Origin: Giardia intestinalis
Lineage: Eukaryota
Reading direction: 5' to 3' (one strand)
Assembly (NCBI GenBank): GCA_000002435.2
Contig: CM018792.1
Length of the DNA: 64,000 nucleotides
Both the position numbers and the translations under genes were made by a program. The notes beneath the pieces are model-generated. The model was given only the letters and a program-made list of their open reading frames with translations, was not told the DNA's origin and did no database searches. Shown here in pieces: positions 1-64,000 of this stretch (positions are counted from its first letter, which is position 1; each line of letters starts with the position of its first letter).

Positions 1-2
1 TT

Positions 3-1412
3 TTGTTGATACGGAAGATCCTCACCCATATTCTTGTTACACAGAGTGCCCCGGACCCTTTGCGCATACGTTCACGCTTGAACATAGAGGACATACAAAG
101 GAGCAGCCCAGCATTACTGGATGTGATCCGTAATTCCATCAAAGTGATCTCTTTATCTGTCTTTATCCGTGTCCAACAGAAGGTTTGTCCCAGGCTCACG
201 TGGCTACTCCCATTCGTTCCCTACGCTCATATACTCTTCTTACTAGATGGATGCGAGGCACAACATGTGCAATACTCGTGCTTAGGCCTCTGTTTCAACT
301 CCGTTAATGTTCCACCTATCAGGTATTCTTTATCGCTCTCAAGCTCAAACAGCTTTATTCAGAACAGTCCAACAAGCGTGACACTGAAGGAAAATAAGCC
401 AGAGGTTCTTCCTCCCTGTTTGCCATCATTCTTCGAGCTGGGAACATCTCCTTTGGAGCCTTCTCTCCGCGACATACTTACGCAATTCTCGCCCGATACA
501 AGTCTCCTGGGTCATCTGTTTTTACTTCCTACGTGCGCTCTGGTTAATAAAGCATGCGCCTCTCACGCTGCCTTGAAGGATGGGCATCTTGTGTGTGAAG
601 CAGGTACATGCACAGCTTGGAAGGCTCCCAGCCCCAGTCTTCTTCAGGCCCTTCAGGTGTATGCAAAACAAGTACATGATGCCCTCCTTCTTCTCAACGG
701 AGTAGAAGCAAGAGTACTCAAGGAGCCTCAAACGTGTGCTAGAGCCAAGTTGACCCAGCAACTGACAGAAATACTCGCTGATTTAACATTTGCGTATGAT
801 GATGTGTCTGTCATACTTCCGTTTTATCGTGATACAGCTCCCATTTTGCACCTAAAGCACGCCTATCTTGCACTCATGCAGAGCACTAAGATCTGCAACC
901 ACTGCTTCGGGGGTTCCGTTGTTGTGCAGGTAGAGGCAATCCTTAGCCACTCTCCATTTACAGAGACAGGACTTGTAGATATGGTTCTGAGCTTACTCCG
1001 TACATGGGTCCGGCTTGAAACCCAACACTCCTACAATGTGGTTATAGCGATGTTCGAGCCCATATGCCTGTGTAACGCATACTTACTACAGAAGTTGGAG
1101 AGGATGGCGCCTCCTCCTATCAAAAGAAGCGCGTCCGAGAACCCCTCCGACGATGCGCTACAAAGGTTGAAGCAAGCAGCAGATGCACTGGTCCCACAGC
1201 ATATTAAGCTATTAGGAGTTATAGAAGAAGTGTACGGGTTCGCTGACACACTTCAATTGAGAGCAAAAGAAGGCCCGCTAATCACAGCATACGATTGCCT
1301 TGAAAAGCTCATAGGTCAAGTTGAGGCACGGCTGGAGGACATAGAATCGTGGACAGACGCGGGCCAGGCTGAGGGTCCGGACTTCGAGGTCCGCGGAATT
1401 CCCATCGCGTAG
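3..1412 (+). CDS. Hypothetical protein, 5'-partial (ORF runs off the window start)
   Basis: Uninterrupted 469-codon ORF open to the window edge; no recognisable motifs. AGTAAAT motif about 35 bp past the stop, resembling the Giardia AGTRAAY poly(A) signal. Confidence 0.45.
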   Translation: MLIRKILTHILVTQSAPDPLRIRSRLNIEDIQRSSPALLDVIRNSIKVISLSVFIRVQQKVCPRLTWLLPFVPYAHILFLLDGCEAQHVQYSCLGLCFNSVNVPPIRYSLSLSSSNSFIQNSPTSVTLKENKPEVLPPCLPSFFELGTSPLEPSLRDILTQFSPDTSLLGHLFLLPTCALVNKACASHAALKDGHLVCEAGTCTAWKAPSPSLLQALQVYAKQVHDALLLLNGVEARVLKEPQTCARAKLTQQLTEILADLTFAYDDVSVILPFYRDTAPILHLKHAYLALMQSTKICNHCFGGSVVVQVEAILSHSPFTETGLVDMVLSLLRTWVRLETQHSYNVVIAMFEPICLCNAYLLQKLERMAPPPIKRSASENPSDDALQRLKQAADALVPQHIKLLGVIEEVYGFADTLQLRAKEGPLITAYDCLEKLIGQVEARLEDIESWTDAGQAEGPDFEVRGIPIA

Positions 1413-1462
1413 GGTAGTGTAGGGTACGCATCCATCTAATTGCATTTTAAAAGTAAATCACT

Positions 1463-4400
1463 ATGGAGCCTTGTGCATTGTGCGGCTCGTTGGCAGAACC
1501 CCTCGTAAGATGTGGGGCATGCAGAGAGGTCTATTGCAACAACTTTGACCACAAAACGAGCCATATAGTACGGCATTTGCAGCTCACAGGTCACGATCAC
1601 ATAGAGCCTGTCTCCGAATTCTATATCCCCTCAGATGTACTCTATTGTAACGACTGTGAGACCAAGGGAATAACCAGTTTGGGCTTCCTTCCGACAAAAG
1701 CCGACGCATGCTCCGGGATAATATGCTGTGTGAACTGCCGGATGTACCACGACCAGACCCATGATACCTCCGCGTGGCGTCCCATAATTTCCACACACAT
1801 AGATTCCCGCTTCTTTCCTGGACACGAGGAGGCCGAAAACCAAGGTGATGAGCCTAATGTTGGAGATTGCACCTTCACGGGCGTTGAAAGTTATTACACT
1901 CCCCTGCCTAGCACAGAGATGACGTCGAAGGATAGCATCGTTCCCTCTGTGCATGACATTTTGAACGACGATCTCCTGTTTACAATGGACACTTACAGGT
2001 CAAATCTCTTTTCATCACTCTCTCCTATGGAAGCCCAACCGCACGAGCGTCAGACATTTTTAGAAATGATAGAGGATAGAGCGGCAAGCAAAGTTAACGA
2101 CCATTTGAAGCTAGTTGATGAGGATGTACCCGTCGTGACAGACACTGCCCTGGAGAGGCTGACCAAGCAATCAGATGCAACCCGCAATCGCAGACGCATT
2201 ATCAAGAAGTCATGCATCGATGATGAGACAGCGCGCCAGGAGATTCTGGCGAGCATAGTACTGGCCATTCCCTACAACATGGAGCCTCAGACACTAGAGG
2301 CTGTCACGGCTAGAGGATGTCCTGCAATGGTTATGTGGGCTATTATTGATGGCCTACTCCCCGGCTTTGACTTCGCCATTCCTCGCGACAAGAGCACTCA
2401 CGTCAGGACGTTTGTTTCGAAGACTGATCGTTGCCACATTCTTTCTCACTTCTACTGCAGAAGAAAGCTACATTATTTCCACTACATGCTCCCGATTTTG
2501 GCCCTAGAGCGTCTGATCACCCGCGATCAGCTAGAGAAGAACCAGGTGCCAGTGAAGGGCGTGCAGTTCAGATGTCTTCGAGGGCGATGGTCTGTCAATA
2601 ACTTTGACAAAAGCGGCCTCGCTACCATCTGTGGTGCGATGTGGGAGGTGCTAATTCCCATACAAGATATCTCTATGGACATCAAGATCTATAAAGGAGA
2701 GAACTTTATTTTGAGAATTATCGATTATCAGGGTGAGAACCCGAAGGGCTTTACCCTATATAATGGCATACTAGAGATTCCGCTCTTATGTACGTCTGTC
2801 AACGGTGACAATGTCGCCTTTTTTGTTCACCAGAATTCGGAGTTGCAGACTTCTATGCCATATAACTGCGTCAACTATGAACTTATGGTGAAGGAGGATG
2901 TGGTAGAACCCCTCACCAGCGAAATGGCTATCGATCTCAAGTTTACCGACATTGCGTCTCCCGCCTCTTACAAGCACTCTCACTTTATTTCTAAACCAAA
3001 TTTGCAGTATGAAATTGTAAAGTGCGACAACGATGCAACGTATAAGCGACACGTTTCTGCCATTGCGCGATTGTGTGCTTACAACCCGTCTGTATGGAGT
3101 TATCTTACCTCTAAGAAGTGGACCCGTGTGTTGAATTTGTCTTCCGAAGACTTCGTGGACTCTTCCAGTGAGAGAGTTCGACTGACTTCTTTTGACTGTT
3201 TTATCCGCTTTATTCTCCTAGCGGACTACCGCATGGCACATGCGTTTATGGACCTTTATAAGCAGGGAGTTGTCACCAGATACGGGGAGGTGTTGGACGG
3301 CATTAAGACAAGGACAACTGACAGAAAAGCAGTCAAGGATGTCATTCCCCAGGATAAATATTCGGCCAACTCCGATCCCCTTATCGTCCACAAGTTTTTC
3401 AATCTCGAGGAGCAATTTAAGCAACTTAACATGGATGTTACTGCAGAGCTGGATCGTAATGAGCAGATGCTCATTGAAAGCCGAGGCAACTCGCGCTCTA
3501 CTAAGGGACTTCAAAGCTCTTCAGGCTCTAGTTCTTTCTGCCGCGAGGGGATAGATGCATTTCAAATCTTGTCCTTTGCTGCGACTAACCAAAAGAAGAA
3601 GCTCTCTACGTTGCCCTGGAATACACCGTATAAAGCGATGGAAGAGGACAATCTAGACCCAGGCTTGATTGAGAAGTATGCAAACAACTTTGCTCATCTA
3701 ACCAAGGGCGTTAAGGTGCGCTCTTCCGAGGATTTTGATATCAACGAGGTTCTTAAGCGTGCAAGCTGTCTCATGCCGAAAACTCTAAGATCCAAAGCTG
3801 ACACTGAACGCTTGATTAGTGAGTTGTCGGCTTTTCTGGACACACTAGAGGAAAAGGTGACCTTGAACTTTTCACAGAAGGATGTTATCCAGTATGTTCT
3901 TTCTCGACCTATTACGCTAGTACAAGGCCCTCCGGGTTGTGGAAAGACCTTCATTGGCGCGTGCCTTGCTTGGCTCTTCAGCAAGGTATACGGGTCATTA
4001 GACCACGATTCAGGCTCTTTTCGTCAGGCCACGCCAGTACCTGTGCTTATCTGCTGTCCCTCAAACACGGCTGCTGAAAGTTTAACTCTTGCACTGGAAC
4101 CCTTCGGCCTACCTGTTGTGAGGGTTGTGAGCCTTGCGCGACAGCGCTTGGCAGAATATGAAGAGTCGCCGAATACGTATGCAGACAGAGTGTGCCTTCA
4201 TGTACTGTTCGAGGAGATCCTCAAGCTGACCTTGGGTGATGACGCTCCATCCGATTTTACACCTAGCAAAGAAGCGCGCCTAATCTACGAGAACATGTTA
4301 GATGAGATTCCTGTCAAACAGTTTAACGAAGTGTACAACTACCTGCAGATGAAGAAGAAGGAGAATATCGACGTTGCTCTAAAGCAGTCTGCGGAGGAAG

Positions 4401-5377
4401 AGATATCCAAGGCAATGTTTGAGATAGAAAACATAATTATTTCATCCGCCAAAGTTGTTGTCTGCACTTGCAGCACGTCATACGACAATCATCTATCTCG
4501 CGTTCACTTCTCGTCACTCATCGTCGATGAGTCAACCCAAGCTATCGAGCCAGACACCCTCTGCGCCATAGGCCACGGCTGTTCACACATCGTCCTTATG
4601 GGAGATCACAAGCAGCTTGGGCCGATTGTAGCAACGAACATTGCGAGACACTCTAAACTTGATCTGTCGCTTTACGAAAGGCTCCAGCGAGCCGGGATTG
4701 AACCGCATTCCTTAACAGTGCAGTATCGTATGCATCCGGCTTTATCAGCCTTTCCATCTAACACATTCTACAATGGAATGCTACAGAATGGAGTCACACA
4801 GGCGGACAGGCAGCTCATCCCCAAGCCCTTATCAATTGACTCGTTCCCGTGGCCCATTCCCTCAACTCCGTCATTCTTTTGGCACGTTCAAGGAACACAT
4901 GAGATAGGCCACGGTACATCTCTTCGTAACGATACTGAGATTCTGTGCGTAGAAGCCATTGTTGACCAGCTACTAAAATGCTACGAATTAAAGCAGAGTG
5001 ACATTGGTATAGTGACCCCTTATGACTATCAGAAGTGTCAGATAGAGATGCAGCTCAAGGACGCTGGGTATTCAGAGGTTTTCGTCAACAGTGTTGATGC
5101 GTTTCAAGGCCACGAAAAGGAGGTAATCATCTTTAGTACTGTCAGATCGGTTGATAAACATATAGGATTTTTGAAGGATCAAAGAAGGCTTAATGTCGGT
5201 CTGACACGCTGCCGCTGCGCGCTCATAATAGTTGGCAACGCAACTGCTCTCGCCATTGATAGTACTTGGCGTTCGTTGATTCAACATTACTATAACAACA
5301 AAGTTCTTGTGATGGGGAGAGATCTGGATCAGTTATTCCAGATTGAGTCTCTCGACGAGGTAATTCCTAAGGCATAG
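1463..5377 (+). CDS. UPF1: UPF1-like superfamily-1 RNA helicase (regulator of nonsense transcripts 1 homolog)
   Basis: N-terminal Cys/His-rich CH-type zinc knuckle (CALCGS..CGAC..YCNDCE..CCVNC). C-terminal SF1 helicase motifs: GPPGCGKTF (Walker A), DESTQA (II), QYRMHP (IV), VDAFQGHEKE, NVGLTRCR. AT-rich stretch aaaagtaaatcact directly before the ATG. Confidence 0.8.
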   Translation: MEPCALCGSLAEPLVRCGACREVYCNNFDHKTSHIVRHLQLTGHDHIEPVSEFYIPSDVLYCNDCETKGITSLGFLPTKADACSGIICCVNCRMYHDQTHDTSAWRPIISTHIDSRFFPGHEEAENQGDEPNVGDCTFTGVESYYTPLPSTEMTSKDSIVPSVHDILNDDLLFTMDTYRSNLFSSLSPMEAQPHERQTFLEMIEDRAASKVNDHLKLVDEDVPVVTDTALERLTKQSDATRNRRRIIKKSCIDDETARQEILASIVLAIPYNMEPQTLEAVTARGCPAMVMWAIIDGLLPGFDFAIPRDKSTHVRTFVSKTDRCHILSHFYCRRKLHYFHYMLPILALERLITRDQLEKNQVPVKGVQFRCLRGRWSVNNFDKSGLATICGAMWEVLIPIQDISMDIKIYKGENFILRIIDYQGENPKGFTLYNGILEIPLLCTSVNGDNVAFFVHQNSELQTSMPYNCVNYELMVKEDVVEPLTSEMAIDLKFTDIASPASYKHSHFISKPNLQYEIVKCDNDATYKRHVSAIARLCAYNPSVWSYLTSKKWTRVLNLSSEDFVDSSSERVRLTSFDCFIRFILLADYRMAHAFMDLYKQGVVTRYGEVLDGIKTRTTDRKAVKDVIPQDKYSANSDPLIVHKFFNLEEQFKQLNMDVTAELDRNEQMLIESRGNSRSTKGLQSSSGSSSFCREGIDAFQILSFAATNQKKKLSTLPWNTPYKAMEEDNLDPGLIEKYANNFAHLTKGVKVRSSEDFDINEVLKRASCLMPKTLRSKADTERLISELSAFLDTLEEKVTLNFSQKDVIQYVLSRPITLVQGPPGCGKTFIGACLAWLFSKVYGSLDHDSGSFRQATPVPVLICCPSNTAAESLTLALEPFGLPVVRVVSLARQRLAEYEESPNTYADRVCLHVLFEEILKLTLGDDAPSDFTPSKEARLIYENMLDEIPVKQFNEVYNYLQMKKKENIDVALKQSAEEEISKAMFEIENIIISSAKVVVCTCSTSYDNHLSRVHFSSLIVDESTQAIEPDTLCAIGHGCSHIVLMGDHKQLGPIVATNIARHSKLDLSLYERLQRAGIEPHSLTVQYRMHPALSAFPSNTFYNGMLQNGVTQADRQLIPKPLSIDSFPWPIPSTPSFFWHVQGTHEIGHGTSLRNDTEILCVEAIVDQLLKCYELKQSDIGIVTPYDYQKCQIEMQLKDAGYSEVFVNSVDAFQGHEKEVIIFSTVRSVDKHIGFLKDQRRLNVGLTRCRCALIIVGNATALAIDSTWRSLIQHYYNNKVLVMGRDLDQLFQIESLDEVIPKA

Positions 5378-5397
5378 CCCCTAGAATATGCTCATCA

Positions 5398-8300
5398 CTA
5401 GGGTAGCATGTTCAGTGCTCCAAGCAGTGCGGAGCATTCCTCCACACAAATATCCTTTTGCAGTGTGCTTTGCATTTTTTGCTCCAATTGCAATGCATAC
5501 CTTTTTACCAATGTTATAGCGTGGTGGTCTGCGCCCGCGTCCTCAGCTTGAGTGATTAAGTGCATGATTATTATTGTTAAGTATTCCGTAGCTGCGGGGA
5601 GCCCTGCCATGTCTGCTCCCGGGTTTGTATGCAGAGTTATATACTCGTACATCCCGCTAATAAGCACGTAAGCTTTAGTTTCTTTGATGTTCATTGTTAT
5701 GTAAGATAGATCCTCTGCTGTGATAACGACGTTGCGGAGAGTGAGGACCGCCAAAGTCATACACTTCTCCACTTTGGCTTGAAGTGGCGCGTGGATGGAA
5801 CTCTCTTGATTGCCTGCCAAGCATCTTTTATAGTACTGAGTTAGCTGCTGAAGAAACTCTGCAATCAGCACTAGCAAATGATTATTTGACTCACGGAATA
5901 TGTTAGAACATTCGCGGAGTAGAGCCATGTCGGCGTATATCGATAGGATCTCTCCTAGTGTCCCAGCCGCCATACTCCTATTGTCTAGATTGTCATCTGG
6001 TTGATTGAACGAATCATGCCTATCGTTCTTCAACTCATTCTCCAGAAGAGCTGCAACTAGCTTTTCAAAAGATGATATTAGGATATACATTGTGCTTTTC
6101 TTGATCAAGATGGCAGACACCTGCGTAGGTGCAGCACGCATGCTCAAGGCCAGTATCTCGGCTGCCATCTGAGCGTGGTTCCCATTGGGCTTTTGTATTG
6201 GGTTTGTGCACGATACCGGCGTTTCGTTGTCACTCATCTCGGAGTTGTTGGCGAAGCAGTGCAAAAGCAACGAAAGAAGGTATCTTCCAGGCCCAGTTGT
6301 AAACATTGATGTTTGCTCTGCTGGCTTGCGAACAAGGTGACTGAATACACAGTGCAGCACCTCCAGACTCATATCCGCCAGAGAGCGGACTAGATCTGTA
6401 AGACTGCGGGCACGCTTTATTAACCTAAACAGTGAGAGCCACAGTGATACTGCAGCGTTGCCCTCACTTTCTCTTGCTAAGTCCTCATACGGCTGAATAA
6501 GAGATTTGTAAAGTACCGGGTTTCTGACAGCAACAGCCAAACAGACACAAAGGAAGACCAGAAAATCATTTCCATTAACGAGCAGAACATTCGTTAAAGA
6601 CTCCTCAATAAACATAGAATGGCAAGGATTCTTGATAACATTAATGATTGCTTTGAAAATGCGCACGACGCACTTTATTTGTAAATCGTATTCTTTATCC
6701 TTATCAGGCGTCTGTAGCAGACCAATGTGCGAGAGTGTTCCAACATATGTGTAGAGCAGAATATACACGCAATCAGCTTCTGCAAACCCAAATTGAGAAA
6801 GACTATATAGGATTGAGATGGCTTTTTTGAACGAGATGTCGTTACTTTTGGGTGCAGTCTCTGAAATGCTCTGGAAGCAATTGAGTAGGATCGTGCATAC
6901 AGTAATAACCACTGTCCCCGCTCTCTCACTGGAGGTTTCGTCAACGGGTGTGGATAAGGCCAGGTGTGTAATGTTATGGGCAGTAACAGAAGGCCGTTTG
7001 GAGCCCTTCTTCTTCGAGATATTGTCTGGCATCTTAGCAAATGTCTCCTCATGCATGCACATGCAAAGATATGTGTAGAGGGTATTTGCTATCGAAAAGA
7101 GAAGGGGTAAAGGGTCACTTGTCCCCAGGATCTGTCGATAGTCGGGCATAGCTGTCTCAATTAAGGCATTGACAAGGGCACTAAACGGGGCCGAAAACTC
7201 TTTGAATAGGTTAAGACGATTGAAGAGAATCATAAGGCTGGTGAGGAATGAAGAGAGGCGGAGATAGAATGACTCAGTGATGCTTAGGTGGTCTCTAGAG
7301 ATAAGAGCAGTCAGTGTGGTGATCATCTTTAGATAACTGGTTTGATACTGCACAAGTGATGTCAGTCCTCTTCGTTTCTGTGTTGACATGGCTTCGACCT
7401 CGTAAAGAAATTGCAAGCCAATGTCAAAGACGTCCAGCACAGGCTCTAGTAGCTCCTTTGCTGTATCAATTGTGAATACAGAAAGCAGATGTGCACAGAC
7501 ATCGGGGCTGAATGCGAAGGAGAAAAGCTCCTCTCCTGAGATGCCCTTTAGGGCTATCACAAACATACACCGATAAAGAAGAGAAATCCCGAGCCTTTTG
7601 AGCCGCTCATCAGCGCTCTCTATAGCGGTGGAGAGAGCAGAGAGTAACAGAGGATTGCATCGCTTGCCATCAGGCTCTTTAAAGATGTAGAGTAAAATAA
7701 TTTTATTTTTGACCAGATTGCTGGCCTCCTCTAAAAGTACTTCACTGTATGCTTCATGGCCAGACTCAAGATAAATCCGTAAGTCAACTAGCTCATCAAT
7801 CTGGGTAACCTCAGACTGCAGTACACTAGTGGGTGCAATGCAGTCAAAAAGGGAGGCTATAGCAGATAGAATAAGCAGTTGGGCATCCACAGAAGACGGC
7901 TCTCGCTGGGCTACATATGAAAGTGTGGCAGAGAGATTATCAAGATAAGCCAGAATTGATTTTTGAGATACCTTTCTTGCAGTAATGGGGTAACTATTGC
8001 GTTTCTCTTTGCGGAAGAGTGGATAGGGTTGCGATGCGCAGGAGGACGTGATTGACGCAGATACCTCAGCATCACCTGCGAGTAGGGTGCCTCTACACAG
8101 CCTTGTAATAACAAGATTGAGTACGTTGTATGCTGCCGTCGTCTCTCTCAAAACATCAACGTTTCTGCTGAGCGTGCGGAAAATGATGCTCTGCATATCA
8201 ATCGCCACAAAAAGTATGCGAAGGTCTGCTGGAGAAAAAAGAGTGTAGAGACAATCTGTCTTAACAAGAGAAAAATATAATGTAAAAAGATCATTTGGTC

Positions 8301-11300
8301 TGTAGAAATCCGCTACTGTGCGTGCGACAGCAAGCTGTCTATACAGGGAAAGCAGCAGAAATCCCAAGATGGTGTGGGACAGGGTCTCCACTGCACTTGC
8401 AAAGAGCCTGTCTTCCTTAGTAAGAAAAGGGAAAACATCAGCAATAAGACATAGTGCTGTGTGCGCCACAGAATCTATTATCTTATTGTGAAGCTCTGGG
8501 TCCAAGTTACTCAGTATGCTTACCTGCTTAGTCTTGCGCATCATCTCAGTGGAATAGACTATGCTGTCTTTTGAAGCGTCAAGGAAGGAGTCTATAAAAT
8601 CTTGGATGTGCAGATGATCATAGAGGGCTACTAGATTGATTAGAAGAGCCTCTAAGTTCAAGTGCATGATCTCATGGAAGTGGTGTTGGTTGAGAGTTTC
8701 ACCACAGTCTAAATCTAGCATATTAATAGTCATGCTAGCCTCAGTATTCACCGGGAGAAGTGGTGGGAGAAAGGTGCTTTGCTTAGGTGCCTCGAGAATT
8801 GGAGGTAGTAGAGCGATGAATCGAGATAGCAGTCTAGCCTGTTCAGTGCAGCACGTTGTTACTACTTGTAGTATGGATTGTTCTTCCATCTTTCTCCGTG
8901 ACGAACGCGTCAGCAATGACGTTACATCGAGAGCAGTAATAATCTCAAGGCCTAAGGATAAAGACATGATTGAGTCTCTCTTATTCTCGGTAAGCCCGTC
9001 AGGAATCTGTGGTATAAACCTAACTACAATGGAAACAAGGCCGCTGGCAATGACGTCTTTGAGAGCTGTCAATTCAGTGCTAGACTCTGTGGTATCATTC
9101 AAGAACTCCGCTAGATATTGCGTAAGCATTAGATATGTCGACAGATCAAGGTAGGTTTGCACGCTGGCATCTGTTAATTGCTTGAATATGTGAATGATAC
9201 TATTCACGCATGTGCTTGTGTAGGTAGTGAGTGGAGCAGTAAGAGGAGACTCTTGTGCAGAGCGATAGAATCGCACAACCCGCCTACCTAAGTAGACACT
9301 GCCCAACAGAGCAGCCCGATAGCAGGATTGGCGGATGAGAGATAGTGGAGGAGAAGTTGCCAACAAGGAAATGGAAGTGAAAGCTTCTAGAATACTTGTT
9401 AACACGTAGCTTATTCGCTGAATAAAGTCTCGAAGCAAAGTCTCCATTACTAGAAGAATGTGGAGCCTCAAGGAGGCGTCATTGGCCTTGGAGTCTCGTT
9501 GGTTAAGTGCTAGATGTCGTTCAGCTTCTATAGCAATAGCTTGGTGTAGTAGATCAAGATGCTCGTCCATAAAGACAAGAAGGATACAATTCATAAAGTG
9601 CACACACAAATCAGGATCAAATTCAAATAGGAATAGCGCCGATGACTGGAAAATGGAAATAAGTGTGCGAAGCAACATGATTAGTGGTTGAGCATTAAGC
9701 CAAAAGCGCCTTGATGCGTTATAGACAACAGCATCAACAGAAAGTTCCATGTCATGCTCAGTAATATTCCTATTGTAGCCTGGACCAATTGATTCTGTTG
9801 ATATTAACCAAGAAACGTTTCCAAAAAGCAAGTCTCTAACCAACGAATCGTTTCCTGATTCATAAAGACTCAATGATAAGAAAAATATGGTAATCTGTGC
9901 ATCTAGCTCATGCAGAAGACCGCCAAAGAGAAGGCGAGAGTCCTTTTCGCTAAAATTGGGGATTACCAGCTGGGAAATAGATGCATCAAGAGTGGCAGCC
10001 TGGTTAAATGTATCAATGATAATGAATGAGAGATAGAGAAGATTATAGACCATATCCCTTCGATCCATGGGTTTTCTATGGGCATACACTATGGCCTCAA
10101 GAGTGTCCTTGTGTGACGGGTAAGATTTGGCTAAGCTGTCACCATTCTGTACATGGGTTAGGAAGTACTTACTAACAGCCTGGTAATCAAATGTCGGTGC
10201 AGCGTGAAAGGGACTAAACTCCAGCAGATGCTCAGACACTCCCCGAGGGAAGCACCCAGATAGAACAATAAAGATAAGCTTTAGAATCTCTTGAAGTTGT
10301 TGATACAGTGATGTGCTCAGGACTACGCTAAGCTCCACGTTGCTTGATGTACTAAAGAAGCGCTTGAGAGGCGCGAGGGCAGGTGCACCGAAAAATATCC
10401 CAATAAAGCTACATACACTATCAAAATATAGCACCAATGCGGTTATGATGCTTTCAGCAAGCCTTTCATCTGATAAAATAACGCATTGATGGGCGCTAGA
10501 GAAAGAGATAACTCGATGGCTGAGAATCTGTTGAAGGATGTCCAAGTATCGGATGGAGTGATAAGGGTAAGACGTTTCTTCGATTGAAAAGCTGTCCTTG
10601 GGGGTCTGTCCACGGAGGTGTGCTCCAGGAGAATCTGTTACTCGTATGTCGTGCGAAAGCAGTTCATACGACAGTGTCACATTGCGTAAGACGAAAGTGT
10701 TAACAACAGAGAGAAGGCCAATAAGATCGTGGGCATGAAGTCTAGTGTGCGTGGGATAGAGAGCATGTGCAGATAGGTTTGTAAGAGTCCGGTCCAGAAT
10801 GTCCTCCTTCATGGGTGACATCATCAGAGTAGTCAGCACATTGTTATTGAGGAGAACCACATCATAGAAGAGTCTGAACACATGACTAAAGGACTCATCG
10901 AATACAGACGTGTGCATATACAGACACAGAATCTCTGGGCTAAATGCACGACCAGCATCATTAGACTGTGCGGCAGACGTCTCTGTTGACAGGATAGTAG
11001 GGGAGTCTAAGTGTGAGTCCAGCTGATTAGCGAGCTCTGTTCTGCAAAGTGTGGACGTGCTTCTGTGGGGCAGAGTGAAACCTCCTGGGCCATCTCCATC
11101 AGCAGATGTGGATAACTGACAGAATAGCAGCTTTTCTTTGCACGTGGACCAAACCCCTGCGTCAGTAAACGATAAAGTGAAAAGACTAGTCTCCGAGGTA
11201 TAGACGGTGATCCTCAGATTAGAACTGCTATCAATCCCGTATGTAGTTATATCTTTCCAGATAATGGCGCCATCCTGACCTATAATGTGAGCAGAGAAAG

Positions 11301-11433
11301 AAGAAGTGAAAACAACAAAGGCATCGACAAGTCCCTTTGTGTCTTCATATACTGTTGGATAACAAGCATCCACCTCATCAGAGAGGCTAGAAAGTCCAGG
11401 TAATTGCCCAATTGCATTATCAGTTGCCAACAT
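5398..11433 (-). CDS. Very large (2011 aa) Leu-rich helical-repeat protein, function unassigned
   Basis: Single 6-kb ORF convergent with UPF1 (20 bp between stops). Leu/Ile-rich, low-complexity helical character. No P-loop, kinase or other catalytic motif seen. AT-rich ttaatttaattatag just upstream of the ATG. Confidence 0.6.
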   Translation of the reverse strand: MLATDNAIGQLPGLSSLSDEVDACYPTVYEDTKGLVDAFVVFTSSFSAHIIGQDGAIIWKDITTYGIDSSSNLRITVYTSETSLFTLSFTDAGVWSTCKEKLLFCQLSTSADGDGPGGFTLPHRSTSTLCRTELANQLDSHLDSPTILSTETSAAQSNDAGRAFSPEILCLYMHTSVFDESFSHVFRLFYDVVLLNNNVLTTLMMSPMKEDILDRTLTNLSAHALYPTHTRLHAHDLIGLLSVVNTFVLRNVTLSYELLSHDIRVTDSPGAHLRGQTPKDSFSIEETSYPYHSIRYLDILQQILSHRVISFSSAHQCVILSDERLAESIITALVLYFDSVCSFIGIFFGAPALAPLKRFFSTSSNVELSVVLSTSLYQQLQEILKLIFIVLSGCFPRGVSEHLLEFSPFHAAPTFDYQAVSKYFLTHVQNGDSLAKSYPSHKDTLEAIVYAHRKPMDRRDMVYNLLYLSFIIIDTFNQAATLDASISQLVIPNFSEKDSRLLFGGLLHELDAQITIFFLSLSLYESGNDSLVRDLLFGNVSWLISTESIGPGYNRNITEHDMELSVDAVVYNASRRFWLNAQPLIMLLRTLISIFQSSALFLFEFDPDLCVHFMNCILLVFMDEHLDLLHQAIAIEAERHLALNQRDSKANDASLRLHILLVMETLLRDFIQRISYVLTSILEAFTSISLLATSPPLSLIRQSCYRAALLGSVYLGRRVVRFYRSAQESPLTAPLTTYTSTCVNSIIHIFKQLTDASVQTYLDLSTYLMLTQYLAEFLNDTTESSTELTALKDVIASGLVSIVVRFIPQIPDGLTENKRDSIMSLSLGLEIITALDVTSLLTRSSRRKMEEQSILQVVTTCCTEQARLLSRFIALLPPILEAPKQSTFLPPLLPVNTEASMTINMLDLDCGETLNQHHFHEIMHLNLEALLINLVALYDHLHIQDFIDSFLDASKDSIVYSTEMMRKTKQVSILSNLDPELHNKIIDSVAHTALCLIADVFPFLTKEDRLFASAVETLSHTILGFLLLSLYRQLAVARTVADFYRPNDLFTLYFSLVKTDCLYTLFSPADLRILFVAIDMQSIIFRTLSRNVDVLRETTAAYNVLNLVITRLCRGTLLAGDAEVSASITSSCASQPYPLFRKEKRNSYPITARKVSQKSILAYLDNLSATLSYVAQREPSSVDAQLLILSAIASLFDCIAPTSVLQSEVTQIDELVDLRIYLESGHEAYSEVLLEEASNLVKNKIILLYIFKEPDGKRCNPLLLSALSTAIESADERLKRLGISLLYRCMFVIALKGISGEELFSFAFSPDVCAHLLSVFTIDTAKELLEPVLDVFDIGLQFLYEVEAMSTQKRRGLTSLVQYQTSYLKMITTLTALISRDHLSITESFYLRLSSFLTSLMILFNRLNLFKEFSAPFSALVNALIETAMPDYRQILGTSDPLPLLFSIANTLYTYLCMCMHEETFAKMPDNISKKKGSKRPSVTAHNITHLALSTPVDETSSERAGTVVITVCTILLNCFQSISETAPKSNDISFKKAISILYSLSQFGFAEADCVYILLYTYVGTLSHIGLLQTPDKDKEYDLQIKCVVRIFKAIINVIKNPCHSMFIEESLTNVLLVNGNDFLVFLCVCLAVAVRNPVLYKSLIQPYEDLARESEGNAAVSLWLSLFRLIKRARSLTDLVRSLADMSLEVLHCVFSHLVRKPAEQTSMFTTGPGRYLLSLLLHCFANNSEMSDNETPVSCTNPIQKPNGNHAQMAAEILALSMRAAPTQVSAILIKKSTMYILISSFEKLVAALLENELKNDRHDSFNQPDDNLDNRSMAAGTLGEILSIYADMALLRECSNIFRESNNHLLVLIAEFLQQLTQYYKRCLAGNQESSIHAPLQAKVEKCMTLAVLTLRNVVITAEDLSYITMNIKETKAYVLISGMYEYITLHTNPGADMAGLPAATEYLTIIIMHLITQAEDAGADHHAITLVKRYALQLEQKMQSTLQKDICVEECSALLGALNMLP

Positions 11434-11871
11434 CCCGCCTTCTTGATTCAGGGGCAGGTTTTGTGTTAATTTAATTATAGACTTGTATCAGCCGAGATAC
11501 AGATTGAAACCGAGAATCACAATACTACGGAATCTACTACTAGTCAAAAGCTATGGGACGACTGTAACCATTTCCTCGGTGTTCAATCTTGTTGCCGAGT
11601 AAATAGAAATTGATATCTTTTCACCTATGTACAAATCATAATAACCATAGTGGATTTACGAAGAGATCTATTCAGTGCCTTTAGCAACTTGACAATATCA
11701 TGCAAAAGAGCTGAAGTATTCGTGAAGGAGGTGGCCACACTATGTGGTGCAAAAGCCAGACGTCGTTTCTAATCAGGTACCTCTCCACTAGTAGCTCCTA
11801 GTAACTCAAGTCCCACGAATAGCCGGTTCGCCAACGTGTCACGAAGATAGCAGATAATGAGGCCTACTGCC

Positions 11872-11889
11872 TGGATACCTTGGATACCT
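11872..11889. repeat. Perfect 9-bp tandem duplication (tggatacct x2) inside a 0.9-kb ORF-free spacer
   Basis: ctggatacct|tggatacctg read directly from the sequence. Confidence 0.6.
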
Positions 11890-12368
11890 GAATCCTTATA
11901 GCAGCAACCGGCCCTCTGACTAGCAACCTCTCCAGCTTCTTCTGTACATTTTTACGGTGCCTCTTCACGTAATTACTTTGGCAGTGCATCCTTTCGTGCG
12001 TGCTTCTGAGCCACAATTCCAGACAGACATAAAGTGATGCTTTCCTTTGTCAATGAATTAGTCCAAGACTGCTTGCAAGTTTAGTCTTCCTCATTAGGCA
12101 CTGGGCCGATGACAATCCAGATTGTTGATACAATTGATTGTGTAATTACAATTGTGAAAACATTTATTTATATGTTTATCTACTAGAGCATTTCGTTGAA
12201 TAGAAGCTTTCTCATTACAACAGTATACAAGCTAATGCTTTTAGCATAAAAGATCTGTACATAGATTAGAGGAAAAAGTAGAGCCCTTGGCCTGGTAGAT
12301 CTCAAGACTGAAAGTCGCCCTACTCAAAGGCAAAGAGCAGCCCTCATCTGGAACAGCGAAGCTGCACC

Positions 12369-14111
12369 TCAAGTCTTCTGTGCATGCATTTTCTTTGCTC
12401 TTCGCAGCTTCAAGTTTTCTACCCTGATCCTTTTCAAACCGAAACCGAGGTGGACAATAGCAAGCAGAACAAAAACAGCAATGATTATAAATACAGTGAC
12501 GTAAACCATTGATGTGTCCGAGAAAACAAGCCGTTTGATCGGCATCGTGACGGAGATCCCTGACATGGGGTATGTGGCAGTGAAAAGTGCTTCTGTGAAG
12601 TGTCTAACAGCACCTATATTCCTATTCCGCTCTGATTGTTTGTATGAAGAAGTAAATGATTTCACTGCGGACTTACAGGATAGAATCCCCTCCACCTGCA
12701 CTGTGGCATAGTCATTACAGGTCCAGCACACAGAGTAATTTGCCAAAGAGAAGTAGTGGTTCTGGGTGAATGTGCCTAGGTCGGGTAGGGACAGACTCAA
12801 TGTGTATAGTAGGCTATACTTCAAGCTGATGGGGCACGTGTCAGATGTAGCGGAGGAAAAGTGGACACAGATGTCTGTGCTAGAAAAGGAAAGGTATGCG
12901 TCCTGCCAGCAGCCCAGCTGTTTATTGGTCACCTGCTGCTTGTAATAGAACGAAAGATCCCCGTTACTTCCTGTCTCTACTATTTCCAGAATTAGGATCA
13001 TAGAGTCCAAATTGGTTAGCCTAAATGCATTGGAAAGAAGCAACTTGCACGTCAGATCTCCATTGGCACATTGAAAGTCTATCGTTTGAGTATCTGAGAA
13101 GTTGAATGCAGAAAGTGAGATGCCCTCCATTGTGGCTTTTAAACCGGCATTAGTATAGAACAGATGGCAATTGAAGGCACGTTGCCCGTTGGCCAACACT
13201 TGGCAATCTTGGTTGCTAGGGTTGTTTGCTCCCTCAACAAGCATACGTATTCTATCTCCGTAGATTGATGCCGCGATAGACCTAGTACAGGAAGCCTTGG
13301 CTGAGCTATAAAGACTAAGAAGCTCCATTGATAAGGGAATTTCCACTGTTTTATCCTTCGCTGTACCTACCTTAATGGTGTAGTTTAGTTGAACGCTTAC
13401 CCAGGGATCTTTAACTGCCAAGAGGAGCGTGGTGAGCTGATCAGATGAAATGGTCGTCAACGGGAAGGTTAGATCTGCGGGCTGAATAGGTGGCTGCTTT
13501 ATATTGAAGGAGGTCGTTAGAATGAAGTTTCCGGCAGCATTTTTCACAGCCAGTGTGCCAGACACTACTTCTGGTTTAGCTGGATTATCACAGAGGCCTG
13601 TCTCAACGAGCTTGAGATTCCCCGATCCCGTTGTGTAGTCAAATGTGGCTAAGGATTGTGTCTCTGAGAAGCACTTTGTTAGATGCTCTCTGTTACCTGA
13701 TATGGATGCAAAGTTGACGTTGGCTCTGTAGCGAACGGTTTGAATGCAGAGTGATGCATACTCAGATGTGAAGAATGCCTCCATGCAGCGCTTTAGGACG
13801 ACATCGTCGGTCTGTGGACATGCAAAGGTGATTGTCTGGTCCATGGAATAATTGAAAGCACTTACGGAGGCAATGATCGTCTCATTGAACTTAGAAATAT
13901 TCAAGTGCATAGACACAGAGTCTGTGAATACCTTACAAGCAATGAGCATGGTGGGGGTAATTGTAACACTAATACTGGCTGTTGGGATGTCATAGATAAC
14001 TTCACTGAAGGGAGACCAACAATTGTGGACTTCCTCCTGCTCGACCCCGCCTCCAAGAAGAGGCCACAGCAGGCCCCCGATGACCAGTGTTGCCATCTCA
14101 GCAAAGAGCAC
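12369..14111 (-). CDS. Type I membrane glycoprotein (signal peptide + C-terminal TM + basic tail), unknown function
   Basis: N-terminal hydrophobic leader (ATLVIGGLLWPLLGGG). Many N-x-S/T sequons. Single C-terminal TM (VYVTVFIIIAVFVLLAIVHLGFG) followed by basic tail KRIRVENLKLRRAKK. About 3% Cys, no CXXC arrays and no CRGKA tail. Confidence 0.55.
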   Translation of the reverse strand: MLFAEMATLVIGGLLWPLLGGGVEQEEVHNCWSPFSEVIYDIPTASISVTITPTMLIACKVFTDSVSMHLNISKFNETIIASVSAFNYSMDQTITFACPQTDDVVLKRCMEAFFTSEYASLCIQTVRYRANVNFASISGNREHLTKCFSETQSLATFDYTTGSGNLKLVETGLCDNPAKPEVVSGTLAVKNAAGNFILTTSFNIKQPPIQPADLTFPLTTISSDQLTTLLLAVKDPWVSVQLNYTIKVGTAKDKTVEIPLSMELLSLYSSAKASCTRSIAASIYGDRIRMLVEGANNPSNQDCQVLANGQRAFNCHLFYTNAGLKATMEGISLSAFNFSDTQTIDFQCANGDLTCKLLLSNAFRLTNLDSMILILEIVETGSNGDLSFYYKQQVTNKQLGCWQDAYLSFSSTDICVHFSSATSDTCPISLKYSLLYTLSLSLPDLGTFTQNHYFSLANYSVCWTCNDYATVQVEGILSCKSAVKSFTSSYKQSERNRNIGAVRHFTEALFTATYPMSGISVTMPIKRLVFSDTSMVYVTVFIIIAVFVLLAIVHLGFGLKRIRVENLKLRRAKKMHAQKT

Positions 14112-14126
14112 AGGAGGTTTATTTAT

Positions 14127-17100
14127 TCAAAACTGGTATCTGTGCCTTCGTCGAGCGGCCTCGGCAGCGTCAGCTTCGCGTTTCCGATGAGCCAGCACGG
14201 ACTCCCTTTCTAGGCGGAGAAGCTCGTTGCCGCGGACTTGGGCGACTTCGACCTCACAGTCTCTATCGTATTGCCCAATATAGCTTGTGCCCTGGAATAT
14301 TGTGACAGCCTCGCCCAGTGACTTTACAAGCCCTTCTGAACGGCTTATGACAGATTTTGATAGGAGCTTCAGGTCATTCCGCAGCCCAGCGTCTCTCTTG
14401 ATCGTCTGCTCCAAAAGAGGAACCGTGTGGAGCAGAAAGGTCTGCGCCCATTCCATGCCAGCGCTAATATATGGAGTTTCTCGAACAAACTGTGCCAACA
14501 TTGTTATGAATTTCCGATAGTGCTTGGAATTTAAAAGCTGTATTGTGTGTAAAATGATCCTCTCAATGTCGGCTTTTAATTTAGACGCTTTATAGATGGT
14601 TGTTATGTAAAGCTCAAACAACTCCTTGTTGTGCAAAATCATGGCAATCTGAAGCCCATGGGCCAGACACGGTATGTTGTTATGATCAAATTTCTCCATT
14701 CTAAGAGAGCCGGACACGATACTGTTTGCGTGCTCTCTCTCGTAGCAATCTAAAATGATCCCTGCTGAAGTAGCCACTGTCACCTCAATTCCTAGATCAG
14801 CTATGTCTATATACCTGTTGTACTTGGTAGTCTCCCTAGTGTACTCCAATGCTCCAAAGGGCGTAAGGGCCAAGAAGCGCATTCCATCCGGAGAGACACA
14901 GAGGTCAATCACTCGTGCCTCCAGCCGCTTTCCAGTGACCTCCTGAAGCGAGTCAACGACTCTCCGTGACTCACGGTCCCGTATCTTTGTCAATTGCACA
15001 AGGCTGCGGACGGCCATGCCGGCCTCGTCATCACTGGAGTCTGAAATATGCTTGTCAAGTATCTCACGTGTATTCTTATCCAGAATGTCTCTCTTTCTAA
15101 CACCAGCTATGCCCTTATCGATGGTGATCTGATACTTTCCCACAAGTGTGTATGGCCATGTCTTGTATAAATACACGATTATGTACTTGGAGTCTCCAGC
15201 GCAAATAAGGAAGTCACCCACGATGCAGAAGTTCTTGCACGCTTTCCCATAAGAGCTTGACATATAGTGTCTATGTTCATCGTCTTTGAACCCACCAAGT
15301 ATGTCTCTCCCAACGTTAAATACTCCCGTTTGCTCTCCACCTTCCACGCTCCATATGGTGATCCTTCCGTTACTTGTCGAGGTCAAGAGCTGCAACCCGT
15401 CGGGGGTGAAGTCGACTTGCAACACCTCCACACCCTCGGGTAAGATCTCACACGGGATACTCGGTGAGAAGGTGCTCCATACACGCGTTGTTCCATCCCA
15501 GCTACTGCTTGCAAGCTCTCCTGTCCCCAAGGGTGAAAAGCTGAGAGACGTTATGGGACCTGTGTGGCCAGACAGAACTTCCAAGAGCTTAGATGTGCGG
15601 AGCTGGAATAGATATATCTCAAAGTCTCCATCCGAGCATCCCACTGCTATTATGTCCCCGGAAGGCTCTACCGCCAGGGCAGAGAAAGACCTAATGATTC
15701 CGCGGCTAATTGAATTGGTTAGCGCATTCAGATCGTTTGCAATTATCCTTGTATTAATAGAAAGTTTCCGGAATGTCACTTTCTTGGTTAAGTCAAATGC
15801 AAAGACCAAACCGTCGGCGCCTGCAGAGATCAGCACGCGGCTTGTCTTACTGAATCGCACCTTTGTCACAGCCGCTAAGTGATTTGTTACAACAGCATAT
15901 GAGAAGCCAGAAGCAAGGTCATATACGTGCACGGCTCCATTGACACACCCTATGGCATAAAATTCACCATTTTCGGAAACATCTGCACAGGTCGTTTGAG
16001 GGGGCGGTACCTCCTGGATGACAAACGTCTCGGCCAGATAATCGAACACGCACAGCGAGTGATCGTGGCTGCAAGCCAACATTAAGTAGTTTTTGTAGAT
16101 ACATGCTGAAGTGATAGGGTATGTGCAGGCTTTGAGATTATGAATGTGCTTGAAGTGAGAGATACGGGAGCTTGACTTCGAGCACTGTTCGTTCCAGAGC
16201 AGAACGTCCTCCACCGATAGAGACTCTCGCTCAATAGCAAGCTTAAAATACAAGGTATCAAATGCATATAGGCTATAGTGGCCATCTGCAAAGCCCACTA
16301 CGATAGTCCCAGCAGATGGTGCAATGGATTGGGGGTCGTCATTGTTTCCTATCTCAAATCCTGCTGATAGGATGATTGCTGATGCCTGCTCCTCTGCTCT
16401 CTTTCTATCATACCCAGTGTATACTTTTTCTGGTTCGAGATTGTAATCAATCACCGGATTCTCGAGTAGCTTTGTTGTCTCCAGATTATCAATAGATATC
16501 TTATTCCCATCATGATCTATGATAAAGTTCTTGGCATCCTCAGTCTTGCTTTCATCGTCCTTTTCATCCGTATCGGACCGCTCCTGCTCCTTGTCATATA
16601 AAAGCCGCGTGTCTCTGAGGATGTCCCTTTTCTCAATTAGATGCCAGGCCCAGGCACTTGTGGCCTCCGGCGCTCCTGATTCCTCGCTCGATTCTTGCTC
16701 ATGTTCCTCATCTTCGTGGCCAGCTCCTGGGGCCCACACATTTAGAAAGCCCTTTCTCGAAACTGTCACTATACTATATGAAGGCAAGGTGCCCTTTGCA
16801 GCCCTCTCTAGGTCGACGTGCTCCAAGTTCACGTAGGTATCAATCATGTCTGCAATGCGCGACGTTGTTCCCTCCGAGAACTCTGTTTGAGTAGGGTCCT
16901 CACTATCTAACTCAATCCCTGTCACCTGCAACTTCATAAACTCATACAGACTCATCTGTGGGTTCTTTATAAACGAGCGAATGTCAAGCAAGGATCCACG
17001 CTGGGCTGCATCCTCCGTCACTGCCTGGATGCAGTAGGCATCAGAGGACCCTCCACTGTGGCCACCCAGGTGAGCTGTGCTGTAGTTCAGTACTAGGCGA

Positions 17101-17645
17101 AGAGGATGGGTGGGGTCGAGCACCGAGTAGCACTTAACGTTATTGGAGTTTCCAGCCACTACTAGAAATAGCTCATCAGGTGTGAAGCGCATAGACATCA
17201 CGCGCATGCCACATGGCACGGTAGTTATTAGCTCGAATTTGGAGGAGCTGAGTGTAGTCACTCCAGAGCGTAGATTCATCAGCGGGGTTGCCCACACATG
17301 AATTGACCTAGACGATGATACAGCTAGAATGGATCCATCAGAATTGAAGCAAAGAGCCTCAACTGGATACCCGAAGGCCATACGGCACAAACTCAAGCCA
17401 GACTCAACGGAAATAAGTGATCCGTTGTTACGGTTATCAACAGCAAAGATAAAGCGCTCATTGGCCGTGATGGTGAACCGCTTGAGCTTGTATCTGGCCT
17501 CGTATGGAAGTGTGATGGATGTTTTGGAAAAGGGGTTGATTGAGCGAATGCGATTGTGTGCTATCGTATATATGTCTCCACTGGCACAATGTATCTTTCC
17601 AGCCGTGTGAATATCTGTTAAAAGGTTGTTGAAAGAGTACGCCAT
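14127..17645 (-). CDS. WD40-repeat protein with C-terminal Utp12-like helical domain (PWP2/UTP12/UTP21-like SSU-processome candidate)
   Basis: Multiple WD signatures (SGHTGPITSLSFSP..SSSWDGTTRVWS; ISAGADGLVFAFDL; IAVGCSDGDFEIY). Acidic insert (HEDEEHEQESSEESG). C-terminal helical region (MEWAQTFLLHTVPLLEQ) resembling Utp12/Dip2 domains. Family assignment is tentative. Confidence 0.5.
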   Translation of the reverse strand: MAYSFNNLLTDIHTAGKIHCASGDIYTIAHNRIRSINPFSKTSITLPYEARYKLKRFTITANERFIFAVDNRNNGSLISVESGLSLCRMAFGYPVEALCFNSDGSILAVSSSRSIHVWATPLMNLRSGVTTLSSSKFELITTVPCGMRVMSMRFTPDELFLVVAGNSNNVKCYSVLDPTHPLRLVLNYSTAHLGGHSGGSSDAYCIQAVTEDAAQRGSLLDIRSFIKNPQMSLYEFMKLQVTGIELDSEDPTQTEFSEGTTSRIADMIDTYVNLEHVDLERAAKGTLPSYSIVTVSRKGFLNVWAPGAGHEDEEHEQESSEESGAPEATSAWAWHLIEKRDILRDTRLLYDKEQERSDTDEKDDESKTEDAKNFIIDHDGNKISIDNLETTKLLENPVIDYNLEPEKVYTGYDRKRAEEQASAIILSAGFEIGNNDDPQSIAPSAGTIVVGFADGHYSLYAFDTLYFKLAIERESLSVEDVLLWNEQCSKSSSRISHFKHIHNLKACTYPITSACIYKNYLMLACSHDHSLCVFDYLAETFVIQEVPPPQTTCADVSENGEFYAIGCVNGAVHVYDLASGFSYAVVTNHLAAVTKVRFSKTSRVLISAGADGLVFAFDLTKKVTFRKLSINTRIIANDLNALTNSISRGIIRSFSALAVEPSGDIIAVGCSDGDFEIYLFQLRTSKLLEVLSGHTGPITSLSFSPLGTGELASSSWDGTTRVWSTFSPSIPCEILPEGVEVLQVDFTPDGLQLLTSTSNGRITIWSVEGGEQTGVFNVGRDILGGFKDDEHRHYMSSSYGKACKNFCIVGDFLICAGDSKYIIVYLYKTWPYTLVGKYQITIDKGIAGVRKRDILDKNTREILDKHISDSSDDEAGMAVRSLVQLTKIRDRESRRVVDSLQEVTGKRLEARVIDLCVSPDGMRFLALTPFGALEYTRETTKYNRYIDIADLGIEVTVATSAGIILDCYEREHANSIVSGSLRMEKFDHNNIPCLAHGLQIAMILHNKELFELYITTIYKASKLKADIERIILHTIQLLNSKHYRKFITMLAQFVRETPYISAGMEWAQTFLLHTVPLLEQTIKRDAGLRNDLKLLSKSVISRSEGLVKSLGEAVTIFQGTSYIGQYDRDCEVEVAQVRGNELLRLERESVLAHRKREADAAEAARRRHRYQF

Positions 17646-17681
17646 TAGTGCAATTAAAAATTACCTCCGGAGTTTTTTCAA
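17646..17681. promoter_or_regulatory. 36-bp AT-rich bidirectional promoter spacer between the divergent WD40 gene (-) and paralog A (+)
   Basis: tgcaattaaaaattacctccggagttttttcaa lies between two divergent ATGs, with AT-rich initiator-like elements at both ends. Confidence 0.45.
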
Positions 17682-18908
17682 ATGTCCCGCTCGTCTGCTT
17701 CTCTCTTCAACATTATTGCCTCTCCGGCGGTGACTCGCATCGCTCGCTTTATCCTCTCAAGCAATGAGAATCAATTTATCCATTTTTTCTCGGCGTTGTA
17801 TCCGGCTGGAGCTCCCCATACAGTCATCGCAAGATCTGTCGACGGGTCTCACTACGTCATCGACATGAAGGCCCGAAAGATCCACAATACGTTTGGCCGC
17901 AAAGAATTCCTTGCTGCCACAAACACCAACACCAAGCTTTGGTGCAGCATCGACCCGGCGAAAAATGCCATCTTCATCCGCGACTGGGAGGCCCCCAAGC
18001 TACTAATATACCAAGAATTCACTGACAGAGTTCCTGTCTCGATAGCTTTGTCCAAGGACTATGTGGCTATCGTCAGCGTGCCGTACAATAGAAAGCACCG
18101 CGGCAAGGATGGAATCTCCGCTGAGCAAATCCATGCGCTTCCTGATGCAGCTACCTCCTTAGACAACGTTGAAACAAGCTCAGTTGCTGGCTCCTTCACT
18201 AGCGATGGCCAGTCACTGGCCAACTTCACCGGCCACATTGCGAGCGTCGACGTTGCGTACGCTCTGACAAAGGAAGGGGCCCGCAAGGGGCTGCCTGATT
18301 TGGTCAATCGGCCGGGTGTTGAAAAGAGTACAGAGTCAGGTCTCCTCAATTTCACGATCAGTATATATCGGTTTAGGAAGCTAGAAAGTAAAGATGCACA
18401 CACCAAGTATGCCGGGCAGGTGGTCTCTAAGTGTGAACTAGTGCGCCAATCACACTTAGACTTCGCTGCATCTGGCATTATATCGACGGCGTTCGACCAT
18501 GCAGACAGCTCACAGCTCTACATTGCACTGCAGAGTGACGAGCTAATTACTCTCGACACCACAACAAACGAACTGTATCGCGAGACGACCGATGGATACC
18601 CTTGGGAAGTTTTGTCCGCAGGATACGGCAAGGAGTACAGCATCCGTGTCCCTGTGGCTGGAAGGCGCACACAAGCCATGAAACTTTCAGTGCCCATAAG
18701 CTGCTATGGCACATACGTGGTAAGTTCAAACCGCGAGTCGTCCACTTTATACAAAAATGGAGAGCCTATCATTGAGGGATTCCCACCAGCGACCTGTGTG
18801 TCGCCAGACTCTGCCTTTGTGTGGTTCTACCTCAACGGAGTCTTCTACGAGCTGGATCTTCACAAGCTCGCTGAGATGAAAGAGACAATCCAAATTAAGT
18901 GCCTATAG
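17682..18908 (+). CDS. Hypothetical protein, paralog A (shares N- and C-terminal domains with ORF 21404..23065)
   Basis: 408-aa ORF. N-terminal block FIHFFSALYP..GSHYV..NTFGRK..LWCSIDP..IRDWEAPKLLIYQEF and C-terminal block LSVPISCYGTYVVSSNRESSTLYKNGEPIIEGFPPATCVSPDSAFVWFY align to the downstream paralog. Divergent from the WD40 gene with a 36-bp AT-rich spacer. Confidence 0.6.
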   Translation: MSRSSASLFNIIASPAVTRIARFILSSNENQFIHFFSALYPAGAPHTVIARSVDGSHYVIDMKARKIHNTFGRKEFLAATNTNTKLWCSIDPAKNAIFIRDWEAPKLLIYQEFTDRVPVSIALSKDYVAIVSVPYNRKHRGKDGISAEQIHALPDAATSLDNVETSSVAGSFTSDGQSLANFTGHIASVDVAYALTKEGARKGLPDLVNRPGVEKSTESGLLNFTISIYRFRKLESKDAHTKYAGQVVSKCELVRQSHLDFAASGIISTAFDHADSSQLYIALQSDELITLDTTTNELYRETTDGYPWEVLSAGYGKEYSIRVPVAGRRTQAMKLSVPISCYGTYVVSSNRESSTLYKNGEPIIEGFPPATCVSPDSAFVWFYLNGVFYELDLHKLAEMKETIQIKCL

Positions 18909-21197
18909 TTTTATTGCCCTCCTGCTGTTGGATCCTTTTGTGCTCTTATTTGTCCTTGCAACGTTACTCACGACGCCACTCGTTTTCTTCGGTATGTCCT
19001 GAGAAGAAACCTTAGATGAGACAGCCCGCTTTTCACTTCTGTCTAAAGAAATGCCTGAAGATCCTCCTAACTTCAGCTCTCGTGGATGCTCTGTTAGTAG
19101 ATCGGCAACGTCTTCCTTTACCTTGGTGGCTGCTCCGACCAAGTGCATTGGTGGTCTTCTCAGCTTCGATAAGGGTTTGAGAGGCTTTGAAAGCAGAGAC
19201 TCTAACCGGGCCCTAGAGATCTTTATTTGCTCAGAGAGCTCTTGAGAGACGGCCTGTGCTTCAGGGTTATTTGTAAATTCTCGAAAGTCCCCATCTGACT
19301 CATCCGAGGAACTATTAAAGTTCTTCTCGTCGCGACGCTTGTACGACTGTCTCCTCATAAAGCTCTGGTTTTCGACAAGAGCGTCTGCCGCCTTAGAGGC
19401 CGCAAGCCAGATGTGCTTGATGCTTTTTAGAATGTCACTCTGGATGTCAATAGCTGGAGGCATTGTCTTCTGGGTGTAGCCACACACAGATGCGATTTGG
19501 ACAAAGCGACTGTTGTCAGCTGGAGAAATCAGAGAGACTGCCATTCCCACATGCTTCTGGTCAGCGCCCGATTCCACCCGTGCTGCACGACCAACCCGGT
19601 GGATATGACTGGAGGTGGAGTCCGGGGCCGAATGCTGAATAACAAGCGATACATGGGGAATGTCAAGGCCTCGGGCGCACACATCTGTAGTGATTAGAAC
19701 GGTATCATCACGGTCACGGAGTCTGTCCACATTCTTATATCTCTGACGCTGAGGCATCGACGCATGTACACACCACGCGGAGATGCCAAGGAGCTGGAAT
19801 ATGGTCGTGAAGTTCTTAGCCTGATCAATAGTCTTTACAAAGATGATCGTGGGGTAACGATATCGGATCACGAGATACGCCATTAATACGCTTTTCTCCG
19901 CCTCATCAAACACGTGATTCCACAGTTCAAAAACAGCCTTATTAACGATACAATCTGGAGATATGTCAACAATGACCAATTTGCTGCCCGAAAAGCCTAG
20001 ATTGCTAAGAACCTTCAACCACGACATGTATATCTGCCGCTGGCTTTCGGTTACTGATGCGTTATCAGCTATTTCGAGCACGAGCGCCTTCTTCGATGAG
20101 CGAATAGCTCTGTCGAATTTGTTGTCCTTGCGAGAACCCCACTTCTTCTCCTTCCATGTTCTTCCTTGATTAGATGGCTGCCCTGTCTCCTCATCGGGCT
20201 CTGAAAACTTTATATTCCGCTCTCTGAGCAGCGATGGAAGGCTCATAGTTGCTGAGCTGATTGTGACTTTTGCTGTACAACCATCGACCACGGTGCTTGT
20301 GAGAGAGCTACACAAGTCTATGAGCTCATGAAACCGGCCCTTCTGAAGCATCTTATCTGACTCATCTATGACCAGTCTGTCTATCAAGCTGGTGTCGGCG
20401 AAGAACGCATTAGACCTTGAAATGTCATACAAACGGCCCGGGGTGCCCACTAGTATGAGGGGCCGCTCCCGTATGAAGCGCTCCTGCTTCTGGGGAGAGA
20501 TCCCGCCCACAATGGTGTACATTATGCGAAAACACTTCTGGATGTCCCCAAATATTGTTGTCATCACAGTATTGATCTGCGTGGCCAGCTCGCGTGTCGG
20601 TGCAATGATAAGGGTCTGCAAGGCTCGCCTCTGGGCCTGGTCTGGGCGCTTGAGGGCATTGGTCACCAGGGTAAATGCCTTGTGAAGTGCTGGGAGCAGA
20701 TATGCAAGGGTCTTCCCAGAACCTGTTTCAGCGGCGATGACAAGGGACTTGTTATGGAGGGCAGCCCTTATTGTCTGAGTCTGAATGGCGCGGGGCTTGG
20801 TATATCCTGCTCGCACCAAATACTTACAGAGAACAGGATGAAGGCCCAGTCTAACCCATTCATCTATGCCCTCAACGTCGGCAAGAGAGCATATTTCATC
20901 AACAAACTCCTGCTTGTAACTGTGATCAGCCATAACATTCAGCTCATCCTCAGGAAAACTCTGAAAAGCATTTGAATCCTCACTGCTCTCTGCAGAAGAT
21001 GCCTTCTGCGGGGAGCTCTTGGCCTTATCGAAGAGGTTCTGCTGAAAAAGCTCCTTATGGGAAATTGTCTCCAGACTGACGAGCCCAGAATGTATGTCTC
21101 CGTTCTGGAGCTTGAGTGACGGGTCGGGCCGCCACTTTGCCCGGTGGAGGATGGACGTCGCGACAGGCCTCATTGAATTAATTCCATCGCGGACCAA
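18903..21197 (-). CDS. DEAD-box (DESD variant) ATP-dependent RNA helicase
   Basis: Motifs Q (TKPRAIQ), I (AAETGSGKTLAYLLP), Ia (PTRELATQ), Ib (GTPGRL), II (DESDKM), III (SAT), ARGLDIP, VI (HRVGRAAR). Long charged/Ser-rich C-terminal tail typical of nucleolar DEAD-box helicases. Confidence 0.85.
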   Translation of the reverse strand: MVRDGINSMRPVATSILHRAKWRPDPSLKLQNGDIHSGLVSLETISHKELFQQNLFDKAKSSPQKASSAESSEDSNAFQSFPEDELNVMADHSYKQEFVDEICSLADVEGIDEWVRLGLHPVLCKYLVRAGYTKPRAIQTQTIRAALHNKSLVIAAETGSGKTLAYLLPALHKAFTLVTNALKRPDQAQRRALQTLIIAPTRELATQINTVMTTIFGDIQKCFRIMYTIVGGISPQKQERFIRERPLILVGTPGRLYDISRSNAFFADTSLIDRLVIDESDKMLQKGRFHELIDLCSSLTSTVVDGCTAKVTISSATMSLPSLLRERNIKFSEPDEETGQPSNQGRTWKEKKWGSRKDNKFDRAIRSSKKALVLEIADNASVTESQRQIYMSWLKVLSNLGFSGSKLVIVDISPDCIVNKAVFELWNHVFDEAEKSVLMAYLVIRYRYPTIIFVKTIDQAKNFTTIFQLLGISAWCVHASMPQRQRYKNVDRLRDRDDTVLITTDVCARGLDIPHVSLVIQHSAPDSTSSHIHRVGRAARVESGADQKHVGMAVSLISPADNSRFVQIASVCGYTQKTMPPAIDIQSDILKSIKHIWLAASKAADALVENQSFMRRQSYKRRDEKNFNSSSDESDGDFREFTNNPEAQAVSQELSEQIKISRARLESLLSKPLKPLSKLRRPPMHLVGAATKVKEDVADLLTEHPRELKLGGSSGISLDRSEKRAVSSKVSSQDIPKKTSGVVSNVARTNKSTKGSNSRRAIKL

Positions 21198-21403
21198 GCA
21201 TTTGTGTAAAATTACTGCTAAAAGTGAAATTAATACAAAACACTTAGACCAAATCTACCAGGATGGCAATCCTCGAGCAATAGACGCGACTGGCTGACTG
21301 TCTTGCCATCAATATTCTGTACTCTAGCTACCGGACGGGCAGTGGAAGGACCGACGAGCACTGACATTCAAGCAATGACTGCGGAAAAATTCTAGATTAC
21401 AAA

Positions 21404-23065
21404 ATGGAATCTCCCTTAAAAACCGGCAGATTGGCTTCCGATGACGCAAATGTATTCTCACTGGTAGAACTGCTGGAGACAGATGCGGTCAAAATGCTTT
21501 GCGAATCCATGGTCATTGATAGACGGAACGATTTCATTAACTATTACACAACCTTATTTCCAACGCACATGGATCGTGTGATCATCGGGCAAACGCTTAG
21601 CGGCTCCCATAATGTGGTAAACCTGAACACGGGAACAGTTATCAACACGTTTGAGCGCCGCCAGGCCCTTTCGTCATTTTCTCACGACTCGCAGCTGTGG
21701 TGCGCCATTGACCCGCTGAGCCAGTCACTTTATCTCCGTGACTGGGCCATTCCGCGCCTCCTCATCTTCCATGAGTTCCAAGATCACCTTGTGCTCAGCA
21801 CTGCACTGATGCAGGACTACATAGCGATCATTTACACCAAGCTTCCACCAGCAAAGAGGGCCAAGTCTTCGGGGAAAGCTTCTTCAAAGACATGTCTTAG
21901 CCGGGCAACAAGCGACCATGATATACAAGCCAATGACCCTGAGTCCGAGGTCAAGACGTTCGCAGATCACGGTGACAACATGGACGATGGGGCTATCGGG
22001 GACCTAAGAGACTCTGACCTGGACACCGCGCAGATTCCTGAGAAAGATGTCGATCCAGGGTTCTTAAGCAGAAGCCTTAGCCAACTGAATGTTATCAGTA
22101 ACACCGCGGGAGATCTTACCAGCGTGGAGCTGAACGATGACTCCGATGATTCGGAGAGCTCTGAACACTTAAAGAATTATACTTCTATGAGTCTTGCTAG
22201 AGACCGTGACTACATGCTCTCGTGTAGAAACACACTTGATAGTAAGCTGTCTACCCGTAAGCAAGGTGGCAGCCCCGTTGCTACCTCAATGGACGGGACC
22301 TCGTCCAAAGGAGAGGTATCATCGCTGAGTGACCAGCACAGGCTGGTGTCTACTGTCCCCCTATCGATTAATCAGAGTCCCCTTCTTTCCCAAAGTGCAA
22401 CCCTTTCCTTCCTTGACAGAGAGGAGGTCAGAACTCCTGTGGACCAGCTGACCCCTAATAAGAGCATAGAGCCCGAGTTCACCGTTAACATATATCGCAT
22501 AAACAAGAGCGTGCACGGAAACACTTTTACGGCTCCGTACTCCCTTGATAGGGTGGTGAGTCAGCGCCTCCGTGGATCGGTTGTGCTGGGAAGCTATTTC
22601 GAAACCGATCAAACACGCCTATATATTGTCATGCCCAATTACGAAATGTATATTATGGACCTAATTACATACGAAACAGAGTTTGTAAAAACGACTGCTT
22701 ATCCCCAACGCTTCGGACTAGGGCATGCAGGCGGAGAGTATCGCTTCACAATCTCATCAACAGGAAAAAATTTGAAACTGAGCACTCCGATAAGCACATA
22801 TGGGCAGTACATACTGACCTCAAACAAAGAATGTAGCACGGTCTATCGCAATGAAAAGGTCTACATTGAGGGGCTTCCGCCTGCAGCCTGTCTCAGCCCT
22901 AAGAAGCCAGTTGTTTGGTTTTACATAAGCGGGAGGTTTTGCGAGCTTAACTTATTAAAAGTCAAACGTAACCAAAGAACCCTAATACTTAAGACGAATG
23001 CAAGGGGCCAGATGCCAACTAATTCTAAAATTTCTAAACCGGCTATTGCTTATAAGGTAAAGTAA
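21404..23065 (+). CDS. Hypothetical protein, paralog B (homologous to 17682..18908) with ~200-aa acidic/Ser-rich low-complexity insert
   Basis: 553-aa ORF. N-terminal block FINYYTTLFP..GSHNV..NTFERR..LWCAIDP..LRDWAIPRLLIFHEF and C-terminal block LSTPISTYGQYILTSNKECSTVYRNEKVYIEGLPPAACLSPKKPVVWFY match paralog A. Central D/E/S-rich segment has no counterpart in A. Confidence 0.6.
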   Translation: MESPLKTGRLASDDANVFSLVELLETDAVKMLCESMVIDRRNDFINYYTTLFPTHMDRVIIGQTLSGSHNVVNLNTGTVINTFERRQALSSFSHDSQLWCAIDPLSQSLYLRDWAIPRLLIFHEFQDHLVLSTALMQDYIAIIYTKLPPAKRAKSSGKASSKTCLSRATSDHDIQANDPESEVKTFADHGDNMDDGAIGDLRDSDLDTAQIPEKDVDPGFLSRSLSQLNVISNTAGDLTSVELNDDSDDSESSEHLKNYTSMSLARDRDYMLSCRNTLDSKLSTRKQGGSPVATSMDGTSSKGEVSSLSDQHRLVSTVPLSINQSPLLSQSATLSFLDREEVRTPVDQLTPNKSIEPEFTVNIYRINKSVHGNTFTAPYSLDRVVSQRLRGSVVLGSYFETDQTRLYIVMPNYEMYIMDLITYETEFVKTTAYPQRFGLGHAGGEYRFTISSTGKNLKLSTPISTYGQYILTSNKECSTVYRNEKVYIEGLPPAACLSPKKPVVWFYISGRFCELNLLKVKRNQRTLILKTNARGQMPTNSKISKPAIAYKVK

Positions 23066-23173
23066 ATGTGTACTAAGGATAAGATGTCGCCAGAAACTGC
23101 CACAAGACAGCTGAGTTGGAAACTGAGCTGGGAATTGATCTGAGAATTTAAAAATTAAAAGGGTGGCAGGACC

Positions 23174-24757
23174 ATGGTTGTAATCCGCATTCAAACTCCC
23201 GAGGGCCAAATAAGGGCAAATATGGAGAGCACTGCTACTGTGAAAGACCTCTTCCGCGAGATCAGCAATATGCTTTCGCTGTCCTTGAAGGACGTTGCAA
23301 ACGCTCTGTACTTTGACGTCAAGTATACTAACCTGGTTTATTCCCACGACATCCATTCAGCAGACCTATTATCTAAGCACTCATCTCTGCAGCATGGCGC
23401 CCTTTTATATTTGAAGATGGAGCGAGATTTGGGGAGCGATAGTGACAGTGACAGTGATAGCGTAAGCCCGGAGGCCTTGTTCCGCAACATCATGTCTCTT
23501 AAGGATCTCCCTCGTCCCCCAACAAAAGGGAAGCACTGTACACACGACTCTACCATGCGATGCACACGCTGCTACATGGAGTGGGAGGATGCGTTTCTCA
23601 AGTACATAGGGAAGACTCGCGAGGACCTCCAGATGAATGAGCACATCAGGGCCAGCGAAACTGACGCTATGGATGCGGCAGCGGCAGCCTTCGATCCGTG
23701 GTCTACATCTCCGGATTCGAAGTCGGGGACGCACAGTCCTCGAAAGGGCCTACAAAGCTATCAGAGCGTGAATAATATCCAGCACCTTAAAGATAACATA
23801 ACCAAGTTCCAGCTGAATATTGAGCGCCAGAAAAAGGCGCTGGTTGCGTGCCTTTCTGTGTCGGAAACGCAGATGATGGAGGTGCGCAAGCTGGTGGAGG
23901 AATCAATGTATAACCGGAACTTTTACGGAGTCATGTACGGCCGCTATGAATACCTTTCGGAGGCTAACAGGCTCGAGGCTAACGTGTTCATAGAGTGGAT
24001 CTACATCCCACCTCAGGAGTGCATAGCTGGGACCGTCGTTGTACTGTCGGACCCGTGCAGCAAAGCAAAGAATAAAGCGGCTGAGAAAATTGCCAATGCA
24101 TTTGGCTTAATAAACATGGGCCACACCTTCACCCATTTTAACGATCGCGGCTTTATCCTGTCTGGAGCCGAGATAGGCTCGCTTGCTGTGCGGACGGCAA
24201 AGTTAGAGGCCCGTGGCGCTGAGCACGCCAAGTTTATGACAAACTTGCGCGGCTGTATCGACAAGACCCGCAAAGAGTTAGTTCTCGACGCTTTTGCAGC
24301 ATCGCGACAGCTTGTGAACCTCGCGCGTAACAACATCCTCGTCGAAAACAAGGTGGAGGACCCTGGCAACTTTGTTCGCTTCAGTGAAAAGCAGATCTTT
24401 GAACTTAAGGCATCTGAGTTGGTGGATGCTGTATGTTTTCTTGTTCCCGTGGCTGTCACGACACACAAGGATATCATCACCACGATGAAGACCAAGATAT
24501 GCTCATCAGACTTTCCGAGCCTGGGGAGTCCCTGCCCACCGACTCTGCACGACGTCGCCAGCTATATCTCTATCCATAAGTCACAGAAGCTGAGTGAGGT
24601 ATATGCCAATTGTAACTACCTAGTTTATCTTACTGACATTATCTCTATTGAGGAGGTCATAATGTTGATAGATTTGATAAAGAGGGGTGCGCCTAATGAG
24701 TCATTTGAAGAAATTGATAATATCATAAAGGGAACGGTGAATGCAACCCTCGTGTGA
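23174..24757 (+). CDS. NPL4: NPL4-family protein (Cdc48/p97 cofactor)
   Basis: N-terminal ubiquitin-like fold (MVVIRIQTPEGQIRANMESTATVKDLF, compare NPLOC4 IIRVQSPDGVKRITATKRETAAT). zf-NPL4-like Cys cluster (CTHDSTMRCTRC). NPL4-domain core (FYGVMYGRYEYLSE..NVFIEWIYIPPQ, compare GYLYGRY..AAIYEPPQ). In-frame (SD)4 microsatellite at 23435..23461. Confidence 0.65.
   Translation: MVVIRIQTPEGQIRANMESTATVKDLFREISNMLSLSLKDVANALYFDVKYTNLVYSHDIHSADLLSKHSSLQHGALLYLKMERDLGSDSDSDSDSVSPEALFRNIMSLKDLPRPPTKGKHCTHDSTMRCTRCYMEWEDAFLKYIGKTREDLQMNEHIRASETDAMDAAAAAFDPWSTSPDSKSGTHSPRKGLQSYQSVNNIQHLKDNITKFQLNIERQKKALVACLSVSETQMMEVRKLVEESMYNRNFYGVMYGRYEYLSEANRLEANVFIEWIYIPPQECIAGTVVVLSDPCSKAKNKAAEKIANAFGLINMGHTFTHFNDRGFILSGAEIGSLAVRTAKLEARGAEHAKFMTNLRGCIDKTRKELVLDAFAASRQLVNLARNNILVENKVEDPGNFVRFSEKQIFELKASELVDAVCFLVPVAVTTHKDIITTMKTKICSSDFPSLGSPCPPTLHDVASYISIHKSQKLSEVYANCNYLVYLTDIISIEEVIMLIDLIKRGAPNESFEEIDNIIKGTVNATLV
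23435..23461 (+). repeat. In-frame (AGY-GAY)n microsatellite encoding (Ser-Asp)4-Ser within NPL4
   Basis: agcgatagtgacagtgacagtgatagc encodes SDSDSDSDS in the NPL4 reading frame. Confidence 0.7.
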
Positions 24758-24774
24758 CGCTCGTCGCAAGTCTG

Positions 24775-27700
24775 CTAATAGAGCTCCTCAGTGCAGAGAG
24801 TTTCTAGTGTAGCGTCTCCATTACGCTCATATGCTGTGCCAGCAGAACCTGGTGACCCCGCCAGGAGCGGCCGGCGGATTATGATGTGCACGCGTATTCG
24901 CGGGTCTTCGAATGTGAGATAAGATGGGAGCTTTGGAGAGCCTACGAAGTACTGGATTTGATCATTGTGAAGCGAACAAAGCATGTCGTGAGCTACCTTC
25001 TCGAACTTATCGTCGAGGCCCTGGTTTATCTCATCTACGAGCCTGAACCTGATGGAGCTCAGTGCCTTCTGGCCATATAGTGAATTGACAAGACAGAGAG
25101 CTACCACCGAGCTCTCTCCGCCAGAAAGAGTGATGCCTGTTAGTGTTTCGTTGGCAACGAACTGCGTCCTGAGCTCTAGGCCTGGCTTTAGGGAAGTCAT
25201 AAGCGGTACTATGGCTTGGATTTGGGGCTCCTTGACTACGGGTTTGAATGCCTTTGACAGGGCAATGAGCTGGCTCTCCTGGACTTCGTTTGTCAAGAAG
25301 GTAGACAAAGATACTCTGGCAGATAAAATGTGCTTGCTCTTTTGATACTTCCTTGAGAACATATCTACTGATGCATCGCTCGCTCGACTCGCTCGGGTAT
25401 CTTGCTTGTGATGGTGTGTATCACTGTCGGAAGACTCGTCGGATACATCGAGGTCAAGGTATGATGCTTGCTTCAACTTGTCGAGAAAAGGCTCCAGCTT
25501 TAACATAAGAATAGAGCCATCTTCACTAGCTTTTCGCTGAACGTAGCTGGCCGTCCTCTTAGCGCTAGGCTCCGCTGGCTCAGTGTTAGCAATAGAATTT
25601 TCTGACGCTGCTGTGCTGCTTTCTGAGTCGTTGCCCTCGTCCCCGGTTTTCTGGCCATTCAACACTAGTGCAGTATATGAATCTATTTCTAATGTATTAC
25701 TAGTAGATGAAATGGATACTGCTTTTAAGGAAGGATTCTCTATCAGGAAGGCGGTGAACTTATCCATTTCAAAGCAGCGTCGATGGTCCCCATCGTACTC
25801 CTTAAGAAGCGCATGTGCTGCGTCAAACTCTGGTGAGACTACGGATGCATTTCTCCTTCTGTCTGAGGTAAAAAGACCCGTGAGTACTGCCTCTCCGGAG
25901 ATTCCGAACTCCCTTATGTTATCTCCAAATCGTTTGCTCACCTCTGCTATCACCTCAGCTACGCTATCTTGAACTGTGCGGATCACCTCAAGCAAACGGA
26001 AAAGGTGGACAAGTATATACGCATTTGACGCAAACCTGTCACTTAGAAAGTCGCAAAACTTTTTCTTTTCCGTTAGAAAGGTATCTTTGATCGATTGGTC
26101 TTGCTTGGATTGCTGCAACTTAAACCTGTTCTCCAGATTATTGACAAAGGCTTTGAAACATGTTAAATCCACGGTATATGGGCTGGTAAGGTCCATTGCC
26201 GAAGCCTGTAGCTTTGCAGACGCAACGTGCTTTGTCAACTCTTTGGCAAATTCTCTGTGTGTTAAAAGATATGGAACTGTTGTTTCCAGCGACGAAGAGT
26301 CGCAAGGACTTTCAAGGGGAGGGTCAGGTGCCATGTCTGGACAGAGTACCTTTAGGATTGATAGTATGCGGCTCTTTCTGACCCTAAATACGTCCTCGAT
26401 ATTGCCTAACGTATTCTCTCTAAAGACACTGGCCCGCTTTTGTGCTAATTGATGCTCATCTTGCGCAGATGTCAAACTGATATTAAGATCATTCCCCCTT
26501 TTGTGGAGGTCTTTGACCTGTGTGGCAAGAGGTATAAGAACTTGAATATCAGCGAGCCTTGCTTTACTCTGGGCCAGTGCAGAAATGGCCGACGTGCTCA
26601 GTAAGTTGGACATATCTGTGTATGCATTTTCGGCGGCAAGGATGTCTTGTTCTGTGACGACTTTATAAGTTTTCATCCTGGCATCTAGGGTGTTGAGCTC
26701 CGAGCGACACTCACGCAGCAATTGATTAGTCTCAGTTAGCTTGACTCTGCTTTGGTTCATAAATAACTTAAGCTCCTCCATGCGTGATCTCGCTGCCTGA
26801 ATGCTATCGCTGTACGAGTCCTGCAGCTCTTTGACCTCCTTTTCAACGGCTCTCTTGTCTTCTAGAATCTTGTGCATAAACCGTGGATATCTCATTTGTT
26901 CTGCATAGCCTTGAACACATTCAGCATATGCCCTAGTAGGGTCAAGACCGTACGACGTGCGGGCCAGGAGCTGCCTCTGGTTATTAGACGTCCCGATATG
27001 CAGCATTCCATCATGACATAAGATGTTGAAGGTGCCCACATTAGACTCCATGAATCGGATGATCTCAGCATTTGTTAGCTTGGACCCTGATGAAGATTGG
27101 ACATACACTGCGACACTTAGCTTCTGGAAAAAGTGATTCAGTACGATGGGGTTTCCATCTAGGCAATCTATTAGAAACGCGATGTTAGCCATGGCGGATG
27201 CTTGTACTGAGGACCCCGACGCCGAAAGAGTTCTAATACCCGCCGTGTTGATGGTCTTAGTCTTTAGTGAAGCATATTGGTTTTCCAGCTCTCGATTAGC
27301 GCGATTGTATGCTTCTTGGTAATCCATCTCGAGATAATCTTGAAGGAGCTCGATGGTGGTTGCGCCGCCTCTATCCCTGTACTGATCAAATCTCCTACTA
27401 AGGTTTGATTGGTGTTCTATTGAGTTGGTTAGTACAGTATACAAGGATTGGCCGAGGGCGGATTGAAGCATGAACTTAACAATATTAAAAGGAATTGGCG
27501 TATCCGATTTTATGCCTATCCACTTTGCTATGGGAACAAATAAAAAATATCGCATTGAGCTATCAAGCTCTAACTCAAGAGAGGCCTGGTAGATATCTGC
27601 AAGCCAGCTATAATGGGGCAGACTCCTACATTGAAGCACCAGCTGCTCTCGCTGTTCTCGTTCATCTTCTATCTGCTGATGTCTGACCATCGCATCCTTA

Positions 27701-28941
27701 TATTCGGTCGACGCATATAGTGATGATGCTTCAAAGTTCATGTTGCATAGTGCTACTGACGCCTCTGACCTCTTTGCTTCGAGTTCGCTGATGGAGGTTT
27801 CATACTCGTGAATCTGGTCATTCAGCGAATTGATTCGCTGTTGTAGAGCGAGGTGATCCTCATCAGATTGGCTTTGTTTTTGGGTGATAGCTGCTTCATA
27901 TGCTGATTGGAGGTCAAGAAGCCGCTTTGAATTTGCTGTAATAGTTCGAGATAACCGCTCTAGCGAAACTATGGAACTTTTCATGACAGTAAACCTCCTC
28001 TCCATCTCTTCTGTTACCCGTTGTACTTCAAGCTGGGTCTTCTCAATGTCTCTCTTCAGGGTAATTAGTGGCTCTTCCTTTGATTGCATGTCGCTCACTA
28101 GTTTCTTGTATTCATGCAGTGTCTTGGTTCGCTCTGTGTTGACTTCTAGAAATTCTAACACTAACAAAGCCTGCCGGCCTAAATTGACGGTTTGCTTCAA
28201 GGATCCTAGCTCTATAATCTTCATTGCATTCTGTACCATTTTTAGAAAGTCGTCGTGCTTACTAATGTAGGAGGTCTCAAAGGTTTCGCGTGCGGCTCGG
28301 CAGAAACTCATTAAGGACATGGCCTGTGGCTGAAGGCTTTCCAGTGTATTGGTCAGATCGGGGAAAATAAGATCAAGGAACTTAATTAATCGCTCGCTGG
28401 GTGTCATCAGAGTTAGTCTCTGAGCATCAGATTGCATCATCGATTGGAAAGGGTTGTCTACCTGGATTTCAAAGTTCTTTCTTATGTCTCTGCATAGCTT
28501 ATCTTGCGTAATTGCCCTCCCATTTGCGTAGAATTGCACGTGCTTGCCTCTTTTCAATAGTACGTGTACAGTATAAATAGATTCATGCGTCAATCTACTC
28601 AGTACATAATTGTGTGTCTTGTGGCAAAACACGTCGGTAACTTTGGTAAACAGATTGTGGGCGTCTGGCACTGATAGCTTGCTAACATTGCAGATGGTCA
28701 CCAAAGCACATGAAAATAACTGATGCTCTTGTATCAATGAGTCTGTATCGCACAGATCTGGATGCCGCGATCCTAGACAAAGCGCCACCGCATAGAGGAG
28801 CGTGGTCTTACCAAAGCCATTAGGGGCGACAAAATAGTTGACGGTAGGGAGGGCGTATACTCTGGCGTGTCCAACACCTCTAAAGTGGTAGCATTCAATG
28901 CCAATAATCTGCCCAGAGGAAAAGCTGGGCTGCTCCATGAG
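24775..28941 (-). CDS. SMC-family ABC ATPase, SMC5/SMC6-like (long coiled coils)
   Basis: N-terminal Walker A (FVAPNGFGKTTLL). Around 1000 aa of heptad-rich coiled coil. C-terminal signature LSGGESS plus Walker B/D-loop (RFRLVDEINQGLD). The longest ORF extends to 29043, but the Met at 28941 (MEQPSFSS..) places Walker A ~36 aa from the N-terminus as in SMCs and removes the overlap with the divergent gene. Confidence 0.7.
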   Translation of the reverse strand, partial: LMEQPSFSSGQIIGIECYHFRGVGHARVYALPTVNYFVAPNGFGKTTLLYAVALCLGSRHPDLCDTDSLIQEHQLFSCALVTICNVSKLSVPDAHNLFTKVTDVFCHKTHNYVLSRLTHESIYTVHVLLKRGKHVQFYANGRAITQDKLCRDIRKNFEIQVDNPFQSMMQSDAQRLTLMTPSERLIKFLDLIFPDLTNTLESLQPQAMSLMSFCRAARETFETSYISKHDDFLKMVQNAMKIIELGSLKQTVNLGRQALLVLEFLEVNTERTKTLHEYKKLVSDMQSKEEPLITLKRDIEKTQLEVQRVTEEMERRFTVMKSSIVSLERLSRTITANSKRLLDLQSAYEAAITQKQSQSDEDHLALQQRINSLNDQIHEYETSISELEAKRSEASVALCNMNFEASSLYASTEYKDAMVRHQQIEDEREQREQLVLQCRSLPHYSWLADIYQASLELELDSSMRYFLFVPIAKWIGIKSDTPIPFNIVKFMLQSALGQSLYTVLTNSIEHQSNLSRRFDQYRDRGGATTIELLQDYLEMDYQEAYNRANRELENQYASLKTKTINTAGIRTLSASGSSVQASAMANIAFLIDCLDGNPIVLNHFFQKLSVAVYVQSSSGSKLTNAEIIRFMESNVGTFNILCHDGMLHIGTSNNQRQLLARTSYGLDPTRAYAECVQGYAEQMRYPRFMHKILEDKRAVEKEVKELQDSYSDSIQAARSRMEELKLFMNQSRVKLTETNQLLRECRSELNTLDARMKTYKVVTEQDILAAENAYTDMSNLLSTSAISALAQSKARLADIQVLIPLATQVKDLHKRGNDLNISLTSAQDEHQLAQKRASVFRENTLGNIEDVFRVRKSRILSILKVLCPDMAPDPPLESPCDSSSLETTVPYLLTHREFAKELTKHVASAKLQASAMDLTSPYTVDLTCFKAFVNNLENRFKLQQSKQDQSIKDTFLTEKKKFCDFLSDRFASNAYILVHLFRLLEVIRTVQDSVAEVIAEVSKRFGDNIREFGISGEAVLTGLFTSDRRRNASVVSPEFDAAHALLKEYDGDHRRCFEMDKFTAFLIENPSLKAVSISSTSNTLEIDSYTALVLNGQKTGDEGNDSESSTAASENSIANTEPAEPSAKRTASYVQRKASEDGSILMLKLEPFLDKLKQASYLDLDVSDESSDSDTHHHKQDTRASRASDASVDMFSRKYQKSKHILSARVSLSTFLTNEVQESQLIALSKAFKPVVKEPQIQAIVPLMTSLKPGLELRTQFVANETLTGITLSGGESSVVALCLVNSLYGQKALSSIRFRLVDEINQGLDDKFEKVAHDMLCSLHNDQIQYFVGSPKLPSYLTFEDPRIRVHIIIRRPLLAGSPGSAGTAYERNGDATLETLCTEELY

Positions 28942-28977
28942 AGCCGTGGCTTCAGTGTCAAAAGCTTTTAATGAATA
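28942..28977. promoter_or_regulatory. Putative shared AT-rich bidirectional promoter for the SMC5/6-like gene (-) and the ankyrin-RING gene (+)
   Basis: agcttttaatgaataatgaaaaagg lies between the MEQPSF Met of the SMC gene and the ATG of the ankyrin-RING gene. Confidence 0.4.
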
Positions 28978-30831
28978 ATGAAAAAGGCCAATCCGATCGC
29001 TAATCGTCCATCGTTTGCCGGCATTTTGGAAGCCATCCGGCACAACGACCTGGTCACTTTAAAAACGCTGATTAACAAAAGCGGAGTACAGCGAGATGCA
29101 GAAGGCCAAACAGCTTTAATGCACGCAGCCTTTCTCGGTAATGATGCAGCCTGTAAGCTCCTGCTTCCCCTGCAAGCGGGGTGCACAGACAATATGGGCT
29201 GCACAGCCCTAATGTTCGCCGCCGAAAGAGGGCATTTACAAATAGTTAAGGGCTTGCTCGGCCACGAAGCCCGGATGCAAGATGGTAACGGTGTCACAGC
29301 ACTGATGCTAGCAGCACGAGGAGGTCATCTAGCATGTGTGCAAGAGCTAATTCCCCACGAGTCCACATTGACAGACCGATCCCATGGCACAGCACTCATG
29401 TCAGCCGCGTTGTGCGGGCATTCTGACATTGTGCGGCTTCTCCTCCAGAAGGAGGCACGCGTTCAGACCGTGGAAGGGGTCTCTGCTCTCATGGTTGCTG
29501 CACAAGGCGGTGACTTGGCGACATGCAGACTACTTCTGGAGAAAGAGGCGGGGCTGCAAACACGAAATGGGTGGACAGCCTTAGCGTTTGCTTGTAGAGA
29601 GAAGAACTATTTAGTTGTTCAGCTTTTGAAGAGCAAGGAGGCAGGGCTCTGCGACAAAAATGGCACGACATCCCTGATGCGTGCGGCTCGTGCAGGGTGT
29701 ACACAATCAGTCGAGTGCCTCCTCAAAGCAGAGACAAACCGTCAAGATAAACGCGGGCGCACGGCTCTTATGTATGCTGCGAATGCGGGGAACATGGAGT
29801 GTGCCAAGCTGCTTGCAACCTATGAAGCTGGCCAACAAGATAAGCAAGGAGTCACTGCTCTCATGATAGCAGGTGATAAGAACAATGTGGAAATAGTTAC
29901 ATTACTGTTGGCTAGCGAGAGCTCTCTTACAACCAAGCAGGGTGCAACAGCATTGACTTACGGAAACATACCACATTACACTCCCATACTCAATACATTG
30001 AAGCACTACTTTATTATCACGGGAGGTGCTATTGATGTCAAGAAGATAAAGCGGCGAACTGTAATTGCATATCGGAAAATACATGCAGAGATGCCTGCGC
30101 TTCTCTCGTTCTTTGATAGGTTTTGCGCCTTGATTATGGAGAATCTCACTGGCTCGTCGGCGTATGTTGACACTGTGTTATCTGACTGTCTTCTTGAACT
30201 TGACGACCTTCTGGCAATCGATCTCGATGAAGGCAGCTGTGCCATCTGTCTAGACTCTCTGCCATCGATTGTGTATCTTCCGTGCAGACATCTCTCCATC
30301 TGTGAGCTTTGCAACAATCTATTACATGACCGGAAATGTCCGTTATGCACGACACCCATAACATCCTTCTTTTCGCTAAACTATGACCTCCCATCTAACA
30401 AGCCCCAGCAGCCAGCTTCTCCTGTGGCACCGCCACCAAAATCTAAGCAGGTGTCCAACACCCGTTCCTCCGTGACTTCTTCTTCTCATGCTTATACAGG
30501 TCCAGCCAAGCGTTCTGGAAGAGACCACAGGATACGTGCACGAACATTCCAAGAACTGGATGCGGAAACAGTTCCTGGTGGGCATTTCCTCCAGAGGGGC
30601 CTTATTCGTGCAATAATAGATGATTGTGAAGAGCAGCAGCAGCAGTTGCTACGTAACCGTCGGCCTTCCGCCATGCCTACTACGCCACAGACCAATGACT
30701 CCCCAGTTATTATCAGAAGAGGGAAGACAGCGTTTGAGCAGTTGATGGACGGCGAGATGGACCTAAATATGTGGCCGGGGTCTAGCGTTCAAGAAGGCTC
30801 CTCTAAGATGGGACCGCTGAAAGGGCATTGA
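28978..30831 (+). CDS. Ankyrin-repeat protein with C-terminal C3HC4 RING finger (putative E3 ligase; Giardia 'protein 21.1'-like)
   Basis: At least 10 ankyrin repeats (TALMxAAxxGHxxxVxxLL pattern). C-terminal RING (CAICLDSLPSIVYLPCRHLSICELCNNLLHDRKCPLCTTPI). The ORF 5' end overlaps the longest version of the divergent SMC ORF. Confidence 0.75.
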   Translation: MKKANPIANRPSFAGILEAIRHNDLVTLKTLINKSGVQRDAEGQTALMHAAFLGNDAACKLLLPLQAGCTDNMGCTALMFAAERGHLQIVKGLLGHEARMQDGNGVTALMLAARGGHLACVQELIPHESTLTDRSHGTALMSAALCGHSDIVRLLLQKEARVQTVEGVSALMVAAQGGDLATCRLLLEKEAGLQTRNGWTALAFACREKNYLVVQLLKSKEAGLCDKNGTTSLMRAARAGCTQSVECLLKAETNRQDKRGRTALMYAANAGNMECAKLLATYEAGQQDKQGVTALMIAGDKNNVEIVTLLLASESSLTTKQGATALTYGNIPHYTPILNTLKHYFIITGGAIDVKKIKRRTVIAYRKIHAEMPALLSFFDRFCALIMENLTGSSAYVDTVLSDCLLELDDLLAIDLDEGSCAICLDSLPSIVYLPCRHLSICELCNNLLHDRKCPLCTTPITSFFSLNYDLPSNKPQQPASPVAPPPKSKQVSNTRSSVTSSSHAYTGPAKRSGRDHRIRARTFQELDAETVPGGHFLQRGLIRAIIDDCEEQQQQLLRNRRPSAMPTTPQTNDSPVIIRRGKTAFEQLMDGEMDLNMWPGSSVQEGSSKMGPLKGH

Positions 30832-30882
30832 GCTGATAGTTATAGACTGCATCATCGTTACAGGCCTCACTGAACGGACTAT

Positions 30883-33045
30883 TTACATATTATCTTCTGC
30901 TAAAACGTTGAAGCTCCTCTTTACCAACGTACTCTCATTAGAATAATACCCTGGCCCGGGTGCAGTCCACATCCGATCTTCGAGCAGCACCCGCGCCGCT
31001 TTCGTTGCCGATGGGCCTGCTATCTCAGGACGCAAGGACTCGGGGAGAGTTGTGCTACTCTTAATTCTGTCGTGCGTATACAGCTTAGCAGCATTCTGTC
31101 GTCTTTCAGTTGCTGTATTGTATACAGCAACCCCTGGAATCGACATGTCGTACTGAGCCATAATGATTTCCGAAGTATTCCTGTCTGTACCGCTATTGTT
31201 GTACATCTTTTTGGGCCGACCCTCCATGTCGGTTGCACCATCATAACGAGCCTTTGCAAAGCTGACTGCGGTCTCGGCACCACCCATTGACCTCTTCTCA
31301 GTGTTGATTTCAGCAAACCGTTGTTGGTTTTCAGCTGCCAGTGTCTCCTCACGCTGCCTCTGCTCTGCGTCCTTGTGGATGGTATTCCGGGGAACAGTCG
31401 ATGCAAACGGACCAGATAGCGTCGTTGAGAAATCATGCTTCTTTGATATCGCCGAGAAGCTCTGGGTATCATTATAGGACCCCGGACCAAGGTGCTCTCT
31501 GTCCCGACCCAGCTTACACACTTCACTCACCTTATCTCTGTCAACTGCCTTCGAAAAGCTAGCCACATTGGCCGCGTTAGACACACCAGCCCTTATTGCG
31601 CTGAGATTATCCACATTACCAATTCTGTATGGTGGCGGTCTCTCCTCGATCTCCTCTGCTTCGCCGTCCACTATCACCTTCTCTGGAATGCTACTCGCTG
31701 TTTCTGGCCACTTCTGCACCCCAAATGTCTGTCTGAGCGCAAGCCGGTTAACTGCAAGCATAGATATATCGTTGTCAGCAAATGCCGTGACGTTGTTCTG
31801 GGACGCTATTTTGTCGAACTTGGAAGGTGGTACACTATACTGTCCGACAGGGGGGTTTGCTACTCTAGTCTTCTCCTCCATGGATAGAAAAGGTGGCAAC
31901 TTCTCTGCATTCTTCACACCCCTCAGGAACTCTGCCATCGCTTTGTTGCCCCCAGCACCATCCCCTACCGCAGACACAGACGGATGCAGCTTCTCAGAGA
32001 GCTTTATAGCCTTTTGTAGAGACTTCTTTACTTCCTGTCTTAATTCTGCCTGTTGCCGTAGTTCATTCTGCCTCTGTGAAATGGATCCAACGTCCTCCAC
32101 CTTGTATGTGTTTGGGGCTATCTCGAGCATGTCCTTGTCATACTTGATAGAAAATCTGTCTACTGCACTTGCAAATGCAGGTGACGGCTTTGTAAGATCT
32201 GCAGATTGCAATATGTTCTTGATAGATGTGTCGTAGTCTCCTGGCCCCACTTGTATGCTTGGATCTCCACCGAAAAGTGGCTCCCTTCCCTTTGCTCGCA
32301 CCCAGTTCGTTCCTGCATAAGGGAATGAACGCATCTTTTTCATTTTCGGTAGAAACCCTGGTTTAGCAATGGAGCTAGACGCACCTCCGACGGGAATAAG
32401 GGCAGTGGAGGCATTGTGTCCTTTCTTTGATACGCTCGGCGCTACAGGAACAAAGTCCTCACGCTCTATATACGCCCCTGGTCCGGGGTTTTCAACCATG
32501 CTCATAGCGGTGTCCACTATCCATGCGTCTCTCCCCGTCCTTGCTATGGGCTTTTCTGGCAGTCTTGCCTTGTAAGGAATGGATTGCACTGCTGCACTAA
32601 GATCGGCATTGTGTCGATGCTCTGCCTTGGCTTTTAGAGACTTTTGAAGCTGAATTTTCTTTCTCCTAATGTTGTCTGTGTGGCCAGCCTTTGATAGATT
32701 TGGCTGGATGTTCGTGTACTGAGAAGGACCCGGGACATCGTTCTGTACATCTTTAAATCGAGGAACTGTGCTGGCAAAGGCGCTGTGTTCCTGGATTGCG
32801 CCTCTAATGTATACTGGAGTAGTGTATGCGTCATAAGCTCCAGGCGCAGGTACAAACGCTCCTCGCTTAACTTCTTGATCAAACGTGTTGTCATTAACTG
32901 CTGTTGTCTGAAAGGGGGCTTGACCAGTATACGCAGAGCGACGGAGTGTGCTAGTGTCTGTATTATAATACCCCGGCCCGAGGTGCGGAGGGACATCCGA
33001 CTTACCTATATAGCAGGAGTCGCGCTTGCTTCTGCTAGTAAACAT
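30883..33045 (-). CDS. SHIPPO/sperm-tail PG-rich repeat (PGPGxY) protein, ODF3-like putative axonemal protein
   Basis: At least 7 dispersed copies of the PGPG-x-Y motif (GPGYYNT, PAPGAYDAY, PGPGAYIER, VGPGDYDT, GPGSYND, GPGPGYYSN, VPGPSQYT), typical of the STPGR/SHIPPO repeat family. Confidence 0.55.
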   Translation of the reverse strand: MFTSRSKRDSCYIGKSDVPPHLGPGYYNTDTSTLRRSAYTGQAPFQTTAVNDNTFDQEVKRGAFVPAPGAYDAYTTPVYIRGAIQEHSAFASTVPRFKDVQNDVPGPSQYTNIQPNLSKAGHTDNIRRKKIQLQKSLKAKAEHRHNADLSAAVQSIPYKARLPEKPIARTGRDAWIVDTAMSMVENPGPGAYIEREDFVPVAPSVSKKGHNASTALIPVGGASSSIAKPGFLPKMKKMRSFPYAGTNWVRAKGREPLFGGDPSIQVGPGDYDTSIKNILQSADLTKPSPAFASAVDRFSIKYDKDMLEIAPNTYKVEDVGSISQRQNELRQQAELRQEVKKSLQKAIKLSEKLHPSVSAVGDGAGGNKAMAEFLRGVKNAEKLPPFLSMEEKTRVANPPVGQYSVPPSKFDKIASQNNVTAFADNDISMLAVNRLALRQTFGVQKWPETASSIPEKVIVDGEAEEIEERPPPYRIGNVDNLSAIRAGVSNAANVASFSKAVDRDKVSEVCKLGRDREHLGPGSYNDTQSFSAISKKHDFSTTLSGPFASTVPRNTIHKDAEQRQREETLAAENQQRFAEINTEKRSMGGAETAVSFAKARYDGATDMEGRPKKMYNNSGTDRNTSEIIMAQYDMSIPGVAVYNTATERRQNAAKLYTHDRIKSSTTLPESLRPEIAGPSATKAARVLLEDRMWTAPGPGYYSNESTLVKRSFNVLAEDNM

Positions 33046-33106
33046 TCAGGATTTGGCGCGGTTTTTAATTTTTCCTTTACAACTGCAGCTTGCTCCCCTG
33101 GCAGCA

Positions 33107-34069
33107 ATGCCCAAGAAACTGGACATTGAGATAGAGCTCCCCGACGGGTCGCTGGGAACTATACACATAGAAGAAGGTGACGACCCTGAAGCTTTGGCGC
33201 GGCTCTTTGTTGCGGAGCGGTGTATCAGCCAATCCTATGTGAAGCCACTGACAGCGTTCATCCAGGAGGCCTTGGAGCGGATCCCTGATCACACCGTTGA
33301 AAAGCCGAAGCGCACTGTAGAAAGCATGAATGAGGCATCTACTCGTCTTTCTCGTCCTTTCTCCCATCAACTATCCCGGATCAATGAGCATACCGATTCA
33401 CTCAGCTTTTGTACACATCTGCAGCAGCATTCCACTGGGAAGGGCCTAGCTTCTGCAGGTCATTGCAGGTCAGAGGTGTTTACCAGACTGTACAATTCTG
33501 GAGTGTCATCCATGAAGAAACGGCAGGCACTGTCAGAGCAGACCACAGAACAACAGGTTGCAAAATGTAAGGTGTCCACTCGGCCAAATTCTGCCTCAGA
33601 GCGGCTATACAGGCAGGCACTAGAACAACACGCTCGTATGGAACGGAACCAATTAGAGCAGAAGCGCCTTCAGGAAGAGCTCCCAGAGGAATGTACCTTT
33701 AAGCCTGCAATTCTTAGCTACTCAAAACAGTTAGATACCAAAGACCACGTTATCCAAAGGTTGACAGTTAATGCACCAACAGCACAGAAAACAAAACTAG
33801 ATCGCCTCCAAAGACTGGCTGAGCAAGAAACACTGAAGGAATGCACCTTTAAACCATCATTATCTACCACGCAAGAGAAGGCCATTTCCATTAAGGCCCA
33901 GTATAAGATTGACATCAAAAGAAATGGAACCAGTGTACTAGACAGACTGACAGAACCTCATACTAAGACGCACAGTAACAGTATTCTTTTCGTCCCAACC
34001 GCCCCACTTTCAAGGCCAGGGAAGGCCTACAAGCATATAGGCCACGATCCAAAGGAAAGGCTGCTTTAA
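33107..34069 (+). CDS. Hypothetical protein with duplicated EECTFKP motif (possible TPX2-like FKxxP repeats)
   Basis: Longest ORF starts at 33026, but the MPKKLDIEI Met at 33107 avoids overlap with the divergent SHIPPO gene. Contains LPEECTFKPAI and TLKECTFKPSL about 50 aa apart within a charged/helical region. Confidence 0.5.
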   Translation: MPKKLDIEIELPDGSLGTIHIEEGDDPEALARLFVAERCISQSYVKPLTAFIQEALERIPDHTVEKPKRTVESMNEASTRLSRPFSHQLSRINEHTDSLSFCTHLQQHSTGKGLASAGHCRSEVFTRLYNSGVSSMKKRQALSEQTTEQQVAKCKVSTRPNSASERLYRQALEQHARMERNQLEQKRLQEELPEECTFKPAILSYSKQLDTKDHVIQRLTVNAPTAQKTKLDRLQRLAEQETLKECTFKPSLSTTQEKAISIKAQYKIDIKRNGTSVLDRLTEPHTKTHSNSILFVPTAPLSRPGKAYKHIGHDPKERLL

Positions 34070-34408
34070 TGTGTTGCAGTGTATAGCAGATATCCACTGT
34101 GCCATTTGACAAAGTACTATCTGGCAAAGTACTCATTCCTTTATCCCAGTGCCTTCTCCCCCACAGATGAAGCCGGAGGTGGTGAGTCTGGCTGCACTTT
34201 GCTAGATGCAGTGACTCCAGGTCTAGTGACCTTGTGATCAATTAATAAAAACTCGTTTGGTAGCAGTGGCTTGGTACTGAACCCGTGGAGCGCTGGCTGC
34301 AAACAGTCCACTATCCGACCTTTCGCAGGGTGTACTAACCTTTTGCAATCTCTTCTGTAGAAAGATTTACTAACATTTATTTTTAAAAAATGTTAAACCG
34401 TTAATCCA

Positions 34409-35962
34409 ATGAGCGACATAGAACACGAGGACTCGGAGATGCGCTCATTGGATGGCTTATTGAGAGACATAGGGCGGCCTGTTGGAGAAGGAAGCTACGG
34501 GACAGTATATTCTTTGAAAAGTTCGCCACACAAGGTGGTAAAGGAGACGCCCATCAGGGGCCTCCGGCCTAGTGCTCTTACCGCGCTGGAGATAGAAGCA
34601 CGGGTTCTTCCACGCATGGAGCACCCCAACATTGTCAAATATGAGGCTATTGAGAAGACAGATCAGTTTTTCTTTGTGGTGATGAAATACTATCCAAAGT
34701 CGCTCGATCAACTCATAAAAACCGCTATTCGCTCTGATAAGTCTTTGTCCCCTGAGAAAATCTTTATCATTGTCAACCAGCTAGCATCGGGTCTCGCCTA
34801 CCTCCATAGCCCAGACAAGACAGACAGCACGGGTAAGCCACTCCCCGCAATCATCCACAGAGATCTGAAGCCAACAAATATCCTCGTCAATAGTACTGAG
34901 ACAGAGGTTGCTATTGCAGACTTTGGGCTCTGTATTGAGGGCGTTGCTAACATCAGCATGTCGTCGGTTGCTACCCCATGCTACTCTTCTCCAGAAGCAC
35001 TAATAAGTAAGATGTATGCCACATCAGCTGATATGTGGAGCCTTGGGGTGATCATTTACGAATTGACCACGGGAAAAAGGCCCGACTTCCTTGCGGGGAG
35101 GAACCCAGAGGACGTCTTTACCAAGGACTGGAAAGCCCCCCTTGGCGATATCTATGATCCTGATCTTCGCCTTATAATAGGGCATCTTCTTGTGCTCGAT
35201 CCTTTGGAGCGACTTACGGCTGAGGAGCTGTTCCAGATGACATGTTTTGACAGGCAGACTCACATTTTGTCTATTCTCAAGATAAGAGAACTTCAGAAGT
35301 CCTCGTCTCATGAGCTGACAGATATCAGACCCCTTGCCAGCTCGAGTGTACTCACTAAGAGCGGACCTACTCACTTCACTGGGGAAACGCAGCTAATGCA
35401 GTCTGTTCGTAGAGGCAATAAGGAGGGTCTCAGGGAACTTATAGAAAATAGCCAAGGCTTTGGAGCCAAGAACGCTTCTGGGATGACGGCATTGATGATT
35501 GCTGCAGAGTGTGGGAATTTGGACGCAGTGAGGCTACTTTTGCCGTTAGAAGCAAACAAGAGATGCAACTGTGGGCGAACAGCCCTAATGTATGCGACCA
35601 AGAACGCCCAACTGGCAGCCGCTAAGGAATTACTGGCTGTTGAAGCCGGGAAGCGCGATAAGAGCGGAAAGTCAGCACTTATGCTAGCTGCTGAAGGAGG
35701 CTCAGCAGAGCTGGTAGCCCTTCTGGCCGGGTACGAGTGCAAGCTGAAAAACCAGTCCGGGATGACGGCCTTAATGATCGCTGTGAAGAAGGGGTTTATA
35801 TCGGCAGTAGAGATCTTAGCTGAACACGAAAAGGGAATCGTTGATAATGCTGGAAGAACCGCCCTGTCTCATGCTATCAGATTCAAGCAAAGGCCTGTGA
35901 TTGACCTCCTAACTCGGTATCCAGAAGAGCATGTTAGCACTTCTTTCAAAGAGAACCCGTAG
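34409..35962 (+). CDS. NEK-family Ser/Thr protein kinase with C-terminal ankyrin repeats (predicted active)
   Basis: Gly-loop GEGSYGTVY, beta3 Lys (VVKE), catalytic loop [14 protein letters not shown] (IADFGLC), SSPE. C-terminal ankyrin repeats ([19 protein letters not shown] etc.). AT-rich tttatttttaaaaaatg promoter-like stretch upstream. Confidence 0.8.
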
Positions 35963-36045
35963 CCGTTGTAAACTCGCAAAGTGTTGATTCCTATCTTTTG
36001 GGATTAGAGCACGCCTCCATAATTTCAAAAAAATTTCAAAAAAGT

Positions 36046-37035
36046 ATGGGTAGGAGTTTCTATGAGGTGCTAGGAGTCCCTCATACGGCAGCCCCGGACG
36101 CCATCAAGCGGGCATACCGTAAGCAAGCCCTGCGCTGGCACCCCGACAAAAACCGTGACAATCGCCAGGAGGCAGAGGCTCGGTTCAAAGAGATTTCAGA
36201 GGCATATCGTATACTATCGGATCCAGAGAAACGCGCCGTGTACGACCGCTTTGGAGAAGAGGGTATCAGGATGGTCGGGCCAGATGGAAGCGTGGCAGCG
36301 TCAGGGCAGCCGCGGGTTGTCTTTTCTGGCATGCCGTTTGCCAATCTAGATGAAGCCTTCAAGCTGTTTGAGCAAGTCTTTGGAAGCATGGATCCGTTTG
36401 CCTCTGAATTTGATATGGGGATGACTGACTTTGGCACGTTTCCGTCCATGAACGAGACCAAGTGGCGGCCAAGGCCTCAGAAAAAGCGTAAGGATCCGGA
36501 TGTTTTCGTTGATCTGGAACTAACCCTTGAAGAACTATACTTCGGGGCCACGAAGCTTCGCAAAGTTACTAGGCGCGTAATGATGGCAGATGGGTCGTCA
36601 GAGTCCAAGGTGGAGATGCTTGAGATAATCGTCAAACAGGGCTGGTCGGAGGGCACACAAATCCGGTTTAAGGAGCTAGGAGATGAAGCACCAAACATCA
36701 CACCTTCGGATCTCGTTTTTGTTGTCAAGGAGCTCCCCCATCCTAACTTCCTAAGAGAAGGAGACAATCTTGTTGTGACGTGTAACGTTCCCCTCAGAAA
36801 CGCCCTCTGTGGCTATCAAACAGAGCTCAAAACCCTTGACAATCGTACGCTGCACATAGTTGTATCAGAGGTCATCATCCCCGGCAACGTGAAGACAATC
36901 CACGGCGAGGGAATGCCTCTGAGTGCAGACCCGCGACAACGTGGTCTTCTCCTCATCAAGTTCAATGTGCAATTCCCATCACACATCCCGGAGGTCAACA
37001 AGGCCGCTCTCATGGAGCTGCTGCCGCCAAATTAA
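36046..37035 (+). CDS. DnaJ/Hsp40, type II (subfamily B-like; J-domain + C-terminal substrate-binding domains, no Zn finger)
   Basis: J-domain [32 protein letters not shown] with HPD. G/F-poor linker, then DnaJ_C-like beta domains. Start placed at MGRSFYE; the longest ORF starts at 35998. Confidence 0.85.
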
Positions 37036-37041
37036 GTAAAA

Positions 37042-37926
37042 ATGCCCCTACTCCTGCTTTTCGGCCAACCTCTCACAGGAAAGTCCAGGGTCGCCGCTCA
37101 GATCCAGCAAGAGGCTGTGGCTCGCGAGCTGGATTCGGTAGTAATTGACTTGGGGCTTATGGGATGTACAAGCAAAGACTTGACAGAAAACATCGGCACT
37201 GTTCGCACGCGTCTGCGCCAGCTTGTTGCTCAGTACTTGTCTAAAGAGCGCCTAGTGATAGTAGACCACACGAATCACACGAAGAGCTTTCGCTATGAAC
37301 TATTTTGTATTGCACGTGAGAGGAAGACAACGAACTGCATCGTTTCGTGCTATACCGACCGGCCCATGGACGATGCCGAGCTTTCTATGTGCCCGGAAAA
37401 CCCTTTGGTCGGTGAGGAGCGGCTTTGGACGTACCCTCGTTATGCAGATATATGTTCCCGGTTCGAGTCCCTTCTGGTGGGAGCTAAGGCAGATCAGCCC
37501 GTATTCAGTGCTTCTGCCAGTCCCCAACTTATCCTAGACTATCTGTATAACGTAGTGAAGGCACCTGGGAAGGCTGGGCTAAAGTCTATTCTCTCTGCGG
37601 CAACAGATTCCGTTGCGCTGTCCTCTTCAGAAGCCGCTTCTCCAGAAGTAATACGTCGCATTACAAAAGATATCGTAGCTACCATCTTCAATGCCCAGGC
37701 ATCGACGGGAGCTATCAGTATGATGCTCACTGTGTACCCTCCCTCCATATCGGTTGCCCTGCCCTATGCAATCATTCCTATTGCACAGCTTCAATCTCTC
37801 AGACGATCTTTCCTACAACACCCTCCTGACTTCCCACACCCTGTCTCTGAGGGCTCCGTGGCAGGCGTGTTCGCCCAATACCTCAGCGAGAAGCTTCAGC
37901 TGGTCGAGGTTTACTCATCTGCCTAG
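37042..37926 (+). CDS. KTI12: KTI12 homolog (P-loop protein associated with Elongator/tRNA modification)
   Basis: MPLLLLFGQPLTGKS P-loop at the extreme N-terminus (yeast MPLVLFTGYPCSGKT). LVIVDHTNHTKSFRYELFCIARE..TTNCIV matches Kti12 IVIVDSLNYIKGFRYQLHC..TTFCVI. C-terminal PIAQLQSLRRSF matches TLAQLQRLKRQF. ATG only 6 bp after the DnaJ stop. Confidence 0.8.
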   Translation: MPLLLLFGQPLTGKSRVAAQIQQEAVARELDSVVIDLGLMGCTSKDLTENIGTVRTRLRQLVAQYLSKERLVIVDHTNHTKSFRYELFCIARERKTTNCIVSCYTDRPMDDAELSMCPENPLVGEERLWTYPRYADICSRFESLLVGAKADQPVFSASASPQLILDYLYNVVKAPGKAGLKSILSAATDSVALSSSEAASPEVIRRITKDIVATIFNAQASTGAISMMLTVYPPSISVALPYAIIPIAQLQSLRRSFLQHPPDFPHPVSEGSVAGVFAQYLSEKLQLVEVYSSA

Positions 37927-39468
37927 AACAATATCGTCAATCTTCAAGAGCATACGCGTCGTCTCTGTCGCAAGAGTTATGGCGCTGATAGTCACTAGAG
38001 CAGGCTGTATTACATTTAGAGCGAACATCTCTGAGATCTCTCCGCCCCTATTAATATCTAATCCGTAGGTCGTTCCGCCTTTCTTATGGACGCGCCTCAG
38101 TTCCGTAAGGGTTGTGATTGGGGAGAGTCCGGCGTTTTCAGCCAGTGTAAGGGGAATTATTTCGAATGCATCTGCAAAGGCACGCATACAGTACTGACCC
38201 ACGCCTGTCTGGGAGTGGCTGCGCTCATATAAGCACCTAGCGATCTCGGTCTCGACAGCGGCACCACCAGGGATTATAAATCCTTTCTTAATGAGACAGC
38301 GGATTGCACAGAGGCCATCGTGCACGGAGCGCACGGCCTCATCGAGGATCAGTTTGTTTGCGCCTCTCACTATGATGGTACATGTCTTGACACTCTTTTC
38401 CTCGTCTTGATTCCTGGAGATATATGTAACTCCATCTACGACAGTCAGCTCACCCATTGAGCCCAGTTTATCCGAGGTAAACTCATCTATCGTAGCGACT
38501 GGCGTAGCTCCGGTAGTGGTGGCTATGAAGTCTATTTCTTCGCGTTCTATGTCATCGATGACGGTGATCTTCAGCTTCTTCAGAAAGTGAAGCGCCATGT
38601 CACTGACGGCCTCACGCATAATGGACTTCTGCAGAAGAAGCACGTTGCACCCAGAGCTTGCGATCTTCTTGCACATCTTAGCAGTCAGCTTACGCTCCTG
38701 CTCTAAAAGGCGATCTATTGCGTCGGAGTCATGAACAATAAGATTAGCCTCCATGTCTGTCTTGGGCGGGGACAGGCAGAACCTTGCGATACCTATCTTC
38801 ACCTTTTCACAGAACCCGGGCCCCTCTGTGGGACGCCTTGCAAATGCAAGACCAGTGGTTAATCTGCTTTCGTCCACGGTCCCTCCTAATCGTTTGATTA
38901 CGTGTATACGACTCAAGTCAACGTTGTCCGAATCTGACACGCGAAGCACAGAGTCGAGGATTAAGGGTGCAAGGTGGTCAGAATGGTGAGAAATGATCTT
39001 GCTTGATAGTGTTGTTTTGCAAATGTTGATCAGCTCCTCACGGTTCTTGAGATCAACGGGGCGGGCAATGGACATGACAACCTTCACAGCCTCGTCACAG
39101 GCCACCTGGTAGGCCTCCGATATTGCTGTCGGATGGATTCCAAGCTTGAAAAGGTCTAGACAGTTAGCAAGCAGCCTCCCAGCGAGAACGACCACAGTTG
39201 TCGTGCCATCTCCCGCTTCGATGTCTTGGCTCTGAGAAAGCTCTATGAGCATGCGTGCAGCCGGGTGACGAGCCTCCAACTGCTTCATAATTGTCGCACC
39301 GTCATTCGTGATAAGGACGTCTCCCTTCGGTGTTGTGACCATCTTATCGAGACCACGAGGCCCTAATGAGGTGCGTATGAGGTCAAAGATTCCCTTGGCT
39401 GCCTGGATATTGGATACGCGAACGTCTGCCTGCTTCTCATTGCCCTCATCCCTGACAAGCTGAGCCAT
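37915..39468 (-). CDS. CCT4: T-complex protein 1 (CCT/TRiC) subunit delta
   Basis: VRVSNIQAAKGIFDLIRTSLGPRGLDKM..ITNDGATIMKQ..HPAARMLIELSQSQDIEAGDGTT aligns to human CCT4 ([28 protein letters not shown]..). Conserved GCNVLLLQKSI..DIEREEIDF and C-terminal LATETTRMLLKIDDIV. Confidence 0.88.
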   Translation of the reverse strand: MAQLVRDEGNEKQADVRVSNIQAAKGIFDLIRTSLGPRGLDKMVTTPKGDVLITNDGATIMKQLEARHPAARMLIELSQSQDIEAGDGTTTVVVLAGRLLANCLDLFKLGIHPTAISEAYQVACDEAVKVVMSIARPVDLKNREELINICKTTLSSKIISHHSDHLAPLILDSVLRVSDSDNVDLSRIHVIKRLGGTVDESRLTTGLAFARRPTEGPGFCEKVKIGIARFCLSPPKTDMEANLIVHDSDAIDRLLEQERKLTAKMCKKIASSGCNVLLLQKSIMREAVSDMALHFLKKLKITVIDDIEREEIDFIATTTGATPVATIDEFTSDKLGSMGELTVVDGVTYISRNQDEEKSVKTCTIIVRGANKLILDEAVRSVHDGLCAIRCLIKKGFIIPGGAAVETEIARCLYERSHSQTGVGQYCMRAFADAFEIIPLTLAENAGLSPITTLTELRRVHKKGGTTYGLDINRGGEISEMFALNVIQPALVTISAITLATETTRMLLKIDDIVLGR

Positions 39469-39554
39469 TTTATTTTTTATATTTCATCATTTCATCAAAT
39501 CTTAGGAGGAGGAAGGAAGCGTGACCAGGAGTTTACATTATCCAAGATGAGAGT

Positions 39555-40016
39555 TCACGACGATATGTCGCTTGCAGTACTATTCGCCAATCGCCTTCTT
39601 TCATCGTGCAGGATTCTATTCTCGGTGTGTAAGCGCTTGTTCTCAGCCACGAGGGCCTCGTTTTCACCCTTTATATCGGCTATAAGCTGTTCGAGATCGT
39701 TAATTCTAGAGGTAAGCTCATCGTTCACAGAGGGGCTGGCTCGCGCAGCACATTCACGCATAAGGCGAATTGGGGTCTCACCCTTTGGTATATCTGCATG
39801 AACGAGATCATATATGGGGATATTCTCCGCCTTGGGCGAAAACGTTACGTGCTTCTTGGTGATTGATCCACGCAGGCCAGGAGATGTAGTCTTTGTTGGG
39901 AGTCTCTCTGGGGTGCTGTACATGATGGGATCTGCGTCAGGAATCGGCGACAAGTCACAATCATCCTGTCTCCTGATTCCCACAAACGAGAGGATCTTCC
40001 AAAGCGTAGATGACAT
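39555..40016 (-). CDS. Small (153 aa) protein with C-terminal coiled coil and a candidate PP1-docking RVxF motif (KKHVTF)
   Basis: ORF with an AT-rich 5' region. C-terminal heptad coiled coil (NDLEQLIADIKGENEALVAENKRLHTENRILHDERRRL). KKHVTFSP fits [RK]-x0-1-[VI]-x-[FW]. Function speculative. Confidence 0.4.
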   Translation of the reverse strand: MSSTLWKILSFVGIRRQDDCDLSPIPDADPIMYSTPERLPTKTTSPGLRGSITKKHVTFSPKAENIPIYDLVHADIPKGETPIRLMRECAARASPSVNDELTSRINDLEQLIADIKGENEALVAENKRLHTENRILHDERRRLANSTASDISS

Positions 40017-40128
40017 GGTTAAATTTTCAGCATTCGTATTTATTTTTTAAAGAAAATTGCAATGAAATTTTCATCAATTGGAGGCCAAACGAGGCAGTCG
40101 CCTGTCCTGTAGCGGCGAGACGGCCATC

Positions 40129-41295
40129 ATGAAAGTACGGCCCCTGATCCTGGTAATGGGAACCACGGCCTCGGGCAAAACACGCTTGGCTCTACAATTG
40201 GCACAGGCCTTGAATGGCGAGATTATCTGCGGAGATGCACTCCAGTTGTGGCAGGGGATCTCTATTTTATCGGCAGCTCCCACTCTAGCGGAGCAGACCG
40301 CAATCAAGCACCATCTTTTCGGATTGTATGCTCCATTTCAAGAGGAGGACGGCTCCAAGTTCGTTTACGAAATGAAAACGGTCAGGGACTGGTATGCCAA
40401 TGTGTGCAATGTTCTTCGCGAAATACACCCCCCTAGCATCCCTATCATGGTTGGGGGGACGCACTACTTTTTCCTGTTTTTCTTGTCACAGCCAGGCACA
40501 AAAGACCTCCTCTGCAGTATTGGCCTGCAGCCCATCCTACTGTTTTGTGACGCACATGCAGCCCTGACTAGCCACGTAGCTACTAGAGTGGTCTCCATGA
40601 TCAGACAGGGGCTGCTGAACGAGGTCTCGCTACTGTTGTCCAATCTAGAGCCGAACAGAGTCACTCGCATTGTTGATGGCTATGTGCGGGACGGAGTCTC
40701 AGATGGCATCCTGCAGGCAATAGGCCTACGTGAGTTTGTCTTAGCTGCGCAGCAAAGCGACGCATTCAGGGGCTTGGTCAAGAATGGGTCGCTATCGAAG
40801 CTAGACCCTTTGCTTGTATCCACTTGTGCCGATGCATTGTTTTGCTCTATACTCAAAGACACATCTGCTCGCGCTGATGGCATATTGCGCTTTGCCGACT
40901 TGCTGCAAATACCTATGGAGGCAGCGCTGCAACTAGGGACAGTTCTGCTGGAGGTGTTTGATAATACTGTCGCCTACGCCAAACAGCAAAGAAAATGGGC
41001 TCGCAAATTGGAGCGCCATGGTCTCTCGATTCTGCACATAGATACGTCTGACTGGAAGGAGGACAACATTATGCCTCTGATACTAGACGAGGTCGCTAAG
41101 GTCTCGTGCTATGCAAAGATAAACTACACGTTTTTACCACTAGGCCCGCAAATACTCTATTGCGACACTTGCAAGGTATCCATTACGGGAGAAAAGGTGT
41201 ATCAGGAGCATATCCGATCGCGTGCCCACAGACGCAGACTCAATAATGAAAGAAAAAAGTCGACCTGCGATGGCTCACATCCTTGGCCAGGCTAA
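40129..41295 (+). CDS. MOD5: tRNA dimethylallyl(isopentenyl)transferase, eukaryotic MOD5/TRIT1-type with C-terminal C2H2 zinc finger
   Basis: MKVRPLILVMGTTASGKTRLALQLAQALNGEIICGDALQLWQGISILSAAPT matches the IPT N-terminus (P-loop, DSMQ/Y-like motif). C-terminal matrin-type finger YCDTCKVSITGEKVYQEHIRSRAHRRR. The longest ORF starts at 40078. Confidence 0.8.
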   Translation: MKVRPLILVMGTTASGKTRLALQLAQALNGEIICGDALQLWQGISILSAAPTLAEQTAIKHHLFGLYAPFQEEDGSKFVYEMKTVRDWYANVCNVLREIHPPSIPIMVGGTHYFFLFFLSQPGTKDLLCSIGLQPILLFCDAHAALTSHVATRVVSMIRQGLLNEVSLLLSNLEPNRVTRIVDGYVRDGVSDGILQAIGLREFVLAAQQSDAFRGLVKNGSLSKLDPLLVSTCADALFCSILKDTSARADGILRFADLLQIPMEAALQLGTVLLEVFDNTVAYAKQQRKWARKLERHGLSILHIDTSDWKEDNIMPLILDEVAKVSCYAKINYTFLPLGPQILYCDTCKVSITGEKVYQEHIRSRAHRRRLNNERKKSTCDGSHPWPG

Positions 41296-43444
41296 ACAGT
41301 ATAAAGACTCCAAATGGACCACTTTGATCAAGCCGGCATCCATATACATTAATGCCCAGCTTGTATTTCCGGAGCTGCAGGTTTGCGAAGCTGACCCATC
41401 CTCTGGCTCTGAGCCCGTCATCCACCTTTACACAATGATGGATCTCACTGATTGCGGGTCTAACGAGACTTTTCAGAAGATATTCCTGACTTTTAAAGAA
41501 GAGGACAATGGTGCCGATGTTTATACTACCGTCGAGTGCAGTAAGCTACTTGCACGCGACGGGAGCGAAGCACCTGTAGATAAGAAGATCAACCTATTTA
41601 AGTCTATATTGGCGTCCGCAACGCACATCAAGGCAGACTTAACCAAGCCTTACGTTTCTTCTCTTCCTGCTCCATACGGGCTTCCGCAGTCTTACGATTT
41701 TGCTAAGGAGTATTCTGCCATCAGCGTCTTCCTTGGCCGGGATGAGGGTCGAAATCGTATCGGTGAATATGCTGTTCTAGCACTAGCATCAGGGTCGGCA
41801 CTGGAAGAGAAGGGGCTCAAATTTGGAACGGGCAGAGTGCCATCGGCGTACCTTTCAGCACACTGGCTCGTTGTTGATGTGGGGGAATCAGGAACAACGG
41901 CGATCCCAATACTGCCAGATCTAATCTTTGAAATACTAGCTGATGAGCGGCAGTTTTCGATAGCTTTACCATATACGGCACTCAGCCAGCAGGCCACTAA
42001 GGCAAAATTCCTTCCTCTAGCATTCGTCTTTTCTGAGGGGGCAGAATTTCAGGAGTTTTCTGAGAACTTTGCAAAGTACTTTTCACTTGCGGCCCGCAAG
42101 GAAGCCGGCTACAAGATAGATGCAAAAGACGCCCAAGACGACAACCAGTTTGTTTCGACGGCGTTCTGCCCACAACGGAAGCCGAGGAAGTCTTCGAAGA
42201 GTGTTCCAATCGTTGAGGCAAATAGTGATAGCGATGACTGCAGCGATGTTGAATCTATGGACGGCCAAGCGGGTGGCAACGGGATCATGAAGACCCCCTT
42301 AGAGAAAGTAGAGCCCGGGAAGATGGAGGCAGGCTACTTAGACCCTAAACTCTTAAACTATAAGGATCCAGCGCATAGCAGCGCACTTCTGAAGAACCAT
42401 CTGGTGGCACAGTTCTTGTTTCAAGGCTCAACGGCAGTGGTGTCTCGAGACGATGCCCTCGAGCTCTGCCATGTTCAGCCAAAGTTGCGCACCGAATCCC
42501 TCCAGCTCAGAGACAAGTTTGGGAGCATCCTTGCACCGGGGGCTCTGCGCTTTGGCACGAATGTCGAGTGTCTATTATCCACTAGCCTTTCGTGCCCGGA
42601 GGATCAGAGAGACATAATTTACAGAAAGGACTTCCAGCGGCCGGATGCGTTGCAGTACTACACGGCGACGGACACAGGCATAGACTATCATCCTGAAATT
42701 GTAGACTTCGACACAGGAAAGGCTGGAGCCAGTAGTGTTGGCGCATGCTCCATAGACCCGTCGAACGCCATCGTTGTCCTGACAAAGATGGGTGTGCATA
42801 TGCTTGACACGCGGATAGCAGGGAGCTCGCAGCGCTCTGGCGTGTCGTACTCGTACAAGTCCAGTGTACGCTTCTCCGCCATTTTGGTCACTCCGAAGGG
42901 CCATGTGGTCACAGGGTCCATGGCGGGGGAGATACGCATATTCAACAAAATGGGGCAGCGTGCTCTAACATGCTACCCGGGGATAGGTTACCCCATTACT
43001 CATCTGGCAATTACAGGGGATGAGAAGTGGTTGCTGGCGACTGCCCAGACCATTCTGCTAGTATACCCCACGACTACGGCTGACGGGGAGCACTCGTGCT
43101 TTTCGGGGCATGGAATCCCAGGCGACAAGCGACCAAAGCCGATTATCTTGCGTCTTTCTCCAGAGACTGCTCAGGAGATCGGCGCAACAACTGAGTCTGG
43201 CCTCAGGCCTGCGACCTTCTCCCTAGATGAGGCAGAGATAATCACCGGAACGGAGAAGTACCTAATAATCTGGAACTTCGACAAGGTGAAGGCCGGGGTT
43301 GTGAGCTCCAGCCGGGCGTGCACCAAGATCGCCCTCGGCAGCCAGCTGATCGGCGCCGGGATGGGGGTCCTGGGGCAGATAGCCGTTGGAACGGACAGCG
43401 ACTTCCGCATCGTCAAGCACGCCCGTCGAACCCGGAAAAGGTAA
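41222..43444 (+). CDS. Hypothetical protein, possibly VID27-family (C-terminal beta-propeller-like region)
   Basis: 740-aa ORF whose 5' end overlaps the MOD5 3' end in another frame. C-terminal GEIRIFNKMGQRALTCYPGIGYPITHLAITGDEKWLLATAQTILLVYP..ATFSLDEAEIITGTEKYLIIWNFDKVKAG resembles the conserved VID27 C-terminal region, recalled from memory. Confidence 0.45.
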   Translation: MPTDADSIMKEKSRPAMAHILGQAKQYKDSKWTTLIKPASIYINAQLVFPELQVCEADPSSGSEPVIHLYTMMDLTDCGSNETFQKIFLTFKEEDNGADVYTTVECSKLLARDGSEAPVDKKINLFKSILASATHIKADLTKPYVSSLPAPYGLPQSYDFAKEYSAISVFLGRDEGRNRIGEYAVLALASGSALEEKGLKFGTGRVPSAYLSAHWLVVDVGESGTTAIPILPDLIFEILADERQFSIALPYTALSQQATKAKFLPLAFVFSEGAEFQEFSENFAKYFSLAARKEAGYKIDAKDAQDDNQFVSTAFCPQRKPRKSSKSVPIVEANSDSDDCSDVESMDGQAGGNGIMKTPLEKVEPGKMEAGYLDPKLLNYKDPAHSSALLKNHLVAQFLFQGSTAVVSRDDALELCHVQPKLRTESLQLRDKFGSILAPGALRFGTNVECLLSTSLSCPEDQRDIIYRKDFQRPDALQYYTATDTGIDYHPEIVDFDTGKAGASSVGACSIDPSNAIVVLTKMGVHMLDTRIAGSSQRSGVSYSYKSSVRFSAILVTPKGHVVTGSMAGEIRIFNKMGQRALTCYPGIGYPITHLAITGDEKWLLATAQTILLVYPTTTADGEHSCFSGHGIPGDKRPKPIILRLSPETAQEIGATTESGLRPATFSLDEAEIITGTEKYLIIWNFDKVKAGVVSSSRACTKIALGSQLIGAGMGVLGQIAVGTDSDFRIVKHARRTRKR

Positions 43445-43460
43445 ATATTCACTTCAGCCC

Positions 43461-44810
43461 TCACACGCAGCCCTGCTCGATCATAGAGTCTGCGACCTTC
43501 AGGAACCCGGCGATGTTCGCGCCCATCTGGTAGTTCTTGGGGTGCCCATACTTCTTGGCAGTGTCGCGGCAGGCGACGAAGATGCCCCTCATGATGCCGC
43601 GGAGCTTCTGGTCGACCTCCTCAGCCGTCCACTGGAGCCTCACGGAATTCTGGGACATCTCGAGGCCGGAGACAGAGACACCGCCCGCGTTGCTGGCCTT
43701 GGCGGGTCCGTACATCACGCCCTTGGCGTGATAGACGTGAACAGCCTCTGCCGTGGAGGGCATGTTCGCACCCTCGGCCACGAACTTGAGGCCGAGGCCG
43801 ACCAGGCGCGTCGCATCGTCCCCGGAAACCTCGTTCTGAGTGGCGCAAGGCATGATGCAATCCACCTGGCCCTCGAAGCACTCCCAAGGCTTCTTGCCCT
43901 CGTAGTACGCGACGCTGGGATACTTGTCCTTGAACTCGGAAACACGCCCACGCTTCTCGTTCTTGAGGTACATGAGGTGGGCCAGCTTCTCCTCGTTGAA
44001 CCCGTCCTTGTCGACAATGGTCCCGTTGGAGTCTGAGAAGGTGAGGACCTTTGCGCCGAGCTGAATGAGCTTCTCGCAAGCAAACTGGGCAACGTTGCCG
44101 GAGCCAGAAAGAAGGACGTTCTTACCCCTGATCACAGTGTTGTTGTCCTTGCACATCTCCTCCAGGAAGTAGACAGCGCCATAGCCCGTGGCCTCCGGCC
44201 TGATGAAAGACCCGCCCCACTTGACGTTCTTGCCTGTGAGGACGCCTGTGAACTCGTTCCTCAGGCGCTTGTACTGTCCGTACAGGTACCCGATCTCGCG
44301 GGCGCCGACGCCGATGTCGCCGGCAGGAACGTCAGTGTCGGCGCCGACGTGCCTCTGGAGCTCGGTCATGAAGGACTGGCAGAAGCGCATGACCTCGTTG
44401 TCGGACTTGCCCTTTGGGTCAAAGTCGGAGCCGCCCTTGCCGCCGCCCATCGGGAGCGTGGTGAGGGAGTTCTTCAGGATCTGCTCGAAACCGAGGAACT
44501 TGAGAATCGAAAGATTGACAGAGGGGTGGAAGCGGAGGCCACCCTTGTAGGGGCCGAGAGCAGAGTTGTACTGGACACGGAAGCCGCGGTTGACGTTGAT
44601 GCGTCCAGCGTCATCCATCCAGGGCACGCGGAAGATGATGACGCGCTCCGGCTCAAGCATCCTCTCGAAGATTGGGATATACTTCGGCTCGCGCTCGAAG
44701 ATAACCTTGAGGGAGTCCACGACCTCCTCGACGGCCTGGCGGAACTCCGTCATGTGGCCATCCCTCTGCTTGATCACCGCGATGAGCTCCTCGATCGTCT
44801 GGGCAGGCAT
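43461..44810 (-). CDS. gdh: NADP-specific glutamate dehydrogenase
   Basis: 449-aa ORF with GDH hallmarks: K(G)GxRF, catalytic-Lys loop PMGGGKGGSDFDPKGKS, NAD(P) Rossmann GSGNVAQ. From memory the sequence matches Giardia intestinalis GDH (MPAQTIEELIAVIKQRDGHMTEF..). GC-rich, strongly biased codons. The motif ccccagattttaaaATG lies at the start, with CAAAT-like cacaaataacg near -40. Confidence 0.93.
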   Translation of the reverse strand: MPAQTIEELIAVIKQRDGHMTEFRQAVEEVVDSLKVIFEREPKYIPIFERMLEPERVIIFRVPWMDDAGRINVNRGFRVQYNSALGPYKGGLRFHPSVNLSILKFLGFEQILKNSLTTLPMGGGKGGSDFDPKGKSDNEVMRFCQSFMTELQRHVGADTDVPAGDIGVGAREIGYLYGQYKRLRNEFTGVLTGKNVKWGGSFIRPEATGYGAVYFLEEMCKDNNTVIRGKNVLLSGSGNVAQFACEKLIQLGAKVLTFSDSNGTIVDKDGFNEEKLAHLMYLKNEKRGRVSEFKDKYPSVAYYEGKKPWECFEGQVDCIMPCATQNEVSGDDATRLVGLGLKFVAEGANMPSTAEAVHVYHAKGVMYGPAKASNAGGVSVSGLEMSQNSVRLQWTAEEVDQKLRGIMRGIFVACRDTAKKYGHPKNYQMGANIAGFLKVADSMIEQGCV

Positions 44811-44880
44811 TTTAAAATCTGGGGCGCCTGTAATTAAAGGCGTTATTTGTGGTCAGCTTTTCAAGAACAGCCATCTCCCC
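44811..44880 (-). promoter_or_regulatory. gdh proximal promoter: AT-rich initiator abutting the ATG plus upstream CAAAT-like element
   Basis: Minus-strand reading: ..ctgaccacaaataacgcctttaattacaggcgccccagattttaaaATG. Giardia promoters are typically under 70 bp, with an AT-rich initiator at the transcription start. Confidence 0.5.
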
Positions 44881-44975
44881 CGAAGGTCCTCGGGAGCCCC
44901 CGGCTCTCTACGCGCACACTTGTTCCGTAACCCTCAGAATAAGTTTGACCGGTATACTTTTAGTTTGTGGACATT

Positions 44976-45878
44976 CTATAAGCGATAAGTAAAGGATGCA
45001 GACAGCGGAGACGAGAACGACGACGTGAAGCTTGTGTGTGGGTTGTTTCTGGAGCTCTTTTGCAGCGCCTTGAAGGCGATGTCCATCAGATGAACGGCTT
45101 CGAATGAAAGCACTATTACATCAACCAGTGTGATAGGAATCGGCAGAGAAGTGTAGATAGGGAATTTTGCCATCGTTCTTGCATCGAATGTTCCCAAAAT
45201 TCCCAATAAATAGAGTAGCAGAACCAGCGGAGGGCCAACCACTTTCCCAGTCGTTGCATCCACAGCCAAGATTGCCGAGACCAACGAAAGAACAACGATA
45301 GATGGGCCTTCATCGCCCGCGAGCGTGGCCGTCTCCTTGCGGATGGCTTTCGCGGAGATGAAGATGGCAGGAATGAGCAGTGTAACGAAATAGGCTGTTA
45401 CCGCATGACACACTTGCCGCAGCAGGCTCTTTCGCTTAATGCAATAGACTTCTACAATCCAAATTTGAGCCAGATTGCAACCAAAGATTAAAACAAGGAG
45501 ACTGTCCAGTAATATTGTAGCTTTGGCGAGAAAAAGCGCCGGCCACACAGTGACGAGAATGTGCTTCACCAGGTCGACTCCGTTGTAAATGACATTCCAC
45601 CGTAGCTTCATGTGCTCACCACGCAGCTGTAAGGCAGGCGCCAAGGCAGAGAGCGCAAGCACTGGGTACTCCAGGTACCAGTACCAATTACTTGGAGTCA
45701 CAAGCGTTGGATGGTCCCTGATTGCCCTTCTGCGGGCGTAGTCAAACGCTGCTGTGGAAAGCATCCCAGCAACAACCATTCCTAGAGATATAATCGGTAG
45801 GACATGGTTTGCGATGGACCGCCGTGGCTTCTCTATGATGAACTCCGGGGTGCTCATAATAACAGATGTCTCGTGCAT
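44976..45878 (-). CDS. Multipass integral membrane protein (about 6-7 predicted TM helices), unknown function
   Basis: 300-aa ORF with alternating long hydrophobic stretches (LPIISLGMVVAGML; VWPALFLAKATILLDSLLVLIFGC; VTAYFVTLLIPAIFI; IVVLSLVSAILAV; LVLLLYLLGILGTF; ITLVDVIVLSF). No enzyme signature recognised. Confidence 0.5.
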   Translation of the reverse strand: MHETSVIMSTPEFIIEKPRRSIANHVLPIISLGMVVAGMLSTAAFDYARRRAIRDHPTLVTPSNWYWYLEYPVLALSALAPALQLRGEHMKLRWNVIYNGVDLVKHILVTVWPALFLAKATILLDSLLVLIFGCNLAQIWIVEVYCIKRKSLLRQVCHAVTAYFVTLLIPAIFISAKAIRKETATLAGDEGPSIVVLSLVSAILAVDATTGKVVGPPLVLLLYLLGILGTFDARTMAKFPIYTSLPIPITLVDVIVLSFEAVHLMDIAFKALQKSSRNNPHTSFTSSFSSPLSASFTYRL

Positions 45879-45937
45879 TTTACATCTGCTGTACTGATAT
45901 TCGCAAGGATCATACGTTTACATTGCTAAGGATCGCA

Positions 45938-48900
45938 TCACAGGAAATAAAACGCAGACCCGTCCCACATCATGTCACCTTCGTCCATACCTTGGGCAAA
46001 TCCGAGGAACGTGCTACGCGAATCATCGAGGAATACCGGAATGCCTGCCAAGTGAGCTACGCTTGCCGCGGGCTCAAGGGTCAGGAAGAGGGTTGAAATG
46101 CCGCCACTGGGTGATTTCTGGATCACATCATGGTCGGCTACGAATAAGAATGACCTGACCGTTACTGATACCGTGCTGCTAGCAGCCACTGTCGTGAAGC
46201 ACGCGGCCATCTCTCCAGATCCAGATGCACCTGGACTTCCTTGACTCAATAGGTCTTGGAACAAGGCAGCAAAACACTGATGTGCGTTAGACCCAAGCTT
46301 CAGAGGCAGCAACGTAATGGTGTCGTCGTTACCAGTTTGCATAGCCTCAAGCACATCTGTGCAATACTGGTATTGATCTACGAGAAGTGAGACATGCTGT
46401 AGCGCATCCTCATTGAGCAAGCGTTGTAGTTCATCGAGAGCAGTGGGGCCCTTCTCTGCTGCATGCATGTAGGCTAGCAGCGTGGTCCTTGCTGCACATT
46501 TGACCTTAAAGATTGCAAGAGAAAATGAGCTCCACCTATGTGAAGAGGTAAGAGTGGCGCTTACCTCCTCTACCTGCTGAAGGCTTTTTCGAATGCTTAA
46601 GAGCTTACTGATAATCGCGCTCACAATGCTCATAGTTATGCAAGAACTGCTATCCGGGTCTTTTGTGCTTTTATATCCCACTCTTCCTAAAATGACCTGG
46701 TGCAGATCATCGACTTTCTTTTGCTGTGCAGCTGTCATTATTCCGTCCAGGGCCTCGTTCAGGAAGACCCCTGTACACGACTCCACCATTGTGGGCAATG
46801 CATCCATATTAACTATCTTGTCAATAAGCCTTTTTGCTATGACCTTATCGTGTAGAGCTGAAATCCTATTCCCAAAACAAATCTCATGGAGCAATTTTTC
46901 AAAGAACTGATTGGCAAAGGGACAGAACGACTTGTTATCCTTGGCGAGCTGTGCTGCAAACTCTTTCACAAGAAGCTCTATGGCGTAGCGCAGATCCACA
47001 GATGTGAAGGAGTAGCTTCCAGAAAAGCCGTATGGCCTCATGCTTGCCCTCAGTTTGAAGATAACGAATATGTATGTTAGCTTATCAAGAAGGCATTTGA
47101 ACTCTGAATCAAAGAATTGGCCAGCCTGCTGAGCCTCAGAATCGACTTCAGTAGCCTCTGCAGAAGGCGTGGTGGTATTAAGGATAATACTGGTCTGCTT
47201 GAGCGCTATTTGCCTTGCATCTAGCCTAGTTTGCTCATATAGAGCCACCGGGTTGAGCTCCTTTTGCGATAAAAAGGAGACACAGCCCAGTGACGTGGCT
47301 AAAGACCGCATTTCCTCTGTTAGGCTATTGTCATCTGCACCCTGGATTGAGATGATAATCGAGATGTTATTGCTGTAGGTCTTAAGGTGGCTCTGTATAA
47401 CCTTGCAAAGATCTTCACAGTATGAGGCAGAGGCCAGATGCATGTTGGTCAATAGGATAATATCACGGTCTCGAGCTGCCTTGAGGATACCAGCAATCTT
47501 TGAAATGTGTGCGTCAGGGACCCCGAAGGGAACTGAGTGCACCAGCGGTCCGTGGTTGGCGTCCGCTTTTACGTCTTGAATCACTGCCTGAACAATGCTC
47601 TTTGGATCAGTATTCTCAATAATGTTGAGGAGCATGCAATGGGTATGCTTTTGATAGAACGAATAGTACTCTGTGAAGGTTGTGTGCGACCGAAGCTTTA
47701 GTTCTTTGCGCGTTACTGCTTTTGGCGCCTCCGATGTCGCTATCTCTTTCAGAAACTTATAAGTGGCATCTCGTGCAGTCAGGGTCAGCGACGACTGGGT
47801 GTTATCGTAGCATAGCTCTATGAAAATAATGAGCAAGTCAGAGTAGTTCTTCGCAGCCAGCGTCGTGAATCTCTCCAGGGCTGCATCTAAAATAAACAAC
47901 ATCTGCTCCAGGTTAAAGAGAAAGCCCGGCTCTAGGTCCCGCAGATGTCGTAGTACGGAAAATATCCGAGCTAGAACTGTTGTGCAATCGTGTAGTTCGT
48001 CCTTGAAGGCATCATAGCTTTTCTTCTGGTGTCTGAGTGTCTCTATTTGCGTATTAATTTGTCTGTATCGGGCCTTGGTAGCTTGTAGATGAGATATTAA
48101 GCCGGTATTTGTCAAGATGGAGCTATGGTCAACTGCACTTAGAGTACAAAGTAACTCTTTTTCCAGCGAGACGATAGTCTTCGCGTGGGTCGACAAGTCC
48201 TGCTCTATTTTCTGTTGCACAGAGTACAGATCGGGATGCAGGTATTCAATTAAGTGGTTGCACAATATCTCAAATATTTTCTCATCACTATGAGCAAAGT
48301 TTATCACGGTACACTTTGCCGCAAAATGGATTGCGCGCCCAACTACCTGACATAAAACAATTGCACCAAAATCTGGGTGGACAGGAATGACAACGCCTCC
48401 CAACTCTACAATAAAGGATCTTCTAGCGTCAGGAGATGAATTAGTGGGCAAACTAGTAGACGTAGCTGGCTCTTCTACGACTCGATGTAACACAAAAAGG
48501 GCTGGATCCAAAGAGTCGCCATCTTCTATGATCAGAGTGAAGCCAAACTTCAATGCCCGCTCCACAGAGGCCATCAAGTCGTCTGCAAGTGCAGATACCA
48601 TGATATGCTTTTTATACGTAGCCCTGAGATGGTCTAAATCTCCCTTGGTGTAGTCAAACAACAAAACGGGCGTTACCGGAGACAGAACCCTCTCTATAAG
48701 AATGTGGTTTGACAATGAACCTCTGAGGCAAAGAGCCGTCCCGTTACTGTACGAAATAGACAAGGCATCGAGTATCTCTTCTGCAAACGTGGCGAGCTCA
48801 ATCCTCAAGTTGTCGGTGTAGGACCCGGCATAAGTCTCGTAAAACGCTTCCAGGAGCACGTCTCCCATAAGTTTGTCCAAGATGTGCTCAGACCCAGCCT

Positions 48901-51900
48901 GCTGCTCAGTCCACCGCTTAATTTCGTCAGAGAGCAACTCAGTGATGATAGTTGCCTGCTTGGTGTTGTTCTCACACTCGTCTGCCTGGTTTTGCAGCCG
49001 AATTTGGTGGGCTTCACATTCGCTACACTCCGCTGTCAAGCTATCAATATTCTTCTCCATTTCGACAAGCTCCACCATAATTTCGGCTCTTCTTATTTCC
49101 AGACCACTAGCCTCCTCCTTAATTTGAAGAAGCGCCTGCTCAAGCGGTTGGACCTTAGCCTTTATCTTCAGAAATCCATAAATGCTCATGACCCAATCGA
49201 ACAGGAAGCCAGCCGGCTGAGAGGCGTGGCTGACAATATCTTTTTTGAAGGTGGGATTGGACTGGTATTCTGCCAAACGCTCCAGCCGATAAGCAGCGTG
49301 CTCATCCTCAGCAGGATTATACATCAGAATGGAGGATTGAAAGTTGTTTCTCTGCATTATTTTACGGACGGCCTCCCAGCTTGTGTTAATTCCTGCGATT
49401 GTAGGAGATATAATGATGACTACCGCAGCCATAACTAGAGTTATTGCCTCTGCTGGCCTGGCCATTCGTCGAATCTCCTCTAGGGCAGCCTTGCTTATTG
49501 TGCGAATGGAGCCTCGGGCTGCTACAAGTGCAGGCTCTGCTTCGGCCAACTCCGACTGCACAGACTCCATGCGTGCCTGAATGTACTCATGCTTCTGTGT
49601 GATTTCGGTCGAAAGCTTCACTGACTCGGCCTTACTTGCCATGGTAATCTCTCTCAGCTTAATAACCTCAGACAGCTTCTCCTGAGTGAGTACGGTCATC
49701 TCTGCGAGCTTCTCCTTCTTTGTGCATAGCTCTTCCTGGAGCTCGCTGACGCGTCCCTGCACGATGTCTAATATCTCCAAGCCTTTTACCAGATGGTTCT
49801 GCTGAGAGCAGAAATCTGTGTACACCTGCAGGTACAGTAGTGCAAACCGTGTGCACAATCTCTCGTAATGAAGCAAGGAGTGGAAGGTAATAGATCGCGC
49901 CACATGACTAGTTTTCAACATCTCGGGTAGAGAAAGAGATCCAACAACATCGTGGTACTGCTGCACAATCGAAGGCGCCCTTTCGTGAAGCAAGGCTAGT
50001 GCAGCACAGAGGCGCTGCTGAGGCCCCAAGCCCTGTGCTGCGATGGTGAGCGTGTCTTGAATTTCTAAGACGCTATCGTCTTGCTGCTGCTTTAGAATAT
50101 CAAGCAGCTGCTGAGTTTCTGTAGATACCCGATCACATGCCTCTATGCTCTGCTGAAGCATTGGCTCTGTATCTGTGACCCGTCCGAGACAGTCGGAGAC
50201 AGACTTCGGGAACGCCAAGGCCTGGACATGCCCTGTCCCCTTAAGAACTAGGAAGTAGATAGGCATCCTACTAATACTAATCAATTGGCATCTGTTATAC
50301 AAAGCTGGACTGAAAGTTATGCCGGAGCCCTCAAGGGTTGAGCTGACTACAAAGAGTATATGGAGCTTTTGCTTGACCATCTGCTGTAATTGGGCCAGAT
50401 CTGAGAGACCTGCTAACGAGATAGTCTTGTGAAGCTGTGCTTTGGTTAAAAATCCAGTCACATCTCCATTACACAAGAGATTGTTTAGATGCTCTAGGAA
50501 GTTGATAGGAAGACCAGTTTCGTAAGAAATAACAACCAAGACATTGCCAGGTTTTGTTACCGCGGCTTCAATAGCGCCCCTGAGGAACTCCCGGAAATCT
50601 GTAAGGGAGTATCTTTTGACTGTTTTGAGCTCAAAGATGGTTGATTCAGAGAGCCACGCCAGGAACTGGAGCAGAGAGGCGTCAAAAACCCCTGGCTCAG
50701 CACTTATAATAAGGTGTCCATGTGGGGTGTTTAGGGTGCGCATAATGTGATAGATGGGATCGCTAACAAACTCCATGTGTGATAGTGTCAGCGTATTCGC
50801 TGATTTATTATGGTATTTAGAGAACAAGTAGCAAAGATTAGACCATGCCTCTTGTTCTGTCAAAATGGAGGCAAAGTGGGTAGCTGAATCAGTCAGCGAA
50901 GCCCCTGATGTTATATTGAACTTAAAGTTCTTCTGAAGAAGGAGCGTATTAAAGGTTGATAGCTCTAACATAGGATTGTCGGCGGTCCAGGTGCACAGAG
51001 CCTTGGAGAGAGACTCCAGAAATCCGTGAAGTGACCTTGCTAGAATGGCGATTGTTGCTTTCTTTTCTGGTTGAGTCATCAGTTTGGTTGAAAAGATAGC
51101 TGACCCCTCGTATAGAATGAGTTGGACAAACCTCTTGCATGAGAAGACCCCAGTAGCATCAGTAAGCTGATAAGATCCATAATGGTCTTTAACGGAAGCA
51201 ATCCACCGCGTCAGATCTCTGGGGGAGTAGACAGAGGAACTGTGCTCTCGGTCTGCGGCTGCAGCAATCTGTTCATAAGCAGAAACCATTGCGGATGCCA
51301 GGGAAATTGAGAGGGAGGTGGTGGTGTCAGGAGTCAGAACGCTCAACAAGTTTGATTCGGTCAGAATGTCCGCAAGCATGTCGTCAGTATAGGCGGTGTA
51401 TATGCTCAGGAGCGCTGCATGACTAGGATGGTCCAGATACAGCGTAGATATCTGCCTCATAAATCTCTCACTTAGAAGAGACCGTCCTGCATCTGTTGGG
51501 GGATTACAACTGCAGGCAATAATTATGTTAAATGGTAAGACAATGACTGCGGATGTTTCCAGTGGAGACTCTTTTGCTTCGTGGGCACCGGGCTTCTTTT
51601 TATCCTTGGAGCCTGGAAGAACCCCGTCATATATGAAGTATCTATGCTCTAAAAGGAAACGAAGAAACTCTATTACGGGTTGATTGTCAAAACAATCTTT
51701 ATCAACCAGGTTAATCTCGTCTATGATCAGGCAGAAGGTCTGTCTTGCCGGAGAGACCAATATGTAGTGATCGTCCTCTGGAACCACATCGAAATGATTG
51801 AAGAAAATAGAAATTAAATCGTCTGGAGAGGTCTGTGATGAAAAGGAGGTGAAAACAACGCGCAAGTTGGGGTTCTGATTCAATATATGCGTCAGAAGTA

Positions 51901-54900
51901 CTGTTTTCCCGCTACCTGCCGGTCCTATTAAGAGTACGTGTCTACCCTGGTCCACTAGAGAGCCTAGATACATTGCGTACGCTTGCGTATCCACATTAGG
52001 AACAAGCTGAGACCCCGCAGACGTCGATTCCAGTGTAGGGTTATGTAATGGGTGTGTAAGTTTGTTCCTGGGCATACTCGCGTCTTCAAAGCGCGCCCTT
52101 CTAGTGTGGGCTGTTAGTGAGCTCTCCATAAGCGTCGACATGCTCTCATGGATTGTAGAAACAAAGAAGCTACGTAGCTCACAATTCTCAGGATCGTTTA
52201 GCTGCCAATACTCACTGTTTATGGAGCAGACGTATGTTAGCAAAGAGGTGTGAGCAGGCTGAGTTGGTGGTCTGCGGCCATCCTCTTCATAGCTGGATTG
52301 AGGCGGAGGGTGTTGGACAGTTGCTGATAACCATAGGGACGATGATGCATTGAGATCGGACGAATCTGGAATTGTGTGCGCCTTTGTGACCAAGGAACGT
52401 TCCTGAGTATTTAAGCGAGAAGACGTTGTGTCGGAAGTGCGCTCGACACAGTATCCAGCGAACACTTCCGGTGCTGACGGTTTTGTATTGAAGTACGTAA
52501 TCGCCAAGAGATCAAACTGTAAGTCGTCCGCGTCGTCAGCATTGCTTGCATCCCCAGAGCCAGAGTGAGTAGGGGTCTTCGTGGAGACCTCACTAGAAGG
52601 CTGATCAAGATAGTCTGAATAGTACCTACAAACAAGATTGGACAAAGAGTGGCGCTCTGCAAGAGGTAGCTGACAGCTGAGAGACCAAGCCAATCCGAAG
52701 ATGAATTGTCTAACGTAAAACAAAATGAGCCTGTTATATGAGATTCCTGAGAAGGACAGAACGCGAGAAACAGTCTGAGGGCTCACCAGTTTCTGCAGAT
52801 CCATTGTGCGAAGAGACAGCCGAGCTTCAGCTAAGCCTAATTCAATTTGCGTTATCTTTGTACGAAAATACTTCTCTGCTTCTGCCACAGCTGCCTTAAG
52901 CATCATCACAAGGGTTGCTAGAACTCTTGTTACAGAAAAGTCAATAGGAGAGTATTGCTTGTAGCGACCTTTAGCATGGTCCAGAAGCTCGGATAGCGTG
53001 CCAGAAAAGCTAGTTGATGAAGTGTTGATGTCAGCAGAAATCCCCTTCAGAATGCCATCAATGAACTCTCCACTTCCCGTTGCGAGGCCTTTACCCGTGC
53101 GGAACAAGCGTCCCAAAGTGCCCGTCTTGTGAGTGATTACTGTGCCGGATGGTGCTTGCTGTGTGTTAGTCAACTGATCAATGAGCCCGTGGCACGCGAT
53201 AAAACTTTGGTGAAATGTAACGTATAGAGGCGTACTCGCGAAAAGGAAAGAGCTAAAAACGTCGAAGGCTACCGCATTAAGGCACGCTAATACGTATTTC
53301 TGTGTATGCAAGTTAGGGATTGAGTTGGAAAGATTGGCTCTAGAAGGGAGCCCTGTTTGAGTCCGTGTCTGTGCCGGGGGTTGCTCGGTTCGCCTAGAGT
53401 GCCCGGTTTCTGAAATCAAAGACAGAAGGCTCGATGCGTGCGGGTTGTCCATGACGAGTTGACGCTTAAGACAGCCGTATGCAAGATCTGATGCTGGCAC
53501 AGTATCTGCGTGATGAATGCTGACAGAGCACCGTGAGATGGTGGCCAAGGTTGCATGCCGGAGTGTAGAGCTTTCAAAAACAAAGCGGACGCTGTCTGGT
53601 ATGTGAATTCTCTCGCCTGTGCAAAGAGTTAAGCAACGATTTCCATCCAAGACGGAGTTGAAGGCTTCAATCCAGTCTGGATTAATATCGCAATCAAATA
53701 GAAAGAAGAATCTTGGCCATCGGCTGAGAAGACAGGGAGTGCCTGAGTCCATGTTTTCGCTAAGGGCAATGGCCTCTCGTAGAGCCCGAAGAAAGCTGCT
53801 ATCTATCCATTCACGTGAAGGCTCAATTAAAGTGCCGAGAAGCTTAGTTTTAGCTTGCAATGCCAGAGGAGATACGGTGTATGTAGTCAAAGCTCCCTGC
53901 GAAACACCCGTCAATTCTGTAAGAAAGGACGCCAAGGCCCGTCGAGCACCATAATAGACCTGTTGCGCAGCTGTCTTTCCTGTGGATGAGGTGCCTGCAA
54001 TAATGGTTCCAGGGCTGAGACAGAGGCACATGTGAAGATGCAGCACCTTGTCTAGGAAGGCTTGATTAGGAACGAGCCCCATTTGCAGTGTAACTTGTGA
54101 TACAAACTTCGTCAACAGGTCATCAAGACTAACACTTTCCAGCAGCTTGAGAGCATGCCTGTAGTTAGACGATTCAGGGATAGTAATCTGCCGCCTAGAG
54201 CAGTCGCTACTCAAGCGTGCCCGTATCGTGGCCTCACAACGCCCAAAGGTGGAGCAGATGAGATCATTAAATTGAGGAATGTCATGGTGAGAAAGCGTTG
54301 GAAGGAGGGTTCGACGTATGCCTGTGACAAGGATATATCGTTCTGCTGCTTCACGAATGTCCGGAGAATCGGAGCTGAGGAGTTGCGTTAACGATGGCTC
54401 GTCCTCAATAAGCAACTGGCCTGCGCGCAATGCCATGCGAATACTACGCAAACCCAAGTCGTGCGCAAAATGGAAGGATGATTTGGACGCCTGTTCAGCA
54501 TCTGACTGGATGTGGGCGACAACTGCCTCCAGCCGTTGATAAAACATGCAGACAAGTCGACTGAGAACTCTCCCAAACGTGAAACCCAAGGAGACCAGTA
54601 GTACGTCAACAATGCTCTCCACCTCTGCCTGGGACATCATTACTATTCTGAAGAGAGCACTGATGTTCTTTGGAAGAGTACGGCGTCCCTTGTATGAAGG
54701 GTTCATTGTTATGAAGCATGCAAACTCACGCAGCTGAGAAAGGCGGGACGGATCATATTTCTGCGAGTTAAGCGAGAACTGAGCCATGAAACTATTGGCT
54801 GTCCGCCGTAGCTCGTGGGTAGATGCCTCGATCAGGGTGTCATTCCCTAGTTCTAGGACGCGTCTGTAGCTTTCCTCCTTGGATAGGAGTTCTTGAATTG

Positions 54901-57900
54901 CGTCGACGATAAGGCTAATCGATGATAAATTGTCGACTGCCAAACGATTAAATTCGTCAAAGCAGACCACACACCCCAGCAGCAAGGCACCAATCATTAT
55001 GCGCACCACAGAAGCATAGTCAAAGGCCTCGTCACAGTTAAAAACAAAGCATGGCCTACCTAGGTGTGCTGACAGTTGACGTGTTGACTCCGTCTTCCCA
55101 GTGCCAGCTGGACCAACGGGGCTAATGAAGAACTGCGATCCTATGGCTATCAGTGATTGGGTGTAGTGACTACTTGTAAGCTCTGTTTGCACCAAATGCG
55201 GAGATGAGCCAACGTAGTTACAGCTATAGACGTGCGAATAGGACAAAACCTTCACAAGTATTGGACACTCATAGATTTTCTGCCAGGGGCTGGGGTTGAG
55301 GACAAGGGATCTAAACGGCTTAGCGCTGACATAGTACTTCATTGCAAAGAACCGATCCAAGCGTTTTTCATCGCTTCGCCCCTGTGTCGCCTCAAGTGAG
55401 ACAACTGATTGGAGAAAGATTATCTCGGGTAAAAGACAGTGTATATTGTAGAGTCCCTTATACGTCACCTGTATATATGCGAGAAGCTCCTTGAGGGCAA
55501 CACCTGTGCGATTCAAATCCACTCTATCCGGATCATCTGTATATAGGTCCAATATCTCCGTAACTACGAGATGCAGCCCAACAATAAACGCTTGGCACGT
55601 ATGTGACTCTAACAAGCAGGGTATCTGCGAGGATGCAACAGCCACAGAGTCACTTAGAAAGGTGAGAAGAACACGTCTGCAGTGAAGAATCTGTTCGTAC
55701 ATACTTAGCCTAATAGACGTCTCCAGCTTGAGAAGAAACGGATGAATAGCAATTTCATTTGCGGAACTCGCCACCAGGTCACTGATGCTGAAGAACTGAG
55801 AAGAATCCAGGTGAAACCTTTCACCCTCAGGTGATACAATCCCAACTATCAGGAGGCGGGCTCCAGTCAGAGACGATGGTATAAAGTCATCATTCTCACA
55901 CGGCTCAGCGCAGTGACACAAGTCGCTGCTTGATGCGAAAATGAAGTGGGCAAAACCGGGAAAGATCTTGCTCAAGTGTTTTTCAAGCATGCAAATGTCG
56001 CTGTTATTTGTTGAGACACCAATAACCTGAGAGCTGTTTGAATGGTCAGAACAATGAGGCATAAGCAGTGATGAAAGCGCAGTGATGACACTAAGGATGT
56101 TGTCGTCGGTGAGGAAGAAGAGCCTTGGCGAAACATAGCGCTGCTGCTCGATAAACGTAGCAAGGGACTTAGCTATATATTGGAGTGAATCTTTAATAGT
56201 TAGAATCTTGGATGTACATGCCTCAACACCCCCAAGGAAAGAGAAGAAATGAACAAGATTGTCTGTCGTACCTTTGGAAGGCATGTCAGACAGGTGGCTA
56301 TACATAAAGGCCAGGTCGGCGACAGCAGTTTCATACCTAAGCACAGCATCCTTTATGTAGCGCTTAACAATGGCCATATTCTGTGCAAGCACAGAGGATA
56401 GTTGAATATATTCTGACTGTGTCTCTGTCAGAGCCTTCACGGCCGCGAGATATAGAATAAAGGTCTCCTGGAGTACTATTAACTGAGAGCTAAACTCCGT
56501 ATAGAATGGGGTAGTTGACAGGTCCGAAATGCTAAGGAGTGCCGATTCCAAACTTTTTGTTATGTCAGCAAGGTTACTAATAATGTGAGTATCATTTCGG
56601 TGTACGAATGTTAGGGGTATGCTCTTGGACAGTAGAGTATGTGCGTTAATCATGCCGTACACAGAGGAACGTGCTCGTGCCTGAGATAGAATGCTTTCAC
56701 ATATGCCAGTAAGAACCCTGAGAGGCTCCTTGTCTTGAGTGTGGACAACTGAGCCGGAATCAGAAGAGGCGCCTTTCTGAGACGTTAGTGACTGATGCGA
56801 CAAGCTCAGGAAGAGCAGGAGATGATCGAGAAGCTCATACACGGTGTATGTCTGAAGCCGTGTCTGAATATTTAGAGCGGGAGGAAAATTGGCTTGAGTG
56901 CCGCACACAAATCTAAGCTCAGCAAGAAATTCTGGCCAGTGAGAGGGATGGAAAGAGGTGGGATTGCACAGCTGGACTAGATATGGCTGGAGCGTAGCGA
57001 GCGTATGGGTGTACCCCGACAAGGCGGCAGTAAGTTTGGAAGGGTTTTTCCAGGTAGTGCTGTTTTGTTCTAGCCATTTAACCACCTTCTGATTGCCCTG
57101 GAAGACCCCACCCAGCTCTAAATAGTCTTCAATAAGATGCTCTAGCTCGTGGCAAAAAGCTGACAATGCAGAGTCGATTGCTGCTGAGTTACAGTCTAGT
57201 ACTGATGAATTGAGATCTCGCCCTTTTAGTCCGTCAAACAGGTGAGTCAGCTTGTGACAGAGAGGCAAGTAGGTTGAGTCAATAACCTCCGTCGCCACTA
57301 TGAGGGCCTCCATGTCGGCATTGGTACACGTTGACATGTTGATGCCAAATAACGCTGACGCTGACGCAGCAACTCCAAGAATGTCAGTGAGGTCTTTCTG
57401 CAGATCAGCAAGCCGCTGCCGAACTTCCTGAACATGCTTTAAGAGAATTCCTGGGTCAAGGCTGCCATCTGGCGTGAGTACGTCCGGACACATGAGGGAG
57501 GGATCAGTAACTTTTGCAATGTTGACAAGACTGGATTCATGGAACAAGTTCTCGGTGGCCTGCAGGTTTGCTAGTATCCTTGCTGAGGATACCTTGTCTT
57601 CCAGCACCCGTGCCTTCAGATACGAATATCTTTCGGCAAACGTGGGATAAACATTGTCGATGAGAGCGTCCACCATAGACTGCTCGTTAGCTGTCAGGAC
57701 AAGTGTTGCACGGAGACGGGGAAGCAGATCCTTATGTTTGATATAGAGCCCATCCGCGTCTGCTGAGTGAGCAAGACACTTCAGAACAGCCACAGAATCA
57801 TTCCAGTCCACTTCGTCGCGCGGATTACCGCGAGGACCACTGAGATCCTGCAGCTCGGTGTTCAATCGAGAGAAGAGGCGTGTCAAATGATCGATCAATG

Positions 57901-60900
57901 CTAGTGTACACTCTGTCACCTTGGCGAGTACGCTGTTCTGGAACGCTTTGTATCTATTATAAAAGGCCTTCTTGAAGTCATCCGAGACAGATAGCTCAAC
58001 CAGACGTAAAAAGCTCTCCTTTTCGCCATCGTTTAACAAGAAGTAATAGGCTTCCTGAAAATCTTTGTCTGCATGATCCAGAACATGTACCCACGAGTGG
58101 AGCTGTGAGTTAGTCACACTATGAGATTGAACAAACTTTTCCGCCCTATCCAGTGCCCACGTGTCAACACACACGTGGATACGCACAAGGCGCCTGGTAA
58201 ATCTGCTAGAGCTCCTGATAGCATCCGCACGAATTTCGTTCAGCAGTTGAGTTACTAGGTTAACATTATTGTGGAGTTTTAGCTCACCGCCATGTAGCGT
58301 ATCCACTTGGATGGCGAAGATCATGCGAGAAAAGGACTCTATTGTTGGAACGTGTGCCTTATAAAGATGCTGTGTATTCATTAAACCCCCACGAGATGCA
58401 ACGTCAGCGTCAGCTGGAGAAGGGGCAACGTCTGAAAGCAGGCAGAGTGCAGACGGATCGACTGGAAGCTCACACCCTATGATTCCAGAAACTATAGTGT
58501 CCACGATTGATAGAAAGGCAGGAGACTTCAATGCGGCAAGAGCGTGTGCTTCTCTGGGCTCAACATGCATTAACGCATCATCAAGAGAAACAGTCAAGTG
58601 CCTGCATGCGTTGGCCACGAATGGGAAAAGTGACTGTTTGGCAGCTCTAAATTGATGATAGTCAGTGTTGGTAAGTGAGGTTTGATAGTTTTGGAGGGCA
58701 TTGGAGTCGCCCAGAAACTGCTCCCTAAGAATAAGAAGGGCATAGATTAGCCGCGTCGTCATGATGCGCGAGATTAAAACAGAAAGCGAGTAATGAGTCG
58801 CCAGACGTCCCGGATCAGAACGCTTCTGGCTAGACGTCTCTGTGGAGAGTACACCGTTAGCGTCTAGACGGTTGAGAGAGTATCTTAGCTTGTCAAGAAG
58901 TTTAGCGACTGAGGACTGTTTTGAAATTATAAGTTCAGAAATAATTTCGCGGATAATCTCTGTCTCCGAAACAATAGATATAAATGCCACATCAAGCTGT
59001 GCTACGGAGCGATAAAGTTTGCGGAACTGATTAGAGAGGATAGCAGTGTATGCGTCAATTGTACCATTCTCGGGCAAGCTATCCTGGCGGACCATGTCGC
59101 CGCATTGGGAGCCGGAATGTGTGGCGTAAGTCATTGAAAAGTCGTTATCGACGTGAACTAGCTGCAGAGGAAGAGACAGGAAGTACGGGGAAAATAGAGC
59201 TTCATAAAAGGGAGAAACATTGGGGCGATTCTCGGAGCCATAGATATCGCTTATAGAGTAAAACTTGACATAATTTGGACACAGCTCTCCAAAAATAGAT
59301 AATCGTACAAGGATTGCATAAATCTGTGATATGTTAACGGAAAGATTGTACGATAGCGAGCTGTTATCCATGACCTTCTTGGAGTTTCCCGTTGTGCCCA
59401 TCCAGGCGGCCAGATGCCCAATCAGTTGCGAAAACTTCTTTAGTGCTGGGAGCAGTATCCCAACAATAGCGTTGAACAGGGACTGGTACCTTTGCATGAT
59501 AGAGCTGTGGAGTATCTTTGAAGCGTTTGGCAGCCTTCCAGCGACAGCAAAGGAGCTGCAGAGACTCTGGGCACTGAAGAGTGAGGGAACAGGCGTAGTC
59601 ACCAATAAGTCAGGGGGCGACGATGCCTCTAGTGCCGAGTCTGTTGTCAACAGGTGAAGGGTCTTGGGGAGACGGGAAACTGTAAGAATTCCAGCCTGAC
59701 GCGTAGAGAGTTCTTGATATCTAGTGGAATCTCTTTCAAATGCAAGAACGTGCTCGCACAAAAATTGAGATAGATGAGTGGCCTCGAGGCCAGTATCAGG
59801 ACAGTAAAAGGATGAGATCAGGAGCTCAGTCCAAAGCTCGCCCCACTTGCTATACTTAGAAGAGAACGTATTTAAGTTCGCAGCAAGAGCAGTGCTAATT
59901 TTGGAAATGGAGCTGAGTGAATCTGCTTTGATTACAGACGAACGAACTAGTAGAACACCGAGCAGCTCAATGCTGAATACATGCCTGCTTCTGGAAAACA
60001 AAAGCAAGGAAGCAGTCAGGAGATTGGGAAGGATAGTGCTCCTAATCAGGAGGGTTCCGGCAGCCTCTCTGATATCGTCTATCTCTAGTTGTTGAAGATG
60101 AGTGTTTTCATTGCTGACCACCGCCTTCCTGTAGTACTCAATCAGCTCACAAAGCAGTAGCTCTCTTATTTCTACGTGTTCTCTCTGAGTTCTGAGCTGC
60201 AAATACACGTTCTGTTCTGTTGAGCTAAGTGTCTTGCTAAGTTCTGCGGTAAATTTGACTATCAAGGCGTTGTAATAATTTTTGGTTCCTGGCTGCAAGG
60301 ACGCAATTATAGCAAATCGAGAGAAGTGTTCTCCATATCGTGTGATAAACGTGTGGATGTTGTTTGTGGAAAAGAGGCTGTCTAGGATGCCCTTGTATAT
60401 ATCCTCGTAGCTATTCATAGAGGCCAGGAGACCGGGGATAGATGTAAGCCCTCGAAGCACGGTGGCTGCAGCTGGGTTGTTTGGGAAAAGGCTACAGGAT
60501 GGCGCTTTTGGGTGAATAAATGAGCGAGTAAAAAGATAGGAAAGTTGTTGCAAATATTGATAAGAACAGTCAGGGACATCATCCTGCTCAGGAGACAGCT
60601 GTGCCATGAAAGCTAGCTCGTGTGACCGGGCTAGCCTAAGCACGTCTGTGAGCCGGTCTATCAACGACGCAGGTACATGGGGTACAGATGTACAGAGAAG
60701 TTGGACATGCTCTCGGAGTCGCTGTATATCTACAAGCGCTCCAGAAAGAGCAATTAACCTGGCGGAAAAGTCAACAAGCATATCCGAATCCATAATCTCG
60801 TACGGCGGGGCATATGCAGCTAGCTTGAATGTAAGAGAGGTATACTTCTCAATAGCCTTTACGCCAGCCAACTCAGAGATTAGATTCTGGGAGATAGCTC

Positions 60901-62176
60901 CAGCGCCAAACAGAAAGCTGGTCTCTAGTGGATCGAATGCGCGAATGGTGCTCCAGACAAGACGGATAAAGTGATAGGTCATGTAAAAGTGAACGAAGTG
61001 AATATACACCGACTTTTCAGATGCACTAAAAGCTTGCATCTCTTTCAGATTACTGCTGTTGGCATCTAGTTGTCTGAACACTTGCCACGATGCCAGGGCA
61101 CTCGGGAGGATGTCCGTTAGCGATCTAAAGTGCTCTATTAACGAGGCGAGTTCTCGATAGTATGAGATCTTAGCCTCTACACCGTTGTAGCGTGATAGCA
61201 GCTCATTAACACGGGGTAAAGAGGAGACGGCGAATTGTTCGACTAGTTCGGATAGAATAACCCTCGCAACCTCAATGTGTGGAAGAGTTTCGCGGATATC
61301 TGCTAGTAAGGCTTCGTACCCATAGGCAAGGGAGTACACGTGAATTTCGAAAAGGCTCAGCACCTTGTGAACCGCACAAGCCAGATTATAGACTGAATTA
61401 CTGCCAGAAGGACTAGTTAACGCCATGATATAGTCATCTAGTCGGTTAAAGTCGTTGAAAGACAAGTCTTCTAAAGAGGATACTTCTCCCAGAACCCGAG
61501 AGACGTTGCTCATGAAAAGCTTGGCGAAGGCAGATACTTGCTCATGATTGAGAGAGGATGGACCGTGCTCTTGGTAGGATGTAATCAGGTGTTCTAGGTT
61601 TAGTCGCATTGACTCAGAGCTATAGAAGTGGATAATGGGAATCTTGCTATACCGTAAAAATCCGGTCTTATCTGCTAGCTTTTGGGAGAACTCACGCATG
61701 AGAGCGAGCACTGATGCACCAAGAGAGCTTTGGGCGGCAACTGATGCATCGGTGCTGGAGGCCTCAGAGTCCAGGTAAATTCTGTCAATAAGACCGGCGA
61801 ACGTCTCAAGAACACTAGTTCTAGATGCATTTATCACTTGGATGGAGCGTGATAGCTCAGGTATTGCGCTCATGCTTGCAGGGGCAGCATTGGTTACATT
61901 GAGAATAAGCAAAGAGGTTCGGGAGACATCGCTAGGCTTATTATGGTCGACCTTTGTAAGTGCGCGGGTTTCAGGCTCTAAAAGGATTGACGAATGGATA
62001 GGCTGGATGACAATAGTTCCGGCCAGATCTATGGAAAGGTGGAAAGACATACTCCCACCTGAAAGAAAAGCAATCGCCGTCGTGTCTGCCATCATCTTCT
62101 CAAGCACGTTCTCGGACGGGACCCCAGACTGCATAGCGACGGCCCCTGCCAAGTACTGCGCAGCAACGCTCGGCAT
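45938..62176 (-). CDS. Dynein heavy chain (cytoplasmic-type AAA1 signature), 5412 aa
   Basis: AAA1 P-loop/Walker B FISPVGPAGTGKTEST..FVFNCDEAFDY..CFDEFNRL near 55090. AAA2 AGTSSTGKT near 53990. AAA3 LLIGPAGSGKT near 51920. Long coiled-coil stalk and C-terminal domain downstream. Roughly 2350-aa N-terminal tail. S/T/acidic low-complexity insert between AAA2 and AAA3. Confidence 0.9.
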   Translation of the reverse strand: MPSVAAQYLAGAVAMQSGVPSENVLEKMMADTTAIAFLSGGSMSFHLSIDLAGTIVIQPIHSSILLEPETRALTKVDHNKPSDVSRTSLLILNVTNAAPASMSAIPELSRSIQVINASRTSVLETFAGLIDRIYLDSEASSTDASVAAQSSLGASVLALMREFSQKLADKTGFLRYSKIPIIHFYSSESMRLNLEHLITSYQEHGPSSLNHEQVSAFAKLFMSNVSRVLGEVSSLEDLSFNDFNRLDDYIMALTSPSGSNSVYNLACAVHKVLSLFEIHVYSLAYGYEALLADIRETLPHIEVARVILSELVEQFAVSSLPRVNELLSRYNGVEAKISYYRELASLIEHFRSLTDILPSALASWQVFRQLDANSSNLKEMQAFSASEKSVYIHFVHFYMTYHFIRLVWSTIRAFDPLETSFLFGAGAISQNLISELAGVKAIEKYTSLTFKLAAYAPPYEIMDSDMLVDFSARLIALSGALVDIQRLREHVQLLCTSVPHVPASLIDRLTDVLRLARSHELAFMAQLSPEQDDVPDCSYQYLQQLSYLFTRSFIHPKAPSCSLFPNNPAAATVLRGLTSIPGLLASMNSYEDIYKGILDSLFSTNNIHTFITRYGEHFSRFAIIASLQPGTKNYYNALIVKFTAELSKTLSSTEQNVYLQLRTQREHVEIRELLLCELIEYYRKAVVSNENTHLQQLEIDDIREAAGTLLIRSTILPNLLTASLLLFSRSRHVFSIELLGVLLVRSSVIKADSLSSISKISTALAANLNTFSSKYSKWGELWTELLISSFYCPDTGLEATHLSQFLCEHVLAFERDSTRYQELSTRQAGILTVSRLPKTLHLLTTDSALEASSPPDLLVTTPVPSLFSAQSLCSSFAVAGRLPNASKILHSSIMQRYQSLFNAIVGILLPALKKFSQLIGHLAAWMGTTGNSKKVMDNSSLSYNLSVNISQIYAILVRLSIFGELCPNYVKFYSISDIYGSENRPNVSPFYEALFSPYFLSLPLQLVHVDNDFSMTYATHSGSQCGDMVRQDSLPENGTIDAYTAILSNQFRKLYRSVAQLDVAFISIVSETEIIREIISELIISKQSSVAKLLDKLRYSLNRLDANGVLSTETSSQKRSDPGRLATHYSLSVLISRIMTTRLIYALLILREQFLGDSNALQNYQTSLTNTDYHQFRAAKQSLFPFVANACRHLTVSLDDALMHVEPREAHALAALKSPAFLSIVDTIVSGIIGCELPVDPSALCLLSDVAPSPADADVASRGGLMNTQHLYKAHVPTIESFSRMIFAIQVDTLHGGELKLHNNVNLVTQLLNEIRADAIRSSSRFTRRLVRIHVCVDTWALDRAEKFVQSHSVTNSQLHSWVHVLDHADKDFQEAYYFLLNDGEKESFLRLVELSVSDDFKKAFYNRYKAFQNSVLAKVTECTLALIDHLTRLFSRLNTELQDLSGPRGNPRDEVDWNDSVAVLKCLAHSADADGLYIKHKDLLPRLRATLVLTANEQSMVDALIDNVYPTFAERYSYLKARVLEDKVSSARILANLQATENLFHESSLVNIAKVTDPSLMCPDVLTPDGSLDPGILLKHVQEVRQRLADLQKDLTDILGVAASASALFGINMSTCTNADMEALIVATEVIDSTYLPLCHKLTHLFDGLKGRDLNSSVLDCNSAAIDSALSAFCHELEHLIEDYLELGGVFQGNQKVVKWLEQNSTTWKNPSKLTAALSGYTHTLATLQPYLVQLCNPTSFHPSHWPEFLAELRFVCGTQANFPPALNIQTRLQTYTVYELLDHLLLFLSLSHQSLTSQKGASSDSGSVVHTQDKEPLRVLTGICESILSQARARSSVYGMINAHTLLSKSIPLTFVHRNDTHIISNLADITKSLESALLSISDLSTTPFYTEFSSQLIVLQETFILYLAAVKALTETQSEYIQLSSVLAQNMAIVKRYIKDAVLRYETAVADLAFMYSHLSDMPSKGTTDNLVHFFSFLGGVEACTSKILTIKDSLQYIAKSLATFIEQQRYVSPRLFFLTDDNILSVITALSSLLMPHCSDHSNSSQVIGVSTNNSDICMLEKHLSKIFPGFAHFIFASSSDLCHCAEPCENDDFIPSSLTGARLLIVGIVSPEGERFHLDSSQFFSISDLVASSANEIAIHPFLLKLETSIRLSMYEQILHCRRVLLTFLSDSVAVASSQIPCLLESHTCQAFIVGLHLVVTEILDLYTDDPDRVDLNRTGVALKELLAYIQVTYKGLYNIHCLLPEIIFLQSVVSLEATQGRSDEKRLDRFFAMKYYVSAKPFRSLVLNPSPWQKIYECPILVKVLSYSHVYSCNYVGSSPHLVQTELTSSHYTQSLIAIGSQFFISPVGPAGTGKTESTRQLSAHLGRPCFVFNCDEAFDYASVVRIMIGALLLGCVVCFDEFNRLAVDNLSSISLIVDAIQELLSKEESYRRVLELGNDTLIEASTHELRRTANSFMAQFSLNSQKYDPSRLSQLREFACFITMNPSYKGRRTLPKNISALFRIVMMSQAEVESIVDVLLVSLGFTFGRVLSRLVCMFYQRLEAVVAHIQSDAEQASKSSFHFAHDLGLRSIRMALRAGQLLIEDEPSLTQLLSSDSPDIREAAERYILVTGIRRTLLPTLSHHDIPQFNDLICSTFGRCEATIRARLSSDCSRRQITIPESSNYRHALKLLESVSLDDLLTKFVSQVTLQMGLVPNQAFLDKVLHLHMCLCLSPGTIIAGTSSTGKTAAQQVYYGARRALASFLTELTGVSQGALTTYTVSPLALQAKTKLLGTLIEPSREWIDSSFLRALREAIALSENMDSGTPCLLSRWPRFFFLFDCDINPDWIEAFNSVLDGNRCLTLCTGERIHIPDSVRFVFESSTLRHATLATISRCSVSIHHADTVPASDLAYGCLKRQLVMDNPHASSLLSLISETGHSRRTEQPPAQTRTQTGLPSRANLSNSIPNLHTQKYVLACLNAVAFDVFSSFLFASTPLYVTFHQSFIACHGLIDQLTNTQQAPSGTVITHKTGTLGRLFRTGKGLATGSGEFIDGILKGISADINTSSTSFSGTLSELLDHAKGRYKQYSPIDFSVTRVLATLVMMLKAAVAEAEKYFRTKITQIELGLAEARLSLRTMDLQKLVSPQTVSRVLSFSGISYNRLILFYVRQFIFGLAWSLSCQLPLAERHSLSNLVCRYYSDYLDQPSSEVSTKTPTHSGSGDASNADDADDLQFDLLAITYFNTKPSAPEVFAGYCVERTSDTTSSRLNTQERSLVTKAHTIPDSSDLNASSSLWLSATVQHPPPQSSYEEDGRRPPTQPAHTSLLTYVCSINSEYWQLNDPENCELRSFFVSTIHESMSTLMESSLTAHTRRARFEDASMPRNKLTHPLHNPTLESTSAGSQLVPNVDTQAYAMYLGSLVDQGRHVLLIGPAGSGKTVLLTHILNQNPNLRVVFTSFSSQTSPDDLISIFFNHFDVVPEDDHYILVSPARQTFCLIIDEINLVDKDCFDNQPVIEFLRFLLEHRYFIYDGVLPGSKDKKKPGAHEAKESPLETSAVIVLPFNIIIACSCNPPTDAGRSLLSERFMRQISTLYLDHPSHAALLSIYTAYTDDMLADILTESNLLSVLTPDTTTSLSISLASAMVSAYEQIAAAADREHSSSVYSPRDLTRWIASVKDHYGSYQLTDATGVFSCKRFVQLILYEGSAIFSTKLMTQPEKKATIAILARSLHGFLESLSKALCTWTADNPMLELSTFNTLLLQKNFKFNITSGASLTDSATHFASILTEQEAWSNLCYLFSKYHNKSANTLTLSHMEFVSDPIYHIMRTLNTPHGHLIISAEPGVFDASLLQFLAWLSESTIFELKTVKRYSLTDFREFLRGAIEAAVTKPGNVLVVISYETGLPINFLEHLNNLLCNGDVTGFLTKAQLHKTISLAGLSDLAQLQQMVKQKLHILFVVSSTLEGSGITFSPALYNRCQLISISRMPIYFLVLKGTGHVQALAFPKSVSDCLGRVTDTEPMLQQSIEACDRVSTETQQLLDILKQQQDDSVLEIQDTLTIAAQGLGPQQRLCAALALLHERAPSIVQQYHDVVGSLSLPEMLKTSHVARSITFHSLLHYERLCTRFALLYLQVYTDFCSQQNHLVKGLEILDIVQGRVSELQEELCTKKEKLAEMTVLTQEKLSEVIKLREITMASKAESVKLSTEITQKHEYIQARMESVQSELAEAEPALVAARGSIRTISKAALEEIRRMARPAEAITLVMAAVVIIISPTIAGINTSWEAVRKIMQRNNFQSSILMYNPAEDEHAAYRLERLAEYQSNPTFKKDIVSHASQPAGFLFDWVMSIYGFLKIKAKVQPLEQALLQIKEEASGLEIRRAEIMVELVEMEKNIDSLTAECSECEAHQIRLQNQADECENNTKQATIITELLSDEIKRWTEQQAGSEHILDKLMGDVLLEAFYETYAGSYTDNLRIELATFAEEILDALSISYSNGTALCLRGSLSNHILIERVLSPVTPVLLFDYTKGDLDHLRATYKKHIMVSALADDLMASVERALKFGFTLIIEDGDSLDPALFVLHRVVEEPATSTSLPTNSSPDARRSFIVELGGVVIPVHPDFGAIVLCQVVGRAIHFAAKCTVINFAHSDEKIFEILCNHLIEYLHPDLYSVQQKIEQDLSTHAKTIVSLEKELLCTLSAVDHSSILTNTGLISHLQATKARYRQINTQIETLRHQKKSYDAFKDELHDCTTVLARIFSVLRHLRDLEPGFLFNLEQMLFILDAALERFTTLAAKNYSDLLIIFIELCYDNTQSSLTLTARDATYKFLKEIATSEAPKAVTRKELKLRSHTTFTEYYSFYQKHTHCMLLNIIENTDPKSIVQAVIQDVKADANHGPLVHSVPFGVPDAHISKIAGILKAARDRDIILLTNMHLASASYCEDLCKVIQSHLKTYSNNISIIISIQGADDNSLTEEMRSLATSLGCVSFLSQKELNPVALYEQTRLDARQIALKQTSIILNTTTPSAEATEVDSEAQQAGQFFDSEFKCLLDKLTYIFVIFKLRASMRPYGFSGSYSFTSVDLRYAIELLVKEFAAQLAKDNKSFCPFANQFFEKLLHEICFGNRISALHDKVIAKRLIDKIVNMDALPTMVESCTGVFLNEALDGIMTAAQQKKVDDLHQVILGRVGYKSTKDPDSSSCITMSIVSAIISKLLSIRKSLQQVEEVSATLTSSHRWSSFSLAIFKVKCAARTTLLAYMHAAEKGPTALDELQRLLNEDALQHVSLLVDQYQYCTDVLEAMQTGNDDTITLLPLKLGSNAHQCFAALFQDLLSQGSPGASGSGEMAACFTTVAASSTVSVTVRSFLFVADHDVIQKSPSGGISTLFLTLEPAASVAHLAGIPVFLDDSRSTFLGFAQGMDEGDMMWDGSAFYFL

Positions 62177-62213
62177 TTCTATTTAAAAGGGAGGAGTTTT
62201 ACTTAGCTCCCAT

Positions 62214-63059
62214 TTACTTAGCTCTCATGGCGTCGTGAATGCTGCTATAGTAGTAGAAGAAGTTCTGGGCAACAAGGCCTCCAAGCCCAAAGTTGAAGTA
62301 GACGCGGCTGCCCCCAGAGGGCCACTCGATGCCCTTGAGCTTGAGGGTGTTGACCGTCCCAGAGATGGACCCACCGGCAGGGATCAGAGTCATCTCTGCG
62401 CCAGCAGGAACGTTCTCGGGGAAGATGCAGCGCACGCTGGGGTCCTCTTCTGAAGCCACAACTGTGATCACAAGGCTCTGCTCAAAATCGTACTTGGATC
62501 CTACCTGAACCACAGGAACCATGACGCCCGCGCCGGTCTTATTGGTGACGGTAATCTTGAATTCCCCGTTGCCAAACGGATTACCGTACTCAGTCGCATC
62601 TGGGGGAATGATCTGGTCAACGGTCATCTCGAGCCCCGCAGGTACAGCGTAGGCAGGGCGGCCCGAAGTAGCACAAACAGAGACTGCTCCCGTTGTGGCA
62701 CCGGTCCACTTCTTCGTGAAGGGAGACTTGGTTGCGCTGTCCCAGCCGTAGGGCACGGCCAGGATCTTCTCGGCCAACTTGCGTGCCTCGTCTTCCGAGG
62801 CAACAGCCTCCGCCGCCTTAAACACAAGCATGCCCTCGTCCTCCTCTCCGCCAAAAAGGTACGTCTTGCCCTTCTCCACCGGGCAACGGTCTCCGATGTA
62901 AAAGAACATCACGTCGTTGCACGCATTCCCACGGACCATCTTCAAGGGCTTGACGACTATGGAGCAGCGGCACTGGGGAGGAAGGGACATCGTTTGCATC
63001 CCCGGCATAAGCTGGGTGATAGTTCCGTAACCTATTGCGGGATGAGACTCGATAGGCAT
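62214..63059 (-). CDS. Hypothetical 281-aa protein, GC-rich and strongly codon-biased (likely abundantly expressed)
   Basis: ORF with GC3-biased codons similar to gdh. Gly/Val/Ala/Thr-rich, predicted beta-rich. No recognisable motif. Convincing as a gene, product unknown. Confidence 0.5.
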   Translation of the reverse strand: MPIESHPAIGYGTITQLMPGMQTMSLPPQCRCSIVVKPLKMVRGNACNDVMFFYIGDRCPVEKGKTYLFGGEEDEGMLVFKAAEAVASEDEARKLAEKILAVPYGWDSATKSPFTKKWTGATTGAVSVCATSGRPAYAVPAGLEMTVDQIIPPDATEYGNPFGNGEFKITVTNKTGAGVMVPVVQVGSKYDFEQSLVITVVASEEDPSVRCIFPENVPAGAEMTLIPAGGSISGTVNTLKLKGIEWPSGGSRVYFNFGLGGLVAQNFFYYYSSIHDAMRAK

Positions 63060-63131
63060 TTTATTTTCCTATCTGAGGCTGTCTCCTAGAATTTCCTTGA
63101 CTTGGAATAAGAGCCTTGTGCACGTATAGAT

Positions 63132-64000
63132 ATGCCCTGGACAGAGCAGGCCATCACCAATCTTGGTGCTCTAAAAAGTTCCTGTTACATCATGAAGGAG
63201 TCGTCCCCAGCCCTAGTCCACACTCAGCTTATTCCCACCGATCTTATGCCAGACAAGGCTGTGTGGATGATGAGGTGCGTAATAGAGCATTTCTCTGTCG
63301 CTTCTTCGCCCTTTCTAGTGGATATAAAAACAGTAGCCGCACCCTATGCTGGGGTTATCAAGTTCCGGGAAAAATGGTATGTTGGAACCTCTCTTCGCTC
63401 TGTTCTTCAGACCCAGGTCGCGTCTGGTACCAGGTTTTCGGAATCCACTATCTGGAGACTTGCGTATGGAATACTGAAGGCGTTGGCTTTTATGCATACA
63501 CCATCGTCGAGCGTGCAAAAGCTGACAGGACAGTACTGCTTTGTCCACGGCCATATTACCCCAGACACGGTTTTCCTTTCAACAAACCAGATGCCGAGAA
63601 TAGGAAGCCTTCACTGTTGTACATTAACTTCTTGCTGCCTCCCGAATGCTGAGACAGGAGGAAGATTCAAGCCTTATCTGCCACTCGACATAGATAGTAG
63701 CATTTTCCCTCCTCTCATCACTCCCGGCTACGAGCCCCTTGTAGACATATGGAGCCTAGGGATCTTGCTTTTGCAAGCTTGTGCTGTACCACGAGGTGAT
63801 CTTCGTTCCAATTATTCTGAAGAAATAGCTGATTTCATCGACAAATTACTCGTCGAGGATGATCGAATTCGTCCCACTGCCACAGAAGCGTTGCAAAATC
63901 CGAAGTTTACTGAGCTAGACACGGAGTACATCTCGCGGGGATCTAGTTACTCGGCGCACACGGAAGTGGATTTTAAAGAAGTCTCCTCGGTGTCCGCCCC
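63132..64000 (+). CDS. Protein-kinase-like gene, 3'-partial; probable pseudokinase (NEK-like) with degenerate catalytic loop
   Basis: Frame-3 ORF from ATG 63132 to the window end, absent from the ORF track because it has no stop within the window. Hand translation gives ..LGALKSSCYIMKE.. (degenerate Gly-loop/Lys), ALAFMH..VHGHITPDTVFL (HRD replaced by HGH), no DFG, then TPGYEPLVDIWSLGILL (subdomain IX) and RPTATEALQNPKF (subdomain XI). The listed ORF 63116..63652 is in a different frame. Confidence 0.55.
   Translation, partial: MPWTEQAITNLGALKSSCYIMKESSPALVHTQLIPTDLMPDKAVWMMRCVIEHFSVASSPFLVDIKTVAAPYAGVIKFREKWYVGTSLRSVLQTQVASGTRFSESTIWRLAYGILKALAFMHTPSSSVQKLTGQYCFVHGHITPDTVFLSTNQMPRIGSLHCCTLTSCCLPNAETGGRFKPYLPLDIDSSIFPPLITPGYEPLVDIWSLGILLLQACAVPRGDLRSNYSEEIADFIDKLLVEDDRIRPTATEALQNPKFTELDTEYISRGSSYSAHTEVDFKEVSSVSA

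Follow-up and report, generated by a model that had tools for sequence, protein, structure and literature searches.

The locus examined here raises the question of whether Giardia intestinalis has a cytoplasmic dynein-1 heavy chain (DHC1). As a rule, dynein-1 ranks with the best-conserved proteins of eukaryotes, and it needs intermediate (IC) and light intermediate (LIC) chains, dynactin and adaptors, all of which Giardia reportedly lacks. In metamonads DHC1 is kept and DYNC1I, DYNC1LI and dynactin are absent (PMC6759080), and for Giardia itself the absence of DYNC1I (PMC2239267) and of dynactin (PMC3583065), as well as the presence of a separate IFT dynein (PMC2239267; PMC6992383), have been reported. 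Over DHC1 in Giardia two large comparative studies are at odds (PMC2239267; PMC5100056): according to the second (Kollmar, 2016), which covers 3272 dyneins, Giardia is without DHC1, and an orphan diplomonad dynein is described whose tail can be aligned with no class (PMC5100056). The orphan is probably the gene analysed here, CytoDHC. The gene is known, and the remaining interest lies in the published dispute, in which the present analysis favours a dynein-1 origin.

An intact and conserved gene

In the window, i.e., the whole stretch of 64,000 nucleotides from contig CM018792.1 (assembly GCA_000002435.2), the complete coding sequence occupies positions 45938..62176 of the minus strand, to which all coordinates below refer. 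In the ORF list of the window and its translation it forms a single uninterrupted ORF of 5412 codons (5412 aa), with an ATG start, one terminal stop and zero N bases. The ORF is KAE8303447.1 / XP_001707253.1 / UniProt A8BFF0, “CytoDHC cytoplasmic dynein heavy chain”, of G. intestinalis WB; it is a previously annotated gene and no discovery of a genome scan. Upstream, an intergenic spacer of 37 nt (62177..62213), read from the sequence, ends in the A/T-rich CTTTTAAATAGAA, directly abutting the ATG, which we take to be a typical Giardia initiator-type context. On the other side, the sequence TGTAAAC (45915..45921), 17 nt past the stop, resembles the Giardia poly(A) signal AGTRAAY and is a candidate for this function. 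A literature search found no reports on expression, localisation or motility for the gene.

Intact orthologues are present in assemblage E (5414 aa) and assemblage B (5379 aa), and differ from the WB gene by four or five small indels. The overall dN/dS is 0.117, at a dS of 0.57, with regional values of 0.072 in AAA1, 0.035 in the stalk and microtubule-binding domain (MTBD), 0.13 in the tail and 0.18–0.27 in the insert region, and no frameshift or stop was found across three lineages. CytoDHC is one conserved gene, under purifying selection over its entire length. The unusual length of the protein and the weak scores of several Pfam dynein models might suggest an assembly artefact joining two genes, as the preliminary description had considered, or a decaying pseudogene (a “ghost” dynein). 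Against both stand the lack of N bases, the unbroken ORF, which recurs in the assemblies of WB, DH, P15 and assemblage B as well as in dozens of independent Logan contigs and is carried by independent assemblies from each of the assemblages A, A2, E and B, and the selection values. Because the same intact gene occurs in assemblages E and B with a dN/dS of 0.12, it is neither an artefact nor a pseudogene, and these two readings, whose probability we consider practically nil, were rejected.

Motor architecture and the origin of the extra length

By the features that define the dynein heavy chain superfamily, namely a linker, six AAA+ modules and a coiled-coil stalk with an MTBD between AAA4 and AAA5, CytoDHC is a dynein heavy chain. 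The Pfam domains follow one another in canonical order (DHC_N2, AAA_6, AAA_7, DYN_lid, AAA_8, MT, AAA_9, AAA_lid_11) and the motor is collinear with the dynein motors in the PDB; none of the linker, the six AAA modules, the stalk/MTBD and the C-terminal end is missing, and their order along the protein is that of dynein-1. The motifs quoted in the preliminary description all lie in the 5412-aa ORF where it had placed them.

AAA1 (aa 2317–2650; 54227..55228) has its nucleotide-binding motifs intact: Walker A GPAGTGKT (aa 2355, nt 55091–55114), FNCDE (aa 2379, nt 55028–55042), Walker B CFDEFNRL (aa 2405, nt 54941–54964) and sensor-I ITMNPSY (nt 54692–54712), and is 98% identical between assemblages A and E. 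In the AAA2 large domain (53525..53995), the Walker A GTSSTGKT (aa 2728, nt 53972–53995) and the conserved arginine of ATISRCS (nt 53525–53545) fall in invariant columns, and this arginine, together with Walker A, Walker B and sensor I of AAA1, completes the AAA1 site. AAA3 (aa 3385–3517; 51626..52024) likewise has an intact Walker A, GPAGSGKT (aa 3418, nt 51902–51925), and Walker B, IIDEINL (nt 51707–51727), and its site is completed by an arginine of AAA4 facing it (SPALYNRC, nt 50288–50311). AAA4 itself (50288..50764) retains this arginine and has lost both Walker motifs: SAEPGVFDAS (nt 50675–50704) stands in place of GxSGxGKT, and VISYETG (nt 50513–50533) in place of FxFDESN. This loss, like the existing annotation of the gene, had escaped the preliminary description. 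Of the four P-loops in AAA1–AAA4 that are expected of a DHC1, GK[ST] is thus kept in AAA1, AAA2 and AAA3.

The coiled-coil stalk and MTBD (aa 4175–4461; 48794..49654) cover 282 of the 344 profile positions of Pfam MT, align with canonical MTBDs and are the most constrained part of the protein by dN/dS, with 95–98% identity between assemblages at aa 4201–4300. By contrast with canonical dynein-1, AAA5, AAA6 and the C-terminal domain (aa 4504–5412; 45941..48667) are very divergent and barely recognisable: no PDB dynein matches this part at more than 38 bits, the scores are 60 bits with Pfam AAA_9 and 26.5 bits with AAA_lid_11, and no match to Pfam Dynein_C was found in the protein. The terminal IPVFLDDSR...W (nt 46016–46042) aligns with the canonical PVY..R C-terminus.

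At 5412 aa against about 4600 aa in canonical dyneins, CytoDHC exceeds the typical length by about 800 aa, as had been estimated beforehand, because AAA1 comes late and the AAA1-to-AAA3 spacing is 1063 aa, compared with 625–690 aa in the canonical library dyneins of about 4600 aa. The AAA1 P-loop is at aa 2355 (the preliminary description gave about 2350 aa from the N-terminus), compared with aa ~1800–1940 in the same library dyneins, and the distance from AAA2 to AAA3, estimated at about 690 aa, is exactly 690 aa, since the P-loops are at aa 2728 and aa 3418. With the motor region taken to begin 450 aa ahead of the AAA1 P-loop, the net excess divides into about 545 aa upstream of this region and only about 260 aa inside it; by this count on the sequence, most of the net excess length is tail.

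Relative to 85 non-diplomonad motors, by which insert columns were defined, about 560 residues are inserted in 24 polar segments, which for the most part lie between AAA2 and AAA3. The insert cluster (aa 2926–3389; 52010..53401) reaches from the AAA2 small domain to where AAA3 begins; it contains an insert of 106 aa (aa 3198–3303, nt 52268–52585), and an 18-aa deletion in assemblage B falls within it, at aa 3243. In the AF2 model, pLDDT is below 50 at aa 2926–2953, 2995–3057, 3195–3226, 3243–3309 and 3326–3389, and these inserts sit between confidently folded AAA2 and AAA3 modules. The two peptides that had been singled out in 52200..52640 as examples are found at nt 52523–52597 and 52259–52309. 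The earlier proposal that inserts lengthen the protein holds for the AAA2–AAA3 interval, with its insertions of pLDDT below 50, and fails for the late AAA1, as the first ~1355 aa align with no dynein tail. Their supposed low complexity was not borne out either: the composition is polar (50–65% STDNGPQEK), and an entropy scan of aa 3190–3400 found no 25-aa window below 3.0 bits of Shannon entropy, on which a low-complexity or repeat origin was rejected. As for lineage specificity, it applies to the Giardia-like clade as a whole and to nothing narrower, the inserts being common to assemblage B and P0282 (5037 aa), and in part to P0284 (6095 aa).

The DHC1 tail comprises a dimerisation domain and the IC- and LIC-binding regions. 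In CytoDHC the corresponding part falls into two stretches. The distal tail and linker (aa 1356–2283; 55328..58111) are homologous to canonical dynein-1, with Pfam DHC_N2 at aa 1713–2032 and an hhalign probability of 99.9% (E 1.9e-34) to positions 955–1749 of a 21-sequence DHC1 tail+linker profile. Unlike the DHC1 tail, aa 1–1355 (58112..62176) have no dynein tail similarity detectable by sequence: they gave no Pfam match, including DHC_N1 of the DHC1 type, no match in the PDB at E<=10, and only iE 0.04–0.09 with a canonical DHC1 tail HMM, and hhalign against the DHC1 tail returned a probability below 2%, equal to or below that of a reversed control. An indexed protein search, whose index returns fragments of at most ~1400 aa, found nothing with aa 1–1350 as a query, and with an 800-aa CytoDHC query its top matches were ordinary DHC1 and axonemal fragments of at most ~1400 aa, CytoDHC itself not being among the matches. 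A marginal but recurrent HMM match of Giardia aa ~1050–1200 to positions ~720–860 of the DHC1 tail profile was rechecked in hhalign, for which the profile was broadened and a reversed sequence served as control, and dismissed as not significant. The prediction for the tail is of helices nearly throughout, apart from a small alpha/beta domain within the first ~120 aa; Foldseek gave dynein tails as top matches at E~1e-3 only, from a poor AF2 model (mean pLDDT 38), which is no more than a hint. At the level of its sequence, the N-terminal ~1355 aa is not recognisably a dynein tail, and it is conserved inside the Giardia-like clade (dN/dS 0.13).

Class of the motor and alternative accounts

The preliminary description had recognised a dynein heavy chain with a cytoplasmic-type AAA1, on the rule that FNCDE/CFDEFNRL marks cytoplasmic dyneins. 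The rule fits the data: among the best 150 matches from a library of 1.84 billion representatives, DEFNRL occurs in 143 and NCD[E/D] in at least 95, and axonemal-type sequences carry an FNCS[ED]/DEFNRI signature in AAA1, which CytoDHC lacks. With dynein-1 (DYNC1H1, Dictyostelium DhcA, yeast Dyn1) CytoDHC shares the order of distal tail, linker, AAA1–6, stalk/MTBD and C-terminal end, the AAA1 signature GPAGTGKTES, FNCDE, CFDEFNRL, and the intact catalytic residues of AAA1 and AAA3; it differs in an identity of only ~24%, the ~800 aa of additional length with ~560 aa of loop insertions, the loss of both AAA4 Walker motifs, the divergent C-terminal part and the first ~1355 aa.

Among all classes, dynein-1 is the best match by sequence, by profile and by fold. 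In a phmmer search of the PDB, the motor scored 456–460 bits with human DYNC1H1, 433 with Dictyostelium and 326 with yeast dynein, compared with about 300 bits for DNAH1 and 277 for DYNC2H1; for aa 3390–4480 the scores were 250 (DYNC1H1), 144 (DNAH1) and 92 bits (DYNC2H1). Two independent 9-sequence DHC1 profiles scored 998 and 955 bits against 759 for a 9-sequence DHC2 profile, a ratio resembling that of the DHC1-like controls Kipferlia (1.5), Barthelona (1.35) and Spironucleus (1.4), and the top 50 Foldseek matches of the AAA2–AAA3 model were all dynein-1 motors (E ~1e-28). The identity over conserved motor columns, 24.4% to DHC1, 22.3% to DHC2 and 21.5% to axonemal dyneins, leaves a small margin, and over the last 930 aa DHC1 has no advantage in score over axonemal chains.

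The phylogeny that had been proposed as a check was run by neighbour joining (NJ) only, with limited outgroups, with taxa picked by similarity to the query and without Kollmar's extra classes among the identified taxa; within this frame, CytoDHC falls on the DHC1 side at 84–100%. The whole-motor tree (91 motors, 2524 columns, full-length motors from the 150 best library matches, with the DHC2 clade labelled through the PDB) separates DHC2 plus axonemal dyneins from all others, including Giardia, with 100% bootstrap under two distance corrections, and the DHC2 clade is itself monophyletic at 100% with the Giardia gene outside. For an AAA1–AAA2 tree that includes 26 axonemal-type and 10 DHC2 sequences, 89 of the 100 replicates have Giardia on the DHC1 side (range 84–89%). 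The position of CytoDHC within the DHC1 part of the tree has a support of at most 59%. These sequence comparisons favour a grouping of the motor with DHC1 and not with DHC2 or axonemal dyneins, in conflict with Kollmar (2016).

Two relatives, P0282 and P0284, come from public read-archive assemblies and have 42% and 36% identity to the Giardia protein for a linker–AAA2 query. In both, AAA1 comes as late as in Giardia (aa 2151 and 2806), the distance from AAA1 to AAA3 is enlarged (971 and 951 aa) and the tail can be aligned with that of Giardia at 20–30% identity; they differ from the Giardia protein in that P0284 retains part of an AAA4 P-loop (GAPGSGKK) together with a DE Walker B, and that P0282 has lost the AAA2 GKT motif too. 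V6LMN2 of Spironucleus salmonicida (P0341, 4209 aa), a diplomonad like Giardia, is similarly divergent and nearest dynein-1 in the PDB (916 bits, the next class reaching 561), and its AAA4 P-loop is degenerate (SKSGYGKQ). Unlike Giardia, it has a normal length, with an AAA1-to-AAA3 spacing of 636 aa and no AAA2–AAA3 inserts, and its tail still fits the profile of DHC1 tails, beginning at position 720. The Giardia-like clade joins P0341 at 100% in the whole-motor NJ tree and at 27% on AAA1–AAA2 alone, a pattern which long-branch attraction would produce.

On these grounds, we consider the ORF to be a functional gene of Giardia that descends from the cytoplasmic dynein-1 heavy chain and has evolved far outside the usual range of the family, with a probability of about three in four. 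It might instead be a diplomonad-specific dynein-1 paralogue, left by a duplication of an ancestral DHC1 after which Giardia kept only the divergent copy with the new tail and Spironucleus the more ordinary one; in that case it would have departed in function from the classical dynein-1 roles. Kollmar (2016) has DHC1 in S. salmonicida and none in Giardia, with the diplomonad orphans separate (PMC5100056), which would suit this account, as would the normal spacing and DHC1-like tail of P0341, which the Giardia-like clade lacks, and the instability of the link between the two on AAA1–AAA2. Yet P0341 is similarly far from canonical DHC1 (25.6% identity, Giardia 24.4%), its AAA4 P-loop is degenerate as that of an orthologue on the same decaying lineage would be, Giardia, P0282, P0284 and Spironucleus group at 100% in the whole-motor tree, and besides P0341 none of the 91 full-length motors from the 150 best matches joins the Giardia-like sequences, so that a paralogue seems unlikely, although with 10 of these matches named there is room for a second, closer Spironucleus chain.

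An ancient, separate “orphan” class, resembling DHC1 because DHC1 is the slowest-evolving and most ancestral-like, would account for the small identity margin, for the lack of class signal at both ends (N-terminal 1355 aa, last 930 aa) and, if the gene is the one concerned, as is probable, for the placement in no class, with an unalignable tail, given by Kollmar (2016; PMC5100056). Of the two features that mark an orphan there, a motor belonging to none of the 17 classes and a tail alignable with none, the tail one holds for aa 1–1355, and the motor one does not hold in NJ trees lacking Kollmar's extra classes among identified taxa. We regard such a class as improbable, as the DHC1 advantage recurs in the linker and distal tail, in AAA1–2 and in AAA3–stalk, the FNCDE/CFDEFNRL signature is cytoplasmic, the DHC1-side bootstraps are 84–100%, and a long-branch artefact should draw the gene to the outgroups and not to DHC1. 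The IFT dynein, dynein-2 (DYNC2H1, DHC1b), has the same AAA1 signature, and the P-loop of AAA4 is also degenerate in the dynein-2 sequence aligned here; its scores are clearly lower on every measure (277 bits for DYNC2H1 against 457 for DYNC1H1, 92 against 250 for AAA3–stalk, 759 against ~1000 with profiles), its own 100% clade leaves out the Giardia gene, which does not group with DYNC2H1, and a separate DYNC2/IFT dynein is present in Giardia according to the literature (PMC2239267; PMC6992383). That CytoDHC is the IFT heavy chain is thus highly improbable, and the DHC2 reading was rejected on the lower scores and the separate clade.

A probable dynein-1 with reduced means

For a dynein-1 descendant of this kind, the mechanism may be envisaged by analogy with other dynein-1 motors. 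ATP turnover at AAA1, gated by AAA3, would swing the linker, and the swing would be converted into minus-end-directed stepping on microtubules via the conserved MTBD. AAA4 would be a purely structural element of the ring, and the inserts may be surface loops that leave the ring undisturbed. The divergent proximal tail could, by way of partners specific to the lineage, serve dimerisation and make contact with cargo or an anchor. A tentative extension of this scheme, which we hold to be possible but doubtful, is that the first ~1355 aa are a lineage-specific module to which dimerisation and the binding of cargo or an anchor passed once IC, LIC and dynactin had been lost, so that Giardia would operate a dynein-1 without the canonical accessories and with two working ATP sites plus AAA2. 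If this were true, the AAA2–AAA3 loop expansions, kept across the Giardia-like species, could dock new regulators.

AAA1, AAA3, the MTBD, the distal tail and the linker have been kept in CytoDHC, while the AAA4 site and the proximal tail have been lost or replaced. In this sense the gene provides a natural experiment on what a cytoplasmic dynein needs at the minimum, and it may be a target specific to the parasite.

The CytoDHC gene and its neighbourhood

The dynein heavy chain gene, CytoDHC, forms one ORF, 5412 codons long, on the minus strand (window 45938..62176), with an ATG start, one terminal stop and zero ambiguous bases. Every motif quoted in the preliminary description was recovered from the translated minus-strand ORF at the position given there: in AAA1, the Walker A sequence GPAGTGKT (aa 2355), FNCDE (aa 2379) and the Walker B sequence CFDEFNRL (aa 2405), then GTSSTGKT in AAA2 (aa 2728) and GPAGSGKT in AAA3 (aa 3418), 690 aa further on, as well as the two S/T/D-rich peptides (nt 52523-52597 and nt 52259-52309). 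Pfam recognises DHC_N2, AAA_6, AAA_7, DYN_lid, AAA_8, MT, AAA_9 and AAA_lid_11 in the canonical order, all with unusually low scores, and finds no match to DHC_N1 or Dynein_C anywhere in the protein. The gene is not new: public collections list it by name ("CytoDHC cytoplasmic dynein heavy chain") as KAE8303447.1, XP_001707253.1 and UniProt A8BFF0, so it is already annotated.

Exact look-ups of eight neighbouring ORFs assign the window to Giardia intestinalis WB clone C6; NADP-GDH, TMP-1, TCP-1 delta, an NPL4-like protein and a NEK kinase are among these neighbours. The 37-nt spacer 5' of its ATG ends in CTTTTAAATAGAA, and TGTAAAC sits 17 nt past its stop, both of which we take to be consistent with Giardia gene ends. 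GC content is about 0.47-0.49 across the gene and 0.54-0.56 in window 42000-46000 (VID27-like, gdh and TMP-1 genes). A 114-aa antisense ORF over the 5' end of the coding sequence (61842-62186, plus strand) is most likely a chance ORF.

The ORF is conserved in synteny in assemblage E (P15, 5414 aa) and in assemblage B (5379 aa), and the assemblage A form recurs in many independent read-archive contigs. A and E are 86.7% identical in amino acids and differ by four indels, each 1-4 aa long; A and B share 74.9% over the C-terminal 2952 aa, and B has an 18-aa deletion within the largest insert. Between A and E, dN/dS (Nei-Gojobori) is 0.117 for the whole gene (dS 0.57), 0.13 in the tail, 0.072 in AAA1, 0.18 in the insert region, 0.175 in AAA6 and the C-terminus, and 0.035 in the stalk and microtubule-binding domain (MTBD); purifying selection thus acts on all parts, tail and inserts included. 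An assembly artefact joining two genes, which the preliminary description had listed among the refuting conditions, and a pseudogene are both excluded by the intact orthologous ORFs, the independent contigs and the selection throughout.

Several other ORFs of the window were noted. A 1422-aa SMC-like ORF (24775-29043, minus strand), whose listed GTG start probably lies too far upstream, shares 66 nt with the beginning of a 617-aa ORF with ankyrin repeats and a RING finger on the opposite strand (28978-30831, plus strand). An IPP-transferase ORF with a zinc finger (40078-41295, plus strand) overlaps a VID27-like ORF (41222-43444, plus strand), with TTG and GTG starts as listed; as no such overlap exists between the genes called in assemblages E and B, these starts are probably over-extended. 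Pfam matches nothing in the hypothetical protein GL50803_94646 (2011 aa; 5398-11433, minus strand), in a stretch of lower GC (0.44-0.45) with positive GC and AT skew, or in two conserved Giardia ORFs, one of 580 aa (12369-14111, minus strand) and GL50803_11354 of 281 aa (62214-63059, minus strand), whose stop codon is separated by 37 nt from the dynein start codon downstream of it. The ORF at 63132-64000 (plus strand) runs past the end of the window; a match to the protein kinase C-lobe is confined to its last ~35 residues, the part upstream appears degenerate, and it may be one of the many divergent (NEK-like) Giardia kinases.

Dynein class and relatives

We conclude that the protein probably derives from dynein-1, a statement that carries no claim of ordinary family membership or of a place within DHC1, and the cytoplasmic type first proposed from AAA1 was right. 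Against PDB chains representing all nine classical dynein classes, the motor (aa 2001-5412) and its AAA3-to-stalk part (aa 3390-4480) scored, respectively, 456-460 and ~250 bits with human DYNC1H1, 433 and 228 with Dictyostelium dynein-1, 326 and 184 with yeast dynein-1, ~300 and 144 with DNAH1, and 277 and ~92 with DYNC2H1; the last 930 aa hold no class signal (at most 38 bits to any PDB chain). With aa 2000-3199 as query, an exhaustive HMMER search recovered 4753 relatives from 1.84 billion representatives, and among the best 150 of these DEFNRL occurs in 143 and NCD[ED] in at least 95. Two independent nine-sequence DHC1 profiles gave the motor 998 and 955 bits and a nine-sequence DHC2 profile 759, a ratio resembling that of DHC1-like controls outside the training sets (Kipferlia, Barthelona, Spironucleus). 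With an AlphaFold model of aa 2680-3780, all 50 best Foldseek matches were dynein-1 motors. As a caveat, identity in conserved columns is only 24.4% to canonical DHC1, as against 22.3% to DHC2 and 21.5% to axonemal chains.

The class was also addressed with trees, with the caveat that these are distance trees and that their taxa were chosen for similarity to the query. In a neighbour-joining tree of 91 near-complete motors (2524 columns kept), with the DHC2 clade labelled through PDB (library sequence P0382, 3190 bits to DYNC2H1) and two DEFNRI sequences as axonemal outgroup, DHC2 and axonemal chains separate from all others, Giardia included, at 100% bootstrap with both Kimura and gamma distances. 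With AAA1-AAA2 only (581 columns; 26 axonemal-type and 10 DHC2 sequences added), Giardia falls on the DHC1 side in 89/100 replicates, the exact split having 84%.

Closest to CytoDHC are the assemblage B orthologue and two protein library sequences that come from read-archive assemblies, P0282 (5037 aa, 42% identity) and P0284 (6095 aa, 36%), identities being over the query region. In the whole-motor tree these Giardia-like sequences are joined by Spironucleus salmonicida V6LMN2 and then by Barthelona. The Spironucleus chain, about as divergent as the Giardia protein, matches dynein-1 best in the PDB (916 bits vs 561 for the next class); its grouping with Giardia, supported at 100% when the whole motor is used, drops to 27% with AAA1-AAA2, and may therefore be partly long-branch attraction. 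A late AAA1 and an enlarged AAA1-to-AAA3 interval are common to Giardia (1063 aa), P0282 (971) and P0284 (951), and both are absent from the Spironucleus chain (interval 636 aa). These two giant relatives also share the Giardia-type tail. Hexamitinae read TAA and TAG as glutamine, so an origin there is unlikely for P0284, an uninterrupted standard-code ORF of 6095 codons, longer than the Giardia protein.

Motor anatomy and inserts

In the AAA1 site, Walker A and Walker B are present together with sensor-I (ITMNPSY) and the arginine of AAA2 (ATISRCS); AAA2 keeps GKT, and the AAA3 site comprises GPAGSGKT, IIDEINL and the arginine carried by AAA4 (SPALYNRC). AAA4 reads SAEPGVFDAS at the Walker A position and VISYETG at the Walker B position, which, judged from the sequence, makes the usual nucleotide binding impossible. 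Barthelona, Kipferlia and Stygiella retain an intact AAA4 P-loop. In Spironucleus (SKSGYGKQ) and P0284 (GAPGSGKK) it is degenerate, and P0282, like Giardia, has lost it. The MTBD, the region of strongest constraint, is alignable with canonical MTBDs, and large indels are absent from the Pfam MT match, which spans 282 of 344 profile positions. At the very end of the protein, the IPVFLDDSR...W motif can be aligned to the C-terminus of canonical chains; a C-terminal domain is therefore present, unlike in the yeast-type sequences of the alignment. AAA5, AAA6 and the C-terminal third (aa 4481-5412; 45941-48736, minus strand) are hardly recognisable by sequence (at most 38 bits to PDB dyneins), are under purifying selection (dN/dS 0.10-0.18) and keep a terminal PV[YF]..R motif. 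If the mechanism is as in dynein-1, AAA1 would drive the linker swing, AAA3 would gate it and the stalk would couple it to the MTBD, with AAA4 probably a structural module only.

Against 85 non-diplomonad motors, 24 Giardia-side segments of at least 12 aa add up to 562 aa of inserts; most fall between the AAA2 small domain and the AAA3 start (aa 2942-3388), the largest having 106 aa (aa 3198-3303), and are partly cancelled by nine deletions of 10-62 columns each. The AlphaFold model, built from an alignment of 16 sequences (mean pLDDT 68), is confident for AAA2L, AAA3 and most of the AAA2S helices, and the five segments with pLDDT below 50 (aa 2926-2953, 2995-3057, 3195-3226, 3243-3309 and 3326-3389) coincide with inserts, which in the model thus behave as loops between folded elements, as had been asked. 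The inserts had been described beforehand as lineage-specific and of low complexity; they are indeed lineage-restricted, but the second label is imprecise, as they are polar (50-65% STDNGPQEK) without being low in entropy. Ascribing the extra length to them was also imprecise: counted from a point 450 aa ahead of the AAA1 P-loop, the rest of the protein, C-terminus included, has 3508 aa vs ~3180-3250 in canonical DHC1, a net gain of ~260 aa, vs a net excess of ~545 aa upstream of that point.

The tail and dynein-1 in Giardia

In canonical dynein-1, the corresponding N-terminal ~1000 aa contain the domain for dimerisation together with the sites for the intermediate and light intermediate chains. 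In CytoDHC, aa 1356-2283 are homologous to the canonical DHC1 distal tail and linker (hhalign probability 99.9%). For aa 1-1355 there was no Pfam match, no PDB match at E<=10 and nothing in the indexed protein search; a dynein tail HMM gave marginal matches only (iE 0.04-0.09), and hhalign a P of about 0.03 vs 0.13 for a reversed control. This part is predicted to consist nearly entirely of helices, apart from a small alpha/beta unit within the first ~120 aa, which is the sole part of the tail model with pLDDT 65-80. Foldseek with this poor model places dynein tails on top, only at E about 1e-3, which is a hint at most.

Published accounts of a Giardia dynein-1 heavy chain conflict. A DYNC1 heavy chain was assigned to Giardia, with two Giardia sequences flagged as unstable and no dynein-1 intermediate chain found (Wickstead and Gull, 2007; PMC2239267), whereas DHC1 was later reported as absent from Giardia and present in Spironucleus, in a study that also mentions a diplomonad orphan dynein with a tail not alignable to any class (Kollmar, 2016; PMC5100056). 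Dynactin was not found in diplomonads (Hammesfahr and Kollmar, 2012; PMC3583065), and metamonads are reported to have retained DHC1 although DYNC1I, DYNC1LI and dynactin are missing from them (Karnkowska et al., 2019; PMC6759080). The unrecognisable proximal tail would fit the reported lack of dynein-1 intermediate chain, light intermediate chain and dynactin in Giardia. For a gene already named, the value of the analysis lies in the evidence it brings to the published disagreement over Giardia DHC1, in the loss of the AAA4 site, and in the possibility that the proximal tail is a lineage-specific replacement.
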